Assembly: GCA_034667685.1 (NCBI GenBank)
Contig: JAXDQU010000034.1
Location: forward strand, 1 to 64,000
From: Thermoplasmata archaeon
GTDB lineage: Archaea; Thermoplasmatota; SW-10-69-26; JACQPN01; JAJPHT01
Reading direction: 5' to 3'
Length of the DNA stretch: 64,000 nt
Shown: positions 1 to 64,000 of the stretch, piece after piece
How the letters are laid out: every line of letters begins with the position of its first letter
How positions within the stretch are numbered: position 1 is the stretch's first letter
Program-made: the position numbers and the translations under genes
The notes under the pieces: model-generated
Databases searched by the model: none
Told to the model about the DNA's origin: nothing
Seen by the model: only the letters and a program-made list of their open reading frames with translations

Positions 1-55
1 GCGAAGCGGGGCCGAAGCGAGCCCACCTTCGCGGCGGCGGAGCCAGAGGCCGCTT

Positions 56-1288
56 CTATGGCTCGCGGAGCACGACGTCGTGGCTGGGCCCCTGGGGTCC
101 GGGGTCGGACTCGACGGCGACGACGAGCTTGCCGCGCGCGTCCACGAGCGCCGTGAAGAAGTCGCCCAGCAGGCGGTCGCGCTGCGCGCCGCCGCCCGCG
201 CCCACCGGGGGCGAGACGGGGCCGACGTGGACCGCGCCGGAGAGGGCCCGCGGCGCGCCCTGCGCCGCCCCGCGCGCGTCGACCCGCGCGGCCATCGGCG
301 TCCAGCGCGCGTGGTCCGCGCCCGGCGCGTCGCCCGAGGCCAACGCCGCGGGCGCGCTCACGTAGACGATCCACGCCGTGCCGCCGCGCGCCGCGGGCCA
401 GGGCTCCAGCGCGCTCTCGCCCGTGGACGAGACGCGGACCGGCGCGCTCCACGAGCGGCCATCCGCGCTCGTGCTATCAAACACGGCGAGGCGCCCATCG
501 ACGGCCTCGCTCCACGCAACGAGCAGGCCCGCGTCGGTGGCCGCCAGCGCGGCGTACATGTTGTTGACGGGCGCGTTGCCGGCCCGCACGAGCGCCTGCG
601 TCCACGTGGCGCCCTTGTCGCGCGTCGTCGCCACGCACACGCCGTTCCCGTCGCGGCACACGTAGGGCATCGCGATCCCGCCGTTCCACGCCACGAGGTT
701 GCCGTTGGTGAGGCCCGGCTCGTGCTGCGCGTCCCATGCGTTGCCCTGCGGCAGGAACGTGAGCCCATTGTCGTCGCTGCGCGAGGCCTGGCTGACCTGC
801 GTGTTGCCCTGCACGCGCGAGACGAGGTACGCGCGCCCCGCGTCATCCACGCCCGCCCACTCGCGGTCGAAGTAATACTGGGCCGAGCCCACCGGCGAGG
901 TCTGCCACGTCTGCCCGCCGTCGCGCGACACCGACACGACGTTGCCCGTCGTGCCAAGCTGCGTCACGTAGAGCGTGCCCGGCCCCGCCGCGAGGTCCAC
1001 CTCACCGCCGCCCTGCGCGTTGACGCGCGAGACGCTGAACGACGCGCCGCGGTCGTGGCTCGCCCACACGCGCGGGCCGCCGCCTTCCGGGTCCTGCGCC
1101 GCCACCACGAGCGATCCGTCGCCCGCCTCGCGGATCACCGGCTCGGGGCCGCCCACGCCCAGGTCCGTGAGCAGGAAGGCCGGCGCCGCGCTGCCCGTGG
1201 GCGTCGTCGCGTGGCTCCCGCCTCCTCCCGTGCTGGACGCGCAGCCGGCGAGCAGAAGGACCAGGACGAGCAGCGGTGCGGTGCGCAC
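56..1288 (-). CDS. Lipoprotein, BNR/Asp-box (sialidase-like) beta-propeller
   Basis: Lipobox LLAGC; several Asp boxes (SHDRGASF, SRDGGQTW, SDDNGLTF, TRDKGATW, SADGRSW); GTG start chosen by signal peptide. Confidence 0.8.
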   Translation of the reverse strand: MRTAPLLVLVLLLAGCASSTGGGGSHATTPTGSAAPAFLLTDLGVGGPEPVIREAGDGSLVVAAQDPEGGGPRVWASHDRGASFSVSRVNAQGGGEVDLAAGPGTLYVTQLGTTGNVVSVSRDGGQTWQTSPVGSAQYYFDREWAGVDDAGRAYLVSRVQGNTQVSQASRSDDNGLTFLPQGNAWDAQHEPGLTNGNLVAWNGGIAMPYVCRDGNGVCVATTRDKGATWTQALVRAGNAPVNNMYAALAATDAGLLVAWSEAVDGRLAVFDSTSADGRSWSAPVRVSSTGESALEPWPAARGGTAWIVYVSAPAALASGDAPGADHARWTPMAARVDARGAAQGAPRALSGAVHVGPVSPPVGAGGGAQRDRLLGDFFTALVDARGKLVVAVESDPGPQGPSHDVVLREP

Positions 1289-1345
1289 GCGCCGCGCAGG
1301 GAGGCGACGGGGCATGAAGGGCGCGGGCGGCTCGGCCCGGGTTTT

Positions 1346-1421
1346 GCTTGGCCGCCAACACGCGAACACGCCAACACCCGAGCGATGGCGTGTTGGCGTG
1401 TTCGCGTGTTGGCGGCCAAGC
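1346..1421. repeat. Intergenic palindrome, family A (CCAACACG 8-mer units)
   Basis: 32-bp perfect inverted arms at 1346-1377 and 1390-1421 between divergent genes. Confidence 0.9.
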
Positions 1422-1485
1422 GAAGCGCCGATCCGAACGCCCAACCCTCGCAAGATCGATAGCCACCCTCGGGTCTGCGCGCCGC

Positions 1486-3129
1486 GTGCGCCCCGCGCTC
1501 CTCGTCCTCGCGCTGCTCGTGCTGCCGGGCTGCGCCGCGCCCGCGCGGCACGAGGCCCCGCCGCCGCAGCTCTGGCTGGTCGGGCTCGACGGACGCTGGC
1601 CCGTGCCCAAGGCGAGCCTGACGGGGCTGCTCACCGACGCCTCGTGGCCCCGGCCCGCGGGCGCCGCGCTCTTCGGCGGCGGCGTGGCCACGATGGGCGG
1701 CCGGAGCGCCGCGCTCGACTTCGCCGCGCTCGACGAAGGCGCCGCGCGCGCCGTCGACCCCAACGGCACGCTCGACCCGCCGGCCCCGGGCGAGGTCGCG
1801 CTGGAGGAGGGCTGGGCGCGCGAGCACGGGCTGGGCGTCGGCGATGCGCTGCGCCTGCGCGTCTCGGCCTTCCCGCGGCCGCTCGTCACCGCGGCCTACG
1901 AGATGGAGCGCATCCGCGCCTGCGGCAAGCTCGACGCGCCGATCTGCTTCGCGCCGGGCGCGTCCAACCAGACGACGCTGCGCATCGCGGTCCCGCCCGA
2001 CTCGCGCGACCTCGGCCTCCTGCCCGAAGGCGTGGAGCTCGGCCCCAACGCGCTCCCCGCCTGGTGGAACGGCACGATCGACGGCCCGGGCGGCGAGCAC
2101 CTGGACTTCCACGCGGCGCTCGACGCGCAGGGCCACGTCACGCCCGGCCAGATCGCGGGGCCCGTCGCGCCGGGCAACTGGACCGTCGCGTTCCGCCTGG
2201 AGAGCGCGCGCGCCGCGATCAATGGCGGAGCCGCGGGCATCGTGCGCCTCCGCGAGCCCGGCTACGGGTGGTTCGACGACCGCCTGGCGGCCGATCCCGA
2301 AGGCGCCAACCAGACGCGCACGCTGCTGTCCTGGGGCGAGGACCACGCGCTGGACCTCCGCGTCGCGCGCCTCGTCGACCGCCCGATCCCCGCGGCGGAG
2401 GCGCTGCTATCACCGGCGGACGCGCGCGCGCTCCTGGGGGCGCGGCCGGGCGAGGCCACCGCGCTCGTGGTGAACGCCTCCATCACGGGCCTCGCCGCCC
2501 TCTCCGACGCGCGCAACGCCACGAGCGACGCGGCCGCCGCCGCCACGCGCGCCCGGCCGCTCCCCGACGGGCCCGGGCCGGCCGATCCGCAAGGCGGCGC
2601 GCTCCTCTTCCGCGCGCCCCTCGACGTGGACCTCGCGGGCCTGCCGCGCGTCGCCGGCGCGGGAACGCCCAGCCTCGCCGTCGCGCTGGAGACGCCCGTG
2701 GGCGAGAACGCGTCCGTCGAGGGGCGCGGCATCCCCGCGCTCCGCGTGCTCGCGTTCGGCGGGCCCGGCGCGCCCCCCTTCCGCATGCCGGCCGACGCGC
2801 GCTGGCCCACGACGCAGGCCGCGCTGGAGAACGTCACGCGCTCGCGAACGCTCGTCCTCGCCACGCCCGACTGGTCGCCCGGCGGCATCCAGGCCTCGCG
2901 CCTCGTGCTGGGCGACTCGCGCGTGGGCCGCGTCACCGTCGCGGTCACGTCGGTCGAGGGCGGTCCGGCCGCCGTCGCGTGGGCGAGCCCCTCGCTCATC
3001 GCCGGCGCGGGCAAGCCGCTGGGCGCCGTGGTCCTGCTCCCGCTCCTTCCAGGCGCGGACGCGGGCGAGGTCGCGGCGCGGGCGCAGGCGGCGTGGGGCG
3101 CGAGGGGATTGGCGATCGACGAACCTTGA
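1486..3129 (+). CDS. Lipoprotein with MacB-type extracytoplasmic-core-like segments
   Basis: Lipobox LPGC; GEVALEEGWAREHGLGVGDALRL and LLSPADARALLG resemble the MacB/FtsX periplasmic core; no C-terminal TM helices. Confidence 0.55.
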   Translation: MRPALLVLALLVLPGCAAPARHEAPPPQLWLVGLDGRWPVPKASLTGLLTDASWPRPAGAALFGGGVATMGGRSAALDFAALDEGAARAVDPNGTLDPPAPGEVALEEGWAREHGLGVGDALRLRVSAFPRPLVTAAYEMERIRACGKLDAPICFAPGASNQTTLRIAVPPDSRDLGLLPEGVELGPNALPAWWNGTIDGPGGEHLDFHAALDAQGHVTPGQIAGPVAPGNWTVAFRLESARAAINGGAAGIVRLREPGYGWFDDRLAADPEGANQTRTLLSWGEDHALDLRVARLVDRPIPAAEALLSPADARALLGARPGEATALVVNASITGLAALSDARNATSDAAAAATRARPLPDGPGPADPQGGALLFRAPLDVDLAGLPRVAGAGTPSLAVALETPVGENASVEGRGIPALRVLAFGGPGAPPFRMPADARWPTTQAALENVTRSRTLVLATPDWSPGGIQASRLVLGDSRVGRVTVAVTSVEGGPAAVAWASPSLIAGAGKPLGAVVLLPLLPGADAGEVAARAQAAWGARGLAIDEP

Positions 3130-3156
3130 TGCGGCGGACGCCCCCATCCTGCGCCG

Positions 3157-3621
3157 ATGGTGGACGCGACCCTCGTCGGCTATGGCCTCGTCTCGCTGGG
3201 CGTGGTCATGTTCATCCTCGAGGCGCTCGTGCCGGGCTTCTTCCTGGCCGTGCCCGCGACGATCCTCGTGATCCTGGGCGCCTTCGCGCTCCTCGCGCCC
3301 GACTTCAACCTCTTCGCGCAGTACGCGCCCTTCGTCGCGATCGTCGCGGGCGTCCCCGCCACGGCGGTCACGATCTACCTCTACCGGCGCCTCGCGCCGC
3401 CCACGCACGGGCCCACGACGCGCAGCGGCGACTCGATGGTCGGGCTCGAAGGGCTCGTGACCGTGCCCGTGACGCACGACGCGCCGCGCGGCAAGGTGAA
3501 GATCCACCAGGAGACGTGGAGCGCCATCACGCGCGGGCCCGACATCGCGCCCAAGACCAGGGTGCGCGTCGCCGCGGTCGAGGGCATCATCCTCGTCGTG
3601 GAGCCGGTGCACCACGCCTGA
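3157..3621 (+). CDS. nfeD: NfeD-family membrane protein (short form, C-terminal OB fold)
   Basis: Three TM segments, ILEALVPGFF, GKVKIHQETWSA, VRVAAVEGIILVVEP; directly upstream of an SPFH gene. Confidence 0.85.
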   Translation: MVDATLVGYGLVSLGVVMFILEALVPGFFLAVPATILVILGAFALLAPDFNLFAQYAPFVAIVAGVPATAVTIYLYRRLAPPTHGPTTRSGDSMVGLEGLVTVPVTHDAPRGKVKIHQETWSAITRGPDIAPKTRVRVAAVEGIILVVEPVHHA

Positions 3622-3632
3622 TATCACATTGC

Positions 3633-3722
3633 TGGGCTCTGGGCTCAGGACTCTGGACTCAGGGCTCTCCGGGTGCAAGGCAAGCGGGAGCCCTGAGTCC
3701 AGAGTCCTGAGCCCAGAGCCCC
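3633..3722. repeat. Intergenic palindrome, family B (7-mer units CTCTGGR/CTCAGGR)
   Basis: GGGCTCTGGGCTCAGGACTCTGGACTCAGGGCTC ... GAGCCCTGAGTCCAGAGTCCTGAGCCCAGAGCCC inverted arms. Confidence 0.85.
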
Positions 3723-3789
3723 AAGGCCAGGGGCGGGAACCTTCGGGCGCAGCCTGATACGCTCCCGCGCGGATGACGCCGCGACCTCC

Positions 3790-4881
3790 ATGGCCGACCC
3801 GATCTTCGCGGTGCTCGCCGTCCTCATCGTCGTGGCGTTCCTGGTGCTCGCGCTCAGCGGCATCCGCATCGTGCAGCCCTGGGAGCAGGGGCTCTGGATC
3901 GTGCTGGGCAAGTTCCGCGGCAAGCTGAACCCGGGCTTCAACTGGGTCTACCCGCTCGTCTCGCAGGTGGTGAAGCTCGACCTGCGCACGCAGGTGCTCG
4001 AAGTGCCGCGCCAGGAGGTCATCACCAAGGACAACTCGCCCACCAACGTGGACGCCATCGTCTACCTGCGCGTGCTGACGCCCGACAAGGCGTTCTTCGA
4101 GGTGACGGACTACCGCCACGCGACGATCGCGCTCGCGCAGACGACGCTGCGTAGCATCATCGGCGACATGGACCTCGACGAGGTGCTCTACAACCGCGAG
4201 CGCATCAACACGCGCCTTCGTGACATCTTGGACGAAGCGACCTCGAACTGGGGCGTCAAGGTCGAGAGCGTCGAGATCCGCGAGGTCGATCCGGTCGGCC
4301 GCGTCAAGCAGGCCATGGAGGAGCAGACCTCCGCCGAGCGTGAGCGGCGCGCCGCGATCCTTCGCGCGGACGGCGAGAAGCGCGCCAAGATCCTCACCGC
4401 GGAAGGCGAGAAGCGCAGCCGCATCCTCCAAGCCGAAGGCGTGCGCCAGGCCAAGGTGCTCGAGGCCGAAGGCACGCGCGTCGCGCAGATCCTCGAGCGG
4501 CAAGGCGAGGCGCAGGGCCTCCGCATCCTCGCGCTGGGCGGCGCCACGCTCGACCAGAAGAGCCTCACCGTGCTATCATTGGACGCGTTGAAGACGCTGG
4601 GCGAGGGCCAGGCCACGAAGATCGTGCTCCCCTTCGAGGTCACGACGCTGCTGAAGAGCGCCAGCGAGTTCGTGAAGGGCGGCGCGCAGGAGCCGCCGCA
4701 CCAGCCCAGCGACGTGCGGCAGCTCGAGACCATCATCGGCGAGGCCGACAAGGTGCTCGGCCGCATCCCGAGCCCCGACGAATTGACCAAGGAGCTCTCC
4801 GTCATCGAGAAGGAATTGGAGGACGAGACGAAGAGCGCCGAGGAGCTGGCGAACAGCAAGGGAAAGCCGACCGGCGCGTGA
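3790..4881 (+). CDS. SPFH/band 7 (stomatin/QmcA-like) protein
   Basis: N-terminal TM, QEVITKDN, AQTTLRSIIG, WGVKVESVEI, AERERRA coiled-coil repeats. Confidence 0.92.
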   Translation: MADPIFAVLAVLIVVAFLVLALSGIRIVQPWEQGLWIVLGKFRGKLNPGFNWVYPLVSQVVKLDLRTQVLEVPRQEVITKDNSPTNVDAIVYLRVLTPDKAFFEVTDYRHATIALAQTTLRSIIGDMDLDEVLYNRERINTRLRDILDEATSNWGVKVESVEIREVDPVGRVKQAMEEQTSAERERRAAILRADGEKRAKILTAEGEKRSRILQAEGVRQAKVLEAEGTRVAQILERQGEAQGLRILALGGATLDQKSLTVLSLDALKTLGEGQATKIVLPFEVTTLLKSASEFVKGGAQEPPHQPSDVRQLETIIGEADKVLGRIPSPDELTKELSVIEKELEDETKSAEELANSKGKPTGA

Positions 4882-4904
4882 GGCTCCCACGATCGTCTGC
4901 CGGC

Positions 4905-4974
4905 CGCTCCTTTCCCGACACCGAGAATCCCGGAATCCGCGGATGTCTCGGATTCGCGGTGTTGGGAAAGGAGC
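4905..4974. repeat. Intergenic imperfect palindrome (GAATCCSG units)
   Basis: GCTCCTTTCCCGACACCG ... CGGTGTTGGGAAAGGAGC inverted arms. Confidence 0.75.
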
Positions 4975-5050
4975 GCCACGAGGACGAGCATGGGCCTGCG
5001 AGCGAGCCGTCGACGATGCCCGGCCGGCTGGCGCACCGCGTATCGCAAAG

Positions 5051-5057
5051 CCTTATC
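5051..5057 (+). promoter_or_regulatory. Archaeal TATA-like box (CCTTATC) for artA
   Basis: About 26-32 nt before the ATG at 5083; similar YTTATC boxes precede psd (6021), the S8 gene (22985), the ABC ATPase, pyrB and the Mrr-type gene. Confidence 0.5.
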
Positions 5058-5082
5058 TGGAGCGCCGCGTGCTGCGAATCCG

Positions 5083-6018
5083 ATGGGCCTGGGATTCCTG
5101 GATTCCAACGTGGTCCAAGGCATCCTGCTCGCCGACGTGTGGGCGGGCATCGTGCTCCTCTTCGCGGGCTACTTCGTGAAGGGGCCGCGCAGCCAGCTCC
5201 TGCGCATCGCGGGCTGGATCGTCTTCGCGCTCTACTGGCCCTTCCAGGCGCCCCACTTCTTCTGGGGCGACGAGCCCGACCCGATCAACGGCTGGTTCAC
5301 GCTCGCGGGCCCGCTCTTCCTGCTCTGGATCGCGTACCACGAGTGGAAGTCGTACAAGTGGGGCGAGGACCCCGCCGCGCTGCGCTGGTTCGCCGGCGCC
5401 TCGGCCGTCAGCGCCGCGACGTACTTCGTCATCTTCCAGATCCCCGGCGTGCAGCTCTGGATCATGAAGAGCACCGCCGAGCAGAGCGCCTGGCTCTACA
5501 ACGTCCTCTTCAGCCACGCCAGCGGCCACACGGCCTACGTGCCCGCCGACAGCCTGACCGCCGACGGCTATGATATCAGGCTCACGGACTCCAGCGATCC
5601 CTACGCCGTCACCGTCGTGCTCGCGTGCACCGCCGTCCAGAGCATGATGATCTTCGTGGGCGCCATCGCGTGCCTCGTCGCGTCGCGCCGCCGCAAGTGG
5701 GGCGCGTACCTGATGACGGTCCCCACGATCTACTTCCTCAACCTCTTCCGCAACGCGGGCATCGTCTACGGCTACCACGACCTCCAGTGGTCGATGTTCG
5801 GGCTGGAGCCCTTCGAGTGGATGCACAGCTACGTGGGCAAGATCGGCTCGCTGCTCGCGCTGATCGTCATCGCGCTGGGCGTCTTCACGACACTGCCCGA
5901 GCTGCACAGCAACATCCTCGACCTGTTCGACCTGAGGAAGCGCCGCGCGCCCGGCTTCTTCAAGCAGCCGCCGCCCAAGGAGCCCACGAGCGCGCCCGCG
6001 CCCGAGTCCTCCTCCTAA
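5083..6018 (+). CDS. artA: Archaeosortase A
   Basis: Multi-TM; catalytic-type motifs VVLACTAVQSM (Cys), LNLFRN (Arg), MHSYVGKIGSL, TLPEL. Confidence 0.85.
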   Translation: MGLGFLDSNVVQGILLADVWAGIVLLFAGYFVKGPRSQLLRIAGWIVFALYWPFQAPHFFWGDEPDPINGWFTLAGPLFLLWIAYHEWKSYKWGEDPAALRWFAGASAVSAATYFVIFQIPGVQLWIMKSTAEQSAWLYNVLFSHASGHTAYVPADSLTADGYDIRLTDSSDPYAVTVVLACTAVQSMMIFVGAIACLVASRRRKWGAYLMTVPTIYFLNLFRNAGIVYGYHDLQWSMFGLEPFEWMHSYVGKIGSLLALIVIALGVFTTLPELHSNILDLFDLRKRRAPGFFKQPPPKEPTSAPAPESSS

Positions 6019-6051
6019 AGCTTATCCGCCCGGCCTCGCGTCGTCGCCGCG

Positions 6052-6669
6052 ATGGCCTTCCGGCTCGCGCGCGGCACCTCGACGTGGTTCTTCGTCGCGT
6101 GGGGCCTCGCGCTGCTGCTCGCCGCGCTCACGGTCTGGGTCTCCGGCTGGTTCCTCGTCCCCTTCGCGCCGGCCTTCGCGCTGGCGATCCTCATGCTGAA
6201 CTTCTTCCGCGACCCCGAGCGCGCCGCGGGCGCGGGCCTCGTGGCGCCGGCGGATGGCGTCGTGCAGAGCATCGACGAGTGGGAGGACGGCCGCACGCGC
6301 GTGGCCATCTTCATGAATCCGTTCAACGTGCACGTCAACCGCGCGCCGCTCGACGCCGTCGTGGGCTCGGTGGAGCACGTCGCGGGCGGCTTCGTGCCCG
6401 CCTTCGACAAGGAGAGCGAGCGCAACGAGCGCGTCGTGTGGCACTTCGAGACGGCCGCGGGCGACGTCGAGGTCATCCAGATCGCGGGCGCCGTCGCGCG
6501 CCGCATCGTGCCCTACCTCGCCAAGGGCGACAAGGTCCGCAAGGGCGAGCGCTTCGGCATGATCCGCCTGGGCTCGCGCGTCGACACCTTCCTCCCGCCG
6601 GGCGTGGCCCCCGCGGTGAAGCTCGGCGAGATCACGGTCGCGGGGGAGACGACGCTTGCCCGGCTCTGA
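6052..6669 (+). CDS. psd: Phosphatidylserine/archaetidylserine decarboxylase
   Basis: FFRDPER, APADG, IFMNPFNVHVNRAP, QIAGAVARRI, self-cleavage motif GMIRLGSRVD. Confidence 0.93.
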   Translation: MAFRLARGTSTWFFVAWGLALLLAALTVWVSGWFLVPFAPAFALAILMLNFFRDPERAAGAGLVAPADGVVQSIDEWEDGRTRVAIFMNPFNVHVNRAPLDAVVGSVEHVAGGFVPAFDKESERNERVVWHFETAAGDVEVIQIAGAVARRIVPYLAKGDKVRKGERFGMIRLGSRVDTFLPPGVAPAVKLGEITVAGETTLARL

Positions 6670-7567
6670 GCGCCCCGAGCGCCGCCTGCGCCGCGCGAAG
6701 AACCTGCCGCGCCTGCCCGCCCTGCGCGTGCGCGTGCACCCGCGCGTGCGCCGCTTCGGCCACGCCATCCGCGGCCGCATCCCGCGCCTGCCGCAGATCC
6801 GCAGCGTGATCTCGCCCGCCGACGTGCTCACGCTGGGCAACGGCATGGCGGGCTTCCTCGCCATCGCGGTCGTCACGCAGGTCGTGAACCTCTACGAGAA
6901 GCCGTTCTTCCCGAACCTCACGCACACGTTCCCGGGCCTCGCGGGCGACAACGACCGCTTCCTGCTCGCCTCGATCCTCATCGCGATCGGCCTGGTCTGC
7001 GATGCGCTGGACGGCATCGTCGCGCGGCGCTTCGGCGGCTCGCGGCTGGGCGCGGACCTGGACACGCTCTCCGACACGATCACGTTCGTCGTCACGCCCG
7101 CGTTCATGGTCTTCGCCAAATACGGCGCCGGGCCGCAGGGGCATGTCTACTCCGCGCTCCTGGCCGCGGGCCTCGTGCTCATCATGGGGATGCTGCGCCT
7201 GGCGCGCTTCAACAGCAACCCGACCGAGAGCGGCACCACCACGTTCCAGGGGCTCCCGACGCCCTGGTGCGCGATCACCATCGCGCTCCTCATCATGGTG
7301 GGCGTCGCCTACCAGCTCGCGCTCCCCATCGTCGTCGTGCTCGCGTTCCTCATGATGAGCAACGTCGCGTACCCGAAGAGCCGCGGCAAGGCGACCGCGC
7401 TCGCGCTGGTCATGGTGCTCGTGGCGCTCGTGACCATCGGCGTGATCCTCTTCTTCCCGGAAGGGCAGCCCGGCGTGCTGGGCGGCGCGTTCACGCTCGT
7501 CATGCTCGCCGTGTGCACGCTCCCCTTCTTCCTGGCCCGGGCGCGGCGGCTGCGGCGGGCGCCCTGA
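6656..7567 (+). CDS. pssA: CDP-alcohol phosphatidyltransferase (phosphatidylserine/archaetidylserine synthase)
   Basis: DALDGIVAR..GADLDTLSD signature, LRLARFN, FQGLPTP; overlaps psd; start uncertain (Arg-rich N-terminal extension). Confidence 0.88.
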   Translation: MPGSERPERRLRRAKNLPRLPALRVRVHPRVRRFGHAIRGRIPRLPQIRSVISPADVLTLGNGMAGFLAIAVVTQVVNLYEKPFFPNLTHTFPGLAGDNDRFLLASILIAIGLVCDALDGIVARRFGGSRLGADLDTLSDTITFVVTPAFMVFAKYGAGPQGHVYSALLAAGLVLIMGMLRLARFNSNPTESGTTTFQGLPTPWCAITIALLIMVGVAYQLALPIVVVLAFLMMSNVAYPKSRGKATALALVMVLVALVTIGVILFFPEGQPGVLGGAFTLVMLAVCTLPFFLARARRLRRAP

Positions 7568-7612
7568 CGGCAAAGACAATCCTTAAGCGCGCTCGCCCGC
7601 GTCGGAATCGCA

Positions 7613-7996
7613 TTGGCCGGCGCCGAGGGAATCCGCATCCTCCTGGTGGATGACAACCTCGACCACGCGCAGCTCGCGCTCCGCGCCCTCCGCGCCGAGG
7701 CGCGCGTCGAGACGGCCCGGCTGGGCGCCGAGGCGCTGGAGCGCGCGGCCGAGGAGCCCTTCGACCTCGTGCTGCTGGACTACCGCCTCCCCGACATGAC
7801 GGGGCTCGACGTGCTCGCCAAGCTGCGCGAGCGCCCCGACCCGCCCGCGGTGATCCTCATGAGCGCGCAGGGCTCCGAGGAGGTCGCGATCCAGGCGCTC
7901 AAGGCGGGCGCCGCCGGCTACGTCGTCAAGAACGCGGACTTCGGCAAGCGCCTCCTCTACGAGGTGCGCGAGTGGATGGTCCATGAAAGTCGATGA
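7613..7996 (+). CDS. Stand-alone response regulator receiver
   Basis: ILLVDDN, DLVLLDYRLPDMTG (phospho-Asp), ILMSA, GYVVK. Confidence 0.9.
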   Translation: MAGAEGIRILLVDDNLDHAQLALRALRAEARVETARLGAEALERAAEEPFDLVLLDYRLPDMTGLDVLAKLRERPDPPAVILMSAQGSEEVAIQALKAGAAGYVVKNADFGKRLLYEVREWMVHESR

Positions 7997-9230
7997 CGTG
8001 GTGGCGCGCCTCACGGCGTGTGGCCTCGGCGAGAAGGAGGCGCGCGCGCTGGCGCACCTCACGCGCCTGGGCACGAGCAAGGTCACCGACCTCGCGAAGG
8101 CGTCCGGCCTCAAGCGCGCCGAGACCTACCAGATCCTCGAACGGCTGCAGGGGCGCGGCCTCGTCGAAGGAACGCTATCACGCCCGCGGAATTTCACCGC
8201 GGTCACCGCCGAGCGCGCCGTCGCCATCCTCGTCGAGGAGCGCGCCGCGCAGCTCAAGGCCGTCGAGGGGATGAAGGAGGACCTGCAGGAGCGCCTCGGC
8301 CGCCTCGCCGGCGCGCCGGCCGCCACCGAGGCCAAGGGCGAGAGCTTCCGCATCCTGCACGACCGCAACCAGATCAACGGCCAATTGGGCCGCACGCTGC
8401 GCGCCGCGCAGAAGGAGATCTGCGTCGTCGCGTCGAGCCGCAGCCTCTTCCGCCTCCTCCTCGACGAAGGGCTGGAGGGCGAGTTCCTCGCGGCGCGCAA
8501 GCGCGACGTCGAGATCCGCATCATGACCGAGGTGCTGCCCGGCGCCGAGGAGGTCGTCCTCAGGATGGAGGGCTTCGCGCAGGTGCGCCACATGATGGTG
8601 CCCCGGCCGCTGCGCTTCCTCATCGCCGACGAGCGCGAGATCGTGCAGTACGTCACCGCCGACCCGCTCGTCGCCGGCAGCAAGGAGACCGCGCTCTGGA
8701 TCGGCGCGCGCGACCACGTCCAGGCGCAGCGCGCGTTCTTCGACGACCTCTGGAGCCTCGCCATGAGCGCCGACGCGCGCCGCGAGGAACTGGAGAGCGG
8801 CCGCGCCAGCGAGCAGGTGCAGGTCGTCAAGGGACGGCTCACGCGTTACGAGAAGGAGAAGGAGATGATCCTGCGCGCGACCCGCGAGGTCTGCCTCGTG
8901 CTATCGTCCGGAGACGCCGCGCGCCTGGAGAAGAGCGGCATCGCGCGCGCCCTCGCCTCGCGCATCCGCGAAGGCGTCCGCGTCCGCGTCCTCACGCCCG
9001 AGGGCTCCAGCGTCGCGATCCCGGGCGCGCAGACGCGCATGACCCGCGAGTCGCAGCCGCGCACGCTCGTGGACGCCTCCGAGGTCCTCTTCGTCTTCAC
9101 CGGCAAGGGCGCCACCGACGAGGTCACCGACCCCGCGGAGTACGGCGTCTGGGTCTCGCTGGGCCCTTCCGTCGAGCTGCTCCAGCGCGTCTTCGAGACG
9201 CAGTGGCGCGAGGCGAGCGAGGCGCGATGA
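7983..9230 (+). CDS. TrmB-family transcriptional regulator with duplicated C-terminal domains
   Basis: N-terminal wHTH (DLAKASGLKRAETYQILERLQGRGLV), coiled coil, two repeated modules ending FFDDLW and VFETQW. Confidence 0.82.
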   Translation: MKVDDVVARLTACGLGEKEARALAHLTRLGTSKVTDLAKASGLKRAETYQILERLQGRGLVEGTLSRPRNFTAVTAERAVAILVEERAAQLKAVEGMKEDLQERLGRLAGAPAATEAKGESFRILHDRNQINGQLGRTLRAAQKEICVVASSRSLFRLLLDEGLEGEFLAARKRDVEIRIMTEVLPGAEEVVLRMEGFAQVRHMMVPRPLRFLIADEREIVQYVTADPLVAGSKETALWIGARDHVQAQRAFFDDLWSLAMSADARREELESGRASEQVQVVKGRLTRYEKEKEMILRATREVCLVLSSGDAARLEKSGIARALASRIREGVRVRVLTPEGSSVAIPGAQTRMTRESQPRTLVDASEVLFVFTGKGATDEVTDPAEYGVWVSLGPSVELLQRVFETQWREASEAR

Positions 9231-9751
9231 GGCGGTTCGTCTACTACGTGGCCGCGAGCGCCGACGGCTTCATCGCGCGCGCCAACGGCAGCGTCGACTG
9301 GCTCGAGGAGCGCCCCGCCGCGGAGTACGACTTCGCGGAGTTCACCGCCCGCATCGACACCATCGTGTGGGGCCGCAAGACCTACGAGCAGGGCTTGGAG
9401 AAGGGGGGCCTGGCGCCCTTCGGTGACGCGGCGCGCCACGTCGTGCTCTCGCGCAAGCGCCACGACGACCCGCTCTTCACCACGGAATCGCCCGCGGCGC
9501 TGACGGACCGTCTGCGCGCGGAGCCCGGCAAGGACGTCTGGATCATGGGCGGCGCGGAGCTTGCGGCGTCCTTCCTCGACGCGGGCGCGCTCGACGAGGT
9601 CGTCGTCCACGTCATCCCGATCCTGCTGGGCGAGGGCATCCCGCTCTTCGCGCCGCGCGAACGGAGCGCGCAGCTGAAGCTCATGGGATCGCACGCCTAC
9701 AAGGACGGCGTGCTGCGCCTGGGCTACGAGGTCACTCGGCGTCGGCCCTGA
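9227..9751 (+). CDS. Dihydrofolate reductase/RibD C-terminal family protein
   Basis: YVAASADGFIA, GRKTYE, VWIMGGA, IPILLGEGIPLF; ATGA overlap with the TrmB gene. Confidence 0.88.
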   Translation: MRRFVYYVAASADGFIARANGSVDWLEERPAAEYDFAEFTARIDTIVWGRKTYEQGLEKGGLAPFGDAARHVVLSRKRHDDPLFTTESPAALTDRLRAEPGKDVWIMGGAELAASFLDAGALDEVVVHVIPILLGEGIPLFAPRERSAQLKLMGSHAYKDGVLRLGYEVTRRRP

Positions 9752-9926
9752 GCTGGCCGGTGGCCTTGAGCGTCGCGAAATACTGGTCCAGCGCTTCTTG
9801 GACCACGCCGTGGATCTGGCGCCCCTCCATGACCTTGAGGCTGTGGAGCTGGAGGTGGTACTTCACGGGGATGTTGACCTTGAGCTCCTTCATCCCGGGC
9901 TTCTTGGGGCGGTCGCGGATCATCAT
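9732..9926 (-). CDS. Small ribbon-helix-helix-like protein (copy 2)
   Basis: 64 aa; KELKVNIP strand followed by two helices ending VQEALDQYF; paralog of 9997-10179. Confidence 0.75.
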   Translation of the reverse strand: MMIRDRPKKPGMKELKVNIPVKYHLQLHSLKVMEGRQIHGVVQEALDQYFATLKATGQLRADAE

Positions 9927-9996
9927 GCCTGGTACCCATCCGAGGAGGGGGCAGGAGCTTGGAAAGCAGGTTGTTTGCCGGAACGCGACAAACGAC

Positions 9997-10179
9997 CTAC
10001 TCGACGCGCCCCTCGGGCTTGAGCGTCGCGAAGTACTGGTCGAGGGCTTCCTGGACCATCAGGTGGATCTGGCGCCCCTCGAGCACCTTCAGGGAGTGGA
10101 GCTGCAGGTGGTACTTGACCGGGACGTGGACCTTGAGTTCCTTCATGCGGTCCTGCTTCGGGGGGTCGCGGATCATCAT
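9997..10179 (-). CDS. Small ribbon-helix-helix-like protein (copy 1)
   Basis: 60 aa MMIRDPPKQDRMKELKVHVPVKYHLQLHSLKVLEGRQIHLMVQEALDQYFATLK; highly similar to its neighbour. Confidence 0.75.
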   Translation of the reverse strand: MMIRDPPKQDRMKELKVHVPVKYHLQLHSLKVLEGRQIHLMVQEALDQYFATLKPEGRVE

Positions 10180-10180
10180 G

Positions 10181-10282
10181 GCAATGCTTCCAGCCCCACG
10201 GGTAGACGGTGGGGGGAAGATGCCTTGTTCGCACGGGCCGAACAACCAACGCGGCGAGCCGCAGCCCGCCTGGAAGCATCGC
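10181..10282 (-). ncRNA. Candidate structured 5' leader (multi-stem junction) of the RHH pair
   Basis: 13-bp closing stem GCGAUGCUUCCAG/CUGGAAGCAUUGC enclosing three hairpins, ending 1 nt before the AUG. Confidence 0.45.
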
Positions 10283-10547
10283 CTGCCGGCGGGGGCCGCT
10301 CTGCGCGCGTCCCAGATAATACCCGCGGCGGGTGAAGGTTTCAGCGCGAACAGGTTCGGCCGTGGATCCCGACCGCGCGCCGCGCGACCACGCCGTCGCC
10401 ATCGATGTGGAGCGGCGCCTCGCGCTTCGAGTCCGCGGCGCAGCGCGAGTGGCGCTGGACGCTCATGGTCCGCGTGCCCGACGCCACGGCGCCAGGCCGG
10501 CCTCGTCCCCGTCAAGGGCTAAGCCGGGCCGCGCCGTTGCGCCGCGC

Positions 10548-10910
10548 ATGGGCAACCTGGACCTCCTCGAAGAAGCGTGCGCGGGCCTGCCGCACACCAC
10601 GCGCGCCATGTTCGGCGGCCACGGCCTCTTCGCGCCCAACGGCGGCATGTTCGCCGGCATCGTCGACGAAGACCGCATCGTGCTCAAGCTCGCGCAGGCG
10701 CCCATCCGCGAGGAATTGATATCTCTGGGCGGCGCGCCCTGGGAGTATGCCGGCAAGATGGTCATGAAGGAGTGGATCCTCGTGCCCGAGGCGTTCTACG
10801 ACGAGCCGCGCACGCTCGCGGATTGGGCCAAGCGCGCGCACAAGATCGCGCCGGCCAAGGGAGCGAAGAAGAGCGCGAAAGAGCCCGCGAAGAAGGCAAA
10901 GAAGAGCTAG
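10548..10910 (+). CDS. TfoX/Sxy N-terminal domain protein
   Basis: RAMFGGHGLF, GMFAGI, MKEWILVP; Lys-rich tail. Confidence 0.8.
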   Translation: MGNLDLLEEACAGLPHTTRAMFGGHGLFAPNGGMFAGIVDEDRIVLKLAQAPIREELISLGGAPWEYAGKMVMKEWILVPEAFYDEPRTLADWAKRAHKIAPAKGAKKSAKEPAKKAKKS

Positions 10911-10917
10911 GGCTCCT

Positions 10918-11014
10918 GCGCTTCGCTCACCGCCAACACGCCAACACGCGGACACGCCAGGACGAGCCACGTTGGCGTGATGGCGTGTTCGCGTGTTGGC
11001 GGTGAGCGAAGCGC
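10918..11014. repeat. Intergenic palindrome, family A
   Basis: GCGCTTCGCTCACCGCCAACACGC ... GCGTGTTGGCGGTGAGCGAAGCGC between convergent genes. Confidence 0.9.
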
Positions 11015-11023
11015 GGAAGGAGG

Positions 11024-11422
11024 CTACTTCGAGGGTGATCGTCCGATCTTCGCGAGCCAGCGCGCGCGGTCGAAGTGGACCTCGTTCACCACGATCTCGC
11101 GCCCGCGCAGGAGCACGAGGTCCATGCCCTTCAGCGCCAGCGCCTCGCCATCCGGCATCGGGACGCTCGCGCGCCACGTCACGCTGAAGCCGCCGGCGAT
11201 CGGGTCGAGGCGGTCGCGCGTCCAGCGCATCGCGGGGTTGGCGCCCAGCAGCCGGGCCAGGTAGGCCCGCAGCGCCGCGCGGCCGCGCAGCCCGTCGGGG
11301 CGCGCCGGGTCCACGTACACGCAGTCCTCCGCGTAGAACGCGGCGAGCCGCTCCGCGTCGGTGCCGGTCCACGCGGCGAACCAGCCGTCGCAGTACGCCT
11401 CCAGCGCGGCCTGGTCGATGAT
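11024..11422 (-). CDS. SnoaL/NTF2-like protein
   Basis: WFAAWTGTDAERLAAFYAEDCVYVDP..GLRGRAALRAY; no in-frame ATG/GTG upstream of this segment, so an ATC start is inferred. Confidence 0.7.
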   Translation of the reverse strand: MIDQAALEAYCDGWFAAWTGTDAERLAAFYAEDCVYVDPARPDGLRGRAALRAYLARLLGANPAMRWTRDRLDPIAGGFSVTWRASVPMPDGEALALKGMDLVLLRGREIVVNEVHFDRARWLAKIGRSPSK

Positions 11423-11423
11423 A

Positions 11424-12065
11424 TCACGCCTCCGCGGCGTTCCACTCGCGGAAGAATTGGTCGAGGAACGCGCGCAGGAACGCGGTCCTTTCCTCGCCCA
11501 GCTTGCGGCCGGAGGGCGTGTTGAAGTCGGCCTGCAGGCGCAGCAGCTTGTCGTAGAAGTGCTGCACCGTCGTGCCGTGCCGGCCCGAGACGTACACGTC
11601 GGGCACGTCGGTGGGGGCGCCGTCCCAGAGCACGCGTCCCTTGAGGCCGCCGAACGAGAACGCGCGCGCGATGCCGATGGCGCCGATCGCTTCCAGCTTG
11701 TCCGCGTCGCCCACGACCTGCGCCTCCAGGCTCATGGCGCGCTTGCCGCCCGGCGCGAACGACTTGTCCTTGTGGCGCTCCACGGCTTCCATCACGCGCG
11801 CCGCGAACGGCTCGGGGGCGCCCAAGGCCGCGAGGTGCGCGCGCGCCGCGCCCAGCGGGTCCTTCTCGCCCGCGCGGTCGAGGTCGTGCAGCCACGCCGC
11901 GCACGCGCACACGTCCTCGTCCGCGCCTTCGAGCCGCGCGAGCAGCACGGCGTTGCGCGCCACGCGCTCCACGTGGAAGACGTCGTGGCACGGATCGTAG
12001 GGCGACATCGTGCCTTCGGAGAAGAGCGGCGCGACGCGCGCGCGCAGGGCGGCGGCCAGGGGCAT
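11424..12065 (-). CDS. HD-domain phosphohydrolase
   Basis: CHDVFHVERV, AAWLHD, DADKLEAIGAIGIARAF, HFYDKLL. Confidence 0.9.
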   Translation of the reverse strand: MPLAAALRARVAPLFSEGTMSPYDPCHDVFHVERVARNAVLLARLEGADEDVCACAAWLHDLDRAGEKDPLGAARAHLAALGAPEPFAARVMEAVERHKDKSFAPGGKRAMSLEAQVVGDADKLEAIGAIGIARAFSFGGLKGRVLWDGAPTDVPDVYVSGRHGTTVQHFYDKLLRLQADFNTPSGRKLGEERTAFLRAFLDQFFREWNAAEA

Positions 12066-12104
12066 GCGCGCCCAACGCGCGGGCGCCGGAAGAGCGTTGG
12101 CGTC

Positions 12105-12362
12105 TCAGAGCGGCGGCAGCGTGCAGATGAACGCGGTGCCGCCGCACACGACCTGCACCTTGCAGAGGGGGCTGCCGTCCTGGAACTGGACGCCCGCGTA
12201 GGCGTACGTGAAGCCGTTGTACGTCACGTACTGGTCGGGAAGGAGCGCGTGGTTCCAGGCGCACGCGACCGGCGGGGGCGCGGGCGAGGCGACGGCGAGC
12301 GGGGCGGCGAGCGCGATCGCGGCGAGGCTGAGCATCGAAAGGACGACGAGGATGGATCTCAT
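12105..12362 (-). CDS. Small secreted Cys-containing protein (85 aa, 4 Cys)
   Basis: Signal peptide MRSILVVLSMLSLAAIALAAPLAVA; TATA-like box at about 12411-12416. Confidence 0.65.
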   Translation of the reverse strand: MRSILVVLSMLSLAAIALAAPLAVASPAPPPVACAWNHALLPDQYVTYNGFTYAYAGVQFQDGSPLCKVQVVCGGTAFICTLPPL

Positions 12363-12421
12363 GGGGGTTCTCCTGCGGCGGGGCCGCGAGCGGGCAGCGC
12401 GCGGGGGGCGGATAAGCGATC

Positions 12422-13312
12422 TCACGCGTCGAGCCGGGTCTGGCGCGCCTCGCGCTTGGGCGTCTCGGCGGGCTTGCCGGCCAGCGCGCGGGCGAGGGCG
12501 TCGTGGTCGGGCTCGGTCCAGCGCAGGGTGCCCGGGTTGCGGTGCGGCGGCGCGGCGAGGAGGGCATGCGCCTGGTGGGCGCGCGCGTGGAGCGCCTCGT
12601 GGGCGGGGAGCTGCCGGAGGGCGGTGGCGAGGTCGCCGCGGGCCTGCCGGGCGAGGCTCAGCGCGCGGGTGGGGCCGAGCTGAGGGTAGCCGTCGAAGTA
12701 GTCGCACCCCATGAGGATCACGGCGCAGCGCAGCTCCTCCGCCGTCGCGTTCAGGTGGGCGAGCGCGGCGGGCGCCTGGACGAGGCTCCATGCGCGGCCC
12801 TCCTTCTTCTCGGGGTGCGCGCTGAGGTTCCTCAGCAGGGTGGGGGCGCCCATGGCGAGGGCGTCCCAGTCGGTGGTGGCGACGAGGTCGGCGTGCCCCT
12901 GCGCGGTCATCCACGCGGCCTGCGCCTCGGCGTCGTGCGGCGCCTCCAGGGTGGGCACGCCCAGGGCCCGGGCGGCGGCGCGGGGCGCGGCGTAGTCCTG
13001 CGCGCCGATGGGAGGGACCGAGCGGGTGGCGTCGCGCGCGGCGAGGAGCTCGGCCTTCAGCGGGTGGGGCGGGCCGTCGAAGACGACGAGGGTCCTGGCG
13101 CCCTGCCGGGTGAGGTCGGCGATGCGGTGGGCGAGGCCGCGGGTCGCCGCGCGCAGGGCGGCTGCGCGCGTCTCGGGGTTCACCGGGGCGCGCAGGAGCT
13201 GGGCGGCGTAGAAGGCGTAGAGGAGGTTGGGGGCGTCGATGGCGACGGTCCGGCCGACGAGGTCGCCGGGGGCCACGGGAGCGGCCGGAATGTCGCGCAG
13301 CTTGATGCCCAC
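12422..13312 (-). CDS. Divergent flap endonuclease 1 / XPG-family nuclease
   Basis: GIKL start, AIDAPN, VFDG, EAPHDAEAQAA, TTDWDAL, GCDY..G..LGP H3TH, C-terminal PIP-like QTRLD. Confidence 0.8.
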   Translation of the reverse strand: MGIKLRDIPAAPVAPGDLVGRTVAIDAPNLLYAFYAAQLLRAPVNPETRAAALRAATRGLAHRIADLTRQGARTLVVFDGPPHPLKAELLAARDATRSVPPIGAQDYAAPRAAARALGVPTLEAPHDAEAQAAWMTAQGHADLVATTDWDALAMGAPTLLRNLSAHPEKKEGRAWSLVQAPAALAHLNATAEELRCAVILMGCDYFDGYPQLGPTRALSLARQARGDLATALRQLPAHEALHARAHQAHALLAAPPHRNPGTLRWTEPDHDALARALAGKPAETPKREARQTRLDA

Positions 13313-13379
13313 GAGGGGGCGAGGGTCGTTTTGCACCTAAAGTTCATCCTGGGGGACCCGGTTGGACGCTGGATTTCTC

Positions 13380-14765
13380 ATGCCCGAGGATGCGGTCGTG
13401 TCGTACGTGCGCGCGAACGAGCAGCGCAATCTCCAGCAGCTTGTCGACCTGCTGCGGATCCCCAGCGTGTCGGCGCAGCCGGCCAAGCACGGGAAGGACG
13501 TGGAGCGGTGCGCGCACTTCGTGGCGGACGCGCTGCGCGAGGCCGGGATGGAGAACGTGCAGCTCGTCCCCACCCCAGGCAACCCGATCGTCTACGCGGA
13601 CTGGCTGCACGCGGGCGCGGGCGCCCCGACGGTGCTCGTGTACGGCCACTACGACGTGCAGCCTCCGGAGCCGCTTGACCTGTGGACGTCGCCCCCCTTC
13701 GAGCCCACGGTGCGCGACGGGAAGCTCTTCGCGCGCGGCGCCACGGACGACAAGGGTCAGATGTATGCACACGTGAAGGCCGTCGAGGCGCACCTGAAGA
13801 CGGGCGGCAAGCTCCCGGTCAACGTGAAGTTCTTCATCGAGGGCGAGGAGGAGGTCGGCAGCAAGAACCTCGACCCGGCCATCGAGAAGTGGCGCGAGAA
13901 GCTGGCGTGCGACGTCGTGCTCGTCTCCGACACGGCGATGAAGGGCGAGGGGCAGCCCGCGATCACGTACTCGCTGCGCGGCCTGATCTACTTCCAGGTT
14001 GATATCATCGGCCCGAAGAGCGACCTGCACTCGGGCACGTGGGGCGGCTCGCTGGCGAACCCGAACGAGGCGCTCGTGCAGGCGCTCGCGAAGATGAAGG
14101 ACGCCAAGACGGGCAAGGTCAAGATCCCCGGCTTCTACGACGGCATCAAGATCACCAAGGACGACCGCGCGGCCGTGAAGAAGAGCGGCTACGCCGATTC
14201 GTATTACAAGAAGGAGATGGCGATCAAGGCGCTCTGGGGCGAGAAGGGATGGAGCGCGGCGGAGCGCACGAGCATCCGCCCCACCTTCGAGGTCAACGGC
14301 ATCTACGGCGGCTACCAGGGCGACGGCGCGAAGACCGTCATCCCCGCGCACGCGCACGCCAAGGTCTCCATGCGCCTCGTGGGCGGCCAGAACCCCGAGA
14401 AGATCACCAAGAGCTTCGAGAAATATCTGAAGTCCGTCGTCCTTCCTGGCGTTGAGATCAAGGTCACGCGCCTCTCGGCCGGCTACGGCGCGAAGGTGCC
14501 GCTCGACGACCCCGCGATGAAGGCCGCGACGAAGGCGCTCGCCGACACGTTCGGCAAGAAGCCCGTCTACCTCGCCGAGGGCGGGAGCATCCCGGTCGTC
14601 GCGTCGTTCCAGAAGCTCCTGGGCGCCAACACGATCCTCATGGGCTTCGGCCTCCACGACGAGAACCTGCACGCGCCCAACGAGCACATCCGCGTGGTCA
14701 ACTACCACAAGGGAATCGAGGCGAGCGCCCGGTTCCTCGCGGAAGTGGCGAAGGTCGATCGCTGA
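13380..14765 (+). CDS. M20 family dipeptidase
   Basis: YGHYDVQP, ARGATDDKG, IEGEEEVGS, DLHSG, HAPNE. Confidence 0.93.
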   Translation: MPEDAVVSYVRANEQRNLQQLVDLLRIPSVSAQPAKHGKDVERCAHFVADALREAGMENVQLVPTPGNPIVYADWLHAGAGAPTVLVYGHYDVQPPEPLDLWTSPPFEPTVRDGKLFARGATDDKGQMYAHVKAVEAHLKTGGKLPVNVKFFIEGEEEVGSKNLDPAIEKWREKLACDVVLVSDTAMKGEGQPAITYSLRGLIYFQVDIIGPKSDLHSGTWGGSLANPNEALVQALAKMKDAKTGKVKIPGFYDGIKITKDDRAAVKKSGYADSYYKKEMAIKALWGEKGWSAAERTSIRPTFEVNGIYGGYQGDGAKTVIPAHAHAKVSMRLVGGQNPEKITKSFEKYLKSVVLPGVEIKVTRLSAGYGAKVPLDDPAMKAATKALADTFGKKPVYLAEGGSIPVVASFQKLLGANTILMGFGLHDENLHAPNEHIRVVNYHKGIEASARFLAEVAKVDR

Positions 14766-14771
14766 GGCCGG

Positions 14772-15833
14772 ATGTCCGACGAGCCTCCGCCGGCCTTGCG
14801 CGACGCGCTGCGCGGCGAGGAGCCCGACTTCGTCGTTCGCGCCACGCGAGGTGCGCCCGGACGCGAGGCGCTTCCCCGCGCGATCGCCGGCGCCTTCCTC
14901 GTCGCGGGGACGCTCTTGTTCCTCGCCACGCTTCCGGCGGTCGGGGACTGGTTCGCGCGCGTCGGCGTCGTGACGCTCAGCGTGCTCTTCGCCGCGTTCG
15001 CCTTCCCGCTGCTGCGCACCGCCTGGCGGGGGCGCCGAGCTGCGGGCGCGTGGGTCGCGGGCACGCCGACGCGGCTCGTGCGCGCATGGCCTGAGGGCCG
15101 CGTCGAGACGCACTCCTGGTCCGCGTTCGCCGGCGCCGTCGCGCAGCCCCCCGACGCCGCGGTGGTCCTGCTGGCCCGGCCGCCCTTGCCGCCCCCCGCG
15201 TCCGGTCTGCGCGTCAGCCCGTCGTCCGACTGGCTCTTCCAGCGAAGCGTCCGGCTCGACGGCGTGGACGCGTGGCGCGAGGTCGCCGCCGCCTGCGAGG
15301 CGCGCATCGCGCACGCGCTGCCCGAGGCGCCGACACGCAGCGCGCTCCCGCGCATCGTCCAAGAGGCGCTGCGCGACGAGCCGGTCCTCTTGGTCGCCCA
15401 CGGGCAGAGCCCGCTCGCGGCGATCGCGGTCCGGCTCGTGCGCGGCGCGGTCTTGGCCCTCGTCTCGCTGCTGGGCTTCGTCTCGCCCTGGCTCGGCGTC
15501 TTCCCCTGGCAAGGCGCCGCGCTCGCGGTGCTGCTCTTCGGCGTCGGCGGGCTCGCCGGCGTCCTCGTCACCGCCACCGCGCCGCGCCCTTGGGGTCCTC
15601 GCGTCGTGCTGACGCCCACGCGCGTCCTCCACGGCGCGGGCGCTGTGCGCGAGGCGCCCTGGGGCGCGTTCACGGGAAGGCTGGCGGCTTCCGCGTCGCC
15701 AGAGGGCGGCCTGGTCGACCTGGAGACGGTGACGCCCCGTGGCCGGCGCTGCTGGGTCCGCGTCGAGACGAGCGATCCCGTCGGGCTCGCGCGTGTCGCA
15801 GCAGCGTGCATGCTGGCCAGAAGCGCCAAGTAG
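14772..15833 (+). CDS. Hypothetical membrane protein with two internally repeated halves
   Basis: Two modules each with (D/E)ALR, two TM helices, TPTR(L/V) and W.AF.G. Confidence 0.6.
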   Translation: MSDEPPPALRDALRGEEPDFVVRATRGAPGREALPRAIAGAFLVAGTLLFLATLPAVGDWFARVGVVTLSVLFAAFAFPLLRTAWRGRRAAGAWVAGTPTRLVRAWPEGRVETHSWSAFAGAVAQPPDAAVVLLARPPLPPPASGLRVSPSSDWLFQRSVRLDGVDAWREVAAACEARIAHALPEAPTRSALPRIVQEALRDEPVLLVAHGQSPLAAIAVRLVRGAVLALVSLLGFVSPWLGVFPWQGAALAVLLFGVGGLAGVLVTATAPRPWGPRVVLTPTRVLHGAGAVREAPWGAFTGRLAASASPEGGLVDLETVTPRGRRCWVRVETSDPVGLARVAAACMLARSAK

Positions 15834-15853
15834 CCCGTCGCTGGTCGCGCGGC

Positions 15854-17002
15854 GTGGAGACGCTCCGCCTCGCGCACGTGGCGCCCTACCTCCACCCGCA
15901 CGTGGGCGGCGTGGAGAGCCACGTCGAGGGCGTCTGCGCGGAGCTGGCGCGCCGCGGCCATGATATCACCGTCGTCACCTCGCGTCTCCCCGACACGCCC
16001 GAGCGCGAGGAGCGCGACGGTTACAAGATCCTGCGCGCGCCGATGCCCGCGAACCTCTTCACGACGCCCATCACGCCGCGCCTGGGCCGCGCGCTCGACG
16101 AGGCCGCGCCGCGCCTCGTGCACGCCCACTCGCCCCCACCCGTGTCGAGCTGGTACGCGTCGCGCTGGTGCAGGCGCCGCGGCGTGCCCTTCGCGCTGAC
16201 CTACCACTGCGACCTGGAGATTCCCGTCCCGGGCGGGGGCGTCATCGTCGAGGTCTACCGGCGCACCCTGGGGCGCGCGACGGTGCGGCGGGCCGACGCG
16301 CTCGTGGCGACGACGACGACCTACGCGCAGACGAGCCGCTCGCTCTGGTCGCGCGACGACGTGGAGGTCGTGCCCAACGCGGTGGACGCCACGCGCTTCT
16401 CTCCGGACGTCGACGGCGCCGCCATCCGCGCGCGGCACGGCCTGGGCGACGCGCCCGTCGCGCTCTTCGTGGGGCGCCTGACGCACCACAAGGGCGTCGA
16501 GGAGCTGGTGCGCGCCGCCGCGCTCACCGGCCCGCAGGTGAAGCACCTGATCGTGGGCGACGGGCCCAAGCGCGCGGCGTTCGAGGCGATGGCCCGCCAG
16601 GCGGCGCCGGGGCGCATCGTCTTCGCGGGGCGCGTGAGCGCGGAGGAGCTGCCCGCGTACTACCGCGCGGCGGACGTGGGCGTGCTCCCCTCCACCTCGC
16701 GCCTGGAGGCGTTCGGCATCGCGGCGCTCGAATGCATGGCGAGCGGGCGCCCGGTGGTCGTGAGCCGCATGCCCGGCGTCGAGGAGGTCATCGAGCCCGA
16801 CGTCACGGGCCTGCTCGCCGAGCCGCTCGACGCCGAGGACCTCGCCGCGCAGATCCGCGCGCTCGCGCTGGACCCCGAGCGGGCGCGCGCGATGGGCAAG
16901 GCCGCGCGCGAGCGCGTGCTGGAGCGCTTCACGCTGCCGCGCGTCGTCGACCGGCTCGAAGCGATCTATCGGGCCCTTCAGACGGGACAGAAGCCTTCGT
17001 AG
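15854..17002 (+). CDS. GT4 family glycosyltransferase
   Basis: GGVESHV, VVPNAVD, FVGRLTHHKG, EAFGIAALECMASGRPVV. Confidence 0.92.
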   Translation: METLRLAHVAPYLHPHVGGVESHVEGVCAELARRGHDITVVTSRLPDTPEREERDGYKILRAPMPANLFTTPITPRLGRALDEAAPRLVHAHSPPPVSSWYASRWCRRRGVPFALTYHCDLEIPVPGGGVIVEVYRRTLGRATVRRADALVATTTTYAQTSRSLWSRDDVEVVPNAVDATRFSPDVDGAAIRARHGLGDAPVALFVGRLTHHKGVEELVRAAALTGPQVKHLIVGDGPKRAAFEAMARQAAPGRIVFAGRVSAEELPAYYRAADVGVLPSTSRLEAFGIAALECMASGRPVVVSRMPGVEEVIEPDVTGLLAEPLDAEDLAAQIRALALDPERARAMGKAARERVLERFTLPRVVDRLEAIYRALQTGQKPS

Positions 17003-17490
17003 ACCTGCAGCTCGGGCGTGGGCGAGGGGGCGCTCGCGTCGTTGTAGACGATGCCGCCCGAGAGCGTCGTCGCGCCCGTGGCGAGCGTGAACGGCTCGCC
17101 CTTCGTCTGGAAGGGGACCACGAGCGCGATGTAGACGCCGTGCGCGGGGAACGTGAACGTGATCGACTCGGTGGCGGGCGCGAAGCTGCCGTGGTGCTCG
17201 CTGGCCGCGACCTCCGTGCCCAGCGTCACGGTGCCCTCCGTGCCCGTCGAGGTCCACAGCTCCAGGTCGTAGTCGGAGACGAGGAGCGGCGGGTGGACCC
17301 ACGAGAGCGCGAGCGTGTCCGTGACCGGCGCCCCGGCGTCGTTCGTGACGAAGTACGCCATCCCGACGCCGGCCTGCTGCGCGCCGTTCACGGCGCAGAG
17401 GTATGCGCCGGCCGCGGAGCCGGTCTCGCTGTTGCCGCCCGCGAGGGGGACGAGGAAGAGGAGCGGGACGAGAAACAGCGCGGCGCGCAT
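16978..17490 (-). CDS. Secreted hypothetical protein (PPC-like beta domain)
   Basis: Signal peptide; DYDLELW...TESITF..GVYIALV; two Cys near the termini. Confidence 0.6.
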   Translation of the reverse strand: MRAALFLVPLLFLVPLAGGNSETGSAAGAYLCAVNGAQQAGVGMAYFVTNDAGAPVTDTLALSWVHPPLLVSDYDLELWTSTGTEGTVTLGTEVAASEHHGSFAPATESITFTFPAHGVYIALVVPFQTKGEPFTLATGATTLSGGIVYNDASAPSPTPELQVYEGFCPV

Positions 17491-17559
17491 GGCAGGCCTC
17501 CACGCCCGAGGCTGCCTGCGGCCTCAAAACCCTTACGTCGTCCCCGCGTTCCGCGACGC

Positions 17560-18498
17560 ATGGCCAGGATCCTCGTCACCGACCCCCTCGACCCCGCGGC
17601 GTCCGACGCGCTGCGCAAGGCGGGCCACGAGGTCGACGAGCGCAAGCTCACGCCCGAGGAGCTTCTCAAGGAGATCGCCAAGTACGACGCGCTCCTGGTC
17701 CGCAGCGAGACGAAGGTGACCAAGGCGGTGCTCGGCGTGGCGGACAAGCTCAAGGTCGTGGGCCGCGCCGGCGTGGGCGTCGACAACATCGACACCGTGG
17801 CCGCCAAGGAGCGGGGCGTCGCAGTGGTCAACGCGCCCCTCGCGGCCACCAACGCCGTCGCGGAGCTGACCCTCGCGCACATGCTCGCCCTGGCGCGCCA
17901 GATCCCCCGCGCCGACGCCACGACGCGCGCCGGCAAGTGGGAGAAGAAGGGGCTCCTGGGCGTCGAGCTCTCCGGCCGCACGTTGGGCCTGCTGGGCGTG
18001 GGGCGCATCGGCGGGCGGGTCGCGGAATTGGCGCGCGCGTTCGGCATGCGCGTCGTCGTCTACGACCCCTACGTGAGCGCGGAGAAGGCGCGCGAGATGC
18101 ACGTGCAGAAGGCCGACACGCCCGCCGAGGTCGTCGCGCAGAGCGACTTCGTCAGCGTCCACACGCCGCTGACGCCCGAGACGAAGCACCTGGTCAACGC
18201 CGCCCTGCTTGCCAAGTTCAAGAAGGGCAGCTACCTGCTCAACGTCGCGCGCGGCGGGATCGTCGACGAAAAGGCGCTCCACGACAGCATCGTGGGCGGC
18301 CAGCTCGGCGGCGCCGCGCTCGACACCTTCGAGACCGAGCCGCTCAAGGAGACGCCGCTCGCCGCGCTGCCCACCGTCCACTTCACGCCGCACCTGGGCG
18401 CGAGCACGGCCGAGGCGCAGGTGAAGGCGGGCCTCATGGTCGCGGAGGACGTGCGCCGCGTGCTGGCCGGCGAGAAGCCCGACTTCCGCGTCGTCTGA
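17560..18498 (+). CDS. serA: D-3-phosphoglycerate dehydrogenase-like 2-hydroxyacid dehydrogenase (short form)
   Basis: VGRAGVGVDNID, GVGRIG, NVARGG, TPHLGAST. Confidence 0.85.
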   Translation: MARILVTDPLDPAASDALRKAGHEVDERKLTPEELLKEIAKYDALLVRSETKVTKAVLGVADKLKVVGRAGVGVDNIDTVAAKERGVAVVNAPLAATNAVAELTLAHMLALARQIPRADATTRAGKWEKKGLLGVELSGRTLGLLGVGRIGGRVAELARAFGMRVVVYDPYVSAEKAREMHVQKADTPAEVVAQSDFVSVHTPLTPETKHLVNAALLAKFKKGSYLLNVARGGIVDEKALHDSIVGGQLGGAALDTFETEPLKETPLAALPTVHFTPHLGASTAEAQVKAGLMVAEDVRRVLAGEKPDFRVV

Positions 18499-18507
18499 GG
18501 TGCCAGG

Positions 18508-18915
18508 ATGGACGATCTCGACAAGGCGCTGCTGCGCATCCTGAAGGACAACGCGCGCGAGAGCTTCGTGCGCATGGCCGAGGTCCTGGGCACGAGCGAG
18601 GGCACCGTCCGCGCGCGCCTCAAGAAGCTCCAGGACGACGGCGTCATCAAGAAGTTCACCATCCAGACCGCCGGCAGCAACGTCAAGGCGTTGATCGAGA
18701 TCCGCATCGAGACCAACGTCAACACCGCCAGCGTCTCGCAGCAGATCCAGACGTGGGACGGCGTCGAGCGCGTGCTCGAAGTGACGGGCGAGCACGACAT
18801 CGTGGTGTTCGTCGACGTCTCCTCCACGAGCGAACTGAACGACATCGTCGAGCGCATCCGGCAGTTCAAGGAAGTGCAGAGCACGCGGAGCCGCCTCATC
18901 CTGCGCGAGTATTGA
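18508..18915 (+). CDS. Lrp/AsnC family regulator
   Basis: MDDLDKALLRIL..NAR, SEGTVRARLKKL, VTGEHD. Confidence 0.93.
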   Translation: MDDLDKALLRILKDNARESFVRMAEVLGTSEGTVRARLKKLQDDGVIKKFTIQTAGSNVKALIEIRIETNVNTASVSQQIQTWDGVERVLEVTGEHDIVVFVDVSSTSELNDIVERIRQFKEVQSTRSRLILREY

Positions 18916-18926
18916 TCCGCGCTCTT

Positions 18927-19010
18927 TCTCCAGCCACAGAGGAACACAGAGGACACAGAGGGACGAGAAAAGTCGCCTCTGTGATCCTCTGTGTCCTCTG
19001 TGGCTGGAGA
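18927..19010. repeat. Intergenic palindrome, family C (CACAGAGGA 9-mer units)
   Basis: TCTCCAGCCACAGAGGAACACAGAGG ... CCTCTGTGTCCTCTGTGGCTGGAGA. Confidence 0.85.
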
Positions 19011-19062
19011 TGAGCGGGACGGAACGCGGCAGGTTCTTGCGGGTCCGCACCGTCCTGCCATC

Positions 19063-20124
19063 GTGGACTGGTCGCTCCGCGACGTCGAATCGGTGGCGAA
19101 GGCGAAGCTCCAGCAGATGGCGTTCGACTACGCGCAGGGCGGCGCGGGGCTGGAGCGCACGCTCGCGGAGAACGTGGCCGCCTTCGGCCGATATCGTTTC
19201 CGGCCGCGCTTCCTCGTCGACGTCTCGAAGCGCGACCTGAGCACGGAGCTTCTCGGACGCAAGCACCCCGTTCCCTTCGGCATCGCGCCCACGGCGTTCC
19301 ACCGGCTCTTCCACGAGGACGGGGAGCGCGGCGTGGCGCGGGCGGCCAGGAACCGCGGCGTGGTGCATTGCGTGAGCACGCTGGCGACGACGAGCCTGGA
19401 GGACGTGGCCACGGAAGGGGCGCCGCGCTGGTTCCAGCTCTACGTGCACCGCGACCGCAAGCTCACCGAATCGCTCGTGGCGCGCGCGAAGGCGTCGGGC
19501 TACGAGGCGCTCGTGCTGACCGTGGACGCGCCGGTCTGGGCGCTGCGCGAGCGCGACCGGCGCAACAGGTTCACCCTGCCCGCGCCGCTGACGCTCGCCA
19601 ACTTCGAGCGCTACCTCGACAAGGCGGGCGGGGGCGCGGACGGGCTCTCCAACTACGTGAACGGCCAGCTCGATCCGTCGCTGACGTGGGCCGACCTCGC
19701 GTGGCTCAAGCGCGTCAGCGGGATGCCCGTGCTGGTGAAGGGCATCCTCACGCCCGAGGACGCGGCGCTCGCGGTCGAGCACGGCGCGGAGGGCATCGTC
19801 GTCTCGAACCACGGCGGCCGCATGCTCGACCACGTGCCCGCGACGCTCGACGCGCTGCCTGATATCGTTTCAGCCGTGCGCGGCCGCGTCCCGGTCGTGC
19901 TCGACGGCGGCGTGCGCGGCGGCGCCGATGTGCTCGTCGCGCTGGCGCTGGGCGCGAGCTTCGTCCTCGTGGGCCGCCAGGTCGTGTGGGGGCTCGCGGC
20001 GGGGGGCGAGGCGGGCGCCGCGCGCGTGCTCGACCTGCTGCGCGAGGAGCTGGACAACGCGATGGCGCTCACCGGGCGGCGCAGCGTCGCGGAGATCGAC
20101 GGCACGCTCGTGGCGCGGGTGTGA
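19063..20124 (+). CDS. FMN-dependent alpha-hydroxy acid oxidase/dehydrogenase
   Basis: WFQLY, LTVDAP, VKGI, VSNHGGR, DGGVRGG. Confidence 0.93.
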   Translation: MDWSLRDVESVAKAKLQQMAFDYAQGGAGLERTLAENVAAFGRYRFRPRFLVDVSKRDLSTELLGRKHPVPFGIAPTAFHRLFHEDGERGVARAARNRGVVHCVSTLATTSLEDVATEGAPRWFQLYVHRDRKLTESLVARAKASGYEALVLTVDAPVWALRERDRRNRFTLPAPLTLANFERYLDKAGGGADGLSNYVNGQLDPSLTWADLAWLKRVSGMPVLVKGILTPEDAALAVEHGAEGIVVSNHGGRMLDHVPATLDALPDIVSAVRGRVPVVLDGGVRGGADVLVALALGASFVLVGRQVVWGLAAGGEAGAARVLDLLREELDNAMALTGRRSVAEIDGTLVARV

Positions 20125-21321
20125 ATGGGCGTCTGGTCCGAGATGGACCCGCGCGTGCGCTGGGTCGTGCTCGGCTCCTTCCTCACCGTCGCCGCGCGCA
20201 TGAGCACCGTCACGTTCCTCTCCATCTTCTTCACGCACGAGGTGGGACTCGCCGCGCCGCTCGTGGGCGTCGGCTTCCTCCTGGAGAACGCGTTGCGCGG
20301 CGCGACGGCGCTTCCCCTGGGCGCGCTCTCCGACCGCATCGGGCGCCGGCCCGTGATCCTCGCCAGCCTCGTCGCGACGGCCATCGTGCTGCCCACGTTC
20401 CTGCTGGTGCGCACGCCGGCGGAGCTTCTGCTCTGGAGCGCCGCGTCGGGGCTCGCCAGCGGCGGGAGCTTCGGCGTCGTGGCCGCGCTGGTCATCGACC
20501 TCGTGCCCGCCGCCACGCGGCAGCGCGCCCTCGCGCTCAACTACAGCGCGGTGAGCGTCGGCTACACGCTGGGCGTCGCGCCCGCCGGCTTCCTCGCCGA
20601 GCGCGGCTACGTGTGGCTCGCGGTGATGAGCGGCGTGGGCTACGCGCTCGTGGCGCTCCTCTACGCGGTCGTGCTGCGCGGCGCCCTCCCGCGCGAGCCG
20701 CGGCCCCACGAGGCGTCGTTCGTGTCGCACGCCATGCGGGCCCCGCGCGACCCCGCGTTCCTCGCGCTCGTGGCGACGTGCTTCGTCTTCCCGCTGGGCA
20801 TCGGCCTGACGAGCAGCGCGGCGCCCCTCTTCGGCGCGGACGTCGGGCTCTCCGACGTGCTCATCGGGCTCCTGCTCTCGACGAACGGCGTCCTCCTCGT
20901 GCTCCTGGCCGTCCCGGTCGCGACGCGCCTGGAGTCTTCGGGCCCGTTCCGCATGCTCGGCCTCGCCGCCGCGTTCCTCGCGCTCTCCTACGTCGCGCTC
21001 GCGCTGCTCTCTCCCTTCTGGGCGCTGCTGGGCGGGACGACCATCTTCACGCTGGGCGAGCTGATCTTCAGCAGCGCGATGCCCACCGCCGTCGCGCTCC
21101 TGGCGCCCGCGGGATGGCGCGGCGCCTACCAGGGCGCGTGGAGCTTCGTCTCGGCCGTGTGCGTGGGCGGCGCGCTCTTCCTCGCGGGCGTCCTGCGCGA
21201 CGCGTACGGCTGGCCCCGCGCGTGGCTCGCGTTCGCGGCGGTGACGGCGATCGCGGGCATCGCGCTCCTGCTCCTGCGCGCGCGGATGCGGGCGATCGCG
21301 GAGGCGCGCGGGGCGGCGTAG
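20125..21321 (+). CDS. MFS transporter
   Basis: About 12 TM; motif A GALSDRIGRR; RGAYQG. Confidence 0.9.
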   Translation: MGVWSEMDPRVRWVVLGSFLTVAARMSTVTFLSIFFTHEVGLAAPLVGVGFLLENALRGATALPLGALSDRIGRRPVILASLVATAIVLPTFLLVRTPAELLLWSAASGLASGGSFGVVAALVIDLVPAATRQRALALNYSAVSVGYTLGVAPAGFLAERGYVWLAVMSGVGYALVALLYAVVLRGALPREPRPHEASFVSHAMRAPRDPAFLALVATCFVFPLGIGLTSSAAPLFGADVGLSDVLIGLLLSTNGVLLVLLAVPVATRLESSGPFRMLGLAAAFLALSYVALALLSPFWALLGGTTIFTLGELIFSSAMPTAVALLAPAGWRGAYQGAWSFVSAVCVGGALFLAGVLRDAYGWPRAWLAFAAVTAIAGIALLLLRARMRAIAEARGAA

Positions 21322-21323
21322 GC

Positions 21324-22178
21324 TCAGAGCGCGGGCGTGCGGCGCGGGAGCTTGTTGCCCAGGTACGCGCCGTGGCTGACGCTCAGCAGGCCCACGGTCC
21401 CCAGCGGCACGTCGGGCGGCACGACGATGGCTTGCGCCTCTCCCCGGGACGCGGCGTCGAGCGCGTGGAAGAACTGGAGGAGATAGACCAGCGCGAGGAG
21501 GAGCGTCAGCACGAGCATCTGCGCCTTGCCCGCGTCCAGGGCCTCGCCGTCGGCGAGCTCGTCCCCCTCGAAGACGTCCTTGACGCGCGCATCCTTCGCG
21601 TCCCGGTTGCGCCAGAGGAGGCCTTGCGCCTCCGCGCCCTTGGCGACCACGCGCGAGACGTCCTCCGGCTTGGCGGGCGTGTTCGCCTTGCCGACGTTGA
21701 GGAGCTGCGCGCCCACCAGCGAGCCGCTCGCGGCCATCGTCGTGAGCAGGACGCCCTCGCCCAGCTCGGGAACGGGGTTGCCGCGCGCGAGCGAGACGAG
21801 CACCGTCACGACGTAGGTGGACGCGATCGTGACGGTCCAGATGGCGGCCTGGGCGCGCGAGGCGCTCATGACGTGGTTGTCCGTGATGAGGAATCCCAGG
21901 AGGCGCTTGTGCATCAGGTGGCCCACGAGCGCGAAGGCCGCGACCAGGAACGCGACGGCCCACCACCACGCCGGGTACCACCATCCCGGGGCGGCGCCCG
22001 GGCCGACCGTGGCAGCGAGGACCCAGACGCGCCACGCGCCCAGGACGAGCACGAGCAGGAGGACGAGGCGCGTCAGCGCGATCCCGAGCGGCCGGTCCCA
22101 CGCGTCAAGCGCGCGCTGCCCCAGCGTGGACCGGGGCGCCGGCTCCCCCTGCTCGGCCCCCGCGGCCGCCGTCGACAT
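21324..22178 (-). CDS. Hypothetical multi-pass membrane protein
   Basis: Several TM segments; MSASRAQAAIWT, LDAGKAQMLVLT, SHGAYLGNK. Confidence 0.7.
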   Translation of the reverse strand: MSTAAAGAEQGEPAPRSTLGQRALDAWDRPLGIALTRLVLLLVLVLGAWRVWVLAATVGPGAAPGWWYPAWWWAVAFLVAAFALVGHLMHKRLLGFLITDNHVMSASRAQAAIWTVTIASTYVVTVLVSLARGNPVPELGEGVLLTTMAASGSLVGAQLLNVGKANTPAKPEDVSRVVAKGAEAQGLLWRNRDAKDARVKDVFEGDELADGEALDAGKAQMLVLTLLLALVYLLQFFHALDAASRGEAQAIVVPPDVPLGTVGLLSVSHGAYLGNKLPRRTPAL

Positions 22179-22263
22179 GGGCGCCCCATCGCGGCCGCCC
22201 GGCTTGAGGCCCGATGGAGCCCGCCTGCGGAAGCGACATGAGCCGGGTCGCGTTACGCCCTGC

Positions 22264-22728
22264 GTGCCCGCGTACTGGCTGCTGAAGTCCGAGCCCGACG
22301 TCTACAGCATCGACGACCTCGCGCGCGACAAGACGACGTTCTGGAACGGCGTGCGCAACCACCGCGCGCGCAACATCCTGCGCGACGAGATGAAGGAGGG
22401 CGACCTGGCCTTCTTCTACCACAGCAACGCGAGCCCGAGCGCGATCGTGGGCGTCGCGAGGATCGTGGGCGCCGCCAAGGCGGACCCGACGCAGTTCGAC
22501 AAGAAGCTGGGCGAGGAGATGGGTTACGACCCCAAGTCCAAGAAGGACGCGCCCACGTGGTGGGGGCGCGACGTGGCGTTCGTCGAGAAGCTCGCGAAGC
22601 CCGTCCCGCTCGCGGACGTGAAGGCGAGCCCGAAGCTCCAGGAGATGGCGCTCGTGCGGATCGCGCAGCTCTCCGTCCAGCCCGTGACCGCGGCGGAGTG
22701 GAAAGCCGTCCTCGCGCTCGCGAAGTAG
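22264..22728 (+). CDS. EVE domain protein
   Basis: YWLLKSEP, WNGVRNHRARN, FFYHS, LSVQPVT. Confidence 0.93.
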   Translation: MPAYWLLKSEPDVYSIDDLARDKTTFWNGVRNHRARNILRDEMKEGDLAFFYHSNASPSAIVGVARIVGAAKADPTQFDKKLGEEMGYDPKSKKDAPTWWGRDVAFVEKLAKPVPLADVKASPKLQEMALVRIAQLSVQPVTAAEWKAVLALAK

Positions 22729-22731
22729 GGC

Positions 22732-22892
22732 TGCGGCGCCACAGCCACGCGGGCCCCACGGGCTCCTGCTCGGGCGGTCCCGGCGGCGAGGCGTCCGCCA
22801 CGCCCGGCGGCGCGAAGGCGTCGCCCGCGTGGGGCCTGCTGGGCACCCTCGTCGCGCTGGCGGCCGTGTCGCTCGTCGCCCGTCGGCGCTAG
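22732..22892 (+). pseudogene. Orphan C-terminal sorting-signal fragment (PGF-CTERM-like)
   Basis: GGPGGEASATPGGAKASPAWGLLGTLVALAAVSLVARRR-stop, with no start codon after the EVE stop. Confidence 0.55.
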
Positions 22893-23017
22893 CGTTGTCC
22901 GTCCGCGGCCGGACGGACAAAGGCCCGAAATTTTTGCTCGCGTTCTTCCGCGTGTTACTATGCGCGTTCAGGACTCGCCTCTGGTTTTATCCGCCCATGC
23001 ATCCAGCGCAGGCGCAC

Positions 23018-24418
23018 ATGGCCCGCGCCATCTTCGTTCTGATAACAACCCTCGCCATCGTGCTCGCGCTCGCGCCGGTCGCGCTCGTCGCCGACGCCGC
23101 GCCGGCCCCCGGCGACTACGTCATCGGGTTCCACCACGCGCCCCCCGCCGGCTGGGCCGGATCGCACGGCTTCGCCGCCGCGAAGCGCCTCGATCGGCTC
23201 TCCGCCGTCGTCGTGCACGGCGCCCCCCTCGCGACCCTCCAGCGCGCCGCGCACGATCCCAACGTCGCTTACATCGAACCCAACCAACCTTTGCATACCG
23301 ATTCGACGGGTTGGGATGGAACGGGTTGGGATGGCACCGGTTGGGACGGCACCGGCTGGGACGGGACGGGCTGGGACGGCACCGGCTGGGATGGAACTGG
23401 CTGGGACGGTACCGGCTGGGATGGAACCGGTTGGGACGGGACGGGCTGGGACGGCACCGGCTGGGATGGAACTGGCTGGGATGGAACCGGGTGGGACGGG
23501 ACCGGTTGGGATGGAACTGGCTGGGACGGAACCGGCTGGGACGCGACGCCTGACCCGGGCTACGCGCAGCAGTGGGGCCTCGCCGCGGTGCACGCGCCCG
23601 AGGCGTGGAACCTCAGCGTGGGCACCGGAGCCGTCACGGTCTGCTTCCTCGACACGGGGATCGACGCGACGCACCCGGACCTCGCGGCGCACGTCTACAC
23701 GAACCCGGCCGACGGGAGCCACGGCTACAACGTGATGGACGGCTCGCACGACGTCACCGACGACGTCGGCCACGGCACGTACGTCGCGGGCATCGCGGGC
23801 GCCATCGGCGGCAACTCCGCGGGCATCGTGGGCCTCGCGCAGGAGAAGCTCCTCCCCGTGAAGGTCATGAACGCCTCGGGCGGCTCGGAGGCCGACCTCG
23901 CGGCGGGCATCCTGACGTGCCTCGACCACGGGGCGCGCGTGCTCTCGATGAGCCTGCACACGACGGAGCCCAGCCAGCTGCTCGACCAGGCGATCGACCA
24001 GGCCCTCGCGGCCGGCGCGGTCGTCGTCGCGGCGGCGGGCAACGACGGGACCGACCAGGTGTCCTACCCCGCCTCGCACCCCGGCGTCATCGCCGTGGGT
24101 GCGGCCAACGGCACGGCGGAGCTGGCGCCCTTCTCGAACCACGGCGACCGGCTGGACGTCGTGGCGCCCGGCGTCGGGATCGTCTCGACGGTCCCCGGCG
24201 CGCTCTACGCGGGCGCCGGCGGCACGAGCGCCGCGGTCCCCTTCGTGAGCGCCACGGCCGCGCTGATGCTCGACCTGAACCCGTCGCTGTCGGGCGCACA
24301 GGTGGGCAGCCTGATCGAGGCCCACGCGCGCGACCTGGGCGCCCCCGGCAAGGACACGACCTTCGGTTACGGCGGTTTGGACACCGCCGCGAGCTTGAAG
24401 GCGGCGGTTGGGCAGTAG
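23018..24418 (+). CDS. Secreted S8 subtilase with I9-like propeptide and 16x TGWD(G) repeat insert
   Basis: Signal peptide; propeptide ending VAYIEPN; triad FLDTG, GHGTYVAG, GTSAA; oxyanion AAGN; TTTTAT box at 22985. Confidence 0.92.
   Translation: MARAIFVLITTLAIVLALAPVALVADAAPAPGDYVIGFHHAPPAGWAGSHGFAAAKRLDRLSAVVVHGAPLATLQRAAHDPNVAYIEPNQPLHTDSTGWDGTGWDGTGWDGTGWDGTGWDGTGWDGTGWDGTGWDGTGWDGTGWDGTGWDGTGWDGTGWDGTGWDGTGWDGTGWDATPDPGYAQQWGLAAVHAPEAWNLSVGTGAVTVCFLDTGIDATHPDLAAHVYTNPADGSHGYNVMDGSHDVTDDVGHGTYVAGIAGAIGGNSAGIVGLAQEKLLPVKVMNASGGSEADLAAGILTCLDHGARVLSMSLHTTEPSQLLDQAIDQALAAGAVVVAAAGNDGTDQVSYPASHPGVIAVGAANGTAELAPFSNHGDRLDVVAPGVGIVSTVPGALYAGAGGTSAAVPFVSATAALMLDLNPSLSGAQVGSLIEAHARDLGAPGKDTTFGYGGLDTAASLKAAVGQ
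23306..23545 (+). repeat. Coding 15-bp tandem repeat x16 encoding (TGWDG)15-TGWDA
   Basis: Trp codons every 15 nt from 23312 to 23537; variation between units is synonymous apart from the last unit. Confidence 0.97.
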
Positions 24419-24425
24419 GTGACGC

Positions 24426-26204
24426 GTGTTATCACCTAGGACGAAGGTGATCATCGGGATCGTCACGGCGTTGGCCGCCGCGGCGGTCGTGGCGACCTGG
24501 TCGCTGCGCCCGCCGCGGGCCGACGCCACGAACCTGATGGGATTCGTCCTGCTCTACGGCGTGTTCCTCCTGGCCGAGGGCGCCGTCATCCCGCTCCTCT
24601 GGCGCGGAGAGCGCGTCACGGTGACGTTCACCGAGCCCATCGTGCTCGCCGGGCTCGTCGCGCTCCCCAGCATCCCGCTGGTGCTCGCGGCGAGCCTCGC
24701 GCGGCTGACCGGCGCCACGCTCCAGCGCCGCCCCGCGCACAAGACGCTCTTCAACGCGGCGCAGATCGCCCTCGCCACGAGCCTCGCGCTCCTGGTCGCG
24801 GTCTTCGCCCCCGTGGCGCCGCTCGTGGGCGCCATCCTCGGCATGGTCACGTTCACGGTCGTGGTGGACTGCGTGACGGTCGTCGTGGTCGGCTCCGTCG
24901 AGGAGGTGCCCTGGCGCCGCGCGATCCGCGAGCGCTTCCTGGCCGTGGCGCTCGTCGAGATCGTCTTCGGCGCCAGCGTCGGCCTCGCCATCGTCGGCCT
25001 GGGCCACGTCCATCCGCTCGCCCCGCTGGTGCTCGCGCCGCCGCTCTGGATCATGCTGCGCCACGCGCGCATCCAGGCCAAGATGATGCGCGAGAGCGGC
25101 CTGCACCTGCGCCTGGCCCAGGAGCAGCGCCGCCTCATCGGCATCCAGGACGACACGCTCATCGCCGACGCGATCCTGGAGGCGTGCCACGACATCATGC
25201 AGGTGGGGCGCGCGCGCATCGCGCTCGACGGGCAGCCCGCGTGGGAGCGCACGTGGGACCCCGTGCCCGCGGACGCGGCGCCCGACGTGGGCGTGTCCCT
25301 GGGCGGCGTCGACGGCGTGCCCGCCGGCCGCCTCGAGGTCTGGCGTCGTCCCGGCAAGCCGCGCTTCGAGAAGGACGACGAGGGGCTCCTGCTCCAGCTT
25401 GGCGCGCAGACCGAGACCGCGCTGGCGAACGCGCGGACGCTGCGCGAGGCGAGCGCGCAGCGCGTCGTGCTCGCGCGCCAGGAGCGCCTCTCCACGCTGG
25501 GCACGCTCGTCGCGGGCGTCGCGCACGAGGTCAACAACCCGCTCACGTATCTGCGCGGCAACCTCGAGCTGGCGCTCATGGACCTCGACGAGATGGAGGA
25601 GTCCGAGCGCGTCCACGAGGTCGAGCGCCAGATCGGCATCGCGCTCCAGGGCGCGGGGCGCATCGGCGAGATCGTGCAGTCGCTCCGCGCCGTCGCGCGC
25701 CAGCGCCCCTCCTCCGAGCGCGAGGTCGTGCACCTCAACAAGGCGGTGGAGGACGTGGCGACGGTGCTCCAGTCGAGCCTGCCGGGGAACCTGCGCATGC
25801 GCGTCGAGCGCGCGCGGGGCGACCCCACGATCCTGACGCACCCGACCGACCTGCACCAGGTGCTGCTGAACCTCGCCAAGAACGGCATCGAGGCGCTGGG
25901 CGGCAAGCCCGGCGAGCTCGTCATGCGCGTGCGGGCGCTCCCCTCCTGCTACGTGCTGGAGGTGCAGGACACGGGTCCGGGCATCCCGCCGGAGGCGCAG
26001 GCGAGGATCTTCACGCCCTTCTTCACCACGAAGGGGACGCACGGGACCGGGCTGGGCCTCGCCATCGTCCACGGCATCATCAAGGACATGGGGGGCGCCA
26101 TCCGCTTCGACACCGCGCCCGGCGCCGGGACGACGTTCGTGGTCACGCTGCCCCACGAGCTGAAGGCGCCGGTGGCCGCCAGCCCGCCGCCGGCCTTTCA
26201 ATGA
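24426..26204 (+). CDS. Membrane sensor histidine kinase (7-8 TM MASE-like input, GAF-like segment, HisKA, HATPase)
   Basis: AGVAHEVNNPL, LHQVLLNLAKNG, DTGPGI, FTPFFTTK, GTGLGL; SD-like AGGTGA before GTG; 7 nt after the S8 stop. Confidence 0.92.
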   Translation: MLSPRTKVIIGIVTALAAAAVVATWSLRPPRADATNLMGFVLLYGVFLLAEGAVIPLLWRGERVTVTFTEPIVLAGLVALPSIPLVLAASLARLTGATLQRRPAHKTLFNAAQIALATSLALLVAVFAPVAPLVGAILGMVTFTVVVDCVTVVVVGSVEEVPWRRAIRERFLAVALVEIVFGASVGLAIVGLGHVHPLAPLVLAPPLWIMLRHARIQAKMMRESGLHLRLAQEQRRLIGIQDDTLIADAILEACHDIMQVGRARIALDGQPAWERTWDPVPADAAPDVGVSLGGVDGVPAGRLEVWRRPGKPRFEKDDEGLLLQLGAQTETALANARTLREASAQRVVLARQERLSTLGTLVAGVAHEVNNPLTYLRGNLELALMDLDEMEESERVHEVERQIGIALQGAGRIGEIVQSLRAVARQRPSSEREVVHLNKAVEDVATVLQSSLPGNLRMRVERARGDPTILTHPTDLHQVLLNLAKNGIEALGGKPGELVMRVRALPSCYVLEVQDTGPGIPPEAQARIFTPFFTTKGTHGTGLGLAIVHGIIKDMGGAIRFDTAPGAGTTFVVTLPHELKAPVAASPPPAFQ

Positions 26205-26255
26205 CCGGACCAACGAGGTTGATCCGGGGCGGCGCGAAAGAAAGGGGCCGGAGCC

Positions 26256-27221
26256 TCAGCGCCCGCGGGGCGCGAGGCCGAGCGTCGCGGCCGGGCCGCC
26301 CACGCCCTGGGACGAGCGCTTGACGCGGCGCGCGTCCATGTCCTCGCGCTTGGGCATCCAGACGTTCTTCACGAGGCCGACGCGGCGCAGGACGCGGATC
26401 ACGTAGGCGTTGAAGTCGATCTGGTACCACTTCATGCCGTGGTAGGCGGCCTTGGGGAAGGCGTGGTGGTTGTTGTGCCACCCCTCGCCGAGGCCCAGGA
26501 GGCCGACGACCCACTCGTTGCGGCTCTCGTCGTTGGACTCGAACTCGCGCTGGCCGAAGGTGTGGCAGACGCTGTTGACGGACCAGGTGACGTGGTGGCC
26601 GATGGCGAGGCGCACGAGGCCGCCCCAGAGGACCGCGCTCCAGAACGCGCCCCAGGTGTGGCCGATCGCGAGGCCCGCGAGGCCGGGGAGCGCGAAGGAG
26701 AGGATGGCCCAGAGCCAGAACTGGTTGTCGACCGCGTGCGCGACCTTGTCGTTCTCGAAGGGCTTCGCCCAGACGCCGCTCTTGATCAGGCGGTCGCGGA
26801 AGAGCCAGCCCACGTGCGCGTGCCAGAAGCCTTCGAGGGGGGAGTGCGGGTCGCCCTCCTTGTCGCTCTTGGCGTGGTGCTTCACGTGCGTCGCGGCCCA
26901 CTCGACCGCGGGGCCCTGGAGCGCCATGCTCCCCATCGCCAGGAAGACGAAGCGGACGGCTGGGTAGTCCGACTCGAAGCTGCGGTGCGTGAGCATGCGG
27001 TGGAAGCCCACGCCGATGCCGCAGGCCGTGATGACGTACATGCCCGCGAAGATCCCGACGTCGAGCCACGTGACCCACCGGTTCCAGAGCAGCAGCACGG
27101 CGGCGGCCGTCGCCACGAGGGGCAGGGTCACGACGAGCAGCAGGACGACCTTCTCCCAGGTCGCCGCGACGTGCGCGTCGGGGTCGGCATGGCGTGTCAG
27201 GCGGGTGCGGGTCATTGACAT
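26256..27221 (-). CDS. Delta-9-type membrane fatty acid (acyl-CoA/lipid) desaturase
   Basis: His boxes HRMLTH, HVKHH, GEGWHNNHH; DPHSP; WSVNSVCH. Confidence 0.93.
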   Translation of the reverse strand: MSMTRTRLTRHADPDAHVAATWEKVVLLLVVTLPLVATAAAVLLLWNRWVTWLDVGIFAGMYVITACGIGVGFHRMLTHRSFESDYPAVRFVFLAMGSMALQGPAVEWAATHVKHHAKSDKEGDPHSPLEGFWHAHVGWLFRDRLIKSGVWAKPFENDKVAHAVDNQFWLWAILSFALPGLAGLAIGHTWGAFWSAVLWGGLVRLAIGHHVTWSVNSVCHTFGQREFESNDESRNEWVVGLLGLGEGWHNNHHAFPKAAYHGMKWYQIDFNAYVIRVLRRVGLVKNVWMPKREDMDARRVKRSSQGVGGPAATLGLAPRGR

Positions 27222-27331
27222 TACAGCTTGGCGGGGCTCTTAAGATGCGGCGTCGGGCCTTATATTGCGGGAGCCTGGGCACAAGGCTGCACGAAGGCCG
27301 TGCGGTCGTGCGCACACGTGCCCAGACGTCG

Positions 27332-28132
27332 CTAGAGCCCCGTGGAGACGAGGATTTTCGTCGCGCCCTCGGCGAGCGCCGAATGGTCGAGCAGCCAGAG
27401 GCCGGCGGCGGGCGCCGACGTCGTGTAGGTGCATGCGGGACCCTGGCAGGTCAGCACCGTCGTCCCGGACGGGTCGGTCAGCGTCACGTCGACCGCCGGG
27501 ATCGTCCCCTGCGGGGTCACGTCGACGCGCAGGCGACCGGCGCCCGGCTCGACCACGAACCCCTGCCGCTCGGTCTGCGCGCGGCCCAAGGGCTCGCCCG
27601 GCACGGTGGCGTCGACCAGGACGACGCGCGCGGGCGGAGGCTCCGCCGCCCCGGTGATGGAGAGGCGCGTGGTCGCCGCCGTCGCGTCGGAGCCCGAGTA
27701 GGCCACGCGCCAGAGCCCCGGCCGCGGCGAGGCGACCATCGTGGAGCAGGGCCCGGTGCGGCAGTCGAGCACGAGGCGCTCGGTCGGGTCGAGGAGCCCC
27801 ACGCGCGCGCCGCTCCCGAGGAACAGGCGGCCCGAGGCGGCGCCGTAGCCGACCTCGAAGCGCAGGCCCGTCGTCCCGGCGCGCACCGGCACCACGTCGT
27901 TGCGGGCGTTGCCGAACGTCTGCTGCGAGAAGTCATGCGTCCCCTCGTAGAGCGTTCGCCAGGTCGCGTTCGCCGCGGGGGGTCCGGGCATCGCCGCCGG
28001 CGCGATCGGGGGAAGGGCGCGCGGCGCGTCCACGATCAGGTGCCCCGCCCCCGCGCCGGCCGCGACGACCACGGCGACGAGCGCCGCGAGCCTCGGGGCC
28101 TTCACCTGGGATCGCACCGTGCGCCATGACAT
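27332..28132 (-). CDS. Secreted/membrane-anchored protein with two Cys-pair beta modules
   Basis: Hydrophobic N-terminus; repeats LDPTERLVLDCRTGPC..SPRPGLW and TDPSGTTVLTCQGPAC..SAPAAGLW. Confidence 0.6.
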   Translation of the reverse strand: MSWRTVRSQVKAPRLAALVAVVVAAGAGAGHLIVDAPRALPPIAPAAMPGPPAANATWRTLYEGTHDFSQQTFGNARNDVVPVRAGTTGLRFEVGYGAASGRLFLGSGARVGLLDPTERLVLDCRTGPCSTMVASPRPGLWRVAYSGSDATAATTRLSITGAAEPPPARVVLVDATVPGEPLGRAQTERQGFVVEPGAGRLRVDVTPQGTIPAVDVTLTDPSGTTVLTCQGPACTYTTSAPAAGLWLLDHSALAEGATKILVSTGL

Positions 28133-28144
28133 GGGACTTGCGCC

Positions 28145-28380
28145 TCAGGATGCGCTGGCCGTGAGCGGGAGGGAGGAGCGGTACGCGACCTTCCACCAGC
28201 CGGGCGCGGTGAGCGTGCCGCCCACGCCGGTGATGTTGGGCTCCAGGGTCCAGAGGCCGGGCAGGGGGCTCGCGTCCGCGAAGTGGCAGGGCGGGCCGTC
28301 GCAGTCCAGCACCCTGTCGCCCTCGGGCGCGATGATGCGGATGCGGAGCGAGCTGGTGTTGGCGCTCGCCTCACGCGCGG
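28145..28380 (-). pseudogene. Start-less fragment carrying a third copy of the same Cys-pair module
   Basis: Manual translation LRIRIIAPEGDRVLDCDGPPCHFADASPLPGLWTLEP...WWKVAY; no in-frame start found. Confidence 0.5.
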
Positions 28381-28415
28381 GAGCAGGCGGGCGGTAACAT
28401 GAGCGTTTCGGGCGC

Positions 28416-30185
28416 TCAGCCCATCTTCTCCAGCTCGTCCATCATCTCGCCGATCACGCCGAAGCCCTTCTGCCAGAAGCTCTTCTGCGTGATGTCGACG
28501 CCGAGGGGCTTGAGCAGGTCCTGGGGCGACTTGCTGCCGCCGCCGGCCAGCAGCGCCTCGTACTTGGGGACGAACGCCGCGCCCTGCTCGCGGTACATGC
28601 CATAGAGCGCGAGCGAGAGCAGCATGCCGAAGCTGTAGCTGTAGCAGTAGAACGGGCTCGCGTAGATGTGCGGGATGTACTGCCACTCGCGCTGGAAGTC
28701 GTCGGGGACCTCGACGGGGCCGAACTGCTCGCGCACCTGCGCCAGGTAACGCTCGTTCAATTCCTTCGTGGTGGCGCCCTCCATCACCATGCGGTGCGCG
28801 TCCTTCTCGAAGATGACGAAGTACGCCTGGCGCTCGACGGTCGCGTAGATCTCGCCCAGCTTCTCCGAGAGGATCGCGGCGCGGTCCTCCGGCTTCGCCT
28901 CGCGCATGAGCGTGTCGTGCATCAGCATCTCGGCGAAGACGCTCGCCGTCTCGGCCATGGGCAGCGTGCTGTGCGCCACCAGCGGGAAGCGGTCGCGCGC
29001 GAGCACGCTGTGGACCGCGTGCCCCATCTCGTGCGCCAGCGTCTTGAGCGACTGCGCGTCGCCCGTGTGGTTGAGGAAGACGTACGGCGTCATGGTCGAC
29101 GTGACGGTCGCGCAGTAGGCGCCGCCGCGCTTGCCCTCGGCCGGATAGACGTGCACGTGCCGCTCGTCGAAGACGGCCTTCGCCGCGGCCTGGATCTTGG
29201 GGCTGAACGCGCCGAACACGCGCAGGACCTTCTGCTTGGCGTCCTCGTAGGGCACCTCCAGCTTGTCCTTGTTGAGCGGCGCGTAGACGTGATAGCGCGA
29301 GGCGGGCAGGCCCAGCTTCCTCGCCTTCCAGACGAAGTAGCGCTGGAAGACCTGGCGGTTGTCGCGGCAGACTTCCAGGAGCGCGTCGACGGCCTCGTCG
29401 GGCACGTCGTTCCCCTTGTTGCGCACGTTGATCGCGCTGGGGTAGGCGCGCAGCTTCAGGTTCTCGTTGTGCCAGTCGGTCACGACCGTCTGGTAGAGGA
29501 ACGATAGCAGGTTCTCGTTCTGGCCGTAGACGCGCCAAAGCTCCTTGTACGCCGCCTCGCGCACCTTCGGATCGGGGTCGTACACGTTGCGCGTCAGCTC
29601 GGGCTGCGTGACGTCCTTGCCCGTCCTGGGGTCCTTGAACTTGAACGCGGACGTCAGGATCTCGCGCACGCGGTCGTTCGCGCTCTCGCCCGTGATGTCC
29701 TTGAGCGCGATGATCTTCTCCTCGCTCTCCGAGAGCGTGTGCGGCCGGAAGACGCGCACGCGCTCCAGATAGTAACGCTTCTCGGCGTCCTTGGGCATCA
29801 GCGCCGCGGCGCGCGCGTCGGGGAGCGACTTCCACCAGAGGTCGAAGAAGCGCGTGCGGTTCCCGATCTCCGTGGTGAGGTTCTCCATCTTGTTCATGAA
29901 CGCCTGCGTCGCCTCGTCGCGCGTGTCGGCGCTGAACGAGAGGTGGCCGAAGTTCCCCACCCGGCTGGCGAGGTCGCCCAGCTCGACGTCCATCGCGAGC
30001 ACGCGCTCCAGGTCCGCGCTCGTCCTGATCTCCGCGTCGAGCTTCCCGCGCATCGACTCCATCTGCGCGGTGAGCTGCTCCATGCGGTCGAGGATGCGCT
30101 GGAACTCGGGCCCCTCGGTCGCGGGGAGCACCGGCTTGAGGTCCCAGACGATCGGCGCGGGCTTCGCGGAGGCGGACGCGGTCAC
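28416..30185 (-). CDS. pepF: M3B oligoendopeptidase F
   Basis: GKRGGAYC, TLAHEMGH, AETASVFAE, HIYASPFYCYSY. Confidence 0.92.
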   Translation of the reverse strand: MTASASAKPAPIVWDLKPVLPATEGPEFQRILDRMEQLTAQMESMRGKLDAEIRTSADLERVLAMDVELGDLASRVGNFGHLSFSADTRDEATQAFMNKMENLTTEIGNRTRFFDLWWKSLPDARAAALMPKDAEKRYYLERVRVFRPHTLSESEEKIIALKDITGESANDRVREILTSAFKFKDPRTGKDVTQPELTRNVYDPDPKVREAAYKELWRVYGQNENLLSFLYQTVVTDWHNENLKLRAYPSAINVRNKGNDVPDEAVDALLEVCRDNRQVFQRYFVWKARKLGLPASRYHVYAPLNKDKLEVPYEDAKQKVLRVFGAFSPKIQAAAKAVFDERHVHVYPAEGKRGGAYCATVTSTMTPYVFLNHTGDAQSLKTLAHEMGHAVHSVLARDRFPLVAHSTLPMAETASVFAEMLMHDTLMREAKPEDRAAILSEKLGEIYATVERQAYFVIFEKDAHRMVMEGATTKELNERYLAQVREQFGPVEVPDDFQREWQYIPHIYASPFYCYSYSFGMLLSLALYGMYREQGAAFVPKYEALLAGGGSKSPQDLLKPLGVDITQKSFWQKGFGVIGEMMDELEKMG

Positions 30186-30251
30186 GCGCCGGCATGAGGC
30201 GGCATGCGGTATGAGGCATGCTGCTCGGGGTGAGGGGAGGCGGAGGGAGAC

Positions 30252-30436
30252 GAAGGGAGGCTTGGGGAGGCGGAGGGCGACGGGGGGAGGCGAGGGGAAC
30301 GAGCGAGCCGACGTTTGGGCGCATCTGAGCGCGCACCTGACTCCAGGAGCATGTGCGCGCGCAGATGCGACCCGCGCTCCCTCCGGCTCCCCTCGCCTCC
30401 CCCCGTCGCCCTCCGCCTCCCCAAGCCTCCCTTCGG
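30252..30436. repeat. Long purine/pyrimidine-skewed intergenic hairpin (about 10-mer units GGGGAGGCGR)
   Basis: CGAAGGGAGGCTTGGGGAGGCGGAGGGCGACGGGGGGAGGCGAGGGGA mirrored at about 30388-30436; inner stem GCATCTG..GCGCGCAC/GTGCGCGC..CAGATGC. Confidence 0.85.
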
Positions 30437-30520
30437 CTCGCGCTCGTCATCCGTTCGGCACCCTTCGAAGTCCGTGTCGCAAGCGTTAAGGGCGCATCCC
30501 GGGCTGATCACGCGATCATC

Positions 30521-30685
30521 ATGCGGCTGGTGTGCCCCCGATGCAACGCCGGACTCGTGCCCGCGTGGACCGGCCTGCGCTGCCCGCGCATGAGCGCATG
30601 CGGCCGCGGCGGACCCGTCGAGTCGTCGCAGGTCGGCTACGTGTTCTCGCTGGACCCGCACACGAGCCACGGCGTCAAGGCCTGA
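30521..30685 (+). CDS. CPxC zinc-finger microprotein 1 (54 aa)
   Basis: MRLVCPRCNAGLVPAWTGLRCPRMSACGRGG; TATA-like GTTAAG at 30485. Confidence 0.65.
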   Translation: MRLVCPRCNAGLVPAWTGLRCPRMSACGRGGPVESSQVGYVFSLDPHTSHGVKA

Positions 30686-30763
30686 CGCCAGGCGTGCAGC
30701 CGACCGGCTGCTCTCCCCTGACTCGCACAAAGATTAAAACGCCCGCGTGCCTCGGCCGGCCCG

Positions 30764-30898
30764 ATGGCGGAGGCTCGTCGTTGCCCGGAATGCGGCGCGG
30801 CCATGGTGCCCACCCTGCGCGGCCTGCGTTGCCCCAGGCTCGGCTCGTGCGGACGCGGTGGCATCCAGGAGACGCGCAACCCCGCCGGGCGTGCATGA
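30764..30898 (+). CDS. CPxCG zinc-finger microprotein 2 (44 aa, not in the ORF track)
   Basis: MAEARRCPECGAAMVPTLRGLRCPRLGSCGRGGIQETRNPAGRA; TTAAAA at 30734; stop 1 nt before the ACT gene ATG. Confidence 0.65.
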   Translation: MAEARRCPECGAAMVPTLRGLRCPRLGSCGRGGIQETRNPAGRA

Positions 30899-30899
30899 G

Positions 30900-31292
30900 A
30901 TGGCCACCCAGTTCGTCGTCTTCCTTGAGAACCGGCCCGGCGCCCTCGCCGAGCTCGCCGAAGTGCTCGCCGCCGCCGGCGTCAACATCGAAGCCATGCT
31001 CCTCGAAGGCTCGGTGGACTTCGGCAACGTCCGCCTCCACGTGAGCAGCCCCCGCAAGGCCGAGAAGGCGCTCAAGGAGGCAGGCTATCAATACCGCGCG
31101 GGCGAGGCCATCACCATCAGCCTCTCCAACGAGCCGGGCCAGCTCGCCGAGGTCTCGCGCAAGCTCGCCAAGGCCAAGATCAACATCGACGCCCTCTTCG
31201 GCACCACCGCGCCGGGCACCGACCAGGCCGAGTTCGTCCTGATGGTCGACGACCCCGCCAAGGCGCGCAAGGCGTTGGGGTTGGAGAAGTAA
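30900..31292 (+). CDS. Tandem ACT-domain protein
   Basis: LENRPGALAEL..GVNI and NEPGQLAEV..KINI. Confidence 0.88.
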   Translation: MATQFVVFLENRPGALAELAEVLAAAGVNIEAMLLEGSVDFGNVRLHVSSPRKAEKALKEAGYQYRAGEAITISLSNEPGQLAEVSRKLAKAKINIDALFGTTAPGTDQAEFVLMVDDPAKARKALGLEK

Positions 31293-31335
31293 CAACCCTG
31301 CCTCTTCATGACGGGGCCTGCTGCTCTTCGCCACC

Positions 31336-33564
31336 ATGCTGGACCCTGACGCCACGAGCCCTCCCGCGCGGATCGAGCGCAGGATCGGCTTCTCGGACGA
31401 CGTGCTCCAGGAGATCCACCTCCGCTACGGCCGCAATGCCCGCATCGAGGTCGAGCCGGCGGGCGACGTCGTGGCCCATTTCCCCGACGGGGGCCGCCGC
31501 GTCTGGGTGAAGCCGGAGGAATCGGAGCGCGGCGTGCTCACGGAGGCCGAGGCGCAGGGGCTCGTGGCGAAGCTCGAGGAGGCCGCCGAGCGTCCGGGGC
31601 AGCTCTTGAGCTGGGTCCTCTGCACGCTGAAGCGCCAGCCTCCGGGCGTGATCAACCCGCCCTCCCGCGCCGCGGAACGGCGGGGCGTCGAGTTCGGCGC
31701 CTGGTACGAGGGGAAGCTCGCCCCCTTGCGCAAGGCGGACCAAATCCCCGTGCGCAGGCCGCCGAAGCCGAAGCCCGCCGCCCCCGTCAAGGTCGCCAAG
31801 CCCAACATGCTCGCCGACCGTCCCATCGCGTCCGACGCGGAGGACCGGCTCGACTACAAGCCCTACGCGGACGCGCTGGCGAGCCTCATCGACAACCCCC
31901 AAACGGCGACGCCGCTGACGCTGGCGATCCACGCGCCTTGGGGCGCGGGGAAGACGAGCCTCGCGCGGCTCGTGGAGAAACGGCTCACGGGCGGGCCCGC
32001 GGCGGGCGGTGCGGAGCCGCACGTCACGATGTGGTTCAACCCGTGGATGCACGAGGACGCGCCCAGCCTGCGCGGCGCGTTCGTCGCGGAGGTCGCGCAG
32101 CAGGCCGGACGTAAGCGCAGGTTGTGGCGGCGGCTCCTCTTCCCGCTGCCCGCGGGGCTGCGCTCGCCCAGCCAGCAGCTCCGCGTGCGCCTGATGCAGG
32201 GCGCCCTCCTCCTCTCCGTCGCGCTGCTCGTGGGCCTCGCCGCGGTCGGCTTGGGCCTCGCGACCGCGCCGGACTGGACGCCACCCGCGTGGATCCCGAA
32301 GGTCGGTCCCGACCTCGTGGTCGCGGCGCTCGTGGTGTCCGCGACGGGCTTCGGCCTGCGCCTCGTGGGCGCGGTGGGCGGCGCCATCGCGAGCTTCGTG
32401 CGCGACCCCAAGGCGGAGTCGGCGACGGGCTCCATCCCCGGCGTGCGCGCGCAGCTTGGCAAGCTCCTGCGCCAGGCGACGCCGCGGGGCAGCCGCTTCG
32501 TCGTCTTCATCGACGACATGGAGCGCTGCTCGCCCCCGCGCGCCGTGGAGCTCCTGGAGGCGATCAGCCAGCTCGTCGACCATCCCGACGTGGTCGTCGT
32601 GCTAGTGGCCGACATGGAGGGCGTCGCCGCGCACGCCGAGCTGAAGTACGCCGACCTCGCGCGCCAGCAGAAGCGGGACGACTTCGGCCGGCCCTACCTG
32701 GAGAAGATCGTGCAGGTGCAGTTCGACGTGCCCGCGCCGGCCGTGGGGCGCGTGCGCGCGGCGCTGGAAGGCGTCACCGCGCAGGAGCGCCAGCCTTCGG
32801 ACGGGCCGTGGCGCCGCGTCCGACGCATCCTCGCCGAGACGATGGAGGGGCTCCGCGCGACGCCGCGCCTCTTCTCGCGCTTCAACCTCTGGCGCACCCT
32901 GCGGGACGCGTGGCCGAGCCTGCTCGCGGCCGCGCTCCTCGGCTACGTGCTCCTGCACCCCGGCCTCATGGGCATCCTTCCGATCCCCGGCGGCCAGGTC
33001 GTCGCCTGGATCGGCCTGGGCCTCGTCTGTCTCCTCCTTCTCGTCGTGGAATGGCAACGGACGTTGCGCGGCGTCCGCATCACCCAGCTGCGCGGCCAGA
33101 TCGAGGACGCCAGCGCCGGGGGCGCCGATGCGCCCACCGTCGCGCGCGGGTACGAGGAGACGCTCCGTCACCTCGAGGGCCAGGCGGCGGACCTGCGCCT
33201 CGCCAACGCGTCGGACTTCGTCACGCAGGCGCGCGACGAGGCGCTCTCGCGGGTGCCCGCGCTGCCGCGCCACGCCAAGCGCGTTGAGAACCGCGTGCGC
33301 CTCCTGGCGGTCATCGCGAAGCGCCGCGGGATCCTCGACGGTGAGGGCGCGCTCCAGGCGCGGCAGCTTGGCAAGTGGGTCGCGCTGCAGGAGCGCTGGC
33401 CCGACCGGGCGCGGCGCATCGCGGAGGATCCCGGCTGGCTGGCGCGCGAGGAGACCGCGGCGCGCGAGCAGCCTGCGAAGGGAGACGACTGGTCGGCGTT
33501 CCTGCGCGACGAGCCTGCGCTGGGACCTGCGAGCGCCATGCTCACGCGCTTCGAGCGGGCGTAG
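31336..33564 (+). CDS. KAP-family P-loop NTPase with TM insertions
   Basis: AIHAPWGAGKTS (Walker A), WFNPW, VVFIDDMERC (Walker B), YLEKIVQVQF. Confidence 0.88.
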   Translation: MLDPDATSPPARIERRIGFSDDVLQEIHLRYGRNARIEVEPAGDVVAHFPDGGRRVWVKPEESERGVLTEAEAQGLVAKLEEAAERPGQLLSWVLCTLKRQPPGVINPPSRAAERRGVEFGAWYEGKLAPLRKADQIPVRRPPKPKPAAPVKVAKPNMLADRPIASDAEDRLDYKPYADALASLIDNPQTATPLTLAIHAPWGAGKTSLARLVEKRLTGGPAAGGAEPHVTMWFNPWMHEDAPSLRGAFVAEVAQQAGRKRRLWRRLLFPLPAGLRSPSQQLRVRLMQGALLLSVALLVGLAAVGLGLATAPDWTPPAWIPKVGPDLVVAALVVSATGFGLRLVGAVGGAIASFVRDPKAESATGSIPGVRAQLGKLLRQATPRGSRFVVFIDDMERCSPPRAVELLEAISQLVDHPDVVVVLVADMEGVAAHAELKYADLARQQKRDDFGRPYLEKIVQVQFDVPAPAVGRVRAALEGVTAQERQPSDGPWRRVRRILAETMEGLRATPRLFSRFNLWRTLRDAWPSLLAAALLGYVLLHPGLMGILPIPGGQVVAWIGLGLVCLLLLVVEWQRTLRGVRITQLRGQIEDASAGGADAPTVARGYEETLRHLEGQAADLRLANASDFVTQARDEALSRVPALPRHAKRVENRVRLLAVIAKRRGILDGEGALQARQLGKWVALQERWPDRARRIAEDPGWLAREETAAREQPAKGDDWSAFLRDEPALGPASAMLTRFERA

Positions 33565-34558
33565 CGGAGCGCAGCAGCTTCCGGTGCGCCGTCCCCAGCG
33601 CGACGTCGTCAGGCCGCCGCCATTCGCCAGCCTCGCCGTCCGTCTCGACGGCGTACGCTTCCATCTTCCAGCGGCGGTGCGTGAAGACGTGCTCGCCGCG
33701 CCGCTCGGGGCGCTCGGCCACGCGCGCGCGGCCATCGGTGAGGCGCTCCACGTGCTCGCGCAGCAGCTCGCGAGCATCCGCGCCGCGCGGCACCTCGACC
33801 CAGGGCAGCCCCCACGTGCCGGCGAGGAGGCCGGCGTCGCGCTTCTCCAGGAGCATCGCGCCTCCGCGCTTGGAGAGGGCGAGCGCCACGCGCATCTCGC
33901 GGGGCGCGGCGGCGGGCGCCTTCACCGGGTATCGCGTGGCCTGCGCGCGGCCCAGGCACGCCTCGGCGAGCGGGCACGCTTCGCAGCGGGGCGCCTTGGG
34001 CGTACAGACGGTGGCACCCAATTCCATGAGCGCCTCGTTGAACGCGCCGGGCGCGTCGCGCGGCTGCGCGGCCAGGACCCACGCCTCGGCCTTGCGGCGC
34101 GTGGCGGGCAGCGTGATATCATCCTCGGAGGCGGTGAGGCGCGACCAGACGCGCAGGACGTTGCCGTCCACCGCCGGCGCGGGGAGGCCGAAGGCGAGGC
34201 TGGCGACGGCGCCCGCGGTGTAGGGGCCCATGCCGGGGATCTCGCGCAGCGCGGCGAGGTCGGCGGGAAGCTCTCCCTGGTGGCGCTCGACGACGCGCCG
34301 CGCGCCGCTTTGCAGCAGCCGCGCGCGCCGGTAGTAGCCGAGCCCTTCCCACGCCTTCATGAGGTCGTCCTCGCGCGCCGCGGCGAGGCTTTTGATATCG
34401 GGGAAGCGCGCGAGGAACGGCTCGTAGTAGCGCAGGACCGTCTCGACGCGCGTCTGCTGGAGCATGACCTCGCTCACCCAGACGCGGTAGGGATCGCGCG
34501 GCTCCTGGCGCCAGGGGAGGCCGCGCTTGCTCGCGGCGAACCATGACAGCAGGCTCAG
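33542..34558 (-). CDS. mutY: A/G-specific adenine glycosylase
   Basis: LPWR, VWVSEVMLQQT, GLGYY, PGMGPYTA, VDGNV, CTPKAPRCEACPLAEAC; CTG start overlapping the upstream TGA is inferred. Confidence 0.92.
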   Translation of the reverse strand: MSLLSWFAASKRGLPWRQEPRDPYRVWVSEVMLQQTRVETVLRYYEPFLARFPDIKSLAAAREDDLMKAWEGLGYYRRARLLQSGARRVVERHQGELPADLAALREIPGMGPYTAGAVASLAFGLPAPAVDGNVLRVWSRLTASEDDITLPATRRKAEAWVLAAQPRDAPGAFNEALMELGATVCTPKAPRCEACPLAEACLGRAQATRYPVKAPAAAPREMRVALALSKRGGAMLLEKRDAGLLAGTWGLPWVEVPRGADARELLREHVERLTDGRARVAERPERRGEHVFTHRRWKMEAYAVETDGEAGEWRRPDDVALGTAHRKLLRSATPARSA

Positions 34559-35904
34559 TGGGCGCGCCTCCTGGCGAGCCACGCGCCGGCGCCTCCGCAC
34601 AGGAGCGCGACCAGCGCGAGGCCCGCGATCTCGGGCGCGATCTCGCCCAGCGCGTTGCCACGCAGCATCGCGCCGCGCAGCGCGTCGGTGGCGAGCGTCA
34701 CGGGCAGCACGGAGGAGACGGCGCGGGCGGGCGCGGGCATGAACGCGACGGGGAAGAAGAGGCCGCCCAGGAGCAGCATGGGCAGGAGCGCGAGGACGGC
34801 GAGGAGCGCGGCGCCGGAGCTTGCGCGCGTGAGGCCCGCGGCGAGGAGCCCCAGGGCGCCCGCGGCGAGCGAGGCGAGGAGCAGCACGCCCAGCGTCATC
34901 GCGGGGTCCGCGACGGTGGCGCCCAGGAGCGCGAAGCCAAGCGCCAGCGCGACGGCGGCGGGCACGAGCGCGGCCAAGAGCGCGACGAGGAGCTTGGAGA
35001 CGAGCGACCACGTCCGGGCGCCCGGCGCGGCGGCGAGCCTGCGCGCGGCGCCGGTCTCGCGCTCGCGGGCGGCCAGGAGCGCGGCGGAGAGCGCGCCGGT
35101 CCAGAAGACGCCGAGCACGATCGCGCCAGGAAGCGCGACGGTCGAAAGGCGCGTGTCCTGCGAGGCGAGGCCGCTGTCCTGCACCTGCAAGGGGAGCGCG
35201 GTCGTGGTGAGATATCGTTCGCTGTTGCCCAGCACGCCGCCGGCGAAGTCGAGGAAGTCGATGACGTCCTGCACACGCTGCGCGTCGGGGTTGTTGGGCG
35301 CCATGCTGGACTTGACCTGGGAGAGCTCGACGCGCGCCTGGTGGATGCCCAGGACCGAGACGTCCTGCCCGAGCACGTTGGTCACGCCGCCGCTCTCCGT
35401 GAGGTTGAGCAGCACGAGCACGCCGCGGATCTTCTCCTGCACGATGGCCTTGAGGAAGTCGTTGAGCACGCCCTTGACCGCGTTGCGCGCGACGCTGGCG
35501 TGGATGGGATCGGACTCGTCGACGACGAGCCTGACCGTCGCGTTGCTGCCCAGCGTGCCGAGCTGGTTGAGGAAGTGCGCGGGCACGACGAGCACCGCGT
35601 CCACCTCGCCGCGCCTCAGCCGCGCGAGGCCGTCGGCGTCGCTGGTCGCCTTCACCACGTGCGCGAAGCCGTTGCTCGCGACGAGCATGTCCTCCGCCGT
35701 CACGTTGCGGCCGTTCACGTCGAGCTGGTCCGCGACGTCGTGGTTCACGAGCGCGAGGTCGAGCTTCTGCGGCGGCGTCTGGAAGGCCGCGCCGAGCACG
35801 ACGACGAGCAGCACGGGGTAGAGCATGAGCGCCGCGAGCAGCGCGCGGTTGCGCAGCAGCAGGCGCGCGTCCTTCACGAAGTGGGCGAGGAGCACGGCTA
35901 CCAT
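34555..35904 (-). CDS. ABC-2 type transporter permease with large extracellular loop
   Basis: N-terminal TM, LALVNHD, ERETG, LLGGLFFP, LPVTLATDALR. Confidence 0.85.
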   Translation of the reverse strand: MVAVLLAHFVKDARLLLRNRALLAALMLYPVLLVVVLGAAFQTPPQKLDLALVNHDVADQLDVNGRNVTAEDMLVASNGFAHVVKATSDADGLARLRRGEVDAVLVVPAHFLNQLGTLGSNATVRLVVDESDPIHASVARNAVKGVLNDFLKAIVQEKIRGVLVLLNLTESGGVTNVLGQDVSVLGIHQARVELSQVKSSMAPNNPDAQRVQDVIDFLDFAGGVLGNSERYLTTTALPLQVQDSGLASQDTRLSTVALPGAIVLGVFWTGALSAALLAARERETGAARRLAAAPGARTWSLVSKLLVALLAALVPAAVALALGFALLGATVADPAMTLGVLLLASLAAGALGLLAAGLTRASSGAALLAVLALLPMLLLGGLFFPVAFMPAPARAVSSVLPVTLATDALRGAMLRGNALGEIAPEIAGLALVALLCGGAGAWLARRRAH

Positions 35905-35939
35905 CTCCCGTCGCGCTCGACCTGCGCTCCGCGCTCGTC

Positions 35940-36040
35940 CCGCCAGCACGCCAGCACGCCAACGCGCATGGTCGTGTGGCGCTCGCGTTCCCGTCCATCG
36001 CGTGTTGGCGCGCTGGCGTGCTGGCGGAAGCCGCGAAGCG
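35940..36040. repeat. Intergenic palindrome, family A (degenerate)
   Basis: CCGCCAGCACGCCAGCACGCCAACGCGC ... GCGTGTTGGCGCGCTGGCGTGCTGGCGG inside the ABC operon. Confidence 0.8.
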
Positions 36041-36073
36041 GCGACGGCGCGCGCGCACGCTCGACGACGCGCA

Positions 36074-36772
36074 TCATGGCGCCTCCAGCCCGCGATATCG
36101 CGCGTCGAGCTTCGGCGCCTCGCTCGCGGGCAGGTCGGACACAATCCTCCCATTCAGGAGAAAGAGCACGCGGTCCGCGACGCGCGAGGCCTCCACGAGG
36201 TCGTGCGTCGAGAAGAGGATCGTGCGCGTCTCGCCGCGGTACGCCCGGAGCAGCCGGGCGAGGCGCTCGCGCGCGGCCGGATCGAGGCCGGTGCCGGGCT
36301 CGTCGAGGAGCAGCACGTCGGGCTCGTGGATCAGGCACGAGGCGACGGCCGCGCGCTGGCGCAGCCCGCCCGAGAGGTCCCCGGCGCGGACGTGGGCGCG
36401 GTCCGCGAGCGCGAACTCGCCGAGCAGCCGGTCGACGCGCTCGCGCAGCCGGCGCCCGCGCACGCCTTCGAGCCGGCCGAAGAACGCGAGGTTCTCGCGG
36501 GTGGTCAGCTCGGGGTAGAGGTTCTCGCCCTGGGGCACGAAGCCGATCTTGCGGCCCAGCCGCTTCGTGTCCTCGGGGAGCAGCACGCCCGCGACCTTCG
36601 CGTCGCCCGAGGTGGGCAGAAGGACGCCGGCCAGGATCTGGAGAAGGGTGCTCTTCCCGGCGCCGTTGGGCCCCAGGAGCGCGACGGTCTGTCCGGGCGG
36701 CGCCTCGAAGGAAGCGCCCACGAGCGCGTGCGTTTGCCCGTAGTCTCGGGTGAGCCCCCGGGCCGTGATCAC
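36074..36772 (-). CDS. ABC transporter ATP-binding protein
   Basis: GPNGAGKST, LSGG, LLLDEP, STH. Confidence 0.95.
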   Translation of the reverse strand: MITARGLTRDYGQTHALVGASFEAPPGQTVALLGPNGAGKSTLLQILAGVLLPTSGDAKVAGVLLPEDTKRLGRKIGFVPQGENLYPELTTRENLAFFGRLEGVRGRRLRERVDRLLGEFALADRAHVRAGDLSGGLRQRAAVASCLIHEPDVLLLDEPGTGLDPAARERLARLLRAYRGETRTILFSTHDLVEASRVADRVLFLLNGRIVSDLPASEAPKLDARYRGLEAP

Positions 36773-36823
36773 GGCCGCGGGAGCAAGGCCCGGCCAGATA
36801 AGGCTAGACGATCGGTCGTGCGA

Positions 36824-37057
36824 CTACGCGAGGGGCACGCAGTACTGGCACGGGTACGGAATCTCGTACTGGCAGTCGTAGTAGTAGTCGCCGTAGGACC
36901 AGGAGGTGCCGATGCAGGCGAGGCCGGGGCAGTGGGGGCCGGGCTGGACGGTGCCCGAGAGGACCGTGCACGTGCCGAACGCGTCCGCGGAGGGCGCGGC
37001 GGTCACGAAGACGGTGGTCGCAAGGAGAAGCATGGCGGCAAGGATGACGATGCGCAT
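36824..37057 (-). CDS. Small secreted Cys-rich protein (77 aa, 6 Cys)
   Basis: Signal MRIVILAAMLLLATTVFVTAAPSADA; mature region Cys/Tyr-rich, ending YCVPLA. Confidence 0.7.
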   Translation of the reverse strand: MRIVILAAMLLLATTVFVTAAPSADAFGTCTVLSGTVQPGPHCPGLACIGTSWSYGDYYYDCQYEIPYPCQYCVPLA

Positions 37058-37139
37058 GGGGTTGTGCCCGCCGCCCGCACGCCGTTGCCGTGACAAGAAG
37101 TGTCGGAGGGCGCAGCCGCGTGGATGCGTGACCCCGAGA

Positions 37140-37200
37140 GAAACCCGACGACCCGCGGATCCGAGAACCCGAGGGGCGAGACGTCGGGTCGTCGGGTTTC
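37140..37200. repeat. Intergenic imperfect palindrome (GACCCGAC-like units)
   Basis: GAAACCCGACGACCCG ... CGGGTCGTCGGGTTTC. Confidence 0.75.
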
Positions 37201-37208
37201 GGCCCCGG

Positions 37209-38180
37209 TCACACCCGCGCCAGCAGCTCGGCCACGCCCTGCTTGACCGTCGCGCCTTCGTAGAGGATGCGGTGGACGACGCGCGTGAGGGGAAGGTCCA
37301 GGTCCTCGTCCACGGCGTAGTCGTTGAACGCCTTGGTGGCGAAGACGCCCTCGGCGACCTGGCCGTGCATCTTCTCCTTGATCTGCTCGGCGGGCGTGCC
37401 GCGGCCCAGCTCGCGCCCGTAGAAGCGGTTGCGCGAGTGCTCGCTGGTGACGGTGGCCACGAGGTCGCCCAGCCCCGCGAGGCCGTAGACGGTGCGCTCG
37501 TCGGCGCCGAAGAGCGTGGCCAATTCCACCATCTCGTCGATGCCCAGCGTGACGAGGCACGCGGAGCAGTTGTCGCCCCAGCCGAGGCCCTCGGCCATGC
37601 CGCCGGCGAGCGCGACGACGTTCTTGTACGACCCGCACACCTCGGCGCCCACGAGGTCGCGGCGCGGGTAGGCCTTGAAGAAGCGCGTCGCGAAGAGATC
37701 GGCCCACTCCTGCGCGATCGCCATGTCGGGGTAGGCGAGCACGGCCGCGGTGGGCTGGCCGACGCTGACCTCCTCCGCGTGGTTGGGTCCCGTGATGCAC
37801 GCGACGGGCTTGCCCGTCTCCTCGTGGATGACCTCGCTCATGCGCTTGTGCGTGCGCTGCTCCAGCCCCTTCGTCGCGGAGACGACGAGCGCCTCCGGGG
37901 CGAGGTGCTTGGCGTACACGCGAGCGAATTCCCGGGTCGCCTTGCTGGGGACCGCGTGGACCACGTGCCGCTCGCCCGCGAGCGCCTCCGGGAGGTCGTG
38001 CGTGACCGCGAGGCTGGGCGGGAAGGGGACGTTGCTGACGTAGTGCGGGTTGCGGCGCTCCTTGCGCATCGCGGCCACGAGCTGCTCGTCGCGCGCCCAG
38101 AGCGTGACGCGCTCTCCCTTGCTGGCGAGCAGGATGGCGAGCGTGGTGCCCCATGAGCCGGCACCGAGCACGGCGGGCAC
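37209..38180 (-). CDS. gpsA: NAD(P)H-dependent glycerol-3-phosphate dehydrogenase
   Basis: GAGSWGT, ATKG, GPNHAEEV, YKNVVALAGG, GLAGLGDLVAT, SRN, AEG. Confidence 0.93.
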   Translation of the reverse strand: MPAVLGAGSWGTTLAILLASKGERVTLWARDEQLVAAMRKERRNPHYVSNVPFPPSLAVTHDLPEALAGERHVVHAVPSKATREFARVYAKHLAPEALVVSATKGLEQRTHKRMSEVIHEETGKPVACITGPNHAEEVSVGQPTAAVLAYPDMAIAQEWADLFATRFFKAYPRRDLVGAEVCGSYKNVVALAGGMAEGLGWGDNCSACLVTLGIDEMVELATLFGADERTVYGLAGLGDLVATVTSEHSRNRFYGRELGRGTPAEQIKEKMHGQVAEGVFATKAFNDYAVDEDLDLPLTRVVHRILYEGATVKQGVAELLARV

Positions 38181-38184
38181 GCGC

Positions 38185-38853
38185 CTACGCTCCCGGCTGC
38201 TTGTACTCGGGGTTCTGCGTGTACTCGGGCACGTACTCCTGCCCCGAGAGGTCGCGGATCGCCACCATGATGCGGTCGGTGACCTCGCGCGTGACCTTGC
38301 GGTCCTCCTCCTGGCCGTAGAACTCGTCGAAGCGCATGGGCGCGCCGATGTGGATCGTGACCTTGTGCAGCGAGGGGACGCTCTTGCCCTTGGGCAGCAC
38401 CTTGTCGGTGCCGATCATGCCCACGGGGATGACGGGGACGCGGGCCTTCAGCGCGAGCCGCGCCACGCCGGTCCTGCCCTTGTGGAGCTTGCCGTCCACG
38501 CTGCGCGTGCCCTCCGGGTAGATGCCGAAGAGCTTGCCTTCGTCGAGGAGCTGGAGCGAGCGCGCGAACGCTTCGTTGTCCCCCTCGCCGCGCTTGAGCG
38601 GGATGACGCCCCACTGCTCGAAGAGCCAGCGCTGGACGGGCACGTCGAAGTGCTGCGCCTTGCTGATGAAGAAGATCTGCCGCGGCACGCACGCCGGCAG
38701 GAAGTAGTGGTCCGTGTAGGAGAGGTGGTTCGACGCGAGGATGGCGGCGCCGGCCTTGGGCACGTGGTGGAGCCCGGTGGCGTGGACCCGCCAGAGCCCG
38801 CGCAGCATGGGCCCGACGGTGAACTGCGACGCCTTGTAGAATCGCTCGCCCAT
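38185..38853 (-). CDS. plsC: Lysophospholipid (1-acyl-sn-glycerol-3-phosphate) acyltransferase
   Basis: NHLSYTD (HxxxxD), YPEGTRS, VPVIPVG. Confidence 0.9.
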   Translation of the reverse strand: MGERFYKASQFTVGPMLRGLWRVHATGLHHVPKAGAAILASNHLSYTDHYFLPACVPRQIFFISKAQHFDVPVQRWLFEQWGVIPLKRGEGDNEAFARSLQLLDEGKLFGIYPEGTRSVDGKLHKGRTGVARLALKARVPVIPVGMIGTDKVLPKGKSVPSLHKVTIHIGAPMRFDEFYGQEEDRKVTREVTDRIMVAIRDLSGQEYVPEYTQNPEYKQPGA

Positions 38854-38978
38854 GACGCGGGGGCCAAGCCGGGCGGGGCAGGTAAGATTTTCGGCCAGCG
38901 CGGGGGGTTCGGGGGGCGCAGCCCCCCGACGTTTCGCACGCGCAAATCCTCAAGCCCAACCCGGGGCTGCGCCCCGTC

Positions 38979-39401
38979 GTGGACGCGCCGCGCACCTTCA
39001 CGCCCGAGGAAGCCCAGGCGCTCCTTCCGCAGGTCCGCCCCCTGCTGGCGCAGCTCCGTGACGCGTTCCACGGCTTCCGCTTCGCGCGCGAGCAGTGGAC
39101 CGAGCTGCGCGAGGTGTACGGCGAGGACCCGGCCAGCGTCGAGCAGCACCCGGCCCACGACGAGGCCGTCCGCTGGCGCCGCGAGGCCGAAGCCCAGGGG
39201 CAGCGCGTGCAGGCGCTCGTGGACGAGCTCGACGCGCTCGGCGTCGAGGTCAAGGACCCCATGCTGGGCCTCATCGACTTCTACGCGCAGCGCGAGGGCG
39301 AGCTCGTCTACCTCTGCTTCCGCGACGACGAGGACGCGCTGCGCTACTGGCACCCGCTCTCCACCGGATTCGCGGGACGGCGGCCGCTCTCCGAGTTCTG
39401 A
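38979..39401 (+). CDS. DUF2203-like protein
   Basis: FTPEEAQALLP, GVEVKD..GLIDF, YLC, YWH..GFAGRRP. Confidence 0.85.
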   Translation: MDAPRTFTPEEAQALLPQVRPLLAQLRDAFHGFRFAREQWTELREVYGEDPASVEQHPAHDEAVRWRREAEAQGQRVQALVDELDALGVEVKDPMLGLIDFYAQREGELVYLCFRDDEDALRYWHPLSTGFAGRRPLSEF

Positions 39402-39406
39402 CATCA

Positions 39407-39517
39407 AAGGGAAGACGGGAAGCGAGGGAAGAAAGGAACAAGGGAACAAGGGAACAAGGGAACAAGGGCCCCCTTGTTCCCTTCTTCCCTCGCTTCCCGT
39501 CTTCCCGTCTTCCCTTC
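39407..39517. repeat. Intergenic palindrome, family D (GGGAACAA/GGGAAGAC 8-mer units)
   Basis: GGGAAGACGGGAAGCGAGGGAAGAAAGGAACAAGGG... mirrored by CCCTTGTTCCCTTCTTCCCTCGCTTCCCGTCTTCCC. Confidence 0.85.
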
Positions 39518-39572
39518 GGATTTCGATATCACGGCCACATGCCCGATAGCGGATGCGACGCGACGGGCTGAC

Positions 39573-39854
39573 ATGCAACGCTTCCTGGCGATCCACGCCA
39601 TTCCCCTGGGCACGAACGAGGCCGCGTTCCGCCAGACCCTGGTGCGCGTGGCCGACGCGGCGGACAAGCTCGGCATCGACGTCAAGGAGACGCTCTACAA
39701 CCTCGACCAGGGGAAGGCGTGGAGCGTCTTCGAGGCGGAGAACGAGGCGGACGTCGTCGAGGTGACGAGCCTCGCGGGCCTGCCGCGCCCCGAGGTGCTT
39801 CCCACGGAGATCGTCTACACCGAGCTGCTCAGCGAGCCGCGTCGGGCGCGCTGA
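39573..39854 (+). CDS. Small DUF4242/SCO4226-like ferredoxin-fold protein
   Basis: MQRFLAIH...GKAWSVFEAENEADV..AGLP. Confidence 0.6.
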   Translation: MQRFLAIHAIPLGTNEAAFRQTLVRVADAADKLGIDVKETLYNLDQGKAWSVFEAENEADVVEVTSLAGLPRPEVLPTEIVYTELLSEPRRAR

Positions 39855-39874
39855 ACGGGTCGGAAACGCGCGTC

Positions 39875-40093
39875 CTACGGCAGGCCGCACTCGGTCGAGG
39901 CGAGCCGGCAGGTCGCGTTGATGGCGACCATACATGCGCCCAGGAGCCAAAGCACACACCTGCCGCCGTCGCCAAGCTGGCAGTTCTCCTGTACAAGGGC
40001 ATCGCCGCACCTGGTGGCCATTGCGCCCGGCGTGACGACGAGAACGGTGGCGGTCACGAGGGAGAGCATCAAGGCGGTCGCAACGAGTTTCAT
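39875..40093 (-). CDS. Small secreted Cys-rich protein (72 aa, 6 Cys)
   Basis: Signal MKLVATALMLSLVTATVLVVTPGAMA; six Cys in the 46-aa mature region. Confidence 0.65.
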   Translation of the reverse strand: MKLVATALMLSLVTATVLVVTPGAMATRCGDALVQENCQLGDGGRCVLWLLGACMVAINATCRLASTECGLP

Positions 40094-40198
40094 GGGGGAT
40101 CCTTCCGGCCAATGTGGGCCTGTTGCACGCACGAGCCTCGGGAGCATTATGTTACCTGCAGTGACGAGGTTGCACTTATCGAGGTTTCTTCGCCGGGA

Positions 40199-41101
40199 TC
40201 AAGGATCGTGGCTGGATAGGATATCCTGGATGCGGCGGAGAAACGCCTCCGGCGCGTCCTCCTGCCAGAAGTGGCCCGCGTCGGGCGCCACGTGCTCGAC
40301 GCTCTCCACGGCGAGGCCGCTCTCGCGCCAGCGCTCGGCCAGGCGCGGCGGCATCACGGGATCGCGGTCGGCCCAGAGCACGTGCACCGGCGCGTGGGAG
40401 AGGAGCGGGAAGCGCGCCTCGGCCTCGCGCAGCGTCGCCGCCTCGGGGTGGTCGGGCCCGTCGGGCACCATCTGCACGAAGCGCGCCGCCGCGACGCGCC
40501 CGCCTTTTTCGCGCATGGGCCAGGCGTAGGCGCGGCGAGCCTCGCGCGAGAGCGGCCTGCGCACGCCGCCGCGCATCGCGGTCGCGCGCACGAGGTCGAG
40601 CCGCACGCCCAATTGATAGCCCAGGGGCGAGGCGAAGAGCGCGTGCCAGCGCGTGAACGCGCGCTTGCGTTTGGGCGCGAAGGCCACCGTGTTGCAGACG
40701 AGGATGCGCTTCACGCGCTGCGGCTCGCGCGTCGCCCACGTCATGCCGATGGGCCCGCCCCAGTCGTGGAGCACGAGCGTCGCGTCGCGCACGTCGAGCG
40801 CCGCGAGGACCGCGCGCAGGTTCTCCGCGTGGCGCTCCAGCGAGTAGTAGCGCGGGTCGGTGGGCTTCTCCGAGAGGCCGAAGCCGGCGTGGTCGAGCAC
40901 GACGACGCGGTGCCCCGCCGCCACGAGCGGCCCCACGAGCTTGCGGTAGAGGTAGCTCCACGTCGGGTTGCCGTGCAACAGCACGAGGGGCGCCGCGTCG
41001 CGCGGGCCCGCGTCGACGACCGAGAGCCGCACGCCCTCGACGGTGATATCACGGCGCGGCCAGGGCATCGCGGCGGCGATCTCCGGCGGGAGCTTGCGCA
41101 T
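40199..41101 (-). CDS. Haloalkane dehalogenase-like alpha/beta hydrolase
   Basis: LHGNPTWSYLYR, GFGLS, LHDWGG (Asp nucleophile), AGHFWQED. Confidence 0.88.
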   Translation of the reverse strand: MRKLPPEIAAAMPWPRRDITVEGVRLSVVDAGPRDAAPLVLLHGNPTWSYLYRKLVGPLVAAGHRVVVLDHAGFGLSEKPTDPRYYSLERHAENLRAVLAALDVRDATLVLHDWGGPIGMTWATREPQRVKRILVCNTVAFAPKRKRAFTRWHALFASPLGYQLGVRLDLVRATAMRGGVRRPLSREARRAYAWPMREKGGRVAAARFVQMVPDGPDHPEAATLREAEARFPLLSHAPVHVLWADRDPVMPPRLAERWRESGLAVESVEHVAPDAGHFWQEDAPEAFLRRIQDILSSHDP

Positions 41102-41182
41102 GCGCGTCCAACCGGCGCCTCGCAGAACCATGTTTCGGATCGGCGCTCCGGCTGGGGCTCCGCCCCAGCGTGGAGCGAGCGC

Positions 41183-41635
41183 CTACTGCACGTGCTGGGC
41201 GACGTCGTCGACCTCGCGGTCGCAGTAGCCGCAGCGCAGCTTGACCGGGTCGCGCGCGACGATGAGGAACTGCGCGCGCACCGGCTCGTGGTTCGTCACG
41301 CAGTTGGGGTTCGGGCACTTGACGAGCCCGCTGACCTTCTCGGGCAGCTCGACGCGGTCCTTGCGCGCCACCTCATACTCGCGGATGATGTTGATCGTCG
41401 CGTTGGGCGCGATGAGCGCGATCTTGTTGACCTCGTTCGCGTCCAGCTCGCGGTCCTCGATCTTGAGGATGTCCTTGCGGCCGCGGCTGCTGGGGACGTT
41501 CATCGCCGCGGTAATCGTGCTCGTGCTGCCCGGGCGCGGCAGGCCCAGGATGCGCATCACGGTGACGGCGCGCCCCGCGCTGATGTGGTCGATGACGGTG
41601 CCGTTGCGGATCGGCTGCACCTTCAATTCCTGCAC
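41183..41635 (-). CDS. pyrI: Aspartate carbamoyltransferase regulatory chain
   Basis: GTVIDHI, KDILKIE, CPNPNC, CGYC. Confidence 0.96.
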   Translation of the reverse strand: MQELKVQPIRNGTVIDHISAGRAVTVMRILGLPRPGSTSTITAAMNVPSSRGRKDILKIEDRELDANEVNKIALIAPNATINIIREYEVARKDRVELPEKVSGLVKCPNPNCVTNHEPVRAQFLIVARDPVKLRCGYCDREVDDVAQHVQ

Positions 41636-42571
41636 TCACGCCACCCCCTTGAGGCCGAGGACTTCCGCCAGGAGCGCCATGCGCACCGGCACGCCGAACG
41701 CGGCCTGCTCGAAGTACTTCGCCGCGGGCGTGTCGTCCACGGCCGGGTCGATCTCGCCCACGCGCGGGAGCGGGTGCATCACGACGATGCCCTTCTTGCC
41801 CTCCGCGAGCAGGTTGGGCGTTACGCGCAGCACGCCGCTGACCTTGCGGTACTCGTCCACGTCGGGGAAGCGCTCCTTCTGGATGCGCGTCATGTAGAGC
41901 ACGTCCGTCTCGCCGATGACCTCCTCCAGGCGCGAGGCGAGCTTGTAGCGCGCACCCGCCGCGTCGAGCATCTGGCGCATGTCGTGCGGGATCTGCAGGC
42001 TCTCGGGCGCGACGAAGTTCATCTCGACGCCGTACATCGCCAGCGCCTGCGCGAGCGAGTGCACCGTCCGGCCATACTTCAGGTCGCCCGCGATCGTCAC
42101 CGTGTTGGGCCGGATCTCGCCCTTCGCCTTGCGGATCGTGAAGAGGTCCGTGAGCGTCTGCGTCGGGTGCTGCCCCGCGCCGTCGCCCGCATTGATCACC
42201 GGCACGCGCGAGTAGCGCGCCGCGAGCCGGGCCGCCCCCTCGCGCGGGTGGCGCAGCACCACGAGGTCGCTGTACGAGGCCACCATGCGGATCGTGTCCG
42301 CCAGCGTCTCGCCCTTCGTCGCGCTCGTGCTGCCCGGCTCCGCCACGCTGATGACGCTGCCGCCCAGGCGGTGCATCGCGCTCTCGAAGGAGAGCCGGGT
42401 CCGCGTCGAGGGCTCGAAGAAGAGCGTCGCCAGGATGCGCCCGCGCGCCGCGTCGAGGACGCGCTCGCCGCGCGAGGCGGGAAGGAGCCGCTCGGCCGCG
42501 TCGAGCACCCGGTCCATGTCGGCGACGGTCATGTCTCCGATGTGGGAGAGGTGGCGACCCTGGAAGCTCAT
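41636..42571 (-). CDS. pyrB: Aspartate carbamoyltransferase catalytic chain
   Basis: FFEPSTRTRLSF, HPTQTLTD, GDLKYGRT, MHPLPR. Confidence 0.97.
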   Translation of the reverse strand: MSFQGRHLSHIGDMTVADMDRVLDAAERLLPASRGERVLDAARGRILATLFFEPSTRTRLSFESAMHRLGGSVISVAEPGSTSATKGETLADTIRMVASYSDLVVLRHPREGAARLAARYSRVPVINAGDGAGQHPTQTLTDLFTIRKAKGEIRPNTVTIAGDLKYGRTVHSLAQALAMYGVEMNFVAPESLQIPHDMRQMLDAAGARYKLASRLEEVIGETDVLYMTRIQKERFPDVDEYRKVSGVLRVTPNLLAEGKKGIVVMHPLPRVGEIDPAVDDTPAAKYFEQAAFGVPVRMALLAEVLGLKGVA

Positions 42572-42616
42572 GGGGCGGCGAACCGGTGGACGCGATAAAG
42601 GCTTTGCCAGGCGGGA

Positions 42617-42877
42617 TCACGGCGCGCAGGGATAGGCGCTGTCCAGGACGCGCAGCGTGCACGTGGGACCCGCGACCCCGTCGCCGCCGCGGTAGTAGAC
42701 GACCTCGCCCGTGGGGCCCGCGCACGCGACGGTGGTGAACCAGTCGTCCACGCCGGTCGTCTGGCTGGCCGTGCAGGGTCCGATCGAGACGCCGTGCCCG
42801 GGGTCGAAGGCGGAGGCGAAGGGCGCGACGAGGACGAGGACAAAGGCGAGGAAGAGGGCGAGGGAGCTGCCGCGCAT
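42617..42877 (-). CDS. Small secreted Cys-containing protein (86 aa, 4 Cys)
   Basis: Signal MRGSSLALFLAFVLVLVAPFASA; ends YPCAP. Confidence 0.65.
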   Translation of the reverse strand: MRGSSLALFLAFVLVLVAPFASAFDPGHGVSIGPCTASQTTGVDDWFTTVACAGPTGEVVYYRGGDGVAGPTCTLRVLDSAYPCAP

Positions 42878-42931
42878 CGCCGCGCGAGCGCGGGCCGGGC
42901 GCATCCGGCTTGCTGCCGCGCAACGCGCGGG

Positions 42932-43309
42932 CTACGCCGTGGGACCCGGACGCTCGCGCAGCTCGATGCGGTTGCCCCACGGATCCTGCGCGTAGAACCC
43001 GCGCGTGCCGACCTCGTGGGGCGCGTCGTAGTGCCGGAAGCGCGCCTTGTCCAGCGCCATGCGGATCGTCTCCGCCTTGTCCACGCGGAAGCGCGCCGAC
43101 GGAGGCGGGTTGAGCACGGCGCGGAACCCCTCCTGCGGCAGGACCTTGAACAGGCCCTCCGCGGTCTGGAACCAGATCCCCTTCTCGCCGGGCGGCTTCA
43201 TCGTCTCCTTCAGGCCGAGCATTTGCCCGTAGAAGCGCCGCGCCTCCGCCTCGCCCCCGGGCGGCATGAGCACGGACTCGCCCATCTCCTTCGCGAGCAC
43301 GCGGGGCAT
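42932..43309 (-). CDS. VOC/glyoxalase family protein
   Basis: EARRFYGQMLGL, FYAQDPWGNRIEL. Confidence 0.8.
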   Translation of the reverse strand: MPRVLAKEMGESVLMPPGGEAEARRFYGQMLGLKETMKPPGEKGIWFQTAEGLFKVLPQEGFRAVLNPPPSARFRVDKAETIRMALDKARFRHYDAPHEVGTRGFYAQDPWGNRIELRERPGPTA

Positions 43310-43340
43310 CGCGCCGCGCAACGCCGCATGCGCGGATGAA

Positions 43341-43403
43341 GGGCTCGGGGCTCTGGACTCAAGGCTCAGGGCTCCGGAGCCCGGAGTCCAGAGCCCCGAG
43401 CCC
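43341..43403. repeat. Intergenic palindrome, family B
   Basis: GGGCTCGGGGCTCTGGACTC ... GAGTCCAGAGCCCCGAGCCC. Confidence 0.85.
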
Positions 43404-43461
43404 CGCCGTTCGGAGGTCCGTCGCAGAACGCTCATGCGCAGGAACGGGGTCACGAAGCCCG

Positions 43462-44124
43462 ATGGCCCTGCTCGCGGCGCTGGCCGACTGGAGCCTCCAG
43501 GTCATGGCGAGCCTCGGCTACGTCGGGCTCTTCCTCCTCATGACCGCGGAGAGCATGGTGCTCCCCGTCCCCAGCGAGGCCGTGCTCCCGTTCGCAGGCG
43601 CGCTCGCGGCGCGCGGCGAGATGAGCCTTCTGCTGGCCTTCCTCGTCGCGCTGGCCGGCACCCTCGCGGGCTCGCTCCTCTCGTACGGCATGGGCGCGTG
43701 GGGCGTGCGCCCGCTGCTGGAGCGCTACGGCAAGTACGTCCTCGTCACGCCGCACCACATCGAGACGACGCACCGCTTCTTCGAGCGGAAGGGGGGCGCG
43801 TGGACGCTCTTCCTCGCGCGCTTCGTCCCCGTCGTGCGCCACCTCATCAGCATCCCCGCCGGCAGCGCGCGCATGCCCCTGGGCCGCTTCGTCCTCGCCA
43901 CCGCGCTGGGCGGCGGCCTCTGGGACGCCTTCCTGCTCTACGTGGGCTATCTCCTCGGCAAGAACTGGGAGACCGTGACCGCGCTCGTGGACCAATGGAA
44001 GTGGGCGATCCTCGGCGCCGCCGTGATCGCGGCCGCCATCGCGGCGTGGATCGCGTGGCAGCGGCGCAAGCGCAACGGGACCGCGACCTCCTCGGGCGAG
44101 ACCGGCCTCGCCCCCGGCCGGTGA
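43462..44124 (+). CDS. DedA family membrane protein
   Basis: ESMVLPVPSE, ARFVPVVRHLISIPAG. Confidence 0.92.
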   Translation: MALLAALADWSLQVMASLGYVGLFLLMTAESMVLPVPSEAVLPFAGALAARGEMSLLLAFLVALAGTLAGSLLSYGMGAWGVRPLLERYGKYVLVTPHHIETTHRFFERKGGAWTLFLARFVPVVRHLISIPAGSARMPLGRFVLATALGGGLWDAFLLYVGYLLGKNWETVTALVDQWKWAILGAAVIAAAIAAWIAWQRRKRNGTATSSGETGLAPGR

Positions 44125-44126
44125 GG

Positions 44127-45656
44127 CTACCGCCACGCGACGGCGTAGCGCGCGAGCCGCTCCAGGTTGCTCCGATGGGCGCGGAGGCGACGGCTCCACG
44201 CCGCGCCCGCGCCCGCGCCGGCGACCACCGACGCCGCGAGGGCGCCGGGCGCCGCGGCGGGGTCGAGCCAGAAGAGCGAGAGCGCGCCCACCGCGCCCGC
44301 AGCCAGGAGCGCGCCCGGCACGAAGCGCTTCGCCAGGAGGAACGGAAGCCCGGGGACGAACGAGAGAAGCTGCACCTTCGCGGGCGCGTCGAGCGCGGCG
44401 GACGAGGGCGCGAGGTGGTCGGGCGCAGGGTCCCGCCGCGCGTAACAGGTCGAGCAGAGGGCGGGCCGCTCGGCCAGGGCCAGGCGCGAGGGCCACCGCC
44501 AGGCGTGGGGCGAGCACAGCGTCCTGCGGCACGTGGCGCACGCCACGCCCCTTGCCTCCCCGGACTCGGGCGCGATGAGCCCGCAGTCGTTGCAGAGATA
44601 TCCGCGCCCCGATTCGAACGCCGAGACGCCCTGGGCGAATCCTTCCGACGCGCACACGCGCCACGGCCGCGCGGCGTCGTCCGCGAAGTCGACGCGGTAC
44701 GCGCGCGGGCCGATCTGGAGCCGGAGCCTGCGGCGGTAGAGCAGCACCTGCTTGGCGGAGGTCTGGACGTCGGCCGGGCGGACCTCGCAGAGCTTGGTGT
44801 AGCTCACGTTGTTGCGGCCGCTGTAGCTGACCTCGCGGGTGAGGCGGGACGCGACGCCCGCCGCCACCTGAGCCTGATATCGTTCCAGGGGCACGCCGAA
44901 GTAGGCGGCCGGGGCGCGCCCCTCCACCAGCGCGTGCTCGACCCGATGCGTGGCGCTCGTCTGCCAGTGCTCGCGCTCGGCGTCGGCCAGGTGTCCCTGC
45001 ACGGGGACCAGGACGCGCCCGCGCTCGCTCGCGGTGTAGAGGTGGCCCACCGTCGTCTCGAAGCTCCGCTCCACCTCGTAGTCCACGGCCACCACCGGGA
45101 TGACCTCAAGGGCATTCTCGTGGAGCTCGGCCGCGGCGAGGGCGGTGCGCGGGTGGCCTTTCAAGGGCGCCAGGTGGCGGGTGCCCAGCGTGGCGCGCGC
45201 CGTCTCGTCGTCCCGGCAGGGCACGTGGAACGTGAGCCCGGTCCCCTGGCGGCCCAGCGTGAGGAACACGCCCGCCTCGCGGGCCATCTGCACCAGGCGC
45301 GCGAAGTCCACGAGCTGGAGGCGAGGTCCCGTCCGCGCGTTGACCTCGGCGGCGTAGGCTTCCGCGGCCTCCGAGAAGCGGCTCGTCGTGACCAGCAGCG
45401 CCTCCGTCGCGCCAGGATAGGTGAGCGCGGCGCTGTGGAGCTTCTGCACCGTGGGGCGGCCGACGCTCGCCTCCATGTGCTTGCACTCGACCACGACGAT
45501 GCTTGGCCCGCGGCGCAGGACGAGGTCGCGCCCCTCGTCGTGGGAGCCCTTCCCCTGCGTCACGTGATAGCCGAGGCGCTGGAAGATGCGGCCCATGACG
45601 TGCTCGAAGCGGCGGCCATCGAGCGCGTCGAGGTCGTAGACGATCTCCTCGCCCAC
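44127..45656 (-). CDS. Mrr-type (PD-D/ExK) restriction endonuclease domain fused to a Zn finger and C-terminal TM hairpin
   Basis: FEHVMGRIFQRLGY, DEGRDL, VECKH, VGRPTVQKL, TTSRFS; CNDC, CATC..C..H, CSTC; two C-terminal hydrophobic helices. Confidence 0.8.
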   Translation of the reverse strand: MGEEIVYDLDALDGRRFEHVMGRIFQRLGYHVTQGKGSHDEGRDLVLRRGPSIVVVECKHMEASVGRPTVQKLHSAALTYPGATEALLVTTSRFSEAAEAYAAEVNARTGPRLQLVDFARLVQMAREAGVFLTLGRQGTGLTFHVPCRDDETARATLGTRHLAPLKGHPRTALAAAELHENALEVIPVVAVDYEVERSFETTVGHLYTASERGRVLVPVQGHLADAEREHWQTSATHRVEHALVEGRAPAAYFGVPLERYQAQVAAGVASRLTREVSYSGRNNVSYTKLCEVRPADVQTSAKQVLLYRRRLRLQIGPRAYRVDFADDAARPWRVCASEGFAQGVSAFESGRGYLCNDCGLIAPESGEARGVACATCRRTLCSPHAWRWPSRLALAERPALCSTCYARRDPAPDHLAPSSAALDAPAKVQLLSFVPGLPFLLAKRFVPGALLAAGAVGALSLFWLDPAAAPGALAASVVAGAGAGAAWSRRLRAHRSNLERLARYAVAWR

Positions 45657-45727
45657 GCTGCGCGAAGGATCGGTGGAGGGAGATAAGAGTTAGCGTAACG
45701 GCCCAGGCGCGGCCGGGCCTGACCGGC

Positions 45728-46165
45728 TCAGCCGCGGTTCCTGATCGCGATGACCTCGACGATCTTCACCGCGAGCGCGTCGTCGACGCCGAGGCTCTTC
45801 TGGATGCGCTCCAGGAAGGTCTTCTCCTGCGCGGCGACCTCGCCGTCGGCCATGATGAGGTCGGCGGCCATCGCGAAGGCCGTCGGCTTCAGGTTCGGCG
45901 TGACGGCGGCGCTGCTCATGTCCATGACCTTGCCCAGGCCGTCGCTGCGCGCCGTGCGGACGAGCTTCTCGAACATCTTGTTGATGTCGCGGTTGCTCAT
46001 GCCGCCGTAGAGCTTCATGCGGCCCAGCGTGGTGGCGAGGCCGGCGGCCTCCTCCTCGGTGATGACGCCGTCGGCCGCGATGGCGCAGAGCGCGATGCCG
46101 GCGAAGCCCTCGGCCTCGGTGAGCTTGTCGGTGGTGCTGCCCAGGACCTTGTCGAAGAGACCCAT
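45728..46165 (-). CDS. TerB-family protein
   Basis: AIAADGVITEEE, MADGEVAAQEKTFL. Confidence 0.85.
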   Translation of the reverse strand: MGLFDKVLGSTTDKLTEAEGFAGIALCAIAADGVITEEEAAGLATTLGRMKLYGGMSNRDINKMFEKLVRTARSDGLGKVMDMSSAAVTPNLKPTAFAMAADLIMADGEVAAQEKTFLERIQKSLGVDDALAVKIVEVIAIRNRG

Positions 46166-46269
46166 GGGCGGGCCGAAGCCGGCGGTCCCGTTTGGGTTTT
46201 TCGCCCACCCCCTGCGCGGGCGGGAACCTATTTGGTCGCGTCCGCTTGGTGGCCTGCGGAGGCGGGGCG

Positions 46270-47670
46270 GTGCGCGCGGACGGATTCCTGGTCCTGGTCG
46301 TGCTGCTGGCGGGCTGCCTGGGGGCGCCGGGGGCGGAGGTGCGGCCGGCGGCGAACGAGCTGCCCTCGCTGGGTTGCGCGGCGTCGTGCCGGATCGCCAT
46401 CGACACGACGGCGGGCAGCGGCTGGGAGCCGCACGTGGCGGTGGACCCGCGCGATCCCTTGCACGTGGTCGTGGCGACGCGCACGCAGGGGTCGGGCGAC
46501 CTTCCGGGGACGTTCATGCTCTGGTTCGACCTGCACGTGACGCGGGACGGCGGCCGCACGTGGAACGTGACGTCGCTGCGTTACACGCGCCCGTTGGGCA
46601 GCAGCGCGGACCCGGACGCGCCCAACGTCGTGGGCGATCCGGTGCTGGCGTTCCTGCCGGACGGCACGCTCCTGGCGACGGGGGCGACGCTCCAGTACGT
46701 GGGCGTGACCCCGGGCGTCATCCGCGACGTGCGGCTCTACGTGGCCCGCTCCACCGATGGGGGCGACCGCTTCGACGAGCCCGTCACGATCGCGCGAAGC
46801 GAGGGGTTCGCGGTCGCGGCCGCGGTCCCGGGCGCGCCGGTCCCGCCCGCCGAAGTCGACGCGCTGCTGAGGATGCCCGACAAGCCGTGGCTCACCGCGG
46901 GCCCGGATGGCACGGCGCTTCTCACGTGGACGAGCTTCGTGATCCATCCGGCGGACGATCCGACGGCCTCGCGCGGGGACATCCTCTACGCCGCGTCGCG
47001 CGACGGGGGCCGGACGTGGAGCGAGCCGGGCCTCGTCGCGCGGGGCGGCAGCCTCCAGGGCTCCTCGTCCGGCATCGGGCAGGACGGCGCGTGGTACGTC
47101 GCCTACGACGACACCGCGGCGCGGATGACGCACGTCGCGGCCTCGCGCGACCAGGGCGCCACGTGGCGCGACCGCGCGGTGGCGCCCGACGCGTGGATGC
47201 CCTCGCTCGCGGTCGCGCGCGGCGCGGCGCACGATCGCCTCTTCCTCGCGACGGGCGCGCCGGCGGGCGCGGGGCAGCAGGACGCGATCCCCCAGGTCCC
47301 GACGCTGCGCTGGTCGGATGACGAAGGCGCGACGTGGAGCGACCCGGTGGCGCTCGACGCGCCCGAGGCGCCCGGACGCGTGCTCCCCTCCGTCGCGGCG
47401 GACGCGCGCGGCGTGGCCTACGTGACCTTCGCGCACGCCCGGGGGCAGGGCGCCTCGGCCACGAGCGAATTCCGCGCCGTCGCCCTCGCGCCCGGCCGAT
47501 GGCGCGCCGACGCGCTCCTCGATCCCAGCATCGCGGCGCCCACGTCGGGCCTGGGCGATTATCTCGGGCTCGCCCCCGCCCCCACGGGCGCCTTCGCGGT
47601 GTGGACGGCCACGAACGGCAAGTCGTTCGACACGGTGGGCGCCATGCTCCAGGCGAACGCGCCGGGCTGA
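46270..47670 (+). CDS. Lipoprotein, BNR/Asp-box (sialidase-like) beta-propeller
   Basis: LLAGC lipobox; TRDGGRTW, STDGGDRF, SRDGGRTW, SRDQGATW, SDDEGATW; GDYLG. Confidence 0.82.
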   Translation: MRADGFLVLVVLLAGCLGAPGAEVRPAANELPSLGCAASCRIAIDTTAGSGWEPHVAVDPRDPLHVVVATRTQGSGDLPGTFMLWFDLHVTRDGGRTWNVTSLRYTRPLGSSADPDAPNVVGDPVLAFLPDGTLLATGATLQYVGVTPGVIRDVRLYVARSTDGGDRFDEPVTIARSEGFAVAAAVPGAPVPPAEVDALLRMPDKPWLTAGPDGTALLTWTSFVIHPADDPTASRGDILYAASRDGGRTWSEPGLVARGGSLQGSSSGIGQDGAWYVAYDDTAARMTHVAASRDQGATWRDRAVAPDAWMPSLAVARGAAHDRLFLATGAPAGAGQQDAIPQVPTLRWSDDEGATWSDPVALDAPEAPGRVLPSVAADARGVAYVTFAHARGQGASATSEFRAVALAPGRWRADALLDPSIAAPTSGLGDYLGLAPAPTGAFAVWTATNGKSFDTVGAMLQANAPG

Positions 47671-47778
47671 AGGCATGTACCTGCCGAGGGGCGGGCTTAT
47701 GTTGGAGTAACGCGATGGAGCGCGGGGCGTCTCATCGCGCGGGGAATCTCATCCCGCGTCCTGGGGCTCCCGACTAAC

Positions 47779-49434
47779 ATGATCAGGGAGGTTGGCGAGA
47801 TGTCGTCGGATTTTGGATCAGATCGGCACGTGGGCGTCGTGGTCGTCGGGCTTGCTCTCCTGCTGCCCTCGCTTTTCGTGGCCGGCCCGGCCGCGGCGGA
47901 CTCGGTGAGGGACCGCGGGGTGGTCTTCCCCGCGGGGTGCGGGCCCGGCTACGGGAGCGTCGTCTGGGACGGCCATGAGGCGTACGTGTTCTGCGGGACG
48001 AGCACCCAGATCGTGCGGTACGATCCCGCGACGAACGCGGCCACGGTGATGGGCGCCCACATGCCCGCGGCGCGCGCCTACACGGCGGCCGTGTGGATCG
48101 GGGACAGCGCCTACATTTTCGGGGGGTTCGCGTCGGGCGTCACCACGGGCCAGGTGTTGCGCTATACGCCGGCGACGGACGCCGCGCCCGCGGTCGTGGG
48201 CGACCTGGCGTCGATGGGCTGGGGGACGCTCTATCGAGCCAGCGCGGTCACCGACGGGACCAACGCGTACCTTCTGGGCGGCGTGTACGACCAGGGATCG
48301 TGCTCGACCCGCGAGCTCGTCTTCTACCCCGCGACGAACCAGGCCTGGCAGGCCGGGACGCTCCCGTCGAGCTACTGCGGGACCAGCGCCGTGGCGGACG
48401 GCCACGGCTACGCCTTCCTCTTCGGAGGTGGCGACGGCAACGGGTTCACGAGCCAGATCGTCGAGGTCTGCCTTTGCGGGACGACGGGCCAGCCCAACGG
48501 CAACGTCGTGGGCGCGCTTCCCAGCCCCCGCGATGCCACGAGCGCCGCCTGGGACGGGACGTACGCCTACGTGTTCGGCGGCGACGTGCAGGTGGGCTCG
48601 GGATCCTCGTTCAACCCGAGCCGCGACGTGGTGCGCGTCAAGACGAACACCTTCGCGTCCATCTTGTCCGGCGACGTCGTGCGCATGAGCGCCCCGCTTC
48701 CGGCCGCCACCGACTACACGGTTGCCGTGTGGGACGGGAGCGGGGCGGACGTCTTCACCACGAGCGGGAGCGTGCTGCGCTACACGCTGGAGCCCGGCGC
48801 GCCGCAGGGCCTGGTGGCCTCGGCGGGCACGGGCTCGGTCTCGCTCCAGTGGCAGCCGCCCTCCGCCAGCTCGTACTCGTCGGCGCCCACGGGCTACCGC
48901 GTCTATCGCGGGACGCCGGGGGCGGAGGCGCTCGTCGCGGAGCTGGGCGTCGCGTCGAGCTACGTCGACTCGGGGCTCACCGACGGCCAGCGTTACTTCT
49001 ATCGCGTCGCCGCCGTGAATCCCTCGGGCGAGAGCCCGTGGTCGGAGGAGGTCTCCGCCATCCCCCTGGGCGTTCCGGGCGCGCCGCGCGACCTGGCCGC
49101 GACGCCCCGAGCGCTGGCTTCCGCGCCGGGGCAGGCGCCCGCGATCCATCTCTCATGGGATCCGCCCGCGTCGGAGGGCGGCACGCCGGTGCTCGAATAT
49201 CGCATCTACCGGACCGGGGGCGGCGTGGAGCGTCTCCTGGGCAGCGCGGGCGGGACCGCGACGAGCTTCGACGACGCATGGCTCCCCGACGCATCGTGGG
49301 CGCCCAACGGGGGCTACGCCTACCGCGTCTCGGCGCGGAACGCCGTGGGCGAGGGCGATCCCTCCGCGACCGTCTCCTGCCGGCCGCAGGACGCGCTCTT
49401 CGCGCCGGTGGGCACCTGCGACAGGCTGGTCTAG
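47779..49434 (+). CDS. Secreted Kelch-repeat protein with two fibronectin type III domains
   Basis: Repeated (A)YxFGG..Y.P motifs; two PGAP..L..W..P..YRVYR..Y.YRV.A.N..GE modules. Confidence 0.85.
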   Translation: MIREVGEMSSDFGSDRHVGVVVVGLALLLPSLFVAGPAAADSVRDRGVVFPAGCGPGYGSVVWDGHEAYVFCGTSTQIVRYDPATNAATVMGAHMPAARAYTAAVWIGDSAYIFGGFASGVTTGQVLRYTPATDAAPAVVGDLASMGWGTLYRASAVTDGTNAYLLGGVYDQGSCSTRELVFYPATNQAWQAGTLPSSYCGTSAVADGHGYAFLFGGGDGNGFTSQIVEVCLCGTTGQPNGNVVGALPSPRDATSAAWDGTYAYVFGGDVQVGSGSSFNPSRDVVRVKTNTFASILSGDVVRMSAPLPAATDYTVAVWDGSGADVFTTSGSVLRYTLEPGAPQGLVASAGTGSVSLQWQPPSASSYSSAPTGYRVYRGTPGAEALVAELGVASSYVDSGLTDGQRYFYRVAAVNPSGESPWSEEVSAIPLGVPGAPRDLAATPRALASAPGQAPAIHLSWDPPASEGGTPVLEYRIYRTGGGVERLLGSAGGTATSFDDAWLPDASWAPNGGYAYRVSARNAVGEGDPSATVSCRPQDALFAPVGTCDRLV

Positions 49435-49492
49435 GGCCTGTTTCATCGCCCCTCTCAACCGCCTGCGAGGTTTTCTTTCGATGTTCCGTGCG

Positions 49493-49582
49493 GCGCTTCG
49501 CTGACCGCCAACACGCCATCACGCCAAGACGCCAACACGCCGCGTGTTGGCGTCTTGGCGTGATGGCGGAACGCGAAGCCGC
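49493..49582. repeat. Intergenic palindrome, family A
   Basis: CCGCCAACACGCCATCACGCCAAGACGCCAACACGC/GCGTGTTGGCGTCTTGGCGTGATGGCGG. Confidence 0.88.
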
Positions 49583-49704
49583 GGCCCAAGCAGGGCACCC
49601 CTCGCCGCGCTCGGGTGGACGTCGGCGCAACCGCGACAGAGGTCGTGAGAAAGCCTCTCGCCGCTCGCGCAGCCTACATCCGTCAGCGCGCGCTTGGGGC
49701 CGGC

Positions 49705-50697
49705 GTGCCCGTCGAGGTGCTCCATCATCCGGACTGCTTGCAGCATGCGCCGCCGGAGCCCGGCCACGTGGAGCGGCCGGACCGGCTTCGCAGCGTGGTG
49801 GAGGCGCTCGGGCACCTGCCCGACGTGACGTGGGGGACGGCCGAGGCGCTGCCGCGCGAGGCGCTGCTCGCGGCGCACGAGGAATCGCACGTGCGCCGCG
49901 TGGAGGAGGCGTGCCGCAAGGGCGCGTGGCTCGACGCCGACACGTACACCTCGCCGCACTCGTGGGACGCGGCGCTGCGCGGCGCGGGGCTGGCGGTGCA
50001 CGCGGCGCGCGCGGCGGAGCAGGGGCGGGCGGCGTTCGCGCTGCCGCGGCCGCCGGGGCACCACGCGACCCGTTCGACGCCGATGGGATTCTGCCTGTTC
50101 AACAACGTGGCGCTCGCGGCGCAGGACCTGGCGTCGCGCGGCAAGCGCGTGGCGATCGTGGACCTGGACGTGCACCACGGCAACGGCACGCAAGACATCT
50201 TCTGGGAGCGCGGCGACGTGCTCTTCGTCTCGATGCACGGCTCGCCGCTGTATCCGGGGACGGGCGCGGTGGAGGAGCGGGGCGCGCACCAGGGCATCGG
50301 CGCGACGCTGAACCTCCCGGTGCCGGCGAACACGGGGCACGAAGGATGGATGGACGTGTTCGCGCGCGCGGCGCTGCCCAAGGTCCGCCACTTCGCGCCC
50401 GACGTCATCCTGGTCTCGGCGGGGTTCGACGCGCACAAGAACGACCCGATCGGGAACTGCCTGCTCGTCGCGCAGAGCTATCACGCGTGCGTGGCGGCGC
50501 TCCGCGAGGCCCAGCCGCGCATCGCGGCGGTGCTCGAAGGCGGCTACGACCTGGAGGCGCTGGGGATGGGCGCCGCCGCGACGGCCGCCGCGCTCGCGGG
50601 GCAGCCTTGTCCCGTGACGGAGGAGGCGCCGGCGGGCGAGCGGCCGTGGGCTTCGCTGGAGGCGCGCGTGCTCGCCGCGCACCCGGACCTCGCCTAA
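49705..50697 (+). CDS. Histone deacetylase-family (AcuC/APAH-like) amidohydrolase
   Basis: [35 protein letters not shown]. Confidence 0.93.
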
Positions 50698-50729
50698 GGA
50701 TTATCCCACGAGGCGAAGCTCCGCGCCGC

Positions 50730-51830
50730 GTGAGCTTCCGCCCGCTCGAAGGCATCCGCGTCCTCGACCTCACGCGCCTGCTGCCGGGGCCCTACCTCTC
50801 GCAGTGCCTGACGGACCTGGGCGCGGACGTCGTGAAGCTGGAGGAGCCGGGCGCGGGCGACCCGGCGCGCCTGATCGAGGGCTCCTTCGCGGCGGTGAAC
50901 CGCGGCAAGCGCAGCATGGCGATGGACCTGAAGGCGCGCGGCGCGTCCGAGGCGCTGCTGCGCATGCTCCCCTCCTTCGACGCGCTGCTCGAGTCGTTCC
51001 GGCCCGGCGTCATGGCGCGGCTGGGCCTCGCCGACGCGGAGCTGGCGCGCGCGAACCCGCGCCTGGTGCGCGTGAGCCTCGTGGGCTACGGGCCGGGGCC
51101 GCTGCGCGACGCCGTGGGACATGATATCAACTACGAGGCGGTGGCCGGCGTGCTCGCCGCGCAGGGCGACCTGCGCGCGCCGGTCCTCTCGGCCGTGCAG
51201 GTGGCGGACGTGGGCGGCGCGCTCTACGCGCTGGCGGCCACGATGGGCGCGCTGCTGGAGCGCGAGCGCACCGGGCGCGGGCGCCACGTCGAGGTCGCGC
51301 TGGCAGACGCGGCGCTGGCGATGAACGTCCTGAACGCGCAGCGCGGCGCGGGCGAGGCGCCGGCGCGCGGCGGCGGGGACCTGACCGGCGGCATCCCGAG
51401 CTATCGGCTCTACCGCTGCCGCGACGGGCGCTTCCTCGCGCTGGGATGCCTGGAGCCGAGGTTCTGGGCGCGCTTCTGCGAGGCGGTGGGCAAGGCCGAG
51501 CTCGCGCCGCTGCACGCCGAGCGCTCGCGCGGCGCGCACCTGGAGGTCGAGGCGCTCTTCGCGTCGCGCACCTCGCACGAATGGGAGGCGCTCCTGGGCA
51601 AGGCCGGCGTGCCCGCGACGCTCGTCGTCGAGCCGCGCGAGACCGCCCCGCTCTTCCCGCGCTTCGAGGGGGCGCCCGGGCCCGGCTCGCCGCTTACGCA
51701 TCGCCCCAGCCACGGCAAGCCCCCCGCGCTGGGCGAGCACACCGACGAGGTGCTCCGCGAGGCCGGCTTCCGCGACGAGGAGATCGCGGCGCTGCGCGAG
51801 GCGGGCGCCCTGGGCCCCCAAGGAGCCTAG
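50730..51830 (+). CDS. CaiB/BaiF family III CoA-transferase
   Basis: PLEGIRVLDL..LPGP, DLGADVVK, NRGKRS, ESFRPG, GHDINY, PALGEHT. Confidence 0.92.
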   Translation: MSFRPLEGIRVLDLTRLLPGPYLSQCLTDLGADVVKLEEPGAGDPARLIEGSFAAVNRGKRSMAMDLKARGASEALLRMLPSFDALLESFRPGVMARLGLADAELARANPRLVRVSLVGYGPGPLRDAVGHDINYEAVAGVLAAQGDLRAPVLSAVQVADVGGALYALAATMGALLERERTGRGRHVEVALADAALAMNVLNAQRGAGEAPARGGGDLTGGIPSYRLYRCRDGRFLALGCLEPRFWARFCEAVGKAELAPLHAERSRGAHLEVEALFASRTSHEWEALLGKAGVPATLVVEPRETAPLFPRFEGAPGPGSPLTHRPSHGKPPALGEHTDEVLREAGFRDEEIAALREAGALGPQGA

Positions 51831-51866
51831 AAAACCTTTTTGCGGCTCCCCCCGTCCCGGCGACCG

Positions 51867-53108
51867 ATGGCCCTTCCTGCCTGGCTGCGCGACCTGCTGG
51901 TCCTCGCCGCGGTGTTCGCGGTCCTGCTCGGAGGGCTCTACGCCTACACGGGCACGTGGCCCCCGGCGGTGATCGTCGAGAGCGGCTCGATGATGCACAA
52001 GGAGTGCGCCGCAGGCCTCGCGCCGCCCGCGTGCGACGACCACGTCACGTACGGGCGGTTCGGCACCATCGACCCGGGCGACCTCGTGCTCGTGAAGCAC
52101 GTCGTCACGGCAGACGACATCATGACGCTCTCGGAGAACGGACCGACGCACTACGGCAAGCCGGGCGACGTCGTCGTCTACTATCCGGCGAACAACCGCG
52201 AGCGCACGCCGATCATCCATCGCGCCGTCGCGTACGTCGAGGTCACCGGCTCGGGCAGCGGCACGCAGTACTGGGTCCGCTGGAGCGACGATGGCGCGTG
52301 CGAGGGCGGCGCGACGAAGGTCGTCCGCGGCAACGCCACCGCCGACATGCCCGCGTTCGGCTCGCGCGACAACCACTCGTGGTGCGTCTACGACCACAAC
52401 GGCGTGCTCATCCCCAGCATCCCCATCGAGGCCTCCGGCAGCGGCGGCTCGCCCCGTCCCTACCAGCCGCTGCGCAGCGGCTTCTTCACGAAGGGCGACA
52501 ACCCCGCGACCAACCAGCTTCCCGACCAGTTCTCCAGCATCTCGGTCGACGAGCACGGCATCCCCAACACCGTCGTGATGAGCTGGGTCGAGGGCAAGGC
52601 GCGCGGCGAGCTTCCGTGGCTGGGCCTCATCAAGCTCAGCCTCGCCGGCAAGCCCAACGAGGTCAACCCGCCGCGCGAGTGGGTCAAGATCGGCAGCGCC
52701 TACGCCCCCAAGGACCTCTGGGTCATGCTGGGCGTCTCGCTCTTCGTGCTCGTGGGCGTCCCGCTCATCTACGACGGCTACAAGGCCGTCCAGGCCCGCC
52801 GCGGCAAGGGCACCGGCGCGCCCGGCGCTCCGCTTGACGTCGGCGGCCATGGCGCCGGGCCCGATAGCGTCGAGCTCCACTGGCGCGCGCCCACCGAAGG
52901 CGCCCCGCCCGCGAGCTATCACGTCTACCGCGGCCAGGCGCGCGTGGGCACGACGCAGGAGACGCGCTTCGCCGACACCGGCCTCGTCCCCGGCGTCAGC
53001 TACGTGTACGCCGTGAGCGCCGTCGACGCGAACGGGGCCGAGGGGCCGCGCTCGCCGATGGTGAGCGTGGCGACGGAGCCCTCGCCGCCCGCGTCGGGCG
53101 GGGCGTAG
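51867..53108 (+). CDS. Archaeal S26B signal peptidase with C-terminal FN3 domain
   Basis: VESGSM (Ser), IIHRA (His), TKGDN; second TM followed by FN3 (W..P..YHVYR..Y.YAVSAV). Confidence 0.85.
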   Translation: MALPAWLRDLLVLAAVFAVLLGGLYAYTGTWPPAVIVESGSMMHKECAAGLAPPACDDHVTYGRFGTIDPGDLVLVKHVVTADDIMTLSENGPTHYGKPGDVVVYYPANNRERTPIIHRAVAYVEVTGSGSGTQYWVRWSDDGACEGGATKVVRGNATADMPAFGSRDNHSWCVYDHNGVLIPSIPIEASGSGGSPRPYQPLRSGFFTKGDNPATNQLPDQFSSISVDEHGIPNTVVMSWVEGKARGELPWLGLIKLSLAGKPNEVNPPREWVKIGSAYAPKDLWVMLGVSLFVLVGVPLIYDGYKAVQARRGKGTGAPGAPLDVGGHGAGPDSVELHWRAPTEGAPPASYHVYRGQARVGTTQETRFADTGLVPGVSYVYAVSAVDANGAEGPRSPMVSVATEPSPPASGGA

Positions 53109-53119
53109 GCGCTCCGGCC

Positions 53120-53212
53120 CCCGAAGAATCCCGGATCACGGACGTCCGTGATTCGGAGATTCGGTGATTCGCGTCTCCAGAGGGGGGTCCGGGGGGACGC
53201 TTCCCCCCCGAC
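53120..53212. repeat. Intergenic palindrome (GAATCMCG units) plus GGGGGTCCGGGGGG..CCCCCC REP-like element
   Basis: GAATCCCGGATCACGGACGTCCGTGATTCGGAGATTC, then GGGGGGTCCGGGGGGACGCTTCCCCCC; a similar element lies at about 38903-38928. Confidence 0.7.
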
Positions 53213-53250
53213 CCGAGAGAAGAACGATATCGGTACGACCGGAGCCTGGC

Positions 53251-54351
53251 TCATCCTGACTTGGGATCGAGCAGCACCACTTTGCCCTTCGTCGTTACGT
53301 TCACGGGCCCGCCGATCCCGAGCACGGCGCGCGCCTCGGGCGTGTGCAGCCCCTTGACGCGCGCGAGGTCGGCGCTCGACAATTCGGACACCGCACGCGC
53401 GATCCGCTTGCCTTCGCTTTCGACGTCCACGACGCTCTCGACGTCGAAGGTCCCCTCGACGTCCACGACGCCCGTGGGGAGGAGGTGCTTGCCGGCGGCC
53501 AGCGCGCGTGCCGCGCCCGCGTCCACGCGCACGACGCCCGCGGGGCGCGCGAGGAGGAGCCAGCGCCGGGCGCCGCTGGCGCGGGAGCGCGGCGCGAAGC
53601 GCGTGCCGATCTTCTCCCCCGCGACGAGGCGTGATAGCACGCGCGCCTCGCGCCCCGCGGCGATGACGACGGCGCACCCGTTCTCCATCGCGAGGGCGGC
53701 CGCGTCGAGCTTGCTGCCCATCCCGCCGCGGCCGCCGCTGCTGGTCTTCGCGCCGGCCATGGCGCGCACCTTGGCGTCCACGTCCTCGACGAGGGGGACG
53801 AGCGTGGCGCCGGGCTCGGAGGGCGGCTTGGTGTAGAGCCCTGCGACGTCGCTGAGGATCACGAGCAGGTCGGCCTCCATCTTGGTCGCCACGAGCGCGC
53901 TGAGACGATCGTTGTCGCCGAACCCGGCGTCGATCTCCTGGATGCTCACCGTGTCGTTCTCGTTGACGACGGGGACGACGCCCATCTCCAGGATCTTGCG
54001 CATCGCCTCGCGCATGTGGAGATAGCTTTCCCGCGCGGCGAACGTGTGGTAGGTCAGGAGCACCTGCGCGACGTGCTGGCGGCGCCGCCCGAACGCCGCG
54101 GCCCAGTCCTGCATCAGGCGCGCCTGGCCCACCGCGGCGCAGACCTGCCGCACGCGCACGTCGCGCGGCTTCTCCTTGATGCCCAGGATGTGGCGTCCCG
54201 TGCCGATGGCGCCGCTGGTGACGAGGATCACGTCGTGCCCCGCGTCGCGCAGGTCGCAGATCTCGTCCGCCAGCGCCGCCATGTACCACGGGTCCGGCCG
54301 GTCGAGCGGCCCGTTGAGCGTGTTCGTGCCGACCTTCACCACGATCCGCAT
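53251..54351 (-). CDS. proB: Glutamate 5-kinase with PUA domain
   Basis: IVVKVGT, VTSGAI, AAVGQ, NENDTV, FGDND, GGMGSK. Confidence 0.95.
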   Translation of the reverse strand: MRIVVKVGTNTLNGPLDRPDPWYMAALADEICDLRDAGHDVILVTSGAIGTGRHILGIKEKPRDVRVRQVCAAVGQARLMQDWAAAFGRRRQHVAQVLLTYHTFAARESYLHMREAMRKILEMGVVPVVNENDTVSIQEIDAGFGDNDRLSALVATKMEADLLVILSDVAGLYTKPPSEPGATLVPLVEDVDAKVRAMAGAKTSSGGRGGMGSKLDAAALAMENGCAVVIAAGREARVLSRLVAGEKIGTRFAPRSRASGARRWLLLARPAGVVRVDAGAARALAAGKHLLPTGVVDVEGTFDVESVVDVESEGKRIARAVSELSSADLARVKGLHTPEARAVLGIGGPVNVTTKGKVVLLDPKSG

Positions 54352-54365
54352 CGTCTTGCCCTCCG

Positions 54366-55097
54366 TCACGAGAGATCCTGGAGGATCGCGCGCTCCTGCG
54401 CGGGCGTGAGCTGCCGATCCCAGGCCGCGATCCACGCCAGGCTCGCGCTGGAGGGAGGGCTCGACGCGTCGTCCATCCAGGTCCCGAACCAGACCTGCCG
54501 CACGTCCGCGGGGCGCACCTGCACGTCCGCGCGCGCGACCGACGCGACGAGGTGGCTGGCGTCGTCCCACACCTGCGCCTCTGCCGTTCCGTCGGCGCGC
54601 AGGTCGAGCCGCACCGTGTAATCCATCTCGGGAAGCGGGCGCGGGCCGAAGAACGTGGGCTGCCACTGGACCGAGCTGGAGTTCGCGCAGAGGCAGAACC
54701 CTTCGGCGTCCAGCTCGACGCCCGCCCACGTGGTCGGCCCCGCGAGGTACACGCCGGTGCGGTAGAGCGTGTGGACGCGGACCTTCGCCTCCAGGACGAG
54801 GCCGTCGGCGCGCCCCTCGATCGCGTGCGCCGCGCCGAACGCGCTGAGCGTCCCGGGCCGCACGGCGACCCGCATCTCTCCCTCCGAGATGGAAGCCTGC
54901 CCCTCGACCGCGTCGGCGCGCGGGTACCAGAAGCCCTTCGTCCAGGCGCCCGACGCGAGGCCGTCCGCCGTGAACGGGTCGGCGACGAGGGCCGCGCCGT
55001 GGGAGCCGGACGCGGGCGCGTCGATCCCGGGCGCGGTGGCGCACCCCGCGGCGAGGACGGCGAGGGCGACGAGGGCAAGAGACGGGCGGCTGCGCAC
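54366..55097 (-). CDS. Lipoprotein with beta-sandwich (lectin-like) domain
   Basis: Lipobox LAAGC; beta-rich Trp-containing mature region; lies between proA and proB. Confidence 0.6.
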   Translation of the reverse strand: MRSRPSLALVALAVLAAGCATAPGIDAPASGSHGAALVADPFTADGLASGAWTKGFWYPRADAVEGQASISEGEMRVAVRPGTLSAFGAAHAIEGRADGLVLEAKVRVHTLYRTGVYLAGPTTWAGVELDAEGFCLCANSSSVQWQPTFFGPRPLPEMDYTVRLDLRADGTAEAQVWDDASHLVASVARADVQVRPADVRQVWFGTWMDDASSPPSSASLAWIAAWDRQLTPAQERAILQDLS

Positions 55098-55155
55098 GCG
55101 GCGCGAGCGCGCGGCCGCAGCATGAAGCTGGCGAACGCGCCGGGCCCCGCCGACG

Positions 55156-56445
55156 TCAGAGCGGATCGCGCGGCTCCATCGGCTCGTGCAGGAACGGCCG
55201 CGGCTGGGCCCCCTGGTAGGGCGCGGCGGTGTGCCCCTGCCCCACGAGGACCCACTTGGTCGTGGTGAGCCCTTCGAGGCCGACCGGGCCGCGCGCGTGG
55301 ACCTTGCTCGTGCTGATGCCGACCTCCGCGCCCAGGCCGTAGCGATAGCCGTCGGCGAAGCGCGTGCTGGCGTTGACGAAGACGCCCGCGCTGTCGACGC
55401 CCGCGACGAAGCGACGCGCCGCGTCGGTGTCCTCGGTGACGATGGCGTCGGTGTGCTTCGAGCCGTGGCGGTTCACGAACGCGATCGCCGCGTCGAGGTC
55501 CTTGACGAGCGCGAGCGCCACGGTCATGTCGCCGAACTCGCGCCCGAAGGCCTCCGCGTCCTCGCGCACCTCGACGCCCGCCTCGTGGAGCGCCTGGCGC
55601 AGCGCGGGGAGGATCGCGGGCGCCGCGTCCTCGTGGACCAGGATGCACTCGGCCGCGTTGCACGCGCTGGGGTTGTCCGTTTTGCTATCGAGGGCGATGG
55701 CGATCGCCTTGCGCGGGTCGGCGGCCGCGTCGACGTACACGTGGCAGACGCCCTCCGCGTGGCCGAGCACCGGGATGCGCGTGTGGGCCTTCACGTGGCG
55801 CACGAAGGCCGCCGAGCCGCGCGGGATCACGAGGTCGACAAGGTCGTCGTGCGCGAGGAGCGCGTTGGCCTCGGCGCGCCCTTCGAGCAATTGCACGGCG
55901 TCGCGCGGGATGCCGGCGGCGTCGATCGCGGCGCGGATCGCCTCGACGATCGCGCGGTTGGTGCGCTCCGCCTCCGCGCCGCCCTTGAGCAGCACCGCGT
56001 TGCCGCTGCGCAGCGCCAGCGCGGGGATCTGGATGGCCGCGTCGGGGCGCGACTCGAAGACGCACGCGACGACGCCCAATGGCACGGTCGTCTGCGTGAG
56101 CACGAGGCCGCGGTCGAGGCGCGTGGCGCGCAGCGGCCGGCCCAGCGGATCGGGGAGCGCCGCGACCTGCCGCACGCCCGCGAGCGTGAGCGCGAGCTTC
56201 TCGGGCGTCAGCTTCAGGCGCGCCAGCAGCGGCGCGGCGAGCCCCTCCGACTTCGCGGCGTCGAGGTCCTCCGCGTTCGCGGCCAGGAGCAGCTCGCGCT
56301 TGCGCTCCAGCGCGTTCGCCAGCGCGACGACCGCCGCGGCGCGCGTGGCGTCGGCGGCGCGGGCCAGCTTGAGCGCGGCCTCGCGGGCCGCCTGGGCCTT
56401 CGCACGGACTGCGTCCACGAGGCCCGATGTCGTCGCCGGCGGCAT
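55156..56445 (-). CDS. proA: Gamma-glutamyl phosphate reductase
   Basis: PLGV..FESRP, LKGG, IPRG, SACNA, NASTRFADG, ISTSKVHARGPVGL. Confidence 0.96.
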   Translation of the reverse strand: MPPATTSGLVDAVRAKAQAAREAALKLARAADATRAAAVVALANALERKRELLLAANAEDLDAAKSEGLAAPLLARLKLTPEKLALTLAGVRQVAALPDPLGRPLRATRLDRGLVLTQTTVPLGVVACVFESRPDAAIQIPALALRSGNAVLLKGGAEAERTNRAIVEAIRAAIDAAGIPRDAVQLLEGRAEANALLAHDDLVDLVIPRGSAAFVRHVKAHTRIPVLGHAEGVCHVYVDAAADPRKAIAIALDSKTDNPSACNAAECILVHEDAAPAILPALRQALHEAGVEVREDAEAFGREFGDMTVALALVKDLDAAIAFVNRHGSKHTDAIVTEDTDAARRFVAGVDSAGVFVNASTRFADGYRYGLGAEVGISTSKVHARGPVGLEGLTTTKWVLVGQGHTAAPYQGAQPRPFLHEPMEPRDPL

Positions 56446-56451
56446 GAAGCT

Positions 56452-56583
56452 TCACCTCTCGCGGGTCTCGATCTCGAGACGAAGGCGGATGCGGAGGCGC
56501 CGCAGGAGCGCCGCGATGCCGATGCCGAGGCCCAAGCCGCTCCCCCAACCGAGCATCGTCCAGTTCAGCGCGCCCATTCGCAT
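56452..56583 (-). CDS. Putative 43-aa single-TM microprotein upstream of proA
   Basis: MRMGALNWTMLGWGSGLGLGIGIAALLRRLRIRLRLEIETRER; its end contains the GAGGTGA SD-like motif of proA. Confidence 0.5.
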   Translation of the reverse strand: MRMGALNWTMLGWGSGLGLGIGIAALLRRLRIRLRLEIETRER

Positions 56584-56672
56584 TGTGAAGCGCGCGCCGT
56601 GGTATGAACGACTATCTGCACATTCTGCAGCATGCAGAACGGCACGTTAGCGCGCGTCGTCGAGACGAACCG

Positions 56673-57788
56673 TCATGACGATCGCCCGAACCACGCCGCG
56701 AACCGCTCGCTCTCGAAGCGGCGTTTCGCCTCCAGCGCGGCCTTGGTGGGCGGTTTGGCGGCGACGATGGGGTTCGGCGTGGCGTAGAAGTCGCCCGCGA
56801 CCTCGGTGGCGAGGCCGTCGCCCAATTCCAGGAAGCAAACGCCCTTGCCGTCGAAGCGCGCGTCCTCGTCGCCCGCGATGCGCCGCGCGACGACGCTCGC
56901 TTCGCCTTCGGCCATGACGCCGGCCTTCACGAGCGGCTTGCCGTTGGCGAGCTTCACCACGTTGCAGTCGCCCACGGCCCAGACGTCGGGGAGGCTCGTG
57001 GCGGCGGTGTGCGCGTCGGCGGGCGCCCAGCCCGCGAAAAGCTGCGCGACGAGGGGCGGGGGCTTGTGCGGGGGGACGGCGGCGAGCGCGTCGAAGGGCT
57101 CCTCGCTGCCGTCGGCGAAGATCGCCCGGGAGGGCTCGATGCGCGCGACCTGCTTGCCGTTGAGGACGCGCACGCCGCGCTCCTCGACCCAGCCGCGCAC
57201 CTCGTCGCCGCACGCCTTGCCCGCGATGGGGAGCGGCTGCGGCTCAGGCGAGGCGATCGTCACCTGCGCGTCGACGCCGCGCGCGTCGAGATATCGTTTC
57301 GCGAGCATGGCCGCCTCGTAGGGTGCGGGCGGGCACTTGAACGGCGTCGCGGTGACGAGCACGAGGACGCGGCCGCCACGCAGGCGCGCGAGGTCTTCGT
57401 GGAACGCCGCGACGCCCTCCTTCGCGTAGAGGTTGCGCGCGTGCTGCGCGAGGCCGGGCACGTCCTCGGGGGCGAGGCGCGCGCCCAAAGCGAGCACGAG
57501 CCGGTCGTACGCGATCTCCTGGCCGCCCACGCGGGCGCGCTTCGCCTGCGCGTCCACGGACTCGGCGCGCGCCTGCACGACGCGCACGCCGTGGCGCGCC
57601 ACGTCCGCGATCGCGCGCTCGCCCTCGCCCGCGCGCCGGCGGCCATCCAGGATCCAGAGCTTCGTCGTCCCCATGAGGAAGCTCGCGCGCTCGTCCACGA
57701 GCATGACCTCCTCGTCTGGCGCGAGGCGCTTGAGCTCGACCGCGGCGGTGAGCCCCCCGAAGCCCGCGCCCAGGATCAGCGTGCGCAT
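56673..57788 (-). CDS. Sulfide:quinone oxidoreductase/FCSD-like FAD-dependent oxidoreductase
   Basis: LGAGFGG, FKCPPAPYE, WAVGD, CFLELG. Confidence 0.85.
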   Translation of the reverse strand: MRTLILGAGFGGLTAAVELKRLAPDEEVMLVDERASFLMGTTKLWILDGRRRAGEGERAIADVARHGVRVVQARAESVDAQAKRARVGGQEIAYDRLVLALGARLAPEDVPGLAQHARNLYAKEGVAAFHEDLARLRGGRVLVLVTATPFKCPPAPYEAAMLAKRYLDARGVDAQVTIASPEPQPLPIAGKACGDEVRGWVEERGVRVLNGKQVARIEPSRAIFADGSEEPFDALAAVPPHKPPPLVAQLFAGWAPADAHTAATSLPDVWAVGDCNVVKLANGKPLVKAGVMAEGEASVVARRIAGDEDARFDGKGVCFLELGDGLATEVAGDFYATPNPIVAAKPPTKAALEAKRRFESERFAAWFGRSS

Positions 57789-57851
57789 GCGCCGCCATCA
57801 CGGCGGGTCGCTACAAAGCTTCATGCGACGGCAAGCCCAGCCGGCGCCGGC

Positions 57852-58169
57852 ATGGCCCCGGGCCCGGACGACGAGCAGCTGCTGCGCATGCTCCAGGAGG
57901 TCGAGGACGTCGAGGCGCTCGTCGAGCCCGAGCCCGAGGCGCCGCAGGCCGAGGCGTTCGACCCGTGCCCGTATTGCAGCGAGCCCGCGCAATACCTGGG
58001 CGAGTGCGGCGTCTGCGGCGAGCCGGGCTGCCTGCCCAAGGACCTCTGGACGCCCGGCGAGCCCGACCCGTGCCTCGTGCTCTGCGTGCGATGCGCGCGC
58101 AACATCCACCAGGGCTGCTCCGTCGAGGACGAGGCGGGCAACCCGCGCTGCGAACGGTGCGCGATATGA
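57852..58169 (+). CDS. Cys-rich zinc-finger protein (PHD-like C4HC3 spacing)
   Basis: Acidic N-terminus; CPYC, CGVC, LVLCVRCARNIHQGC, CERC. Confidence 0.7.
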   Translation: MAPGPDDEQLLRMLQEVEDVEALVEPEPEAPQAEAFDPCPYCSEPAQYLGECGVCGEPGCLPKDLWTPGEPDPCLVLCVRCARNIHQGCSVEDEAGNPRCERCAI

Positions 58170-58768
58170 CGCGCGAGGAGGACGCGCTGCGCTTTTTGGA
58201 GACGGGCGAGGTGCCCGGCCTCGCCGCCCCCACCGAGGACGAGCGCGTGGCCTTCGCCAGGACCTGCCTCGCGCTGGAGCCGTTCAAGACGAAGGCGTGG
58301 CCGCACTTCGCGTGCTTCGTGGACGCGAGCAACGTCGCGCGCCGCAAGCCCGTCGCCGTGCACGAGGTCAACGCGCCCAAGGCGAGCCTCGCGGACCTGG
58401 ACGCCGTCGTCGCCGCGCTCAAGCCGCTCCGCTACGTCGCGTTCGTCGTCTCCGACGCGAACCTCTTCCAGCTCATCGACCAGCCCTACGAGTGGCAGCG
58501 CAAGTATACGGCCTACCCGCACAGCGTCGCCAAGGGGCGCCAGGCCGACAACATCATGCTCAACGCGCTGCGCCGGCTGCCCGAGGCCGCCTGCGTCAGC
58601 AACGACCGCTTCAGCAAGCCCGACGAGCGGCGCGACTACGGCGACATCCTCGACGCGCCGATGCGCTTCTACCGCCATGCGTGGGAGGGCGACAAGCCCT
58701 CGTTCGTGGACCCGGCGGGCGCGCCCATGCCCGGCGCGCTGCGCAGGCTGGCGCGACGATTTTCGTGA
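58166..58768 (+). CDS. PIN-fold NYN (Zc3h12a/Regnase-like) RNase domain protein
   Basis: FVDASNVA, VSDA, ADNIML, VSNDRF acidic tetrad; ATGA overlap with the upstream Zn-finger gene. Confidence 0.75.
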   Translation: MTREEDALRFLETGEVPGLAAPTEDERVAFARTCLALEPFKTKAWPHFACFVDASNVARRKPVAVHEVNAPKASLADLDAVVAALKPLRYVAFVVSDANLFQLIDQPYEWQRKYTAYPHSVAKGRQADNIMLNALRRLPEAACVSNDRFSKPDERRDYGDILDAPMRFYRHAWEGDKPSFVDPAGAPMPGALRRLARRFS

Positions 58769-58815
58769 GTGGAGCGTCCACGATCTTGGAGCCAGCCGGA
58801 GTCCCACTCGTCGTC

Positions 58816-58888
58816 GGTCCCGCTTCCGATTCCGATTCCGCTTCCGACTTCCGCGTCGGGCTCGGAATCGGAATCGGAAGCGGGACCG
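58816..58888. repeat. Intergenic palindrome, family E (CCGATT/CCGCTT hexamers)
   Basis: GGTCCCGCTTCCGATTCCGATTCCG ... CGGAATCGGAATCGGAAGCGGGACC. Confidence 0.85.
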
Positions 58889-58962
58889 AACGGAAGCGGG
58901 ACGATTTCGAAAAGCGAATCCAGAAATAGGCCCCCCACCTGGTTGTGGTCCGGGATGCACCA

Positions 58963-59256
58963 ATGGAAGAGATCACCCGCTTCGTGAATCTCCCCGTCTA
59001 CACGGCCACCGGCACGTTCGTGGGCCACGTCAAGAACGTCATTCTCGACATCACGGGGCGCAAGCTCGACAGCCTGCTCGTCAGCAAGACGAACCCCGCC
59101 CTCGTCGAAGGCGGCGTCGACGTCGCCGTGCCCTACCGCTGGGTGCGCGCCTTCGACGACATCCTGATCCTGAGCTACTTCCCCACCCGCGTCGAGCTCC
59201 CCGCGCCCGCCGAGGCGGCCGAGGGCGAGGAGACCGACGCGATCCCGGCCCAGTAG
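58963..59256 (+). CDS. PRC-barrel protein, CdpB-like (archaeal cell division)
   Basis: EITRFVNLPVYTATGTFVG.V..VILD, VPYRWVRAFDDILI; resemblance to haloarchaeal CdpB is from memory. Confidence 0.75.
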   Translation: MEEITRFVNLPVYTATGTFVGHVKNVILDITGRKLDSLLVSKTNPALVEGGVDVAVPYRWVRAFDDILILSYFPTRVELPAPAEAAEGEETDAIPAQ

Positions 59257-59319
59257 GCCCGATCCATCGGCCCATCCGCCCGAAGGTTTACCTCCGGTCA
59301 GGGCCGATGAGGACGTGGC

Positions 59320-60279
59320 ATGGATGCGATCCCGTTCGATGCGGCACGCCCGCGGCGCGCCGTGCTCGACGCCTGGAACGACGTCAAGGCGGGACTCGAC
59401 TTCGTCGCGCACAACCTGCCCCGCGCCCACCGGGTCCTCTCCCGCGTGAATCCCTACCCGCGCCCCTGGCGCGCGGTGCGTCTCCCGGGGGCCGAGGGCG
59501 CCTCGCTCGCGGCCGTCTACGGCCCGGGCCGCCCGGGCGCCGGCGCGCTCCTGATCCTGCCGGGCACCTTCCAGACGAAGGACGACACGTCGCGCAAGCG
59601 CCGCGCCATCGGCCTCTGGCGCCGCTTCGGGCTGCACGTGCTCGTCCTCGACCAGCGCGGCTTCGGCGGCTCCTTCGACGCGCCGCCCACCGGGGGCTGG
59701 CTGGAGGCGGCCGACGCGCACCTCGCCGCCGACTGGCTGCGCCACGAGAGCGGCGCCCCGCGCGTGACCCTCTGGGGCGAGAGCCTGGGCGGCGCCGTCG
59801 CGCTCCTGGCCGCCGCCCGCCCCGGCGCCGAGGCGCGCTTCGAGCGCGTCGTCGCGTGGAGCCCGTTCGCCGACCTCGCCGACGCCACCGCTGCGGCCGA
59901 CCCGCGAAGCCCCCGCGGCCGCACGCTCCTGGGCCGCACGTACCGCTGGCTCCTGCGCGAGCGCACGCACGGCGAGGCGCAGGACTTCGGCGCCTTCCTC
60001 GCGCTGCGCGCCCACGCGCTGGGCCTCCCGCTCGAGGAGCTCGTCCGGCTCGGCTCGCCGCTGGCGCACGTGCGCGACCTCCGCGTGCCCGCGCTCGTGC
60101 TCCACGCCGAGGACGACCCCGTGGTGCCCGTCGCGCACGCGCGCAAGCTCGCCGACGCCCGCGCCCCGCGCCTCGACGTGCAGATCGTCCCGCGCGGCCG
60201 CCACCTCGACTTCGACCGCGAGGCGCCGCAATGGTACGCGCGGCTGACCCAAGCCCTGCTTGCATCCCCGACGGCCTGA
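59320..60279 (+). CDS. Alpha/beta hydrolase (YheT-like)
   Basis: DQRGFGGS, GESLGG nucleophile elbow, HAEDDPVVP, GRH. Confidence 0.85.
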   Translation: MDAIPFDAARPRRAVLDAWNDVKAGLDFVAHNLPRAHRVLSRVNPYPRPWRAVRLPGAEGASLAAVYGPGRPGAGALLILPGTFQTKDDTSRKRRAIGLWRRFGLHVLVLDQRGFGGSFDAPPTGGWLEAADAHLAADWLRHESGAPRVTLWGESLGGAVALLAAARPGAEARFERVVAWSPFADLADATAAADPRSPRGRTLLGRTYRWLLRERTHGEAQDFGAFLALRAHALGLPLEELVRLGSPLAHVRDLRVPALVLHAEDDPVVPVAHARKLADARAPRLDVQIVPRGRHLDFDREAPQWYARLTQALLASPTA

Positions 60280-60289
60280 TGCCTCTCGC

Positions 60290-60583
60290 ATGAGGCGCCC
60301 CGCCTCGCCCCGCGATAGGGCGAGCGCCAACAGCACCCTCTGCGGGGGCAACGTCACCAACTGCGTGACCGTCGTCGAGGCCTACGCGCTCCACTGCGGG
60401 CTCCTCCCGGCCTACGACGTGGCGACGTGCTGGGTCAAGGACTCGGGCGTCTGGTACGACTTCGCCGTGAACGGCGTCGTGGTCGGCCTCGTGGGCTGCG
60501 GCGTCATCGGCGGCCCCGCGTGCCTTCAGCCCGCCTGCCAGCCCATCGACGCGGACTGGCCCCACTACTGCCCGCTGGCGTAG
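60290..60583 (+). CDS. Small Cys-rich protein (8 Cys) lacking a signal peptide, possibly 5'-truncated
   Basis: ...RASANSTLCGGNVTNC...HYCPLA; C-terminus resembles the YCVPLA end of 36824-37057. Confidence 0.5.
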   Translation: MRRPASPRDRASANSTLCGGNVTNCVTVVEAYALHCGLLPAYDVATCWVKDSGVWYDFAVNGVVVGLVGCGVIGGPACLQPACQPIDADWPHYCPLA

Positions 60584-60628
60584 GGCGAAGCGACACGTCC
60601 TTGGCGGGGCGCGCGCCATGCCCGGCGC

Positions 60629-61393
60629 GTGACGAGCTTGCGCGTCGCCGCGCTCCAGATGCCGCACGGCCCGACGCTCGAAGGCAACCTGGCGAAGGCG
60701 CGCGCCATGGTCGCCCAGGCGCGCGAGGCGGGCGCCGCGCTGGCGCTGCTCCCCGAGTACTGGTTCGCCACGTTCGCCGGTCCCGTCGAGCCCGCGCCGC
60801 TGCGCGCCTTCTTCGCCGACGCCAGCCGTGATATCATCGTGGCGGGGAACCTGATCGAGGGCGGGCGCAACCTGGGCGTCGTCTACGAGCGCGGCGCGCC
60901 GCTCCTGGAGCAGCCCAAGATCCACCCGATGCCGCGCGAGGCCGCCAACGGCATCGTGGGGGGCGAGACGTGGCGCGTCGCGCCGGTCGCGGGCGTGCCC
61001 ACGGGCATGCTCGTGTGCGCCGACGTGCTCTATCCCGAGGCGGCGCGCATCGTGCAGCTCCTGGGCGCGCAGCTCCTGCTCAACCCGGTCATGAGCCCGT
61101 ACCGCGAGGTGGACGACACGAAGGAGGCGCGCGACGCCATCTTCGTGGCCCGCGCGTACGACGCCGGCGCGTTTCTCGTGAAGGCGGGCGGGTTCCGTCG
61201 GGGGGAGCCGGCCGTCGCGGGCCGCTCGCTCGTCACCGCGCCGTGGGGCGTCCTCGCTCGCTATCAAAACGAGCTGGCGGAGGAGGTGCTCGTCGTGGAC
61301 CTGGACCTCGCGCGGCTGGATCGGTTCCGGCGGCACCAGGCGACGTTTCCGGCGCGCAGGCCCTCAACGTACCAGGAGCTCGTGCGAGGGTAG
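60629..61393 (+). CDS. Carbon-nitrogen hydrolase (nitrilase superfamily)
   Basis: LLPEYW, KIH, VCAD, APWG. Confidence 0.88.
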   Translation: MTSLRVAALQMPHGPTLEGNLAKARAMVAQAREAGAALALLPEYWFATFAGPVEPAPLRAFFADASRDIIVAGNLIEGGRNLGVVYERGAPLLEQPKIHPMPREAANGIVGGETWRVAPVAGVPTGMLVCADVLYPEAARIVQLLGAQLLLNPVMSPYREVDDTKEARDAIFVARAYDAGAFLVKAGGFRRGEPAVAGRSLVTAPWGVLARYQNELAEEVLVVDLDLARLDRFRRHQATFPARRPSTYQELVRG

Positions 61394-62050
61394 CGCCGTG
61401 CCGGGCGCGGCGACGTCCTCGGTGCACCAGCTCTGGACGAGCGCGACGAGCTCGCCGCGGCGGGGCTCGGGCAGGCGGAAGGCGGCCGCGTGGCGCTCGA
61501 CGAGCTCGACGTCCTCGTGGCTGACGTGGCCGTCGCCCACCAGGCGGCGCACCTCGCCCAGGAGCGCGGGCGGGAGGCCGAGGAAGCGGCGGTCCAGGTC
61601 GAGGAAGCGCAGGCGCACGATGTAGTCGGTCGCGCGCTTGTCCAATTCGAGGTAGTGGCCGTCGTCGAGGCGGCCGTTGGCGTGGCGCTGGCGGATCGCG
61701 GCGCGCAGCGCGGCCAGGCGCGGGATGCCCTGCTCGGGCGCGGCCTTCGTGTCGGCGTACGCGCGGTCGAGGTCGAGCATCGCCTGCGTGAGCGCCTTGC
61801 GCCGCGCGCGGACGCGCCAGATCGCGTAGCCGCCCGCGAGGGCGGAGCCGCCGAGGCCCACGAACGCGACGATGGCCTGGACGTCGGCGCGCGCCCACCA
61901 CGGGCCGGCGCTCGCGGGCGCGCTTCTGTCGTCGCACGAATACTGGATCGGGCCGTAGGGACCCTGCGCGGTGCAGATGGCGGCGCTCGCCACCGGCAGG
62001 ACGGCCAGCAGGACCAAGGCTGCCGCCGGGTACGCAAGCCTCCACGCCAT
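61364..62050 (-). CDS. Single-pass membrane protein with short Cys-looped ectodomain
   Basis: Signal peptide, ICTAQGPYGPIQYSC, TM, helical cytoplasmic domain. Confidence 0.6.
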   Translation of the reverse strand: MAWRLAYPAAALVLLAVLPVASAAICTAQGPYGPIQYSCDDRSAPASAGPWWARADVQAIVAFVGLGGSALAGGYAIWRVRARRKALTQAMLDLDRAYADTKAAPEQGIPRLAALRAAIRQRHANGRLDDGHYLELDKRATDYIVRLRFLDLDRRFLGLPPALLGEVRRLVGDGHVSHEDVELVERHAAAFRLPEPRRGELVALVQSWCTEDVAAPGTALPSHELLVR

Positions 62051-62120
62051 GCCGGCGCAGTCCGCCTAACCCCTCAAAAACCCTTGCAACCACCGGGTTG
62101 CCGGTGTTGCTGCGCGGGGC

Positions 62121-62462
62121 TCAGAGCCGGTCGTACTTGTCCGCCCTTCCGCGCGCCTTCTCGACGGGGTACTTCGCGCGGTTCTGGACGAGCTTCGCGG
62201 CGAGGGCCTCGGGGAGGTCGAGCCCGGTCTTGTCGGCGAGGAGCATCGCGTACATCACGACGTCGGCGACTTCTTCGGCGACGCGCTGGCGCTCCTCCGG
62301 CGTGAGAGCGGCGGCCGGGCTGCGCCACTGGAAGATCTCGAGGAGCTCGCCCGCCTCGACGGCCAGCGACAGGGCGAGGTCCTTCGGATCGTGGAAGGCG
62401 TCCCAGGCGCGCTCGTCCACGAAGGCGCGCAGCTCGCGCCGGACGTCCTCGAAGGTGGGCAT
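62121..62462 (-). CDS. MazG-like nucleotide pyrophosphohydrolase
   Basis: ERAWDAFHDPKDLA..EAGELLE, EEVADV, NRAKYP. Confidence 0.9.
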   Translation of the reverse strand: MPTFEDVRRELRAFVDERAWDAFHDPKDLALSLAVEAGELLEIFQWRSPAAALTPEERQRVAEEVADVVMYAMLLADKTGLDLPEALAAKLVQNRAKYPVEKARGRADKYDRL

Positions 62463-62474
62463 GGGCGGCGCAAC

Positions 62475-62579
62475 TCAGAGGCCCAGCTTGAGCATGACGA
62501 AGAGCGTCAGCTGCAGCAGCAGGAACCCGCCCAGCAGGCCGCCCACGATGGTGAGCGTCCACGCGAGCCAGGCCTTCAG
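62475..62579 (-). CDS. Putative 34-aa single-TM microprotein
   Basis: LKAWLAWTLTIVGGLLGGFLLLQLTLFVMLKLGL fills the gap between the UbiD-like and MazG-like genes; CTG start overlapping TGA is inferred. Confidence 0.45.
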   Translation of the reverse strand: MKAWLAWTLTIVGGLLGGFLLLQLTLFVMLKLGL

Positions 62580-64000
62580 GGGCCCACCCCGTACTCGGGC
62601 CAGCGCTTGTCCACGAGCGCCTTCGTGGCCTCGTCCATGCGGATGATGGGCGGCCAGGGGCGCGCGTCCTCGTCGACGCGCTTGACCGTGCCGTCGACGC
62701 CGACGCGGACGCCCTCGCGCAGCACGTCGCGCGCCGGGTCGAGGTTGGCGCTCGCGTGGAAGAGCGCCGCGCGCGCGTCGCGCACGTCCACGTCCGCATC
62801 CAGCGCCACGAGCGCAACGGCTTCGGGCACGCCGGCGCCCCAAAGGGCGCGCATCGCGTCGCGCGCCCGCCCGCGAGGACCCTTGCGGATCGACGCGAGC
62901 GCGAGGCGCGGCGAGACCTGGCGCGCGTCCACGAGGTCGGGCACCTTCGCCCGGAGCGCGTCGAGCGGCGGGAGCGGGCCGCCCGCGGGCGTGGCGCGGG
63001 CGGGTTCGGCGCCGATCGGCGTCGTGAGGTCGATGCCGAGGTGGCTGCCCAGGTCGGGGCGCGGCGCCGCGTGGTCGAGCGTGTCCGTGGGCACCTGGTC
63101 GACGATCAGCAGGTCGCGCGGCGGGTCGAAACGCGCGAAGGCCGCGAGCAGCGCCGCAGGGTCGTGGACGTCCACGTCCTCGTCGACGATCACGAGCGCC
63201 TTCTCCAGCGAGATCATGCCCGCGCCCCAGAGGCTCATCATCGCCTTGCGTGCGTGGCCGGGATATCGTTTCCGGATGCTGACGATCATCAGGTTGTGGA
63301 ACGCGGCCTCGACGGGCATGCTCCAGTCCACGACCTCGGGCACCTGGAAGCGCGCCAGCTCCAGGAACATGCGCTCCGTGGCCTTGCCCATCGGGCCGTC
63401 CTCCTGGGGCGGAATGCCCACGACCGTCGTCGGATAGATCGCGTCGCGCCGGCGCGTGACCGCCGTGACGTGGAAGACCGGGAACTCGTCCGCGAGCGAG
63501 TAATAGCCGGTGTGGTCGCCGAAGGGGCCTTCGGTGCGCAAGGGCTCCGCGGGATCGACGTACCCTTCGAGCACGATCTCCGCGTCGGCGGGGACTTCGA
63601 GGTCCACCGTCTTGCACTTGACCATGCGCATGCGCTCGCGGCGGATGTAGCCGCAGAGCATCACCTCGTCGAAGCCCGGCGGAAGCGGCGCCGTCGCGCC
63701 ATACGTCAGCGCCGGGTCGCCGCCCAGCGCCACCGCCACGGGAAGCCTGACACCCAACTTCTTCGCCTTGCGGAAGTGCTCCGCGCCGTGCTTGTGCGTC
63801 TGCCAATGCATGCCCGTCTCGCGCGGCCCGAAGACCTGCATCCGGTACATGCCCATGTTGCGCTCGCCCGTTTCCGGATCGCGCGTGTAGACCTGCGGCA
63901 GCGTGATGAACGGCCCCGCGTCGAGCGGCCAGCACGTGAGCACCGGCAGCCGCGTGAGATCAACGGCGTCGCCCGTCTCGACGATCTGCTGGCACGCCGC
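62576..64000 (-). CDS. UbiD-family decarboxylase (menaquinone-pathway type), 5'-truncated by the window edge
   Basis: WPLDAGPFIT, NMGMYRMQ, EGPFGDHTGYY, PPQED, DTLDH; frame open to the window end. Confidence 0.9.
   Translation of the reverse strand, partial: AACQQIVETGDAVDLTRLPVLTCWPLDAGPFITLPQVYTRDPETGERNMGMYRMQVFGPRETGMHWQTHKHGAEHFRKAKKLGVRLPVAVALGGDPALTYGATAPLPPGFDEVMLCGYIRRERMRMVKCKTVDLEVPADAEIVLEGYVDPAEPLRTEGPFGDHTGYYSLADEFPVFHVTAVTRRRDAIYPTTVVGIPPQEDGPMGKATERMFLELARFQVPEVVDWSMPVEAAFHNLMIVSIRKRYPGHARKAMMSLWGAGMISLEKALVIVDEDVDVHDPAALLAAFARFDPPRDLLIVDQVPTDTLDHAAPRPDLGSHLGIDLTTPIGAEPARATPAGGPLPPLDALRAKVPDLVDARQVSPRLALASIRKGPRGRARDAMRALWGAGVPEAVALVALDADVDVRDARAALFHASANLDPARDVLREGVRVGVDGTVKRVDEDARPWPPIIRMDEATKALVDKRWPEYGVGP

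Follow-up and report, generated by a model that had tools for sequence, protein, structure and literature searches.

HIP1 (GCGATCGC) and the alternate HIPs of cyanobacteria are 8-base palindromes which are over-represented tens to hundreds-fold (Elhai 2015, PMC4390886; Xu et al. 2018, PMC5861425), the range for HIP1-type words being given as 15- to 300-fold (PMC5861425). Here we analysed a window of 64,000 nucleotides of archaeal DNA, taken as a whole, in which an initial annotation had noticed the likewise 8-base palindrome TGATATCA and had likened it to HIP1, uptake sequences and nucleoid-organiser sites. HIP1 proved the right comparison: both words are lineage-specific, spread over genes and spacers and accompanied by enriched one-base variants, and some sites of the archaeal word may, like those of HIP1, be conserved between species. 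Nevertheless, the host of TGATATCA is an archaeon and the word is limited to one genus where HIP1 spans a phylum, a matching methyltransferase was not found for the archaeal word, and its density (1 per 4.9 kb) is lower than that of cyanobacterial HIPs, reported to exceed one per gene in some. HIP1 is GC-rich, whereas TGATATCA is rich in A and T within a genome of 71% GC and is therefore built from rare codons.

Three other systems offer partial likenesses. The uptake sequences of Pasteurellaceae (USS) and Neisseriaceae (DUS) are short words present in hundreds to thousands of copies and common to close relatives; they are placed in tolerant reading frames, they alter protein, and molecular drive can explain their spread without benefit to the cell. 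The archaeal word is similarly abundant, common to close relatives, located in tolerant frames and protein-altering, but USS and DUS are not palindromic and need type IV pilus/ComEC uptake, and neither ComEC nor DprA was found in the genus. We know of no uptake sequence in any archaeon. Bacterial Chi, as generally described, is also an 8-base lineage-specific word that is mostly genic and found about once per 5 kb, but it is asymmetric, replication-skewed, made of common codons and dependent on RecBCD/AddAB; in the genome that holds the window (G000), RecC (PF04257) was not found, and a palindrome cannot carry a Chi-type strand skew. Finally, Dcm/Vsr of E. coli, again as general background, is a recognition-site-tied repair bias that shifts the frequency of related words. 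That effect is few-fold and towards G:C, whereas the archaeal shift is 50-500-fold and towards A:T; Vsr would be expected wherever the word is abundant, but none was found in G000, the genome with the most sites.

Results

The window has a GC content of 0.69-0.76 (4-kb bins) and holds 9 copies of TGATATCA against 0.03 expected, a number reached by 0/100 dinucleotide shuffles; all nine positions given in the initial annotation are correct (Table 1). Across G000 as a whole (3.48 Mb, 71% GC, 124 contigs, 99% complete), 378 copies were counted against 4 expected, and TGATATCA is the top over-represented 8-mer, at 94x relative to base composition and 192x relative to an order-2 Markov model, the runner-up palindromic 8-mer being over-represented only 7.7x. 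With genes defined by our own codon-usage caller rather than a standard tool, which applies to all gene-based counts below, 304 genic copies were observed versus 5.6 ± 2.4 (maximum 13) in 40 amino-acid-preserving codon shuffles, an excess of ~54x; a second count alongside it in the same shuffles gave 233 versus 7.7, and the control word AAGAAGAA gave 83 versus 80.7. When all 65,536 8-mers were scored over 30 shuffles, TGATATCA ranked highest. A dicodon-Markov null predicted 10.3 copies where 295 were observed, a ~30-fold shortfall, and the dicodon CTA-TCA occurs 243 times versus 0.32 expected. The counts hence exceed both the codon-shuffled and the dicodon null, and the excesses under three nulls (94x, 192x and ~54x) all lie within the HIP1-type range. 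A second rare-codon word, AGGAATTG, is also enriched in G000.

The family is spelled differently from TGNTATCA, as it had first been annotated. The one-off form TGCTATCA/TGATAGCA adds 329 sites in G000 (173 and 156 copies), and T or G at position 3 brings no enrichment. TGATAACA and TGTTATCA, which are indeed present in the window (Table 1), number 4 and 5 in the genome versus ~4 expected, and TGGTATCA occurs 3 times; since these spellings are unenriched, the enriched family is TG[A/C]TATCA (TGMTATCA). Among single-base variants, enrichment falls mainly on the two ends (CGATATCA and TGATATCG, 82 copies each) and also on positions 3/6, the place of the inner variant. With one flanking T or A demanded, the bare GATATC core shows no enrichment of its own (84 observed versus ~80 in the shuffle null). 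There is no conservation in the flanks of TGATATCA beyond the 8 bases and no longer repeat around it, and only abutting half-sites are enriched (TGAT-N0-ATCA, 378 copies versus 0-38 for spacers N1 to N8). The asymmetric form TGCTATCA/TGATAGCA shows a similar two-step occupancy in both orientations (sense 198/1079, antisense 66/486), which speaks for duplex DNA rather than RNA; the word belongs to double-stranded DNA, not to RNA or protein.

Thirteen sites lie in the window, 11 of them inside genes, and the remaining two provide a TGA stop codon (Table 1). Those in genes use rare-codon combinations singled out by the annotation, namely TAT GAT ATC, GTT GAT ATC and CTA TCA; CTA makes up 0.6% of Leu codons in G000 and TCA 1.1% of Ser codons. 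The annotated total of about 22 GATATC cores is right (22, versus 2.73 ± 1.66 expected; 9 octamers, 5 7-mers reading TGATATC or GATATCA, and 8 with the hexamer only), but the coordinates listed for them lie one base to the left and the cores at 40220 and 44597 had been omitted. The four one-off sites were all located as annotated. For the most 3' base of the site at 4571, position 4578, related strains in two soil runs carry G.

Table 1. Sites of the word and annotated variants in the window, with their spelling in other species of the genus (G001 to G004)
Element	Coordinates	Strand	Context	Relatives	Reading
TGCTATCA, one-off form	472..479	+	antisense in gene 56-1288(-): TTT GAT AGC ACG (F-D-S-T)
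TGCTATCA	2405..2412	+	gene 1486-3129(+): CTG CTA TCA (L-L-S), two rare codons
TGATATCA	3619..3626	.	supplies the TGA stop of gene 3157-3621(+)
TGCTATCA	4571..4578	+	gene 3790-4881(+): GTG CTA TCA	TCCTCTCG (G004)
TGATATCA	5571..5578	.	gene 5083-6018(+): TAT GAT ATC AGG (Y-D-I-R)
TGATATCA	11419..11426	.	supplies, on the minus strand, the TGA stop of gene 11424-12065(-)
TGATATCA	14000..14007	.	M20 peptidase gene 13380-14765(+): GTT GAT ATC ATC	CGACGTCA (G003, G004), CGACATCA (G001), GGACGTGA (G002)	by alignment a gain in the G000 lineage, Val to Ile
TGATATCA	15961..15968	.	gene 15854-17002(+): CAT GAT ATC ACC	CGACGTGG (G003), CGAGGTGG (G001, G004)	by alignment a gain in the G000 lineage, with several amino-acid changes
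TGATAACA	23040
TGTTATCA	24427
TGATATCA	34114..34121	.	gene 33542-34582(-): GAT GAT ATC ACG	CGATATCA (G003), CGACGTCG (G001)
TGATATCA	41044..41051	.	gene 40199-41101(-): CGT GAT ATC ACC	CGACGCGC (G003), GCACGTCG (G004)
TGATATCA	51122..51129	.	gene 50730-51830(+): CAT GAT ATC AAC	CGACCTCA (H-D-L-N) in 4/4 genus relatives	by alignment a gain in the G000 lineage, Leu to Ile
TGATAGCA on + (TGCTATCA on -)	53632..53639	-	gene 53251-54369(-): GTG CTA TCA
TGATATCA	60829..60836	.	gene 60629-61393(+): CGT GAT ATC ATC

At the scale of the genome, sites occur on 55/55 contigs of at least 20 kb, with 304 genic copies, 39 that overlap a gene end and 35 intergenic ones. Local spacing is Poisson (variance/mean 0.98 in 10-kb bins, spacing CV 1.0) and lends no support to a regular layout of nucleoid-organiser sites. 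Every possible frame is used: among the 378 copies, 295 read nnT GAT ATC Ann and 9 read nTG ATA TCA, and of the 39 gene-end copies 32 contribute their TGA as the called stop codon while 22 carry TGATATCATG. The 295 copies fill X-D-I-[A..] contexts that number 635 in total, and cheap contexts are occupied to 75-97%. Tyr is encoded by TAT in 326/432 cases where this completes the word versus 62/1014 otherwise, and in 31/32 after TGC. Positions 1 and 4 are coupled, both being present in 295 cases and one only in 34 and 64. A codon starting with A follows D-I in 38.1% of cases versus 16.5% for other X-I, and the Asp-Ile dipeptide itself shows no excess (observed/expected 0.90). Each completing step shifts the odds ~50-500-fold, a scaled strength of ~4-6. 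Altogether, a strong directional force pushes towards the complete word any sequence that a single silent or conservative change separates from it. A seeming path-dependence, which would have spoken for a process rather than a state, vanished on re-check.

The word is restricted to a single genus of Thermoplasmatota, made up of uncultured soil archaea. TGATATCA numbers 378, 210, 141, 111 and 53 copies in its five species, G000 and all four others, a 7-fold range, versus 0-9 copies in the 16 species that make up the rest of the class. The one-off form varies with it (329, 151, 229, 72 and 63 copies versus 1-13 elsewhere in the class), so that total sites range from 116 to 707 per species of the genus and reach at most 16 per species outside it. 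In the sister-genus genome G007 (71.1% GC), the corresponding contexts are occupied in 0/37, 0/91 and 0/30 cases, TAT is used in 1/13 completing contexts, and no codon anomalies were detected.

For all five window sites with aligned relatives, at least two other species could be aligned and none has the complete word. The alignments indicate that these five sites are gains, some of them by Val-to-Ile or Leu-to-Ile replacement, and that the word is still being added in the species of G000. Across 656 ortholog pairs, G000 and G003 share sites more often than expected under independence (Mantel-Haenszel odds ratio 4.7; 5.1, 5.7 and 3.6 in three context types, synonymous sites being near saturation), and despite this odds ratio most G000 sites are absent from G003. 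Where the context persists, G003 sites are also found in G000 in 12/15, 34/43 and 4/9 cases.

Discussion

We consider that TGATATCA, together with the tolerated TGCTATCA/TGATAGCA form and the weaker end variants, very probably belongs to the highly iterated palindromes typified by HIP1. A literature search found no earlier highly iterated palindrome in an archaeon, in agreement with the annotation, which knew of no such description. The annotation had further proposed a genome-wide DNA-level signal under selection; the signal is genome-wide and does act at the DNA level, but selection does not necessarily follow, as the strong directional force may be either selection on the sites or a molecular drive.

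What could exert such a force? The explanation that we favour as a whole, with a probability of roughly 0.4, is that the HIP1-like word spread as a self tag by means of a genus-specific reader. A hypothetical, probably dimeric, sequence-reading protein specific to the genus would most likely act in DNA exchange or recombinational repair, and, with DNA that carries the word being passed on preferentially, molecular drive would spread it as a 'self tag'. Judged from the site patterns, this would fit the random placement, the near-saturated cheap contexts, the rewritten amino acids and the genus specificity. Uptake sequences are thought to spread by molecular drive and their traits match those of the archaeal word, although to our knowledge known uptake sequences are not palindromes. 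HIP1, for its part, is reported to aid transformation (bioRxiv 10.1101/2024.09.10.611283; PMC13756078), and an uptake-like spread has recently been proposed for it. Counting against drive, no reader protein for TGATATCA was found, and across the class ComEC (PF03772) was found in 0/21 genomes, as was DprA (PF02481) in 0/5 across the genus; there may be an archaeal DNA-import route of another kind.

A possible but less likely explanation is that the cell needs many copies and that sites are individually selected to dock a DNA-binding protein, whether chromosome-structuring or of another kind, the reading given for HIP1 by Xu, Lawrence and Durand, who found HIP1 conserved and periodic (PMC5861425). 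A palindrome suits a dimeric binder, and both the pooled sharing between G000 and G003 and the retention of G003 sites in G000 are as docking would have it. Above-chance sharing is a fit for selection on sites just as well as for drive, and conservation does not discriminate between the two because continuing drive would preserve sites too. However, at the local scale accessible in a 124-contig assembly the spacing is Poisson and shows no regularity, HIP1-type periodicity being expected at 10-90 kb, the filling of cheap contexts goes far above any plausible need for evenly spread sites, and copy number varies 7-fold within a single genus.

Rather improbable, in our view, is a ratchet in which near-matches are converted to full matches by a biased mismatch repair that takes its guidance from methylation of the word by a methyltransferase. 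Very-short-patch repair, which shapes word counts in E. coli, is akin to such a ratchet. The model was put forward for HIPs by Elhai, and the concentration of deviants at the first and last positions and at positions 3/6 resembles the pattern described there for HIP1 (PMC4390886). G000 encodes orphan-looking predicted N6/N4 and C5 methyltransferases as well as the mismatch endonuclease NucS, but its sole match to a D12 (EcoRV/Dam-class) methyltransferase is weak and lies in a gene absent from the other four genomes of the genus, where no D12 enzyme was found. Two conserved methyltransferases do not track the word, because their orthologs are 58-72% identical both inside and outside the genus. 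Vsr has 2 copies in G003, 1 in G002 and one weak sub-threshold match in G004, and was not found in G001 any more than in G000; MutS_V matches are only weak (27-42 bits) and not genus-specific, and the bare hexamer GATATC is unenriched.

That the word is a by-product of extreme context-dependent codon usage and avoidance of words (TpA, CTAG, C-runs) is very unlikely. T-ending codons before A are very rare in this genome, C/G runs are strongly depleted and another rare-codon word, AGGAATTG, is enriched. Yet TGATATCA runs against the prevailing biases because it contains TpA and rare codons, G007, alike in GC and in type of codon bias, has neither the word nor the codon anomalies, positions 1 and 4 are coupled, sites are also held by spacers and stop codons, and the dicodon null falls far short. 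A role in RNA or as a peptide (an Asp-Ile or Leu-Ser motif, or a translational pause), suggested by the 295/378 copies in one Asp-Ile frame, is the least credible of all, and the way the sites are distributed over frames and strands largely refutes it. That frame is simply the cheapest legal one (a stop codon arises in frame 0, and ATA is needed in frame 1), the one-off form is used in frames 0 and 1 sense and frame 2 antisense, 74/378 copies are intergenic or straddle a gene end, and Asp-Ile is not in excess.

The role of HIP1, and whether such words spread by selection or by drive, has been a question for about thirty years and studied only in cyanobacteria. The same kind of word appears to have arisen independently and recently in an archaeon. 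We find it an even call that TGATATCA is the first highly iterated palindrome of an archaeon, of recent origin in one genus and still entering its genes, apparently without the machinery invoked for HIP1 (a Dam-class methyltransferase, canonical MutS/MutL, ComEC/DprA); HIP-type words would then be a general, convergent outcome of some sequence-reading system. Five species with sites beside sister genera with essentially none make up a natural experiment, and the question is testable because the word is genus-confined, varies 7-fold in copies and has sister genera of equal GC without it. A reader gene would be expected in the five species and missing next door, and could be found by simple gene-content comparison. 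Since the word opposes the codon bias of its own genome, the force is directly measurable as shifts in odds. A DNA word can also reshape proteins, as seen from the more than two-fold excess of A-starting codons behind Asp-Ile, and anyone applying codon or dipeptide statistics to such genomes should allow for the word.

Abundance of the palindrome against null models

The window spans the initial 64 kb of contig C34 in an assembly (G000) of 3,481,428 bases, 124 contigs and 71.1% GC. GC ranges from 69 to 76% across the window, and the small-subunit rRNA of G000 aligns with the archaeal Rfam model along its whole length (1498 bits). All nine copies of TGATATCA that the initial annotation had counted in the window are present, against 0.03 expected, and none of 100 shuffles reached nine. 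GATATC is found 22 times vs 2.7 expected, and the variants it listed (four TGCTATCA/TGATAGCA and two TGATAACA/TGTTATCA) are likewise present. Contigs from a second soil run are identical across six window sites, and the sites are thus not an artefact of a single assembly.

Genome-wide, TGATATCA occurs 378 times, where base composition predicts 4.0 copies and an order-2 Markov model 2.0, and by both measures it ranks first among the 8-mers of G000 with at least 50 copies; the runner-up palindromic 8-mer is enriched 7.7-fold. For nulls at the codon level, genes were predicted with a caller of our own based on codon usage, which gave 3339 genes and 84% coding sequence. When synonymous codons were shuffled within each gene (40 shuffles), the 304 genic copies of TGATATCA compared with 5.6 ± 2.4 in the shuffles (maximum 13), those of the one-off form TGCTATCA (C at position 3) with 7.7 (observed 233) and those of its reverse complement TGATAGCA with 0.7 (observed 67), while a control word, AAGAAGAA, was found 83 times vs 80.7. 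Across all 65,536 8-mers (30 shuffles), TGATATCA and the words overlapping it top the list. The main in-frame form, nnT GAT ATC Ann, which spells Asp-Ile, occurs 295 times vs 10.3 expected under a first-order codon (dicodon) model, a model that itself absorbs part of the palindrome signal. The CTA-TCA dicodon occurs 243 times vs 0.32 expected, and TCA follows 41.5% of all CTA codons in G000. The over-representation claimed by the initial annotation therefore holds, as both the codon-shuffle and the dicodon nulls fall far below the observed counts.

Anatomy and placement of the word

Among the single-base variants in G000, position 3 accepts A (378 copies) or C (173; reverse complement 156) but not G (3) or T (5). 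The outer positions tolerate C/G in part (82 copies each), the order of tolerance at position 1 being T>A>C>G, and only 3 copies of the double variant TGCTAGCA exist. Counted on both strands, 378 palindromic and 329 one-off copies make 707 sites, one per 4.9 kb. Bare GATATC hexamers lacking the flanking T or A are not enriched in genes (84 vs about 80), so the unit that is read must be at least a 7-mer. No sequence conservation was found beyond the eight bases, and TGATATCA is part of no longer repeat. Spaced half-sites (TGAT-N1..8-ATCA) were rejected as the signal, being unenriched: abutting half-sites number 378, and those with spacers of 1-8 bases 0-38.

The 378 copies divide into 295 of the main form, 9 read as nTG ATA TCA, 39 across gene ends and 35 intergenic. 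Frame 0 is impossible within genes because it reads TGA, and it is this reading that gene ends use: in 32 of these 39 copies the called stop codon comes from TGATATCA, and 22 of the 39 carry TGATATCATG, a stop-start junction. In 12 boundary cases one gene's stop codon and the initial base of the following ATG both come from the palindrome; TGATATCATG has 69 copies on both strands of G000. The one-off form occupies 198/1079 permissive contexts as nTG CTA TCA, 31/33 as TGC TAT CAn and, antisense, 66/486 as nnT GAT AGC Ann. Since two-step occupancy is similar in sense and antisense, all legal frames are used and non-genic sites exist, the signal resides in duplex DNA, not in RNA or peptide.

Along the genome, TGATATCA is placed randomly (variance/mean of 0.98 in 283 bins of 10 kb, coefficient of variation of inter-site distances of 1.0), with sites on 55 of 55 contigs of at least 20 kb and no strong bias in position along genes. 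A promoter role was rejected: the usual box upstream of starts is GCTTATC/GGCTAAG-like and differs from the palindrome, which lies 22-29 bases before the start codon in just 11 of 46 intergenic upstream sites. These 11 coincide with the position of a TATA-like box. Upstream of 1818 gene starts in G000, the maxima of AT content lie at -34, -28 to -26 and -10, and GCTTATC- and GGCTAAG-like words are enriched at -40 to -15, a pattern consistent with leaderless transcripts that have a TATA-like box.

Strength of the force

The force acts on the complete word, with a half-site-like tolerance. Where Tyr precedes CA, it is encoded by TAT in 31/32 cases after TGC, 100/118 after AGC, 83/107 after CGC and 58/118 after GGC, compared with 2-10% after unrelated codons; overall, TAT encodes Tyr in 326/432 completing contexts vs 62/1014 otherwise. 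In other words, when a sequence is one silent change away from the complete word, that change is nearly always present. Positions 1 and 4 of the palindrome are coupled, the Asp-Ile-A contexts comprising 295 TGATATCA, 34 with T1 alone, 64 with GAT alone and 230 lacking both. Each completing step shifts the odds 15- to about 500-fold (ln 2.7-6.2).

Protein sequence is also shaped by the palindrome. A codon starting with A follows Asp-Ile in 38.1% of cases, vs 16.5% after other X-Ile pairs and 17-19% after Asp-Val or Asp-Leu, an excess that implies several hundred surplus Asp-Ile-(Thr/Ile/Lys/Asn/Ser/Arg/Met) tripeptides in G000.

An apparent path dependence of half-sites, which would have favoured a mutational process over selection on the finished word, disappeared once the true baseline was measured. 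Read as nnT GCT ATC Ann, TGCTATCA fills only 3/990 contexts, though in other frames this 8-mer is frequent. This frame asymmetry is no argument for a mutational process, because GCT is nearly absent before ATC anywhere in G000 (1/4240) and its odds ratios in completing contexts, where it reaches 6/756 overall and 3/28 after T, are as elsewhere (34 to about 500).

Restriction to one genus

Among the 21 species genomes of the class, the five species of the genus carry 378, 210, 141, 111 and 53 copies of TGATATCA and the other 16 carry 0-9; the one-off form co-varies (329, 151, 229, 72 and 63 in the genus, 1-13 in the others). A sister genus (G007) has the same kind of codon bias and, in a 365-kb sample, the same GC of 71.1%. 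In that sample, none of the permissive contexts is occupied (0/37, 0/91 and 0/30), TAT is used in 1/13 completing contexts and A follows Asp-Ile in 17.6% of cases. In contrast, a 1.07-Mb sample of the closest species (G003, about 78-83% DNA identity) displays the same anomalies at lower two-step occupancy (TAT in 79/108 completing contexts, main form in 36/144). A general compositional cause is thus ruled out. A distant genome of the phylum (G030, 215 copies) was considered as a second case and not counted, because TGATATCA outnumbers the reversed-word control about 13-fold there, a level similar to other phylum members of lower GC.

The closest relatives of G000 have public records from soil metagenomes. 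One of these records, JAJPHT010000034.1 (G003 contig C8), evidently carries the wrong title, 'Proteobacteria bacterium': it encodes an M20 peptidase 91% identical to that of the window, in synteny with it, which places the record in the archaeal genus. The nearest relatives of the window's peptidase outside the genus are from Ignavibacteria (48-54% identity), not archaea, which suggests acquisition from bacteria.

Gain and retention of sites

We compared G000 and G003 across 656 reciprocal-best ortholog pairs (75% amino-acid identity, 192,053 aligned codons). At contexts permissive in both, occupancy is associated with odds ratios of 5.1, 5.7 and 3.6 by context type (pooled 4.7). For the three types, 12/15, 34/43 and 4/9 of the G003 sites are also sites in G000; this is not so in the other direction (12/30, 34/38 and 4/23). 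This conservation fits selection and persistent drive equally well. At 41 of 71 main-form sites of G000, G003 has other amino acids. Five window sites could be aligned with at least two relatives, and none of these relatives has the complete word; the five were gained in the G000 lineage, some with Leu-to-Ile or Val-to-Ile changes. Altogether, the force is strong, genus-specific and still active.

Loci discussed in the text, in window or contig coordinates
Feature	Location	Strand	Observation
Variable site	window 4578		related strains differ here (soil runs)
M20 peptidase	window 13380-14765		
Palindrome site	window 14000		relatives CGACGTCA, CGACATCA, GGACGTGA
Palindrome site	window 51122		all four relatives CGACCTCA (His-Asp-Leu-Asn)
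DUF1156 and methyltransferase-like protein, 1055 residues	G000:C118:34269-37436	minus	stretch of atypical codon usage
C5 DNA methyltransferase adjoining Vsr	G003:C8:39295-40792		not in G000
C5 DNA methyltransferase adjoining Vsr	G003:C27:116672-118609		not in G000
C5 DNA methyltransferase adjoining Vsr	G002:C307:1051-2583		not in G000

Other word biases of G000

Another rare-codon word, AGGAATTG, read mostly as AAG/GAG GAA TTG, has 58 copies in G000, with 45 on the sense strand of genes vs 1.8 in codon shuffles. Its spread is unlike that of the palindrome (G003 62, G002 41, G007 19, G001 6, G004 4). ACACAGAG, CCTCTGTG, CTGAGGCT and TTCCGATT are among the words found 9-31 times above order-4 Markov expectation. 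Runs of C or G are strongly avoided in genes (CCCCCCCC, 2 vs 468 in codon shuffles); before Pro, 24% of Asp codons are GAT, and before CC, 24% of Tyr codons are TAT, two preferences probably related to this avoidance. Palindromic hexamers containing CTAG, and some others, are severely depleted (observed vs expected: ACTAGT 8 vs 192, GCTAGC 79 vs 1161, CCTAGG 87 vs 1161, GGTACC 133 vs 1161); possible causes are restriction systems or a CTAG avoidance of the kind known elsewhere.

Candidate readers and pathway genes

The N6/N4 and C5 methyltransferases of G000 were rejected as readers, their orthologs being equally similar within and beyond the genus; no informative domains were found in their neighbours. 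No D12 methyltransferase was found in the rest of the genus (G001-G004), and the one weak match in G000 falls inside the gene for the DUF1156 methyltransferase. This protein was itself rejected: with the G000 query, it matched in G000 only, with none in G001-G004 or G007, and its gene was probably acquired recently as part of a defence island. Vsr was rejected because it does not track the palindrome: G003 and G002 have it, G004 gives one weak match, and none was found in G000 or G001. Matches to MutS_V were all weak and not confined to the genus, and NucS is present. As for pathway genes, ComEC was found in none of the 21 genomes of the class, DprA in none of the five of the genus, and RecC was not found in G000.

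Relation to known systems and possible mechanism

The closest known thing is HIP1, the highly iterated palindrome of cyanobacteria, with its alternate forms: both are dispersed palindromic 8-mers in tens- to hundreds-fold excess with enriched one-off variants. TGATATCA differs in that its host is an archaeon, in being AT-rich in a GC-rich genome, in its narrow phyletic range and in that no cognate methyltransferase could be identified for it. Literature searches returned no archaeal counterpart among the papers listed: matches listed for TGATATCA were primers and unrelated uses, those for 'highly iterated palindrome' with archaea were all cyanobacterial, those listed for uptake sequences, archaea and palindromes held nothing relevant, and a survey of archaeal restriction-modification does not mention GATATC.

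Two main rivals can be taken from work on HIP1: the sites could be docking sites for a chromosome protein, maintained by selection, as proposed by Xu et al. (PMC5861425), or the product of a methylation-linked repair ratchet, as proposed by Elhai (PMC4390886). We tentatively favour a genus-specific sequence-reading protein that would give word-bearing DNA a transmission advantage. This reading draws on the random placement, the saturation of cheap contexts, the rewriting of tolerant amino acids and the restriction to one genus. Bacterial uptake sequences are likewise randomly placed and lineage-restricted, saturate cheap contexts and rewrite tolerant amino acids. A transmission advantage also fits reports that HIP1 aids transformation (PMC13756078; bioRxiv 10.1101/2024.09.10.611283), and in these archaea it would most likely act during DNA exchange or recombinational repair.

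What the first reader, a model, noticed from the sequence alone, without database searches (positions are those of the whole stretch)
23018..26204. Candidate peptide-signalling operon: subtilase carrying 16 TGWDG repeats at its maturation site, coupled to a membrane sensor kinase
Seen: a secreted S8 protease with an intact D/H/S triad has (TGWDG)15-TGWDA inserted between the end of the I9-like propeptide (VAYIEPNQPLH) and the start of the catalytic domain (TPDPGYAQQWGL). A histidine kinase with a 7-8 TM input domain and almost no extracellular loop starts 7 nt after the protease stop, with its own SD-like AGGTGA. Established: subtilases cleave themselves at the propeptide/mature junction, and multi-TM kinases such as AgrC/ComD sense short peptides within the membrane. 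Inference: maturation frees up to about 16 copies of a Trp pentapeptide per protease, an amplified signal like a polyprotein pheromone, which the adjacent kinase reads. That would be a self-contained quorum or protease-activity sensing module in an archaeon. Alternatives: the repeat is a structural beta-solenoid or Ca-binding spacer, or the kinase is DesK-like and serves the convergent desaturase.
Basis: partly seen in the sequence, partly recalled or inferred. Interest (0 to 1): 0.88.

Follow-up and report, generated by a model that had tools for sequence, protein, structure and literature searches.

The report
Repeat-bearing protease paired with sensor kinase
A soil archaeon encodes a secreted protease that carries 16 identical five-residue tryptophan peptides next to a membrane sensor kinase, and the same pairing recurs in bacteria, so it may be an undescribed kind of peptide signalling, though no experiment has tested this.

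Summary
Window 23018-24418 encodes a secreted S8 protease with 16 TGWD[G/A] units between its prodomain and catalytic domain. A multi-pass membrane histidine kinase starts 7 nt after its stop.

The units are held constant as peptides. Fifteen identical units use 12 DNA versions, and 15 of 15 differences in a related strain are synonymous. AlphaFold2 predicts the array as disordered.

The pairing is specific.
- In this genome, 5 of 5 array-bearing S8 genes have a sensor kinase within 300 bp; 0 of 5 array-less S8 genes do.
- In the genus, 16 of 16 loci examined are paired.
- Among 401 genomes of the phylum, arrays occur only in this genus.
- Of 30 array-less S8 control loci, none is paired.

A distant bacterial S8 subfamily carries similar arrays at its C-terminus. 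There, 22 of 30 genes lie next to MASE9, GAF or TPR signalling proteins with kinase, c-di-GMP or cyclase outputs.

My best reading (0.45) is that the protease carries the signal peptides and the neighbour reads them. Peptide release and sensing are untested. Some partner sensors are cytosolic, and MASE9 proteins in general are not linked to proteases. The DesK/desaturase and beta-solenoid alternatives are not supported. I found no description of this pairing in print.

The parts
23018..24418 (+). Gene for a secreted S8 (subtilisin-family) protease, 466 aa plus stop (P0001)
   Evidence: ORF and translation; Pfam PF00082, 172 bits; fold matches to pro-subtilisins
23018..23095 (+). N-terminal signal peptide-like hydrophobic segment (aa 1-26)
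   Evidence: Read from the sequence. The AlphaFold2 model has a helix at aa 3-17 followed by low confidence. The start is conserved in the G003 orthologue. A cleavage site is inferred, not tested.
23105..23305 (+). I9-like prodomain (aa 30-96), ending VAYIEPNQPLHTDS
   Evidence: The AlphaFold2 beta-alpha-beta-beta-alpha-beta unit has pLDDT 85-93. Foldseek aligns prodomain plus catalytic domain to 3whi and 2e1p. Pfam I9 is not detected.
23306..23545 (+). Array of 16 pentapeptide units: (TGWDG)x15 then TGWDA (aa 97-176)
   Evidence: There are 12 DNA versions of 15 identical units. All 15 differences in a related strain are synonymous. pLDDT is about 30.
23546..24415 (+). Catalytic domain (aa 177-466), with D212 (23651), H252 (23771), N342 (24041) and S404 (24227)
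24417..24422 (+). AGGTGA, a Shine-Dalgarno-like hexamer that overlaps the protease stop and lies 3 nt before the GTG
   Evidence: Function is inferred only.
24426..26204 (+). Gene for a membrane sensor histidine kinase, 592 aa plus stop (alternative in-frame GTG start at 24447)
24426..25100 (+). MASE9-like multi-pass membrane input domain (aa 1-225), about 7-8 hydrophobic segments with short loops
   Evidence: Hydropathy. hhalign against Pfam-positive bacterial MASE9 gives 80.8% probability, E 1.3e-5. Pfam MASE9 scores only 13.7 bits, below the 24.3 cut-off. ESM Atlas: 25 of 30 hits are MASE9-bearing clusters.
25101..25475 (+). Cytoplasmic linker or weakly GAF-like region (aa 226-350)
   Evidence: In the paralogues 4 of 11 hit GAF_2 (best E 4e-4) and the profile hits the DevS GAF domain at E about 0.007. 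The window copy itself has no GAF hit.
25497..25703 (+). HisKA phospho-acceptor domain (aa 358-426), H-box HEVNNP with H367
25842..26159 (+). HATPase_c catalytic domain (aa 473-578), with N, G1 and G2 boxes present

Best explanation
The two genes form a dedicated signal-generator and receiver cassette.

Shown:
- The protease is secreted-type and catalytically intact.
- It carries a disordered array of identical Trp pentapeptides at the spot where subtilases mature.
- The array is conserved as peptide sequence, not as DNA.
- Array-bearing S8 genes, and only those, sit beside a signal-transduction protein. This holds in this genome, in its genus, and in a distantly related bacterial S8 subfamily.

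Inferred:
- After export and prodomain cleavage, the exposed array is cut by the enzyme itself or by sister molecules, most simply after the single large hydrophobic residue of each unit, W.
- That would yield up to about 16 copies of one short Trp peptide per protease molecule.
- The neighbouring kinase reads these peptides, or the array itself, through its MASE9-like membrane domain and changes its autophosphorylation.
- Where the partner sensor is cytosolic (GAF kinase, cyclase-TPR), the peptides would have to be imported first.

The output would report cell density or extracellular protease activity. The five paralogous cassettes in this genome have different units (TGWDG, SSGWD, SSRWD, AQWNG twice) and could act as partly separate channels.
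For: 1. Selection on the peptide.
- 15 identical TGWDG units are written in 12 DNA versions, and only the 4 synonymous sites vary. In the SSGWD paralogue, 15 identical units use 12 versions, including switches between TCN and AGY serine codons.
- A related strain in an independent soil sample differs at 15 positions inside the array, all synonymous.
- The 73%-identical orthologue keeps the TGWDG unit, with 14 copies.

2. Location and disorder.
- The array lies between the prodomain end and the residue where solved mature subtilisins begin.
- pLDDT is about 30 in the archaeal model and in the bacterial model.

3. Specific linkage.
- G000: 5 of 5 array S8 genes have a sensor within 300 bp; 0 of 5 array-less S8 genes have one within 3 kb. 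The genome holds 20 kinase ORFs in 3.48 Mb.
- Genus: 16 of 16 loci examined.
- Metagenome control of array-less relatives: 0 of 30.

4. Only S8 and the kinase are shared among the five loci.

5. Independent replicate. A distant S8 subfamily has C-terminal arrays. In one search, 22 of 30 rows have a signalling ORF within 1.5 kb (21 of 29 after removing one gene listed twice). Two more were found. Outputs differ (HK, HD-GYP, GGDEF, GGDEF-EAL, cyclase) and keep their catalytic motifs. Varied outputs beside one constant partner suggest that the protease acts on the input side.

6. Within the AQWNG clade, closely related proteases sit next to two unrelated kinase types. A sensor neighbour was therefore kept through a change of partner.

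7. Precedent. Extracellular proteases mature tandemly duplicated Phr pheromone propeptides (PMC11343458, abstract).
Against: - No peptide, cleavage site or kinase response has been observed.
- Several partner sensors are cytosolic (GAF-HK in G000 C13; bacterial GAF-PAS-HK; cyclase-AAA-TPR). These need an import step for which no conserved transporter was seen.
- Units are heterogeneous in some paralogues. G002 copies keep only W[DN] plus small residues.
- The same AQWNG unit pairs with two different sensors.
- MASE9 proteins in an unbiased sample are not next to S8 genes, 0 of 11.
- The window kinase has no response regulator beside it.
- The archaeal cassettes are kin, so 16 of 16 is not 16 independent events.
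- One bacterial array gene with full flanks has no detected signalling neighbour (L187).
Confidence: 0.45

Rival explanations
1. Regulated-protease cassette. The neighbouring kinase (in bacteria, c-di-GMP or cAMP enzymes) senses something else, such as starvation or envelope state, and controls production, export or activity of the protease. The array is not a diffusible signal. It would be a disordered tether, a surface anchor, or a sacrificial pseudo-substrate 'fuse' that delays activation.
For: - Co-transcription geometry fits: 7 nt separate the two genes.
- Response regulators sit in some cassettes.
- Cytosolic partner sensors fit an inward-looking regulator.
- Heterogeneous units in some paralogues fit a compositional rather than sequence-specific role.
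- From recall, DegS-DegU controls subtilisin expression in Bacillus.
Against: - None of the neighbours has a DNA-binding output, and most are first-layer transducers.
- It does not explain why only array-bearing S8 genes have such neighbours: 5 of 5 against 0 of 5, and 0 of 30 controls.
- It does not explain why units are identical at peptide level with scrambled codons.
- In bacteria the array ends the protein, so it links nothing.
Confidence: 0.27
2. Tethered ligand or inside-out docking. The Trp/Asp array stays on the enzyme and binds the membrane sensor or the membrane interface. This would hold the protease at the cell surface. The sensor would either report occupancy or, like LapD with LapG (recalled), release the protease on an intracellular cue.
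For: - Periodic Trp suits the membrane interface (general knowledge).
- MASE9-type partners are recurrent.
- The authors who defined MASE9 propose that its ligand binds within the membrane (preprint 10.1101/2021.11.05.467447, passages).
Against: - Soluble partner sensors cannot dock an extracellular tail.
- GGDEF, EAL and HD-GYP motifs of the partners are intact, unlike a degenerate LapD-type receptor (motif definitions recalled).
Confidence: 0.1
3. The array yields a peptide product that the neighbour does not read, for example a modified natural product (RiPP-like multi-core precursor), an antimicrobial, or a metal- or Ca-binding tail. The sensor adjacency would then reflect only shared regulation.
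For: - Perfectly repeated cores resemble multi-core precursors such as fungal ustiloxin or plant BURP-domain peptides (recalled).
- Asp recurs every five residues.
Against: - No modifying enzyme or transporter is conserved among the five loci.
- Adjacency to signalling genes recurs across two domains of life with different outputs.
Confidence: 0.07
4. Structural repeat. The array folds into a beta-solenoid (pentapeptide-repeat-like) or Ca-binding spacer domain of the mature enzyme.
For: The five-residue period has a central large hydrophobic residue and a small residue two positions before it. That loosely recalls the pentapeptide-repeat consensus (recalled).
Against: - There is no Pfam Pentapeptide hit at E<=0.01.
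- pLDDT is about 30 for the array in both AlphaFold2 models, while the flanking domains score above 85. Both alignments are shallow (19 and 15 rows).
- Copy number varies from 5 to about 30 among relatives.
- Structural repeats rarely stay 100% identical.
Confidence: 0.06
5. DesK-like thermosensor. The kinase serves the convergent fatty-acid desaturase at 26256-27221(-), and its position after the protease is incidental.
For: The desaturase lies 52 nt beyond the kinase stop, convergent. A desaturase is also present about 1 kb from the kinase in the G003 orthologue.
Against: - The kinase has HisKA (PF00512), not the HisKA_3 of DesK-type kinases (family definition recalled).
- A desaturase is found at only 3 of the archaeal loci searched: the window, its orthologue, and one about 7 kb away. 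The kinase accompanies the protease at all 16.
Confidence: 0.02

Closest known systems
Rap-Phr (RRNPPA) quorum sensing of Bacillus, with tandemly duplicated Phr propeptides
   Same: Short peptides, often pentapeptides, are cut out of exported precursors by extracellular proteases. Some precursors hold several pheromone copies in tandem, and the receptor gene is adjacent (PMC11343458, abstract read; search listing).
   Different: - Here the repeats are part of the protease itself, with 16 identical copies.
- The adjacent receiver is a membrane histidine kinase (or GAF, MASE9 or TPR signalling enzymes), not a Rap/TPR phosphatase.
- The organism is an archaeon.
- Nothing has been shown experimentally.
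Yeast alpha-factor polyprotein processed by Kex2, an S8 kexin
   Same: Tandem identical pheromone copies are released by a subtilisin-family protease. One precursor yields several signals.
   Different: - In yeast the precursor and protease are separate proteins.
- Dibasic KR spacers define the cuts there; here there are no spacers and no basic residues.
- The yeast receptor is a GPCR.
AgrBDCA and ComQXPA peptide quorum sensing (recalled)
   Same: A short peptide, Trp-containing in ComX, is read by a multi-pass membrane histidine kinase encoded beside the precursor.
   Different: - AgrC and ComD belong to the HPK10 type, whereas this kinase has HisKA plus HATPase_c.
- No AgrB- or ComQ-like modifying enzyme is conserved at the loci.
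- Here the precursor is fused to a protease.
MASE9 membrane sensor domain (Galperin and Chou preprint 10.1101/2021.11.05.467447; passages read)
   Same: It has eight predicted membrane segments with short loops. It is found with HD-GYP, GGDEF-EAL and other outputs. Its ligand is unknown and is proposed to bind within the membrane. Six bacterial neighbours of array proteases pass the Pfam MASE9 cut-off.
   Different: - The window's domain is below the Pfam cut-off (13.7 against 24.3 bits). It is related only at profile level (80.8%).
- The preprint does not mention proteases: 0 occurrences of protease, subtilisin or peptidase.
- Classical short MASE9-HD-GYP genes are not next to S8 genes, 0 of 11.
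Multi-core peptide precursors fused to or processed by their enzyme, such as plant BURP-domain cyclases and fungal ustiloxin UstA with Kex2 (recalled)
   Same: Many identical short core peptides sit in one polypeptide. In the BURP case they are in the same chain as the processing enzyme.
   Different: Those make modified natural products, not signals read by an adjacent sensor. No modifying enzyme is seen here.

Membership tests
Peptidase S8 (subtilases) | Match to the family profile above its curated cut-off | tested here: met
   PF00082, 172.3 bits against cut-off 21.8, aa 205-452
Peptidase S8 (subtilases) | Catalytic Asp/His/Ser in that order, plus the oxyanion Asn | tested here: met
   D212, H252, N342 and S404 are invariant in 19 sequences
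Peptidase S8 (subtilases) | N-terminal I9-type prodomain packed on the catalytic domain | tested here: met
   Pfam I9 is not detected. The model aligns over 442-479 columns with unprocessed pro-subtilisin E (3whi) and pro-Tk-subtilisin (2e1p), TM-score 0.81-0.89 on the target.
HisKA-type sensor histidine kinases | HisKA and HATPase_c domains above cut-off, with H, N, G1 and G2 boxes | tested here: met
   HisKA 37.4 bits against 26.9; HATPase_c 93.9 bits against 26.4. HEVNNP, NLAKNG, DTGPG and GTGLGL are present (box definitions recalled).
MASE9 membrane sensor domain (PF20972) | Match above the Pfam gathering score (24.3 bits) | tested here: not met
   The window domain scores 13.7 bits, E 0.061. 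MASE9 is the top family for 4 of 12 archaeal domains, all below cut-off, best E 7e-4.
MASE9 membrane sensor domain (PF20972) | Remote homology and the architecture of about 8 membrane segments with short loops | tested here: inconclusive
   hhalign against two Pfam-positive bacterial MASE9 domains gives 80.8% probability, E 1.3e-5, over 133 columns, with shared RR..K..FN and FR..F motifs. ESM Atlas: 25 of 30 hits are clusters in which 11-18% of members carry MASE9, score 0.92. Hydropathy agrees.
AgrC/ComD-type (HPK10) peptide-sensing kinases | HPK10-type kinase core (Pfam HATPase_c_5, no HisKA); definition recalled | tested here: not met
   The window kinase matches HisKA plus HATPase_c and shows no HATPase_c_5 at E<=0.01. 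It may work like these kinases but is not a member.
DesK-type thermosensor kinases | HisKA_3 dimerisation domain, and conserved linkage to a desaturase and a DesR-type regulator; definition recalled | tested here: not met
   HisKA (PF00512) is found, not HisKA_3. A desaturase is found at 3 of the archaeal loci searched, one of them 7 kb away.
Pentapeptide-repeat proteins (PF00805, right-handed beta-helix) | Profile match and a folded quadrilateral beta-helix | tested here: not met
   No Pfam hit at E<=0.01. The array has pLDDT about 30 with no regular strands.
Polyprotein pheromone precursors (alpha-factor, tandem Phr) | Tandem copies of one short peptide in an exported precursor | tested here: met
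   16 units follow a signal peptide-like N-terminus
Polyprotein pheromone precursors (alpha-factor, tandem Phr) | Mature peptide detected and active on a receptor | not testable with these tools
   This needs mass spectrometry and receptor assays
RiPP multi-core precursors | A dedicated modifying enzyme encoded in the cluster | tested here: not met
   Only the S8 and kinase families are shared among the five G000 loci within 7 kb

The most novel reading that the evidence does not exclude
Array-bearing subtilases would be self-contained 'poly-pheromone' generators, a class of peptide signalling found in both Archaea and Bacteria. The maturation protease and many copies of the signal would be one polypeptide. 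The adjacent MASE9, GAF or TPR protein would be the receptor, feeding phosphorelay, c-di-GMP or cAMP outputs. That would be the first peptide-based cell-cell or protease-activity signalling proposed for an archaeon. It would also give the first ligand class for a subset of the orphan MASE9 sensors.
Probability: 0.38. Interest if true: 0.92.

Novelty: new variant of a known kind. Interest (0 to 1): 0.84.

Why it matters
- Quorum sensing in archaea is described as largely unexplored, and its signals are mostly unknown (PMC13464002, introduction passages).
- The ligand of MASE9 is unknown (preprint).
- This finding gives both questions a concrete, testable handle: a defined synthetic pentapeptide, a two-gene cassette, and homologues in bacteria that may be culturable. 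One such homologue is in an Ilumatobacter genome.
- If the reading is wrong, the strict pairing of array-bearing proteases with signalling proteins across two domains of life still needs an explanation.
- The codon-scrambled, peptide-identical arrays are also a clean natural case of selection for copy number of a short peptide.

Tried and rejected
- Co-fold of the membrane domain (alignment A2) with 8 units of the array: score 0.02 against a mark of 0.32, no verdict. This is not evidence either way.
- Sequencing runs: no RNA holder is listed. Only soil or rhizosphere DNA contigs were found, so co-transcription could not be checked.
- NCBIfam: no specific family for the protease, kinase, regulator or bacterial counterparts. 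Only sub-threshold generic models matched.
I stopped that step.
- The scan of metagenome contigs with alignment A1 returned 80 loci, 78 of them ordinary array-less S8 genes. I used these as the control set.
- phmmer of the array alone against 1.84 billion representatives gave 3383 hits at E<=0.001. Of the best 150, only 29 have a Trp period-5 array and 14 of those 29 are S8. The rest are mostly other Gly/Thr/Asp-rich repeat proteins or short fragments. So Trp arrays are not exclusive to S8 proteins.
- The genome-contig pattern scan hit many off-frame repeats. 19 of the 52 ORFs of at least 200 aa with an in-frame array are S8.
- A general link from MASE9 to S8 is rejected: 0 of 11 in 80 further genomes of one bacterial phylum.
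- A conserved third gene (modifying enzyme, transporter) was not found.
- The DesK/desaturase and beta-solenoid readings are not supported.
- Four literature searches found no description of such proteases or of this pairing. Supplements were not available, so the MASE9 preprint's Figure S5 could not be checked.

Full report
WHAT IS THERE

The window has 72.4% G+C. It belongs to an archaeon: two tandem TBP genes are present in the genome. The organism occurs in soil metagenomes.

The ORF 23018-24418(+) encodes a 466-aa protein, P0001. Its layout, N- to C-terminus:
- a hydrophobic, signal-peptide-like N-terminus;
- a prodomain (aa 30-96);
- an array of exactly 15 TGWDG units plus one TGWDA (aa 97-176, nt 23306-23545);
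- a Peptidase_S8 catalytic domain (PF00082, E 1.9e-50) with D212, H252, N342 and S404 intact.

Pfam does not call an I9 propeptide. The AlphaFold2 model (mean pLDDT 78.7) aligns over 442-479 columns with unprocessed pro-subtilisin E (3whi) and pro-Tk-subtilisin (2e1p). Solved mature subtilisins begin to align at P0001 residues 178-185. The array therefore sits exactly between the prodomain and the canonical mature N-terminus.

Seven nucleotides after the stop, a GTG opens a 592-aa histidine kinase at 24426-26204 with HisKA and HATPase_c domains. Its H, N, G1 and G2 boxes are intact. The first 215 residues hold about 7-8 hydrophobic segments with short loops.

THE ARRAY IS CONSERVED AS PEPTIDE, NOT AS DNA

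- The 15 identical TGWDG units are written in 12 different DNA versions, and only the four synonymous sites vary.
- In the SSGWD paralogue, 15 identical units use 12 versions, and serine switches between the TCN and AGY codon families.
- The 73%-identical orthologue in a sister genome keeps the TGWDG unit with 14 copies.
- Contigs of an independent soil sample (X2) match the first half of the array without any difference.
- A related strain (X3) differs at 15 positions inside the array, all synonymous. Outside the array both synonymous and replacement changes occur.

This pattern is what selection for many copies of one exact short peptide would give. It is not expected from recent slippage or from a free linker. 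Some paralogues, in genome G002, are heterogeneous and keep only W[DN] flanked by small residues.

THE ARRAY IS PREDICTED TO BE DISORDERED

pLDDT is about 30 across aa 97-176, while both flanking domains exceed 85 (19-row alignment). A bacterial C-terminal array behaves the same way (15 rows). There is no Pfam Pentapeptide hit. The solenoid alternative is thus not supported, with the caveat that both alignments are shallow.

THE PAIRING WITH A SENSOR IS SPECIFIC

I scanned all stop-to-stop ORFs of the window's genome (3.48 Mb, 124 contigs). There are 10 S8 ORFs, and five of them carry Trp period-5 arrays:

| Contig | Unit | Copies |
|---|---|---|
| C34 (the window) | TGWDG | 16 |
| C71 | SSGWD | 16 |
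| C13 | AQWNG | 7 |
| C10 | SSRWD | 4+5 |
| C124 | AQWNG/AEWNS | 5 |

All five have a sensor kinase within 300 bp. None of the five array-less S8 ORFs has a kinase or regulator within 3 kb. The genome has 20 kinase-core ORFs in all. Period-5 Trp runs in this genome occur in S8 ORFs in 6 of 7 matches, and the seventh is a likely spurious frame.

Within 7 kb of the five loci, only the S8 and kinase families are shared. Response regulators are present at two of the loci.

In the four other genomes of the genus, 11 further array loci with usable flanks all have an adjacent kinase. The tally is therefore 16 of 16 loci examined. One more locus lies on a 3.4-kb contig and cannot be judged. One search did not list every match, so further loci may exist.

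A pattern scan of 401 genomes (162 genera) of the phylum found arrays only in this genus: 5 of 5 of its genomes, and 0 of the 396 other genomes searched. The reversed-pattern control gave 2 hits.

As a control I took the nearest array-less S8 relatives from metagenomes. Of 78 such genes, 30 had at least 2.5 kb on both sides, and 0 of these 30 had any signalling ORF within 1.5 kb.

Distances between S8 catalytic domains and between kinase cores of the 13 pairs are correlated (r = 0.65; 0 of 5000 permutations reach it). This shows that the pairs were inherited together. Kin are not independent, so it shows no more than that. One detail is informative: closely related AQWNG proteases sit beside two unrelated kinase types, a soluble GAF kinase with a regulator and a membrane PAS kinase. 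A sensor neighbour was thus retained through a change of partner.

A SECOND, INDEPENDENT OCCURRENCE IN BACTERIA

A scan of one genome per species found a distant S8 subfamily. Its phmmer E-values to P0001 are 1e-11 to 1e-20, against 1e-40 to 1e-60 for ordinary S8 proteins. Members occur in Chloroflexota, Actinomycetota and other MAGs. Each has an N-terminal signal peptide and an array at the very C-terminus, for example (ITWDN)12, (VTWDN)16 or (MSWDG)28, ending in [YFLI]-D.

After fetching flanks, 22 of 30 array genes had a signalling ORF within 1.5 kb. That is 21 of 29 after removing one gene listed twice. Of the 8 rows without:
- six lack one flank or sit in a tandem S8 cluster;
- L030 has only 397 nt downstream;
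- L187 has full flanks and no such neighbour.

Two more S8 genes, with variant arrays (ITWEG/VTWES, and a WVSSTWDGSR decapeptide x14), also sit beside MASE9 proteins.

Pfam identifies these neighbours:
- MASE9-PAS-HisKA-HATPase
- MASE9-GAF-HD-GYP (two)
- MASE9 with GGDEF, GGDEF-EAL or GGDEF...HD-GYP
- GAF-GGDEF-EAL
- GAF-PAS-HK (six)
- adenylate/guanylate cyclase-AAA16-TPR (two)

Their GG[DE]EF, EAL and HD..GYP motifs are intact.

The constant element is thus the array protease, and the variable element is the output of the neighbour. That pattern is what one expects if the protease feeds the input side.

WHAT THE KINASE'S MEMBRANE DOMAIN IS

It is below the Pfam MASE9 cut-off (13.7 against 24.3 bits), although MASE9 is the top family for 4 of 12 archaeal copies. 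A profile of the 12 archaeal domains aligns with two Pfam-positive bacterial MASE9 domains at 80.8% probability, E 1.3e-5. In ESM Atlas, 25 of 30 feature hits are MASE9-bearing clusters. I call it MASE9-like, not a member.

The region between the membrane domain and HisKA is weakly GAF-like in 4 of 11 paralogues.

The authors who defined MASE9 describe eight membrane segments, no known ligand and probable in-membrane binding. They mention no protease (passages only, supplements closed).

The reverse association is not general. In the five bacterial genomes chosen for having array proteases, 7 of 11 MASE9 genes are next to one. In 80 further genomes of one phylum, 0 of 11 MASE9 genes (all short MASE9-HD-GYP) are.

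HOW IT MOST LIKELY WORKS

Shown:
- the anatomy of the two genes;
- peptide-level selection on the array;
- predicted disorder of the array;
- the specific, cross-domain pairing with signalling proteins.

Inferred:
- After export and prodomain cleavage, the exposed array is cut by the enzyme or by sister molecules.
- W is the only large hydrophobic residue in each unit and would be the natural P1 residue for a subtilisin (recalled preference).
- Many copies of one Trp peptide are released and the neighbour reads them.
- For soluble GAF or TPR partners, the peptides must first be imported. No conserved transporter was seen.

I put this reading at 0.45. The main rival, at 0.27, is that the neighbour regulates the protease and the array is a tether, an anchor or a sacrificial fuse. 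That rival does not explain three things:
- why only array-bearing S8 genes have such neighbours;
- why none of the neighbours has a DNA-binding output;
- why the units are kept identical.

A tethered-ligand or inside-out model (0.10), an unrelated peptide product (0.07), a folded spacer (0.06) and the DesK/desaturase idea (0.02) follow. The last fails for two reasons. The kinase has HisKA rather than HisKA_3. A desaturase is found at only 3 of the archaeal loci searched, one of them 7 kb away.

COMPARISON WITH WHAT IS KNOWN

The closest described systems:
- Bacillus Rap-Phr with tandemly duplicated propeptides matured by extracellular proteases (PMC11343458, abstract);
- the yeast alpha-factor polyprotein cut by the S8 protease Kex2 (recalled);
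- Agr and ComQXPA, in which a multi-pass kinase reads a short peptide (recalled).

This cassette differs in four ways:
- the peptide copies are fused to the protease itself;
- there are no spacers or basic processing sites;
- the kinase is of HisKA type with a MASE9-like input;
- no modifying enzyme is present.

NCBIfam has no specific model. Public records call these proteins only 'S8 family serine peptidase' or give no name. Four full-text searches found no description of them. A recent paper states that archaeal quorum sensing remains largely unexplored (PMC13464002, passages).

LIMITS

- There is no expression, cleavage or binding evidence.
- The co-fold gave no verdict, and no RNA run is listed.
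- ORFs were called stop-to-stop and domains were detected by single-sequence phmmer plus spot checks with Pfam. Some neighbours may have been missed.
- The archaeal loci are related by descent, and the bacterial sample is small and partly from a few genomes.

Noticed in passing
window 28416-30185 (-): An M3 oligoendopeptidase F gene (PF01432, PF08439) lies 2.2 kb beyond the kinase. From recall, PepF degrades Phr pentapeptides in Bacillus. It is not shared by the other four cassettes of this genome.
   Followed up: partly
window 27332-28132 (-): A 266-aa protein with a hydrophobic N-terminus and no Pfam family lies between the desaturase and the M3 peptidase.
   Followed up: no
window 22929-22936: An AAATTTTT stretch stands out in a 72% G+C window, about 85 nt upstream of the protease start. 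It could be an archaeal TATA-like element. One public gene call starts the protease at ATG 22997, 7 codons earlier.
   Followed up: partly
G000:C106:23192-24910 (-): This is a fifth MASE9-like protein of the genome (573 aa). It has no kinase-core hit and no S8 gene within 3 kb, so it is an orphan sensor with an unidentified output.
   Followed up: partly
G000:C13:7677-8555 (+): An array-less S8 homologue has one in-frame TGA inside the match. It may be a pseudogene or a sequencing error.
   Followed up: no
L177, L178, L179, L065, L109 and others (C-termini): The bacterial arrays run to the very end of the protein, which finishes with [YFLI]-D. A conserved 'PLxWKD..Y.G' segment precedes many arrays. 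The terminal Asp suggests that the natural unit ends in W-D.
   Followed up: no
L184 6694-9726 (+): One bacterial array protease has an N-terminal Ice-binding-like domain (PF11999, E 1e-121) fused before the S8 domain.
   Followed up: no
P0122 (1154 aa): This protein has about 92 consecutive WNGQV-type units and no detectable S8 domain. Several short proteins consist only of WDGMG units and may be fragments or off-frame calls.
   Followed up: no
L179 6187-9123 (-), L083 874-3810 (+): Two array proteases are followed by an adenylate/guanylate cyclase-AAA16-TPR (STAND-like) protein. Its TPR sensor recalls the peptide-binding receptors of Gram-positive quorum sensing.
   Followed up: partly
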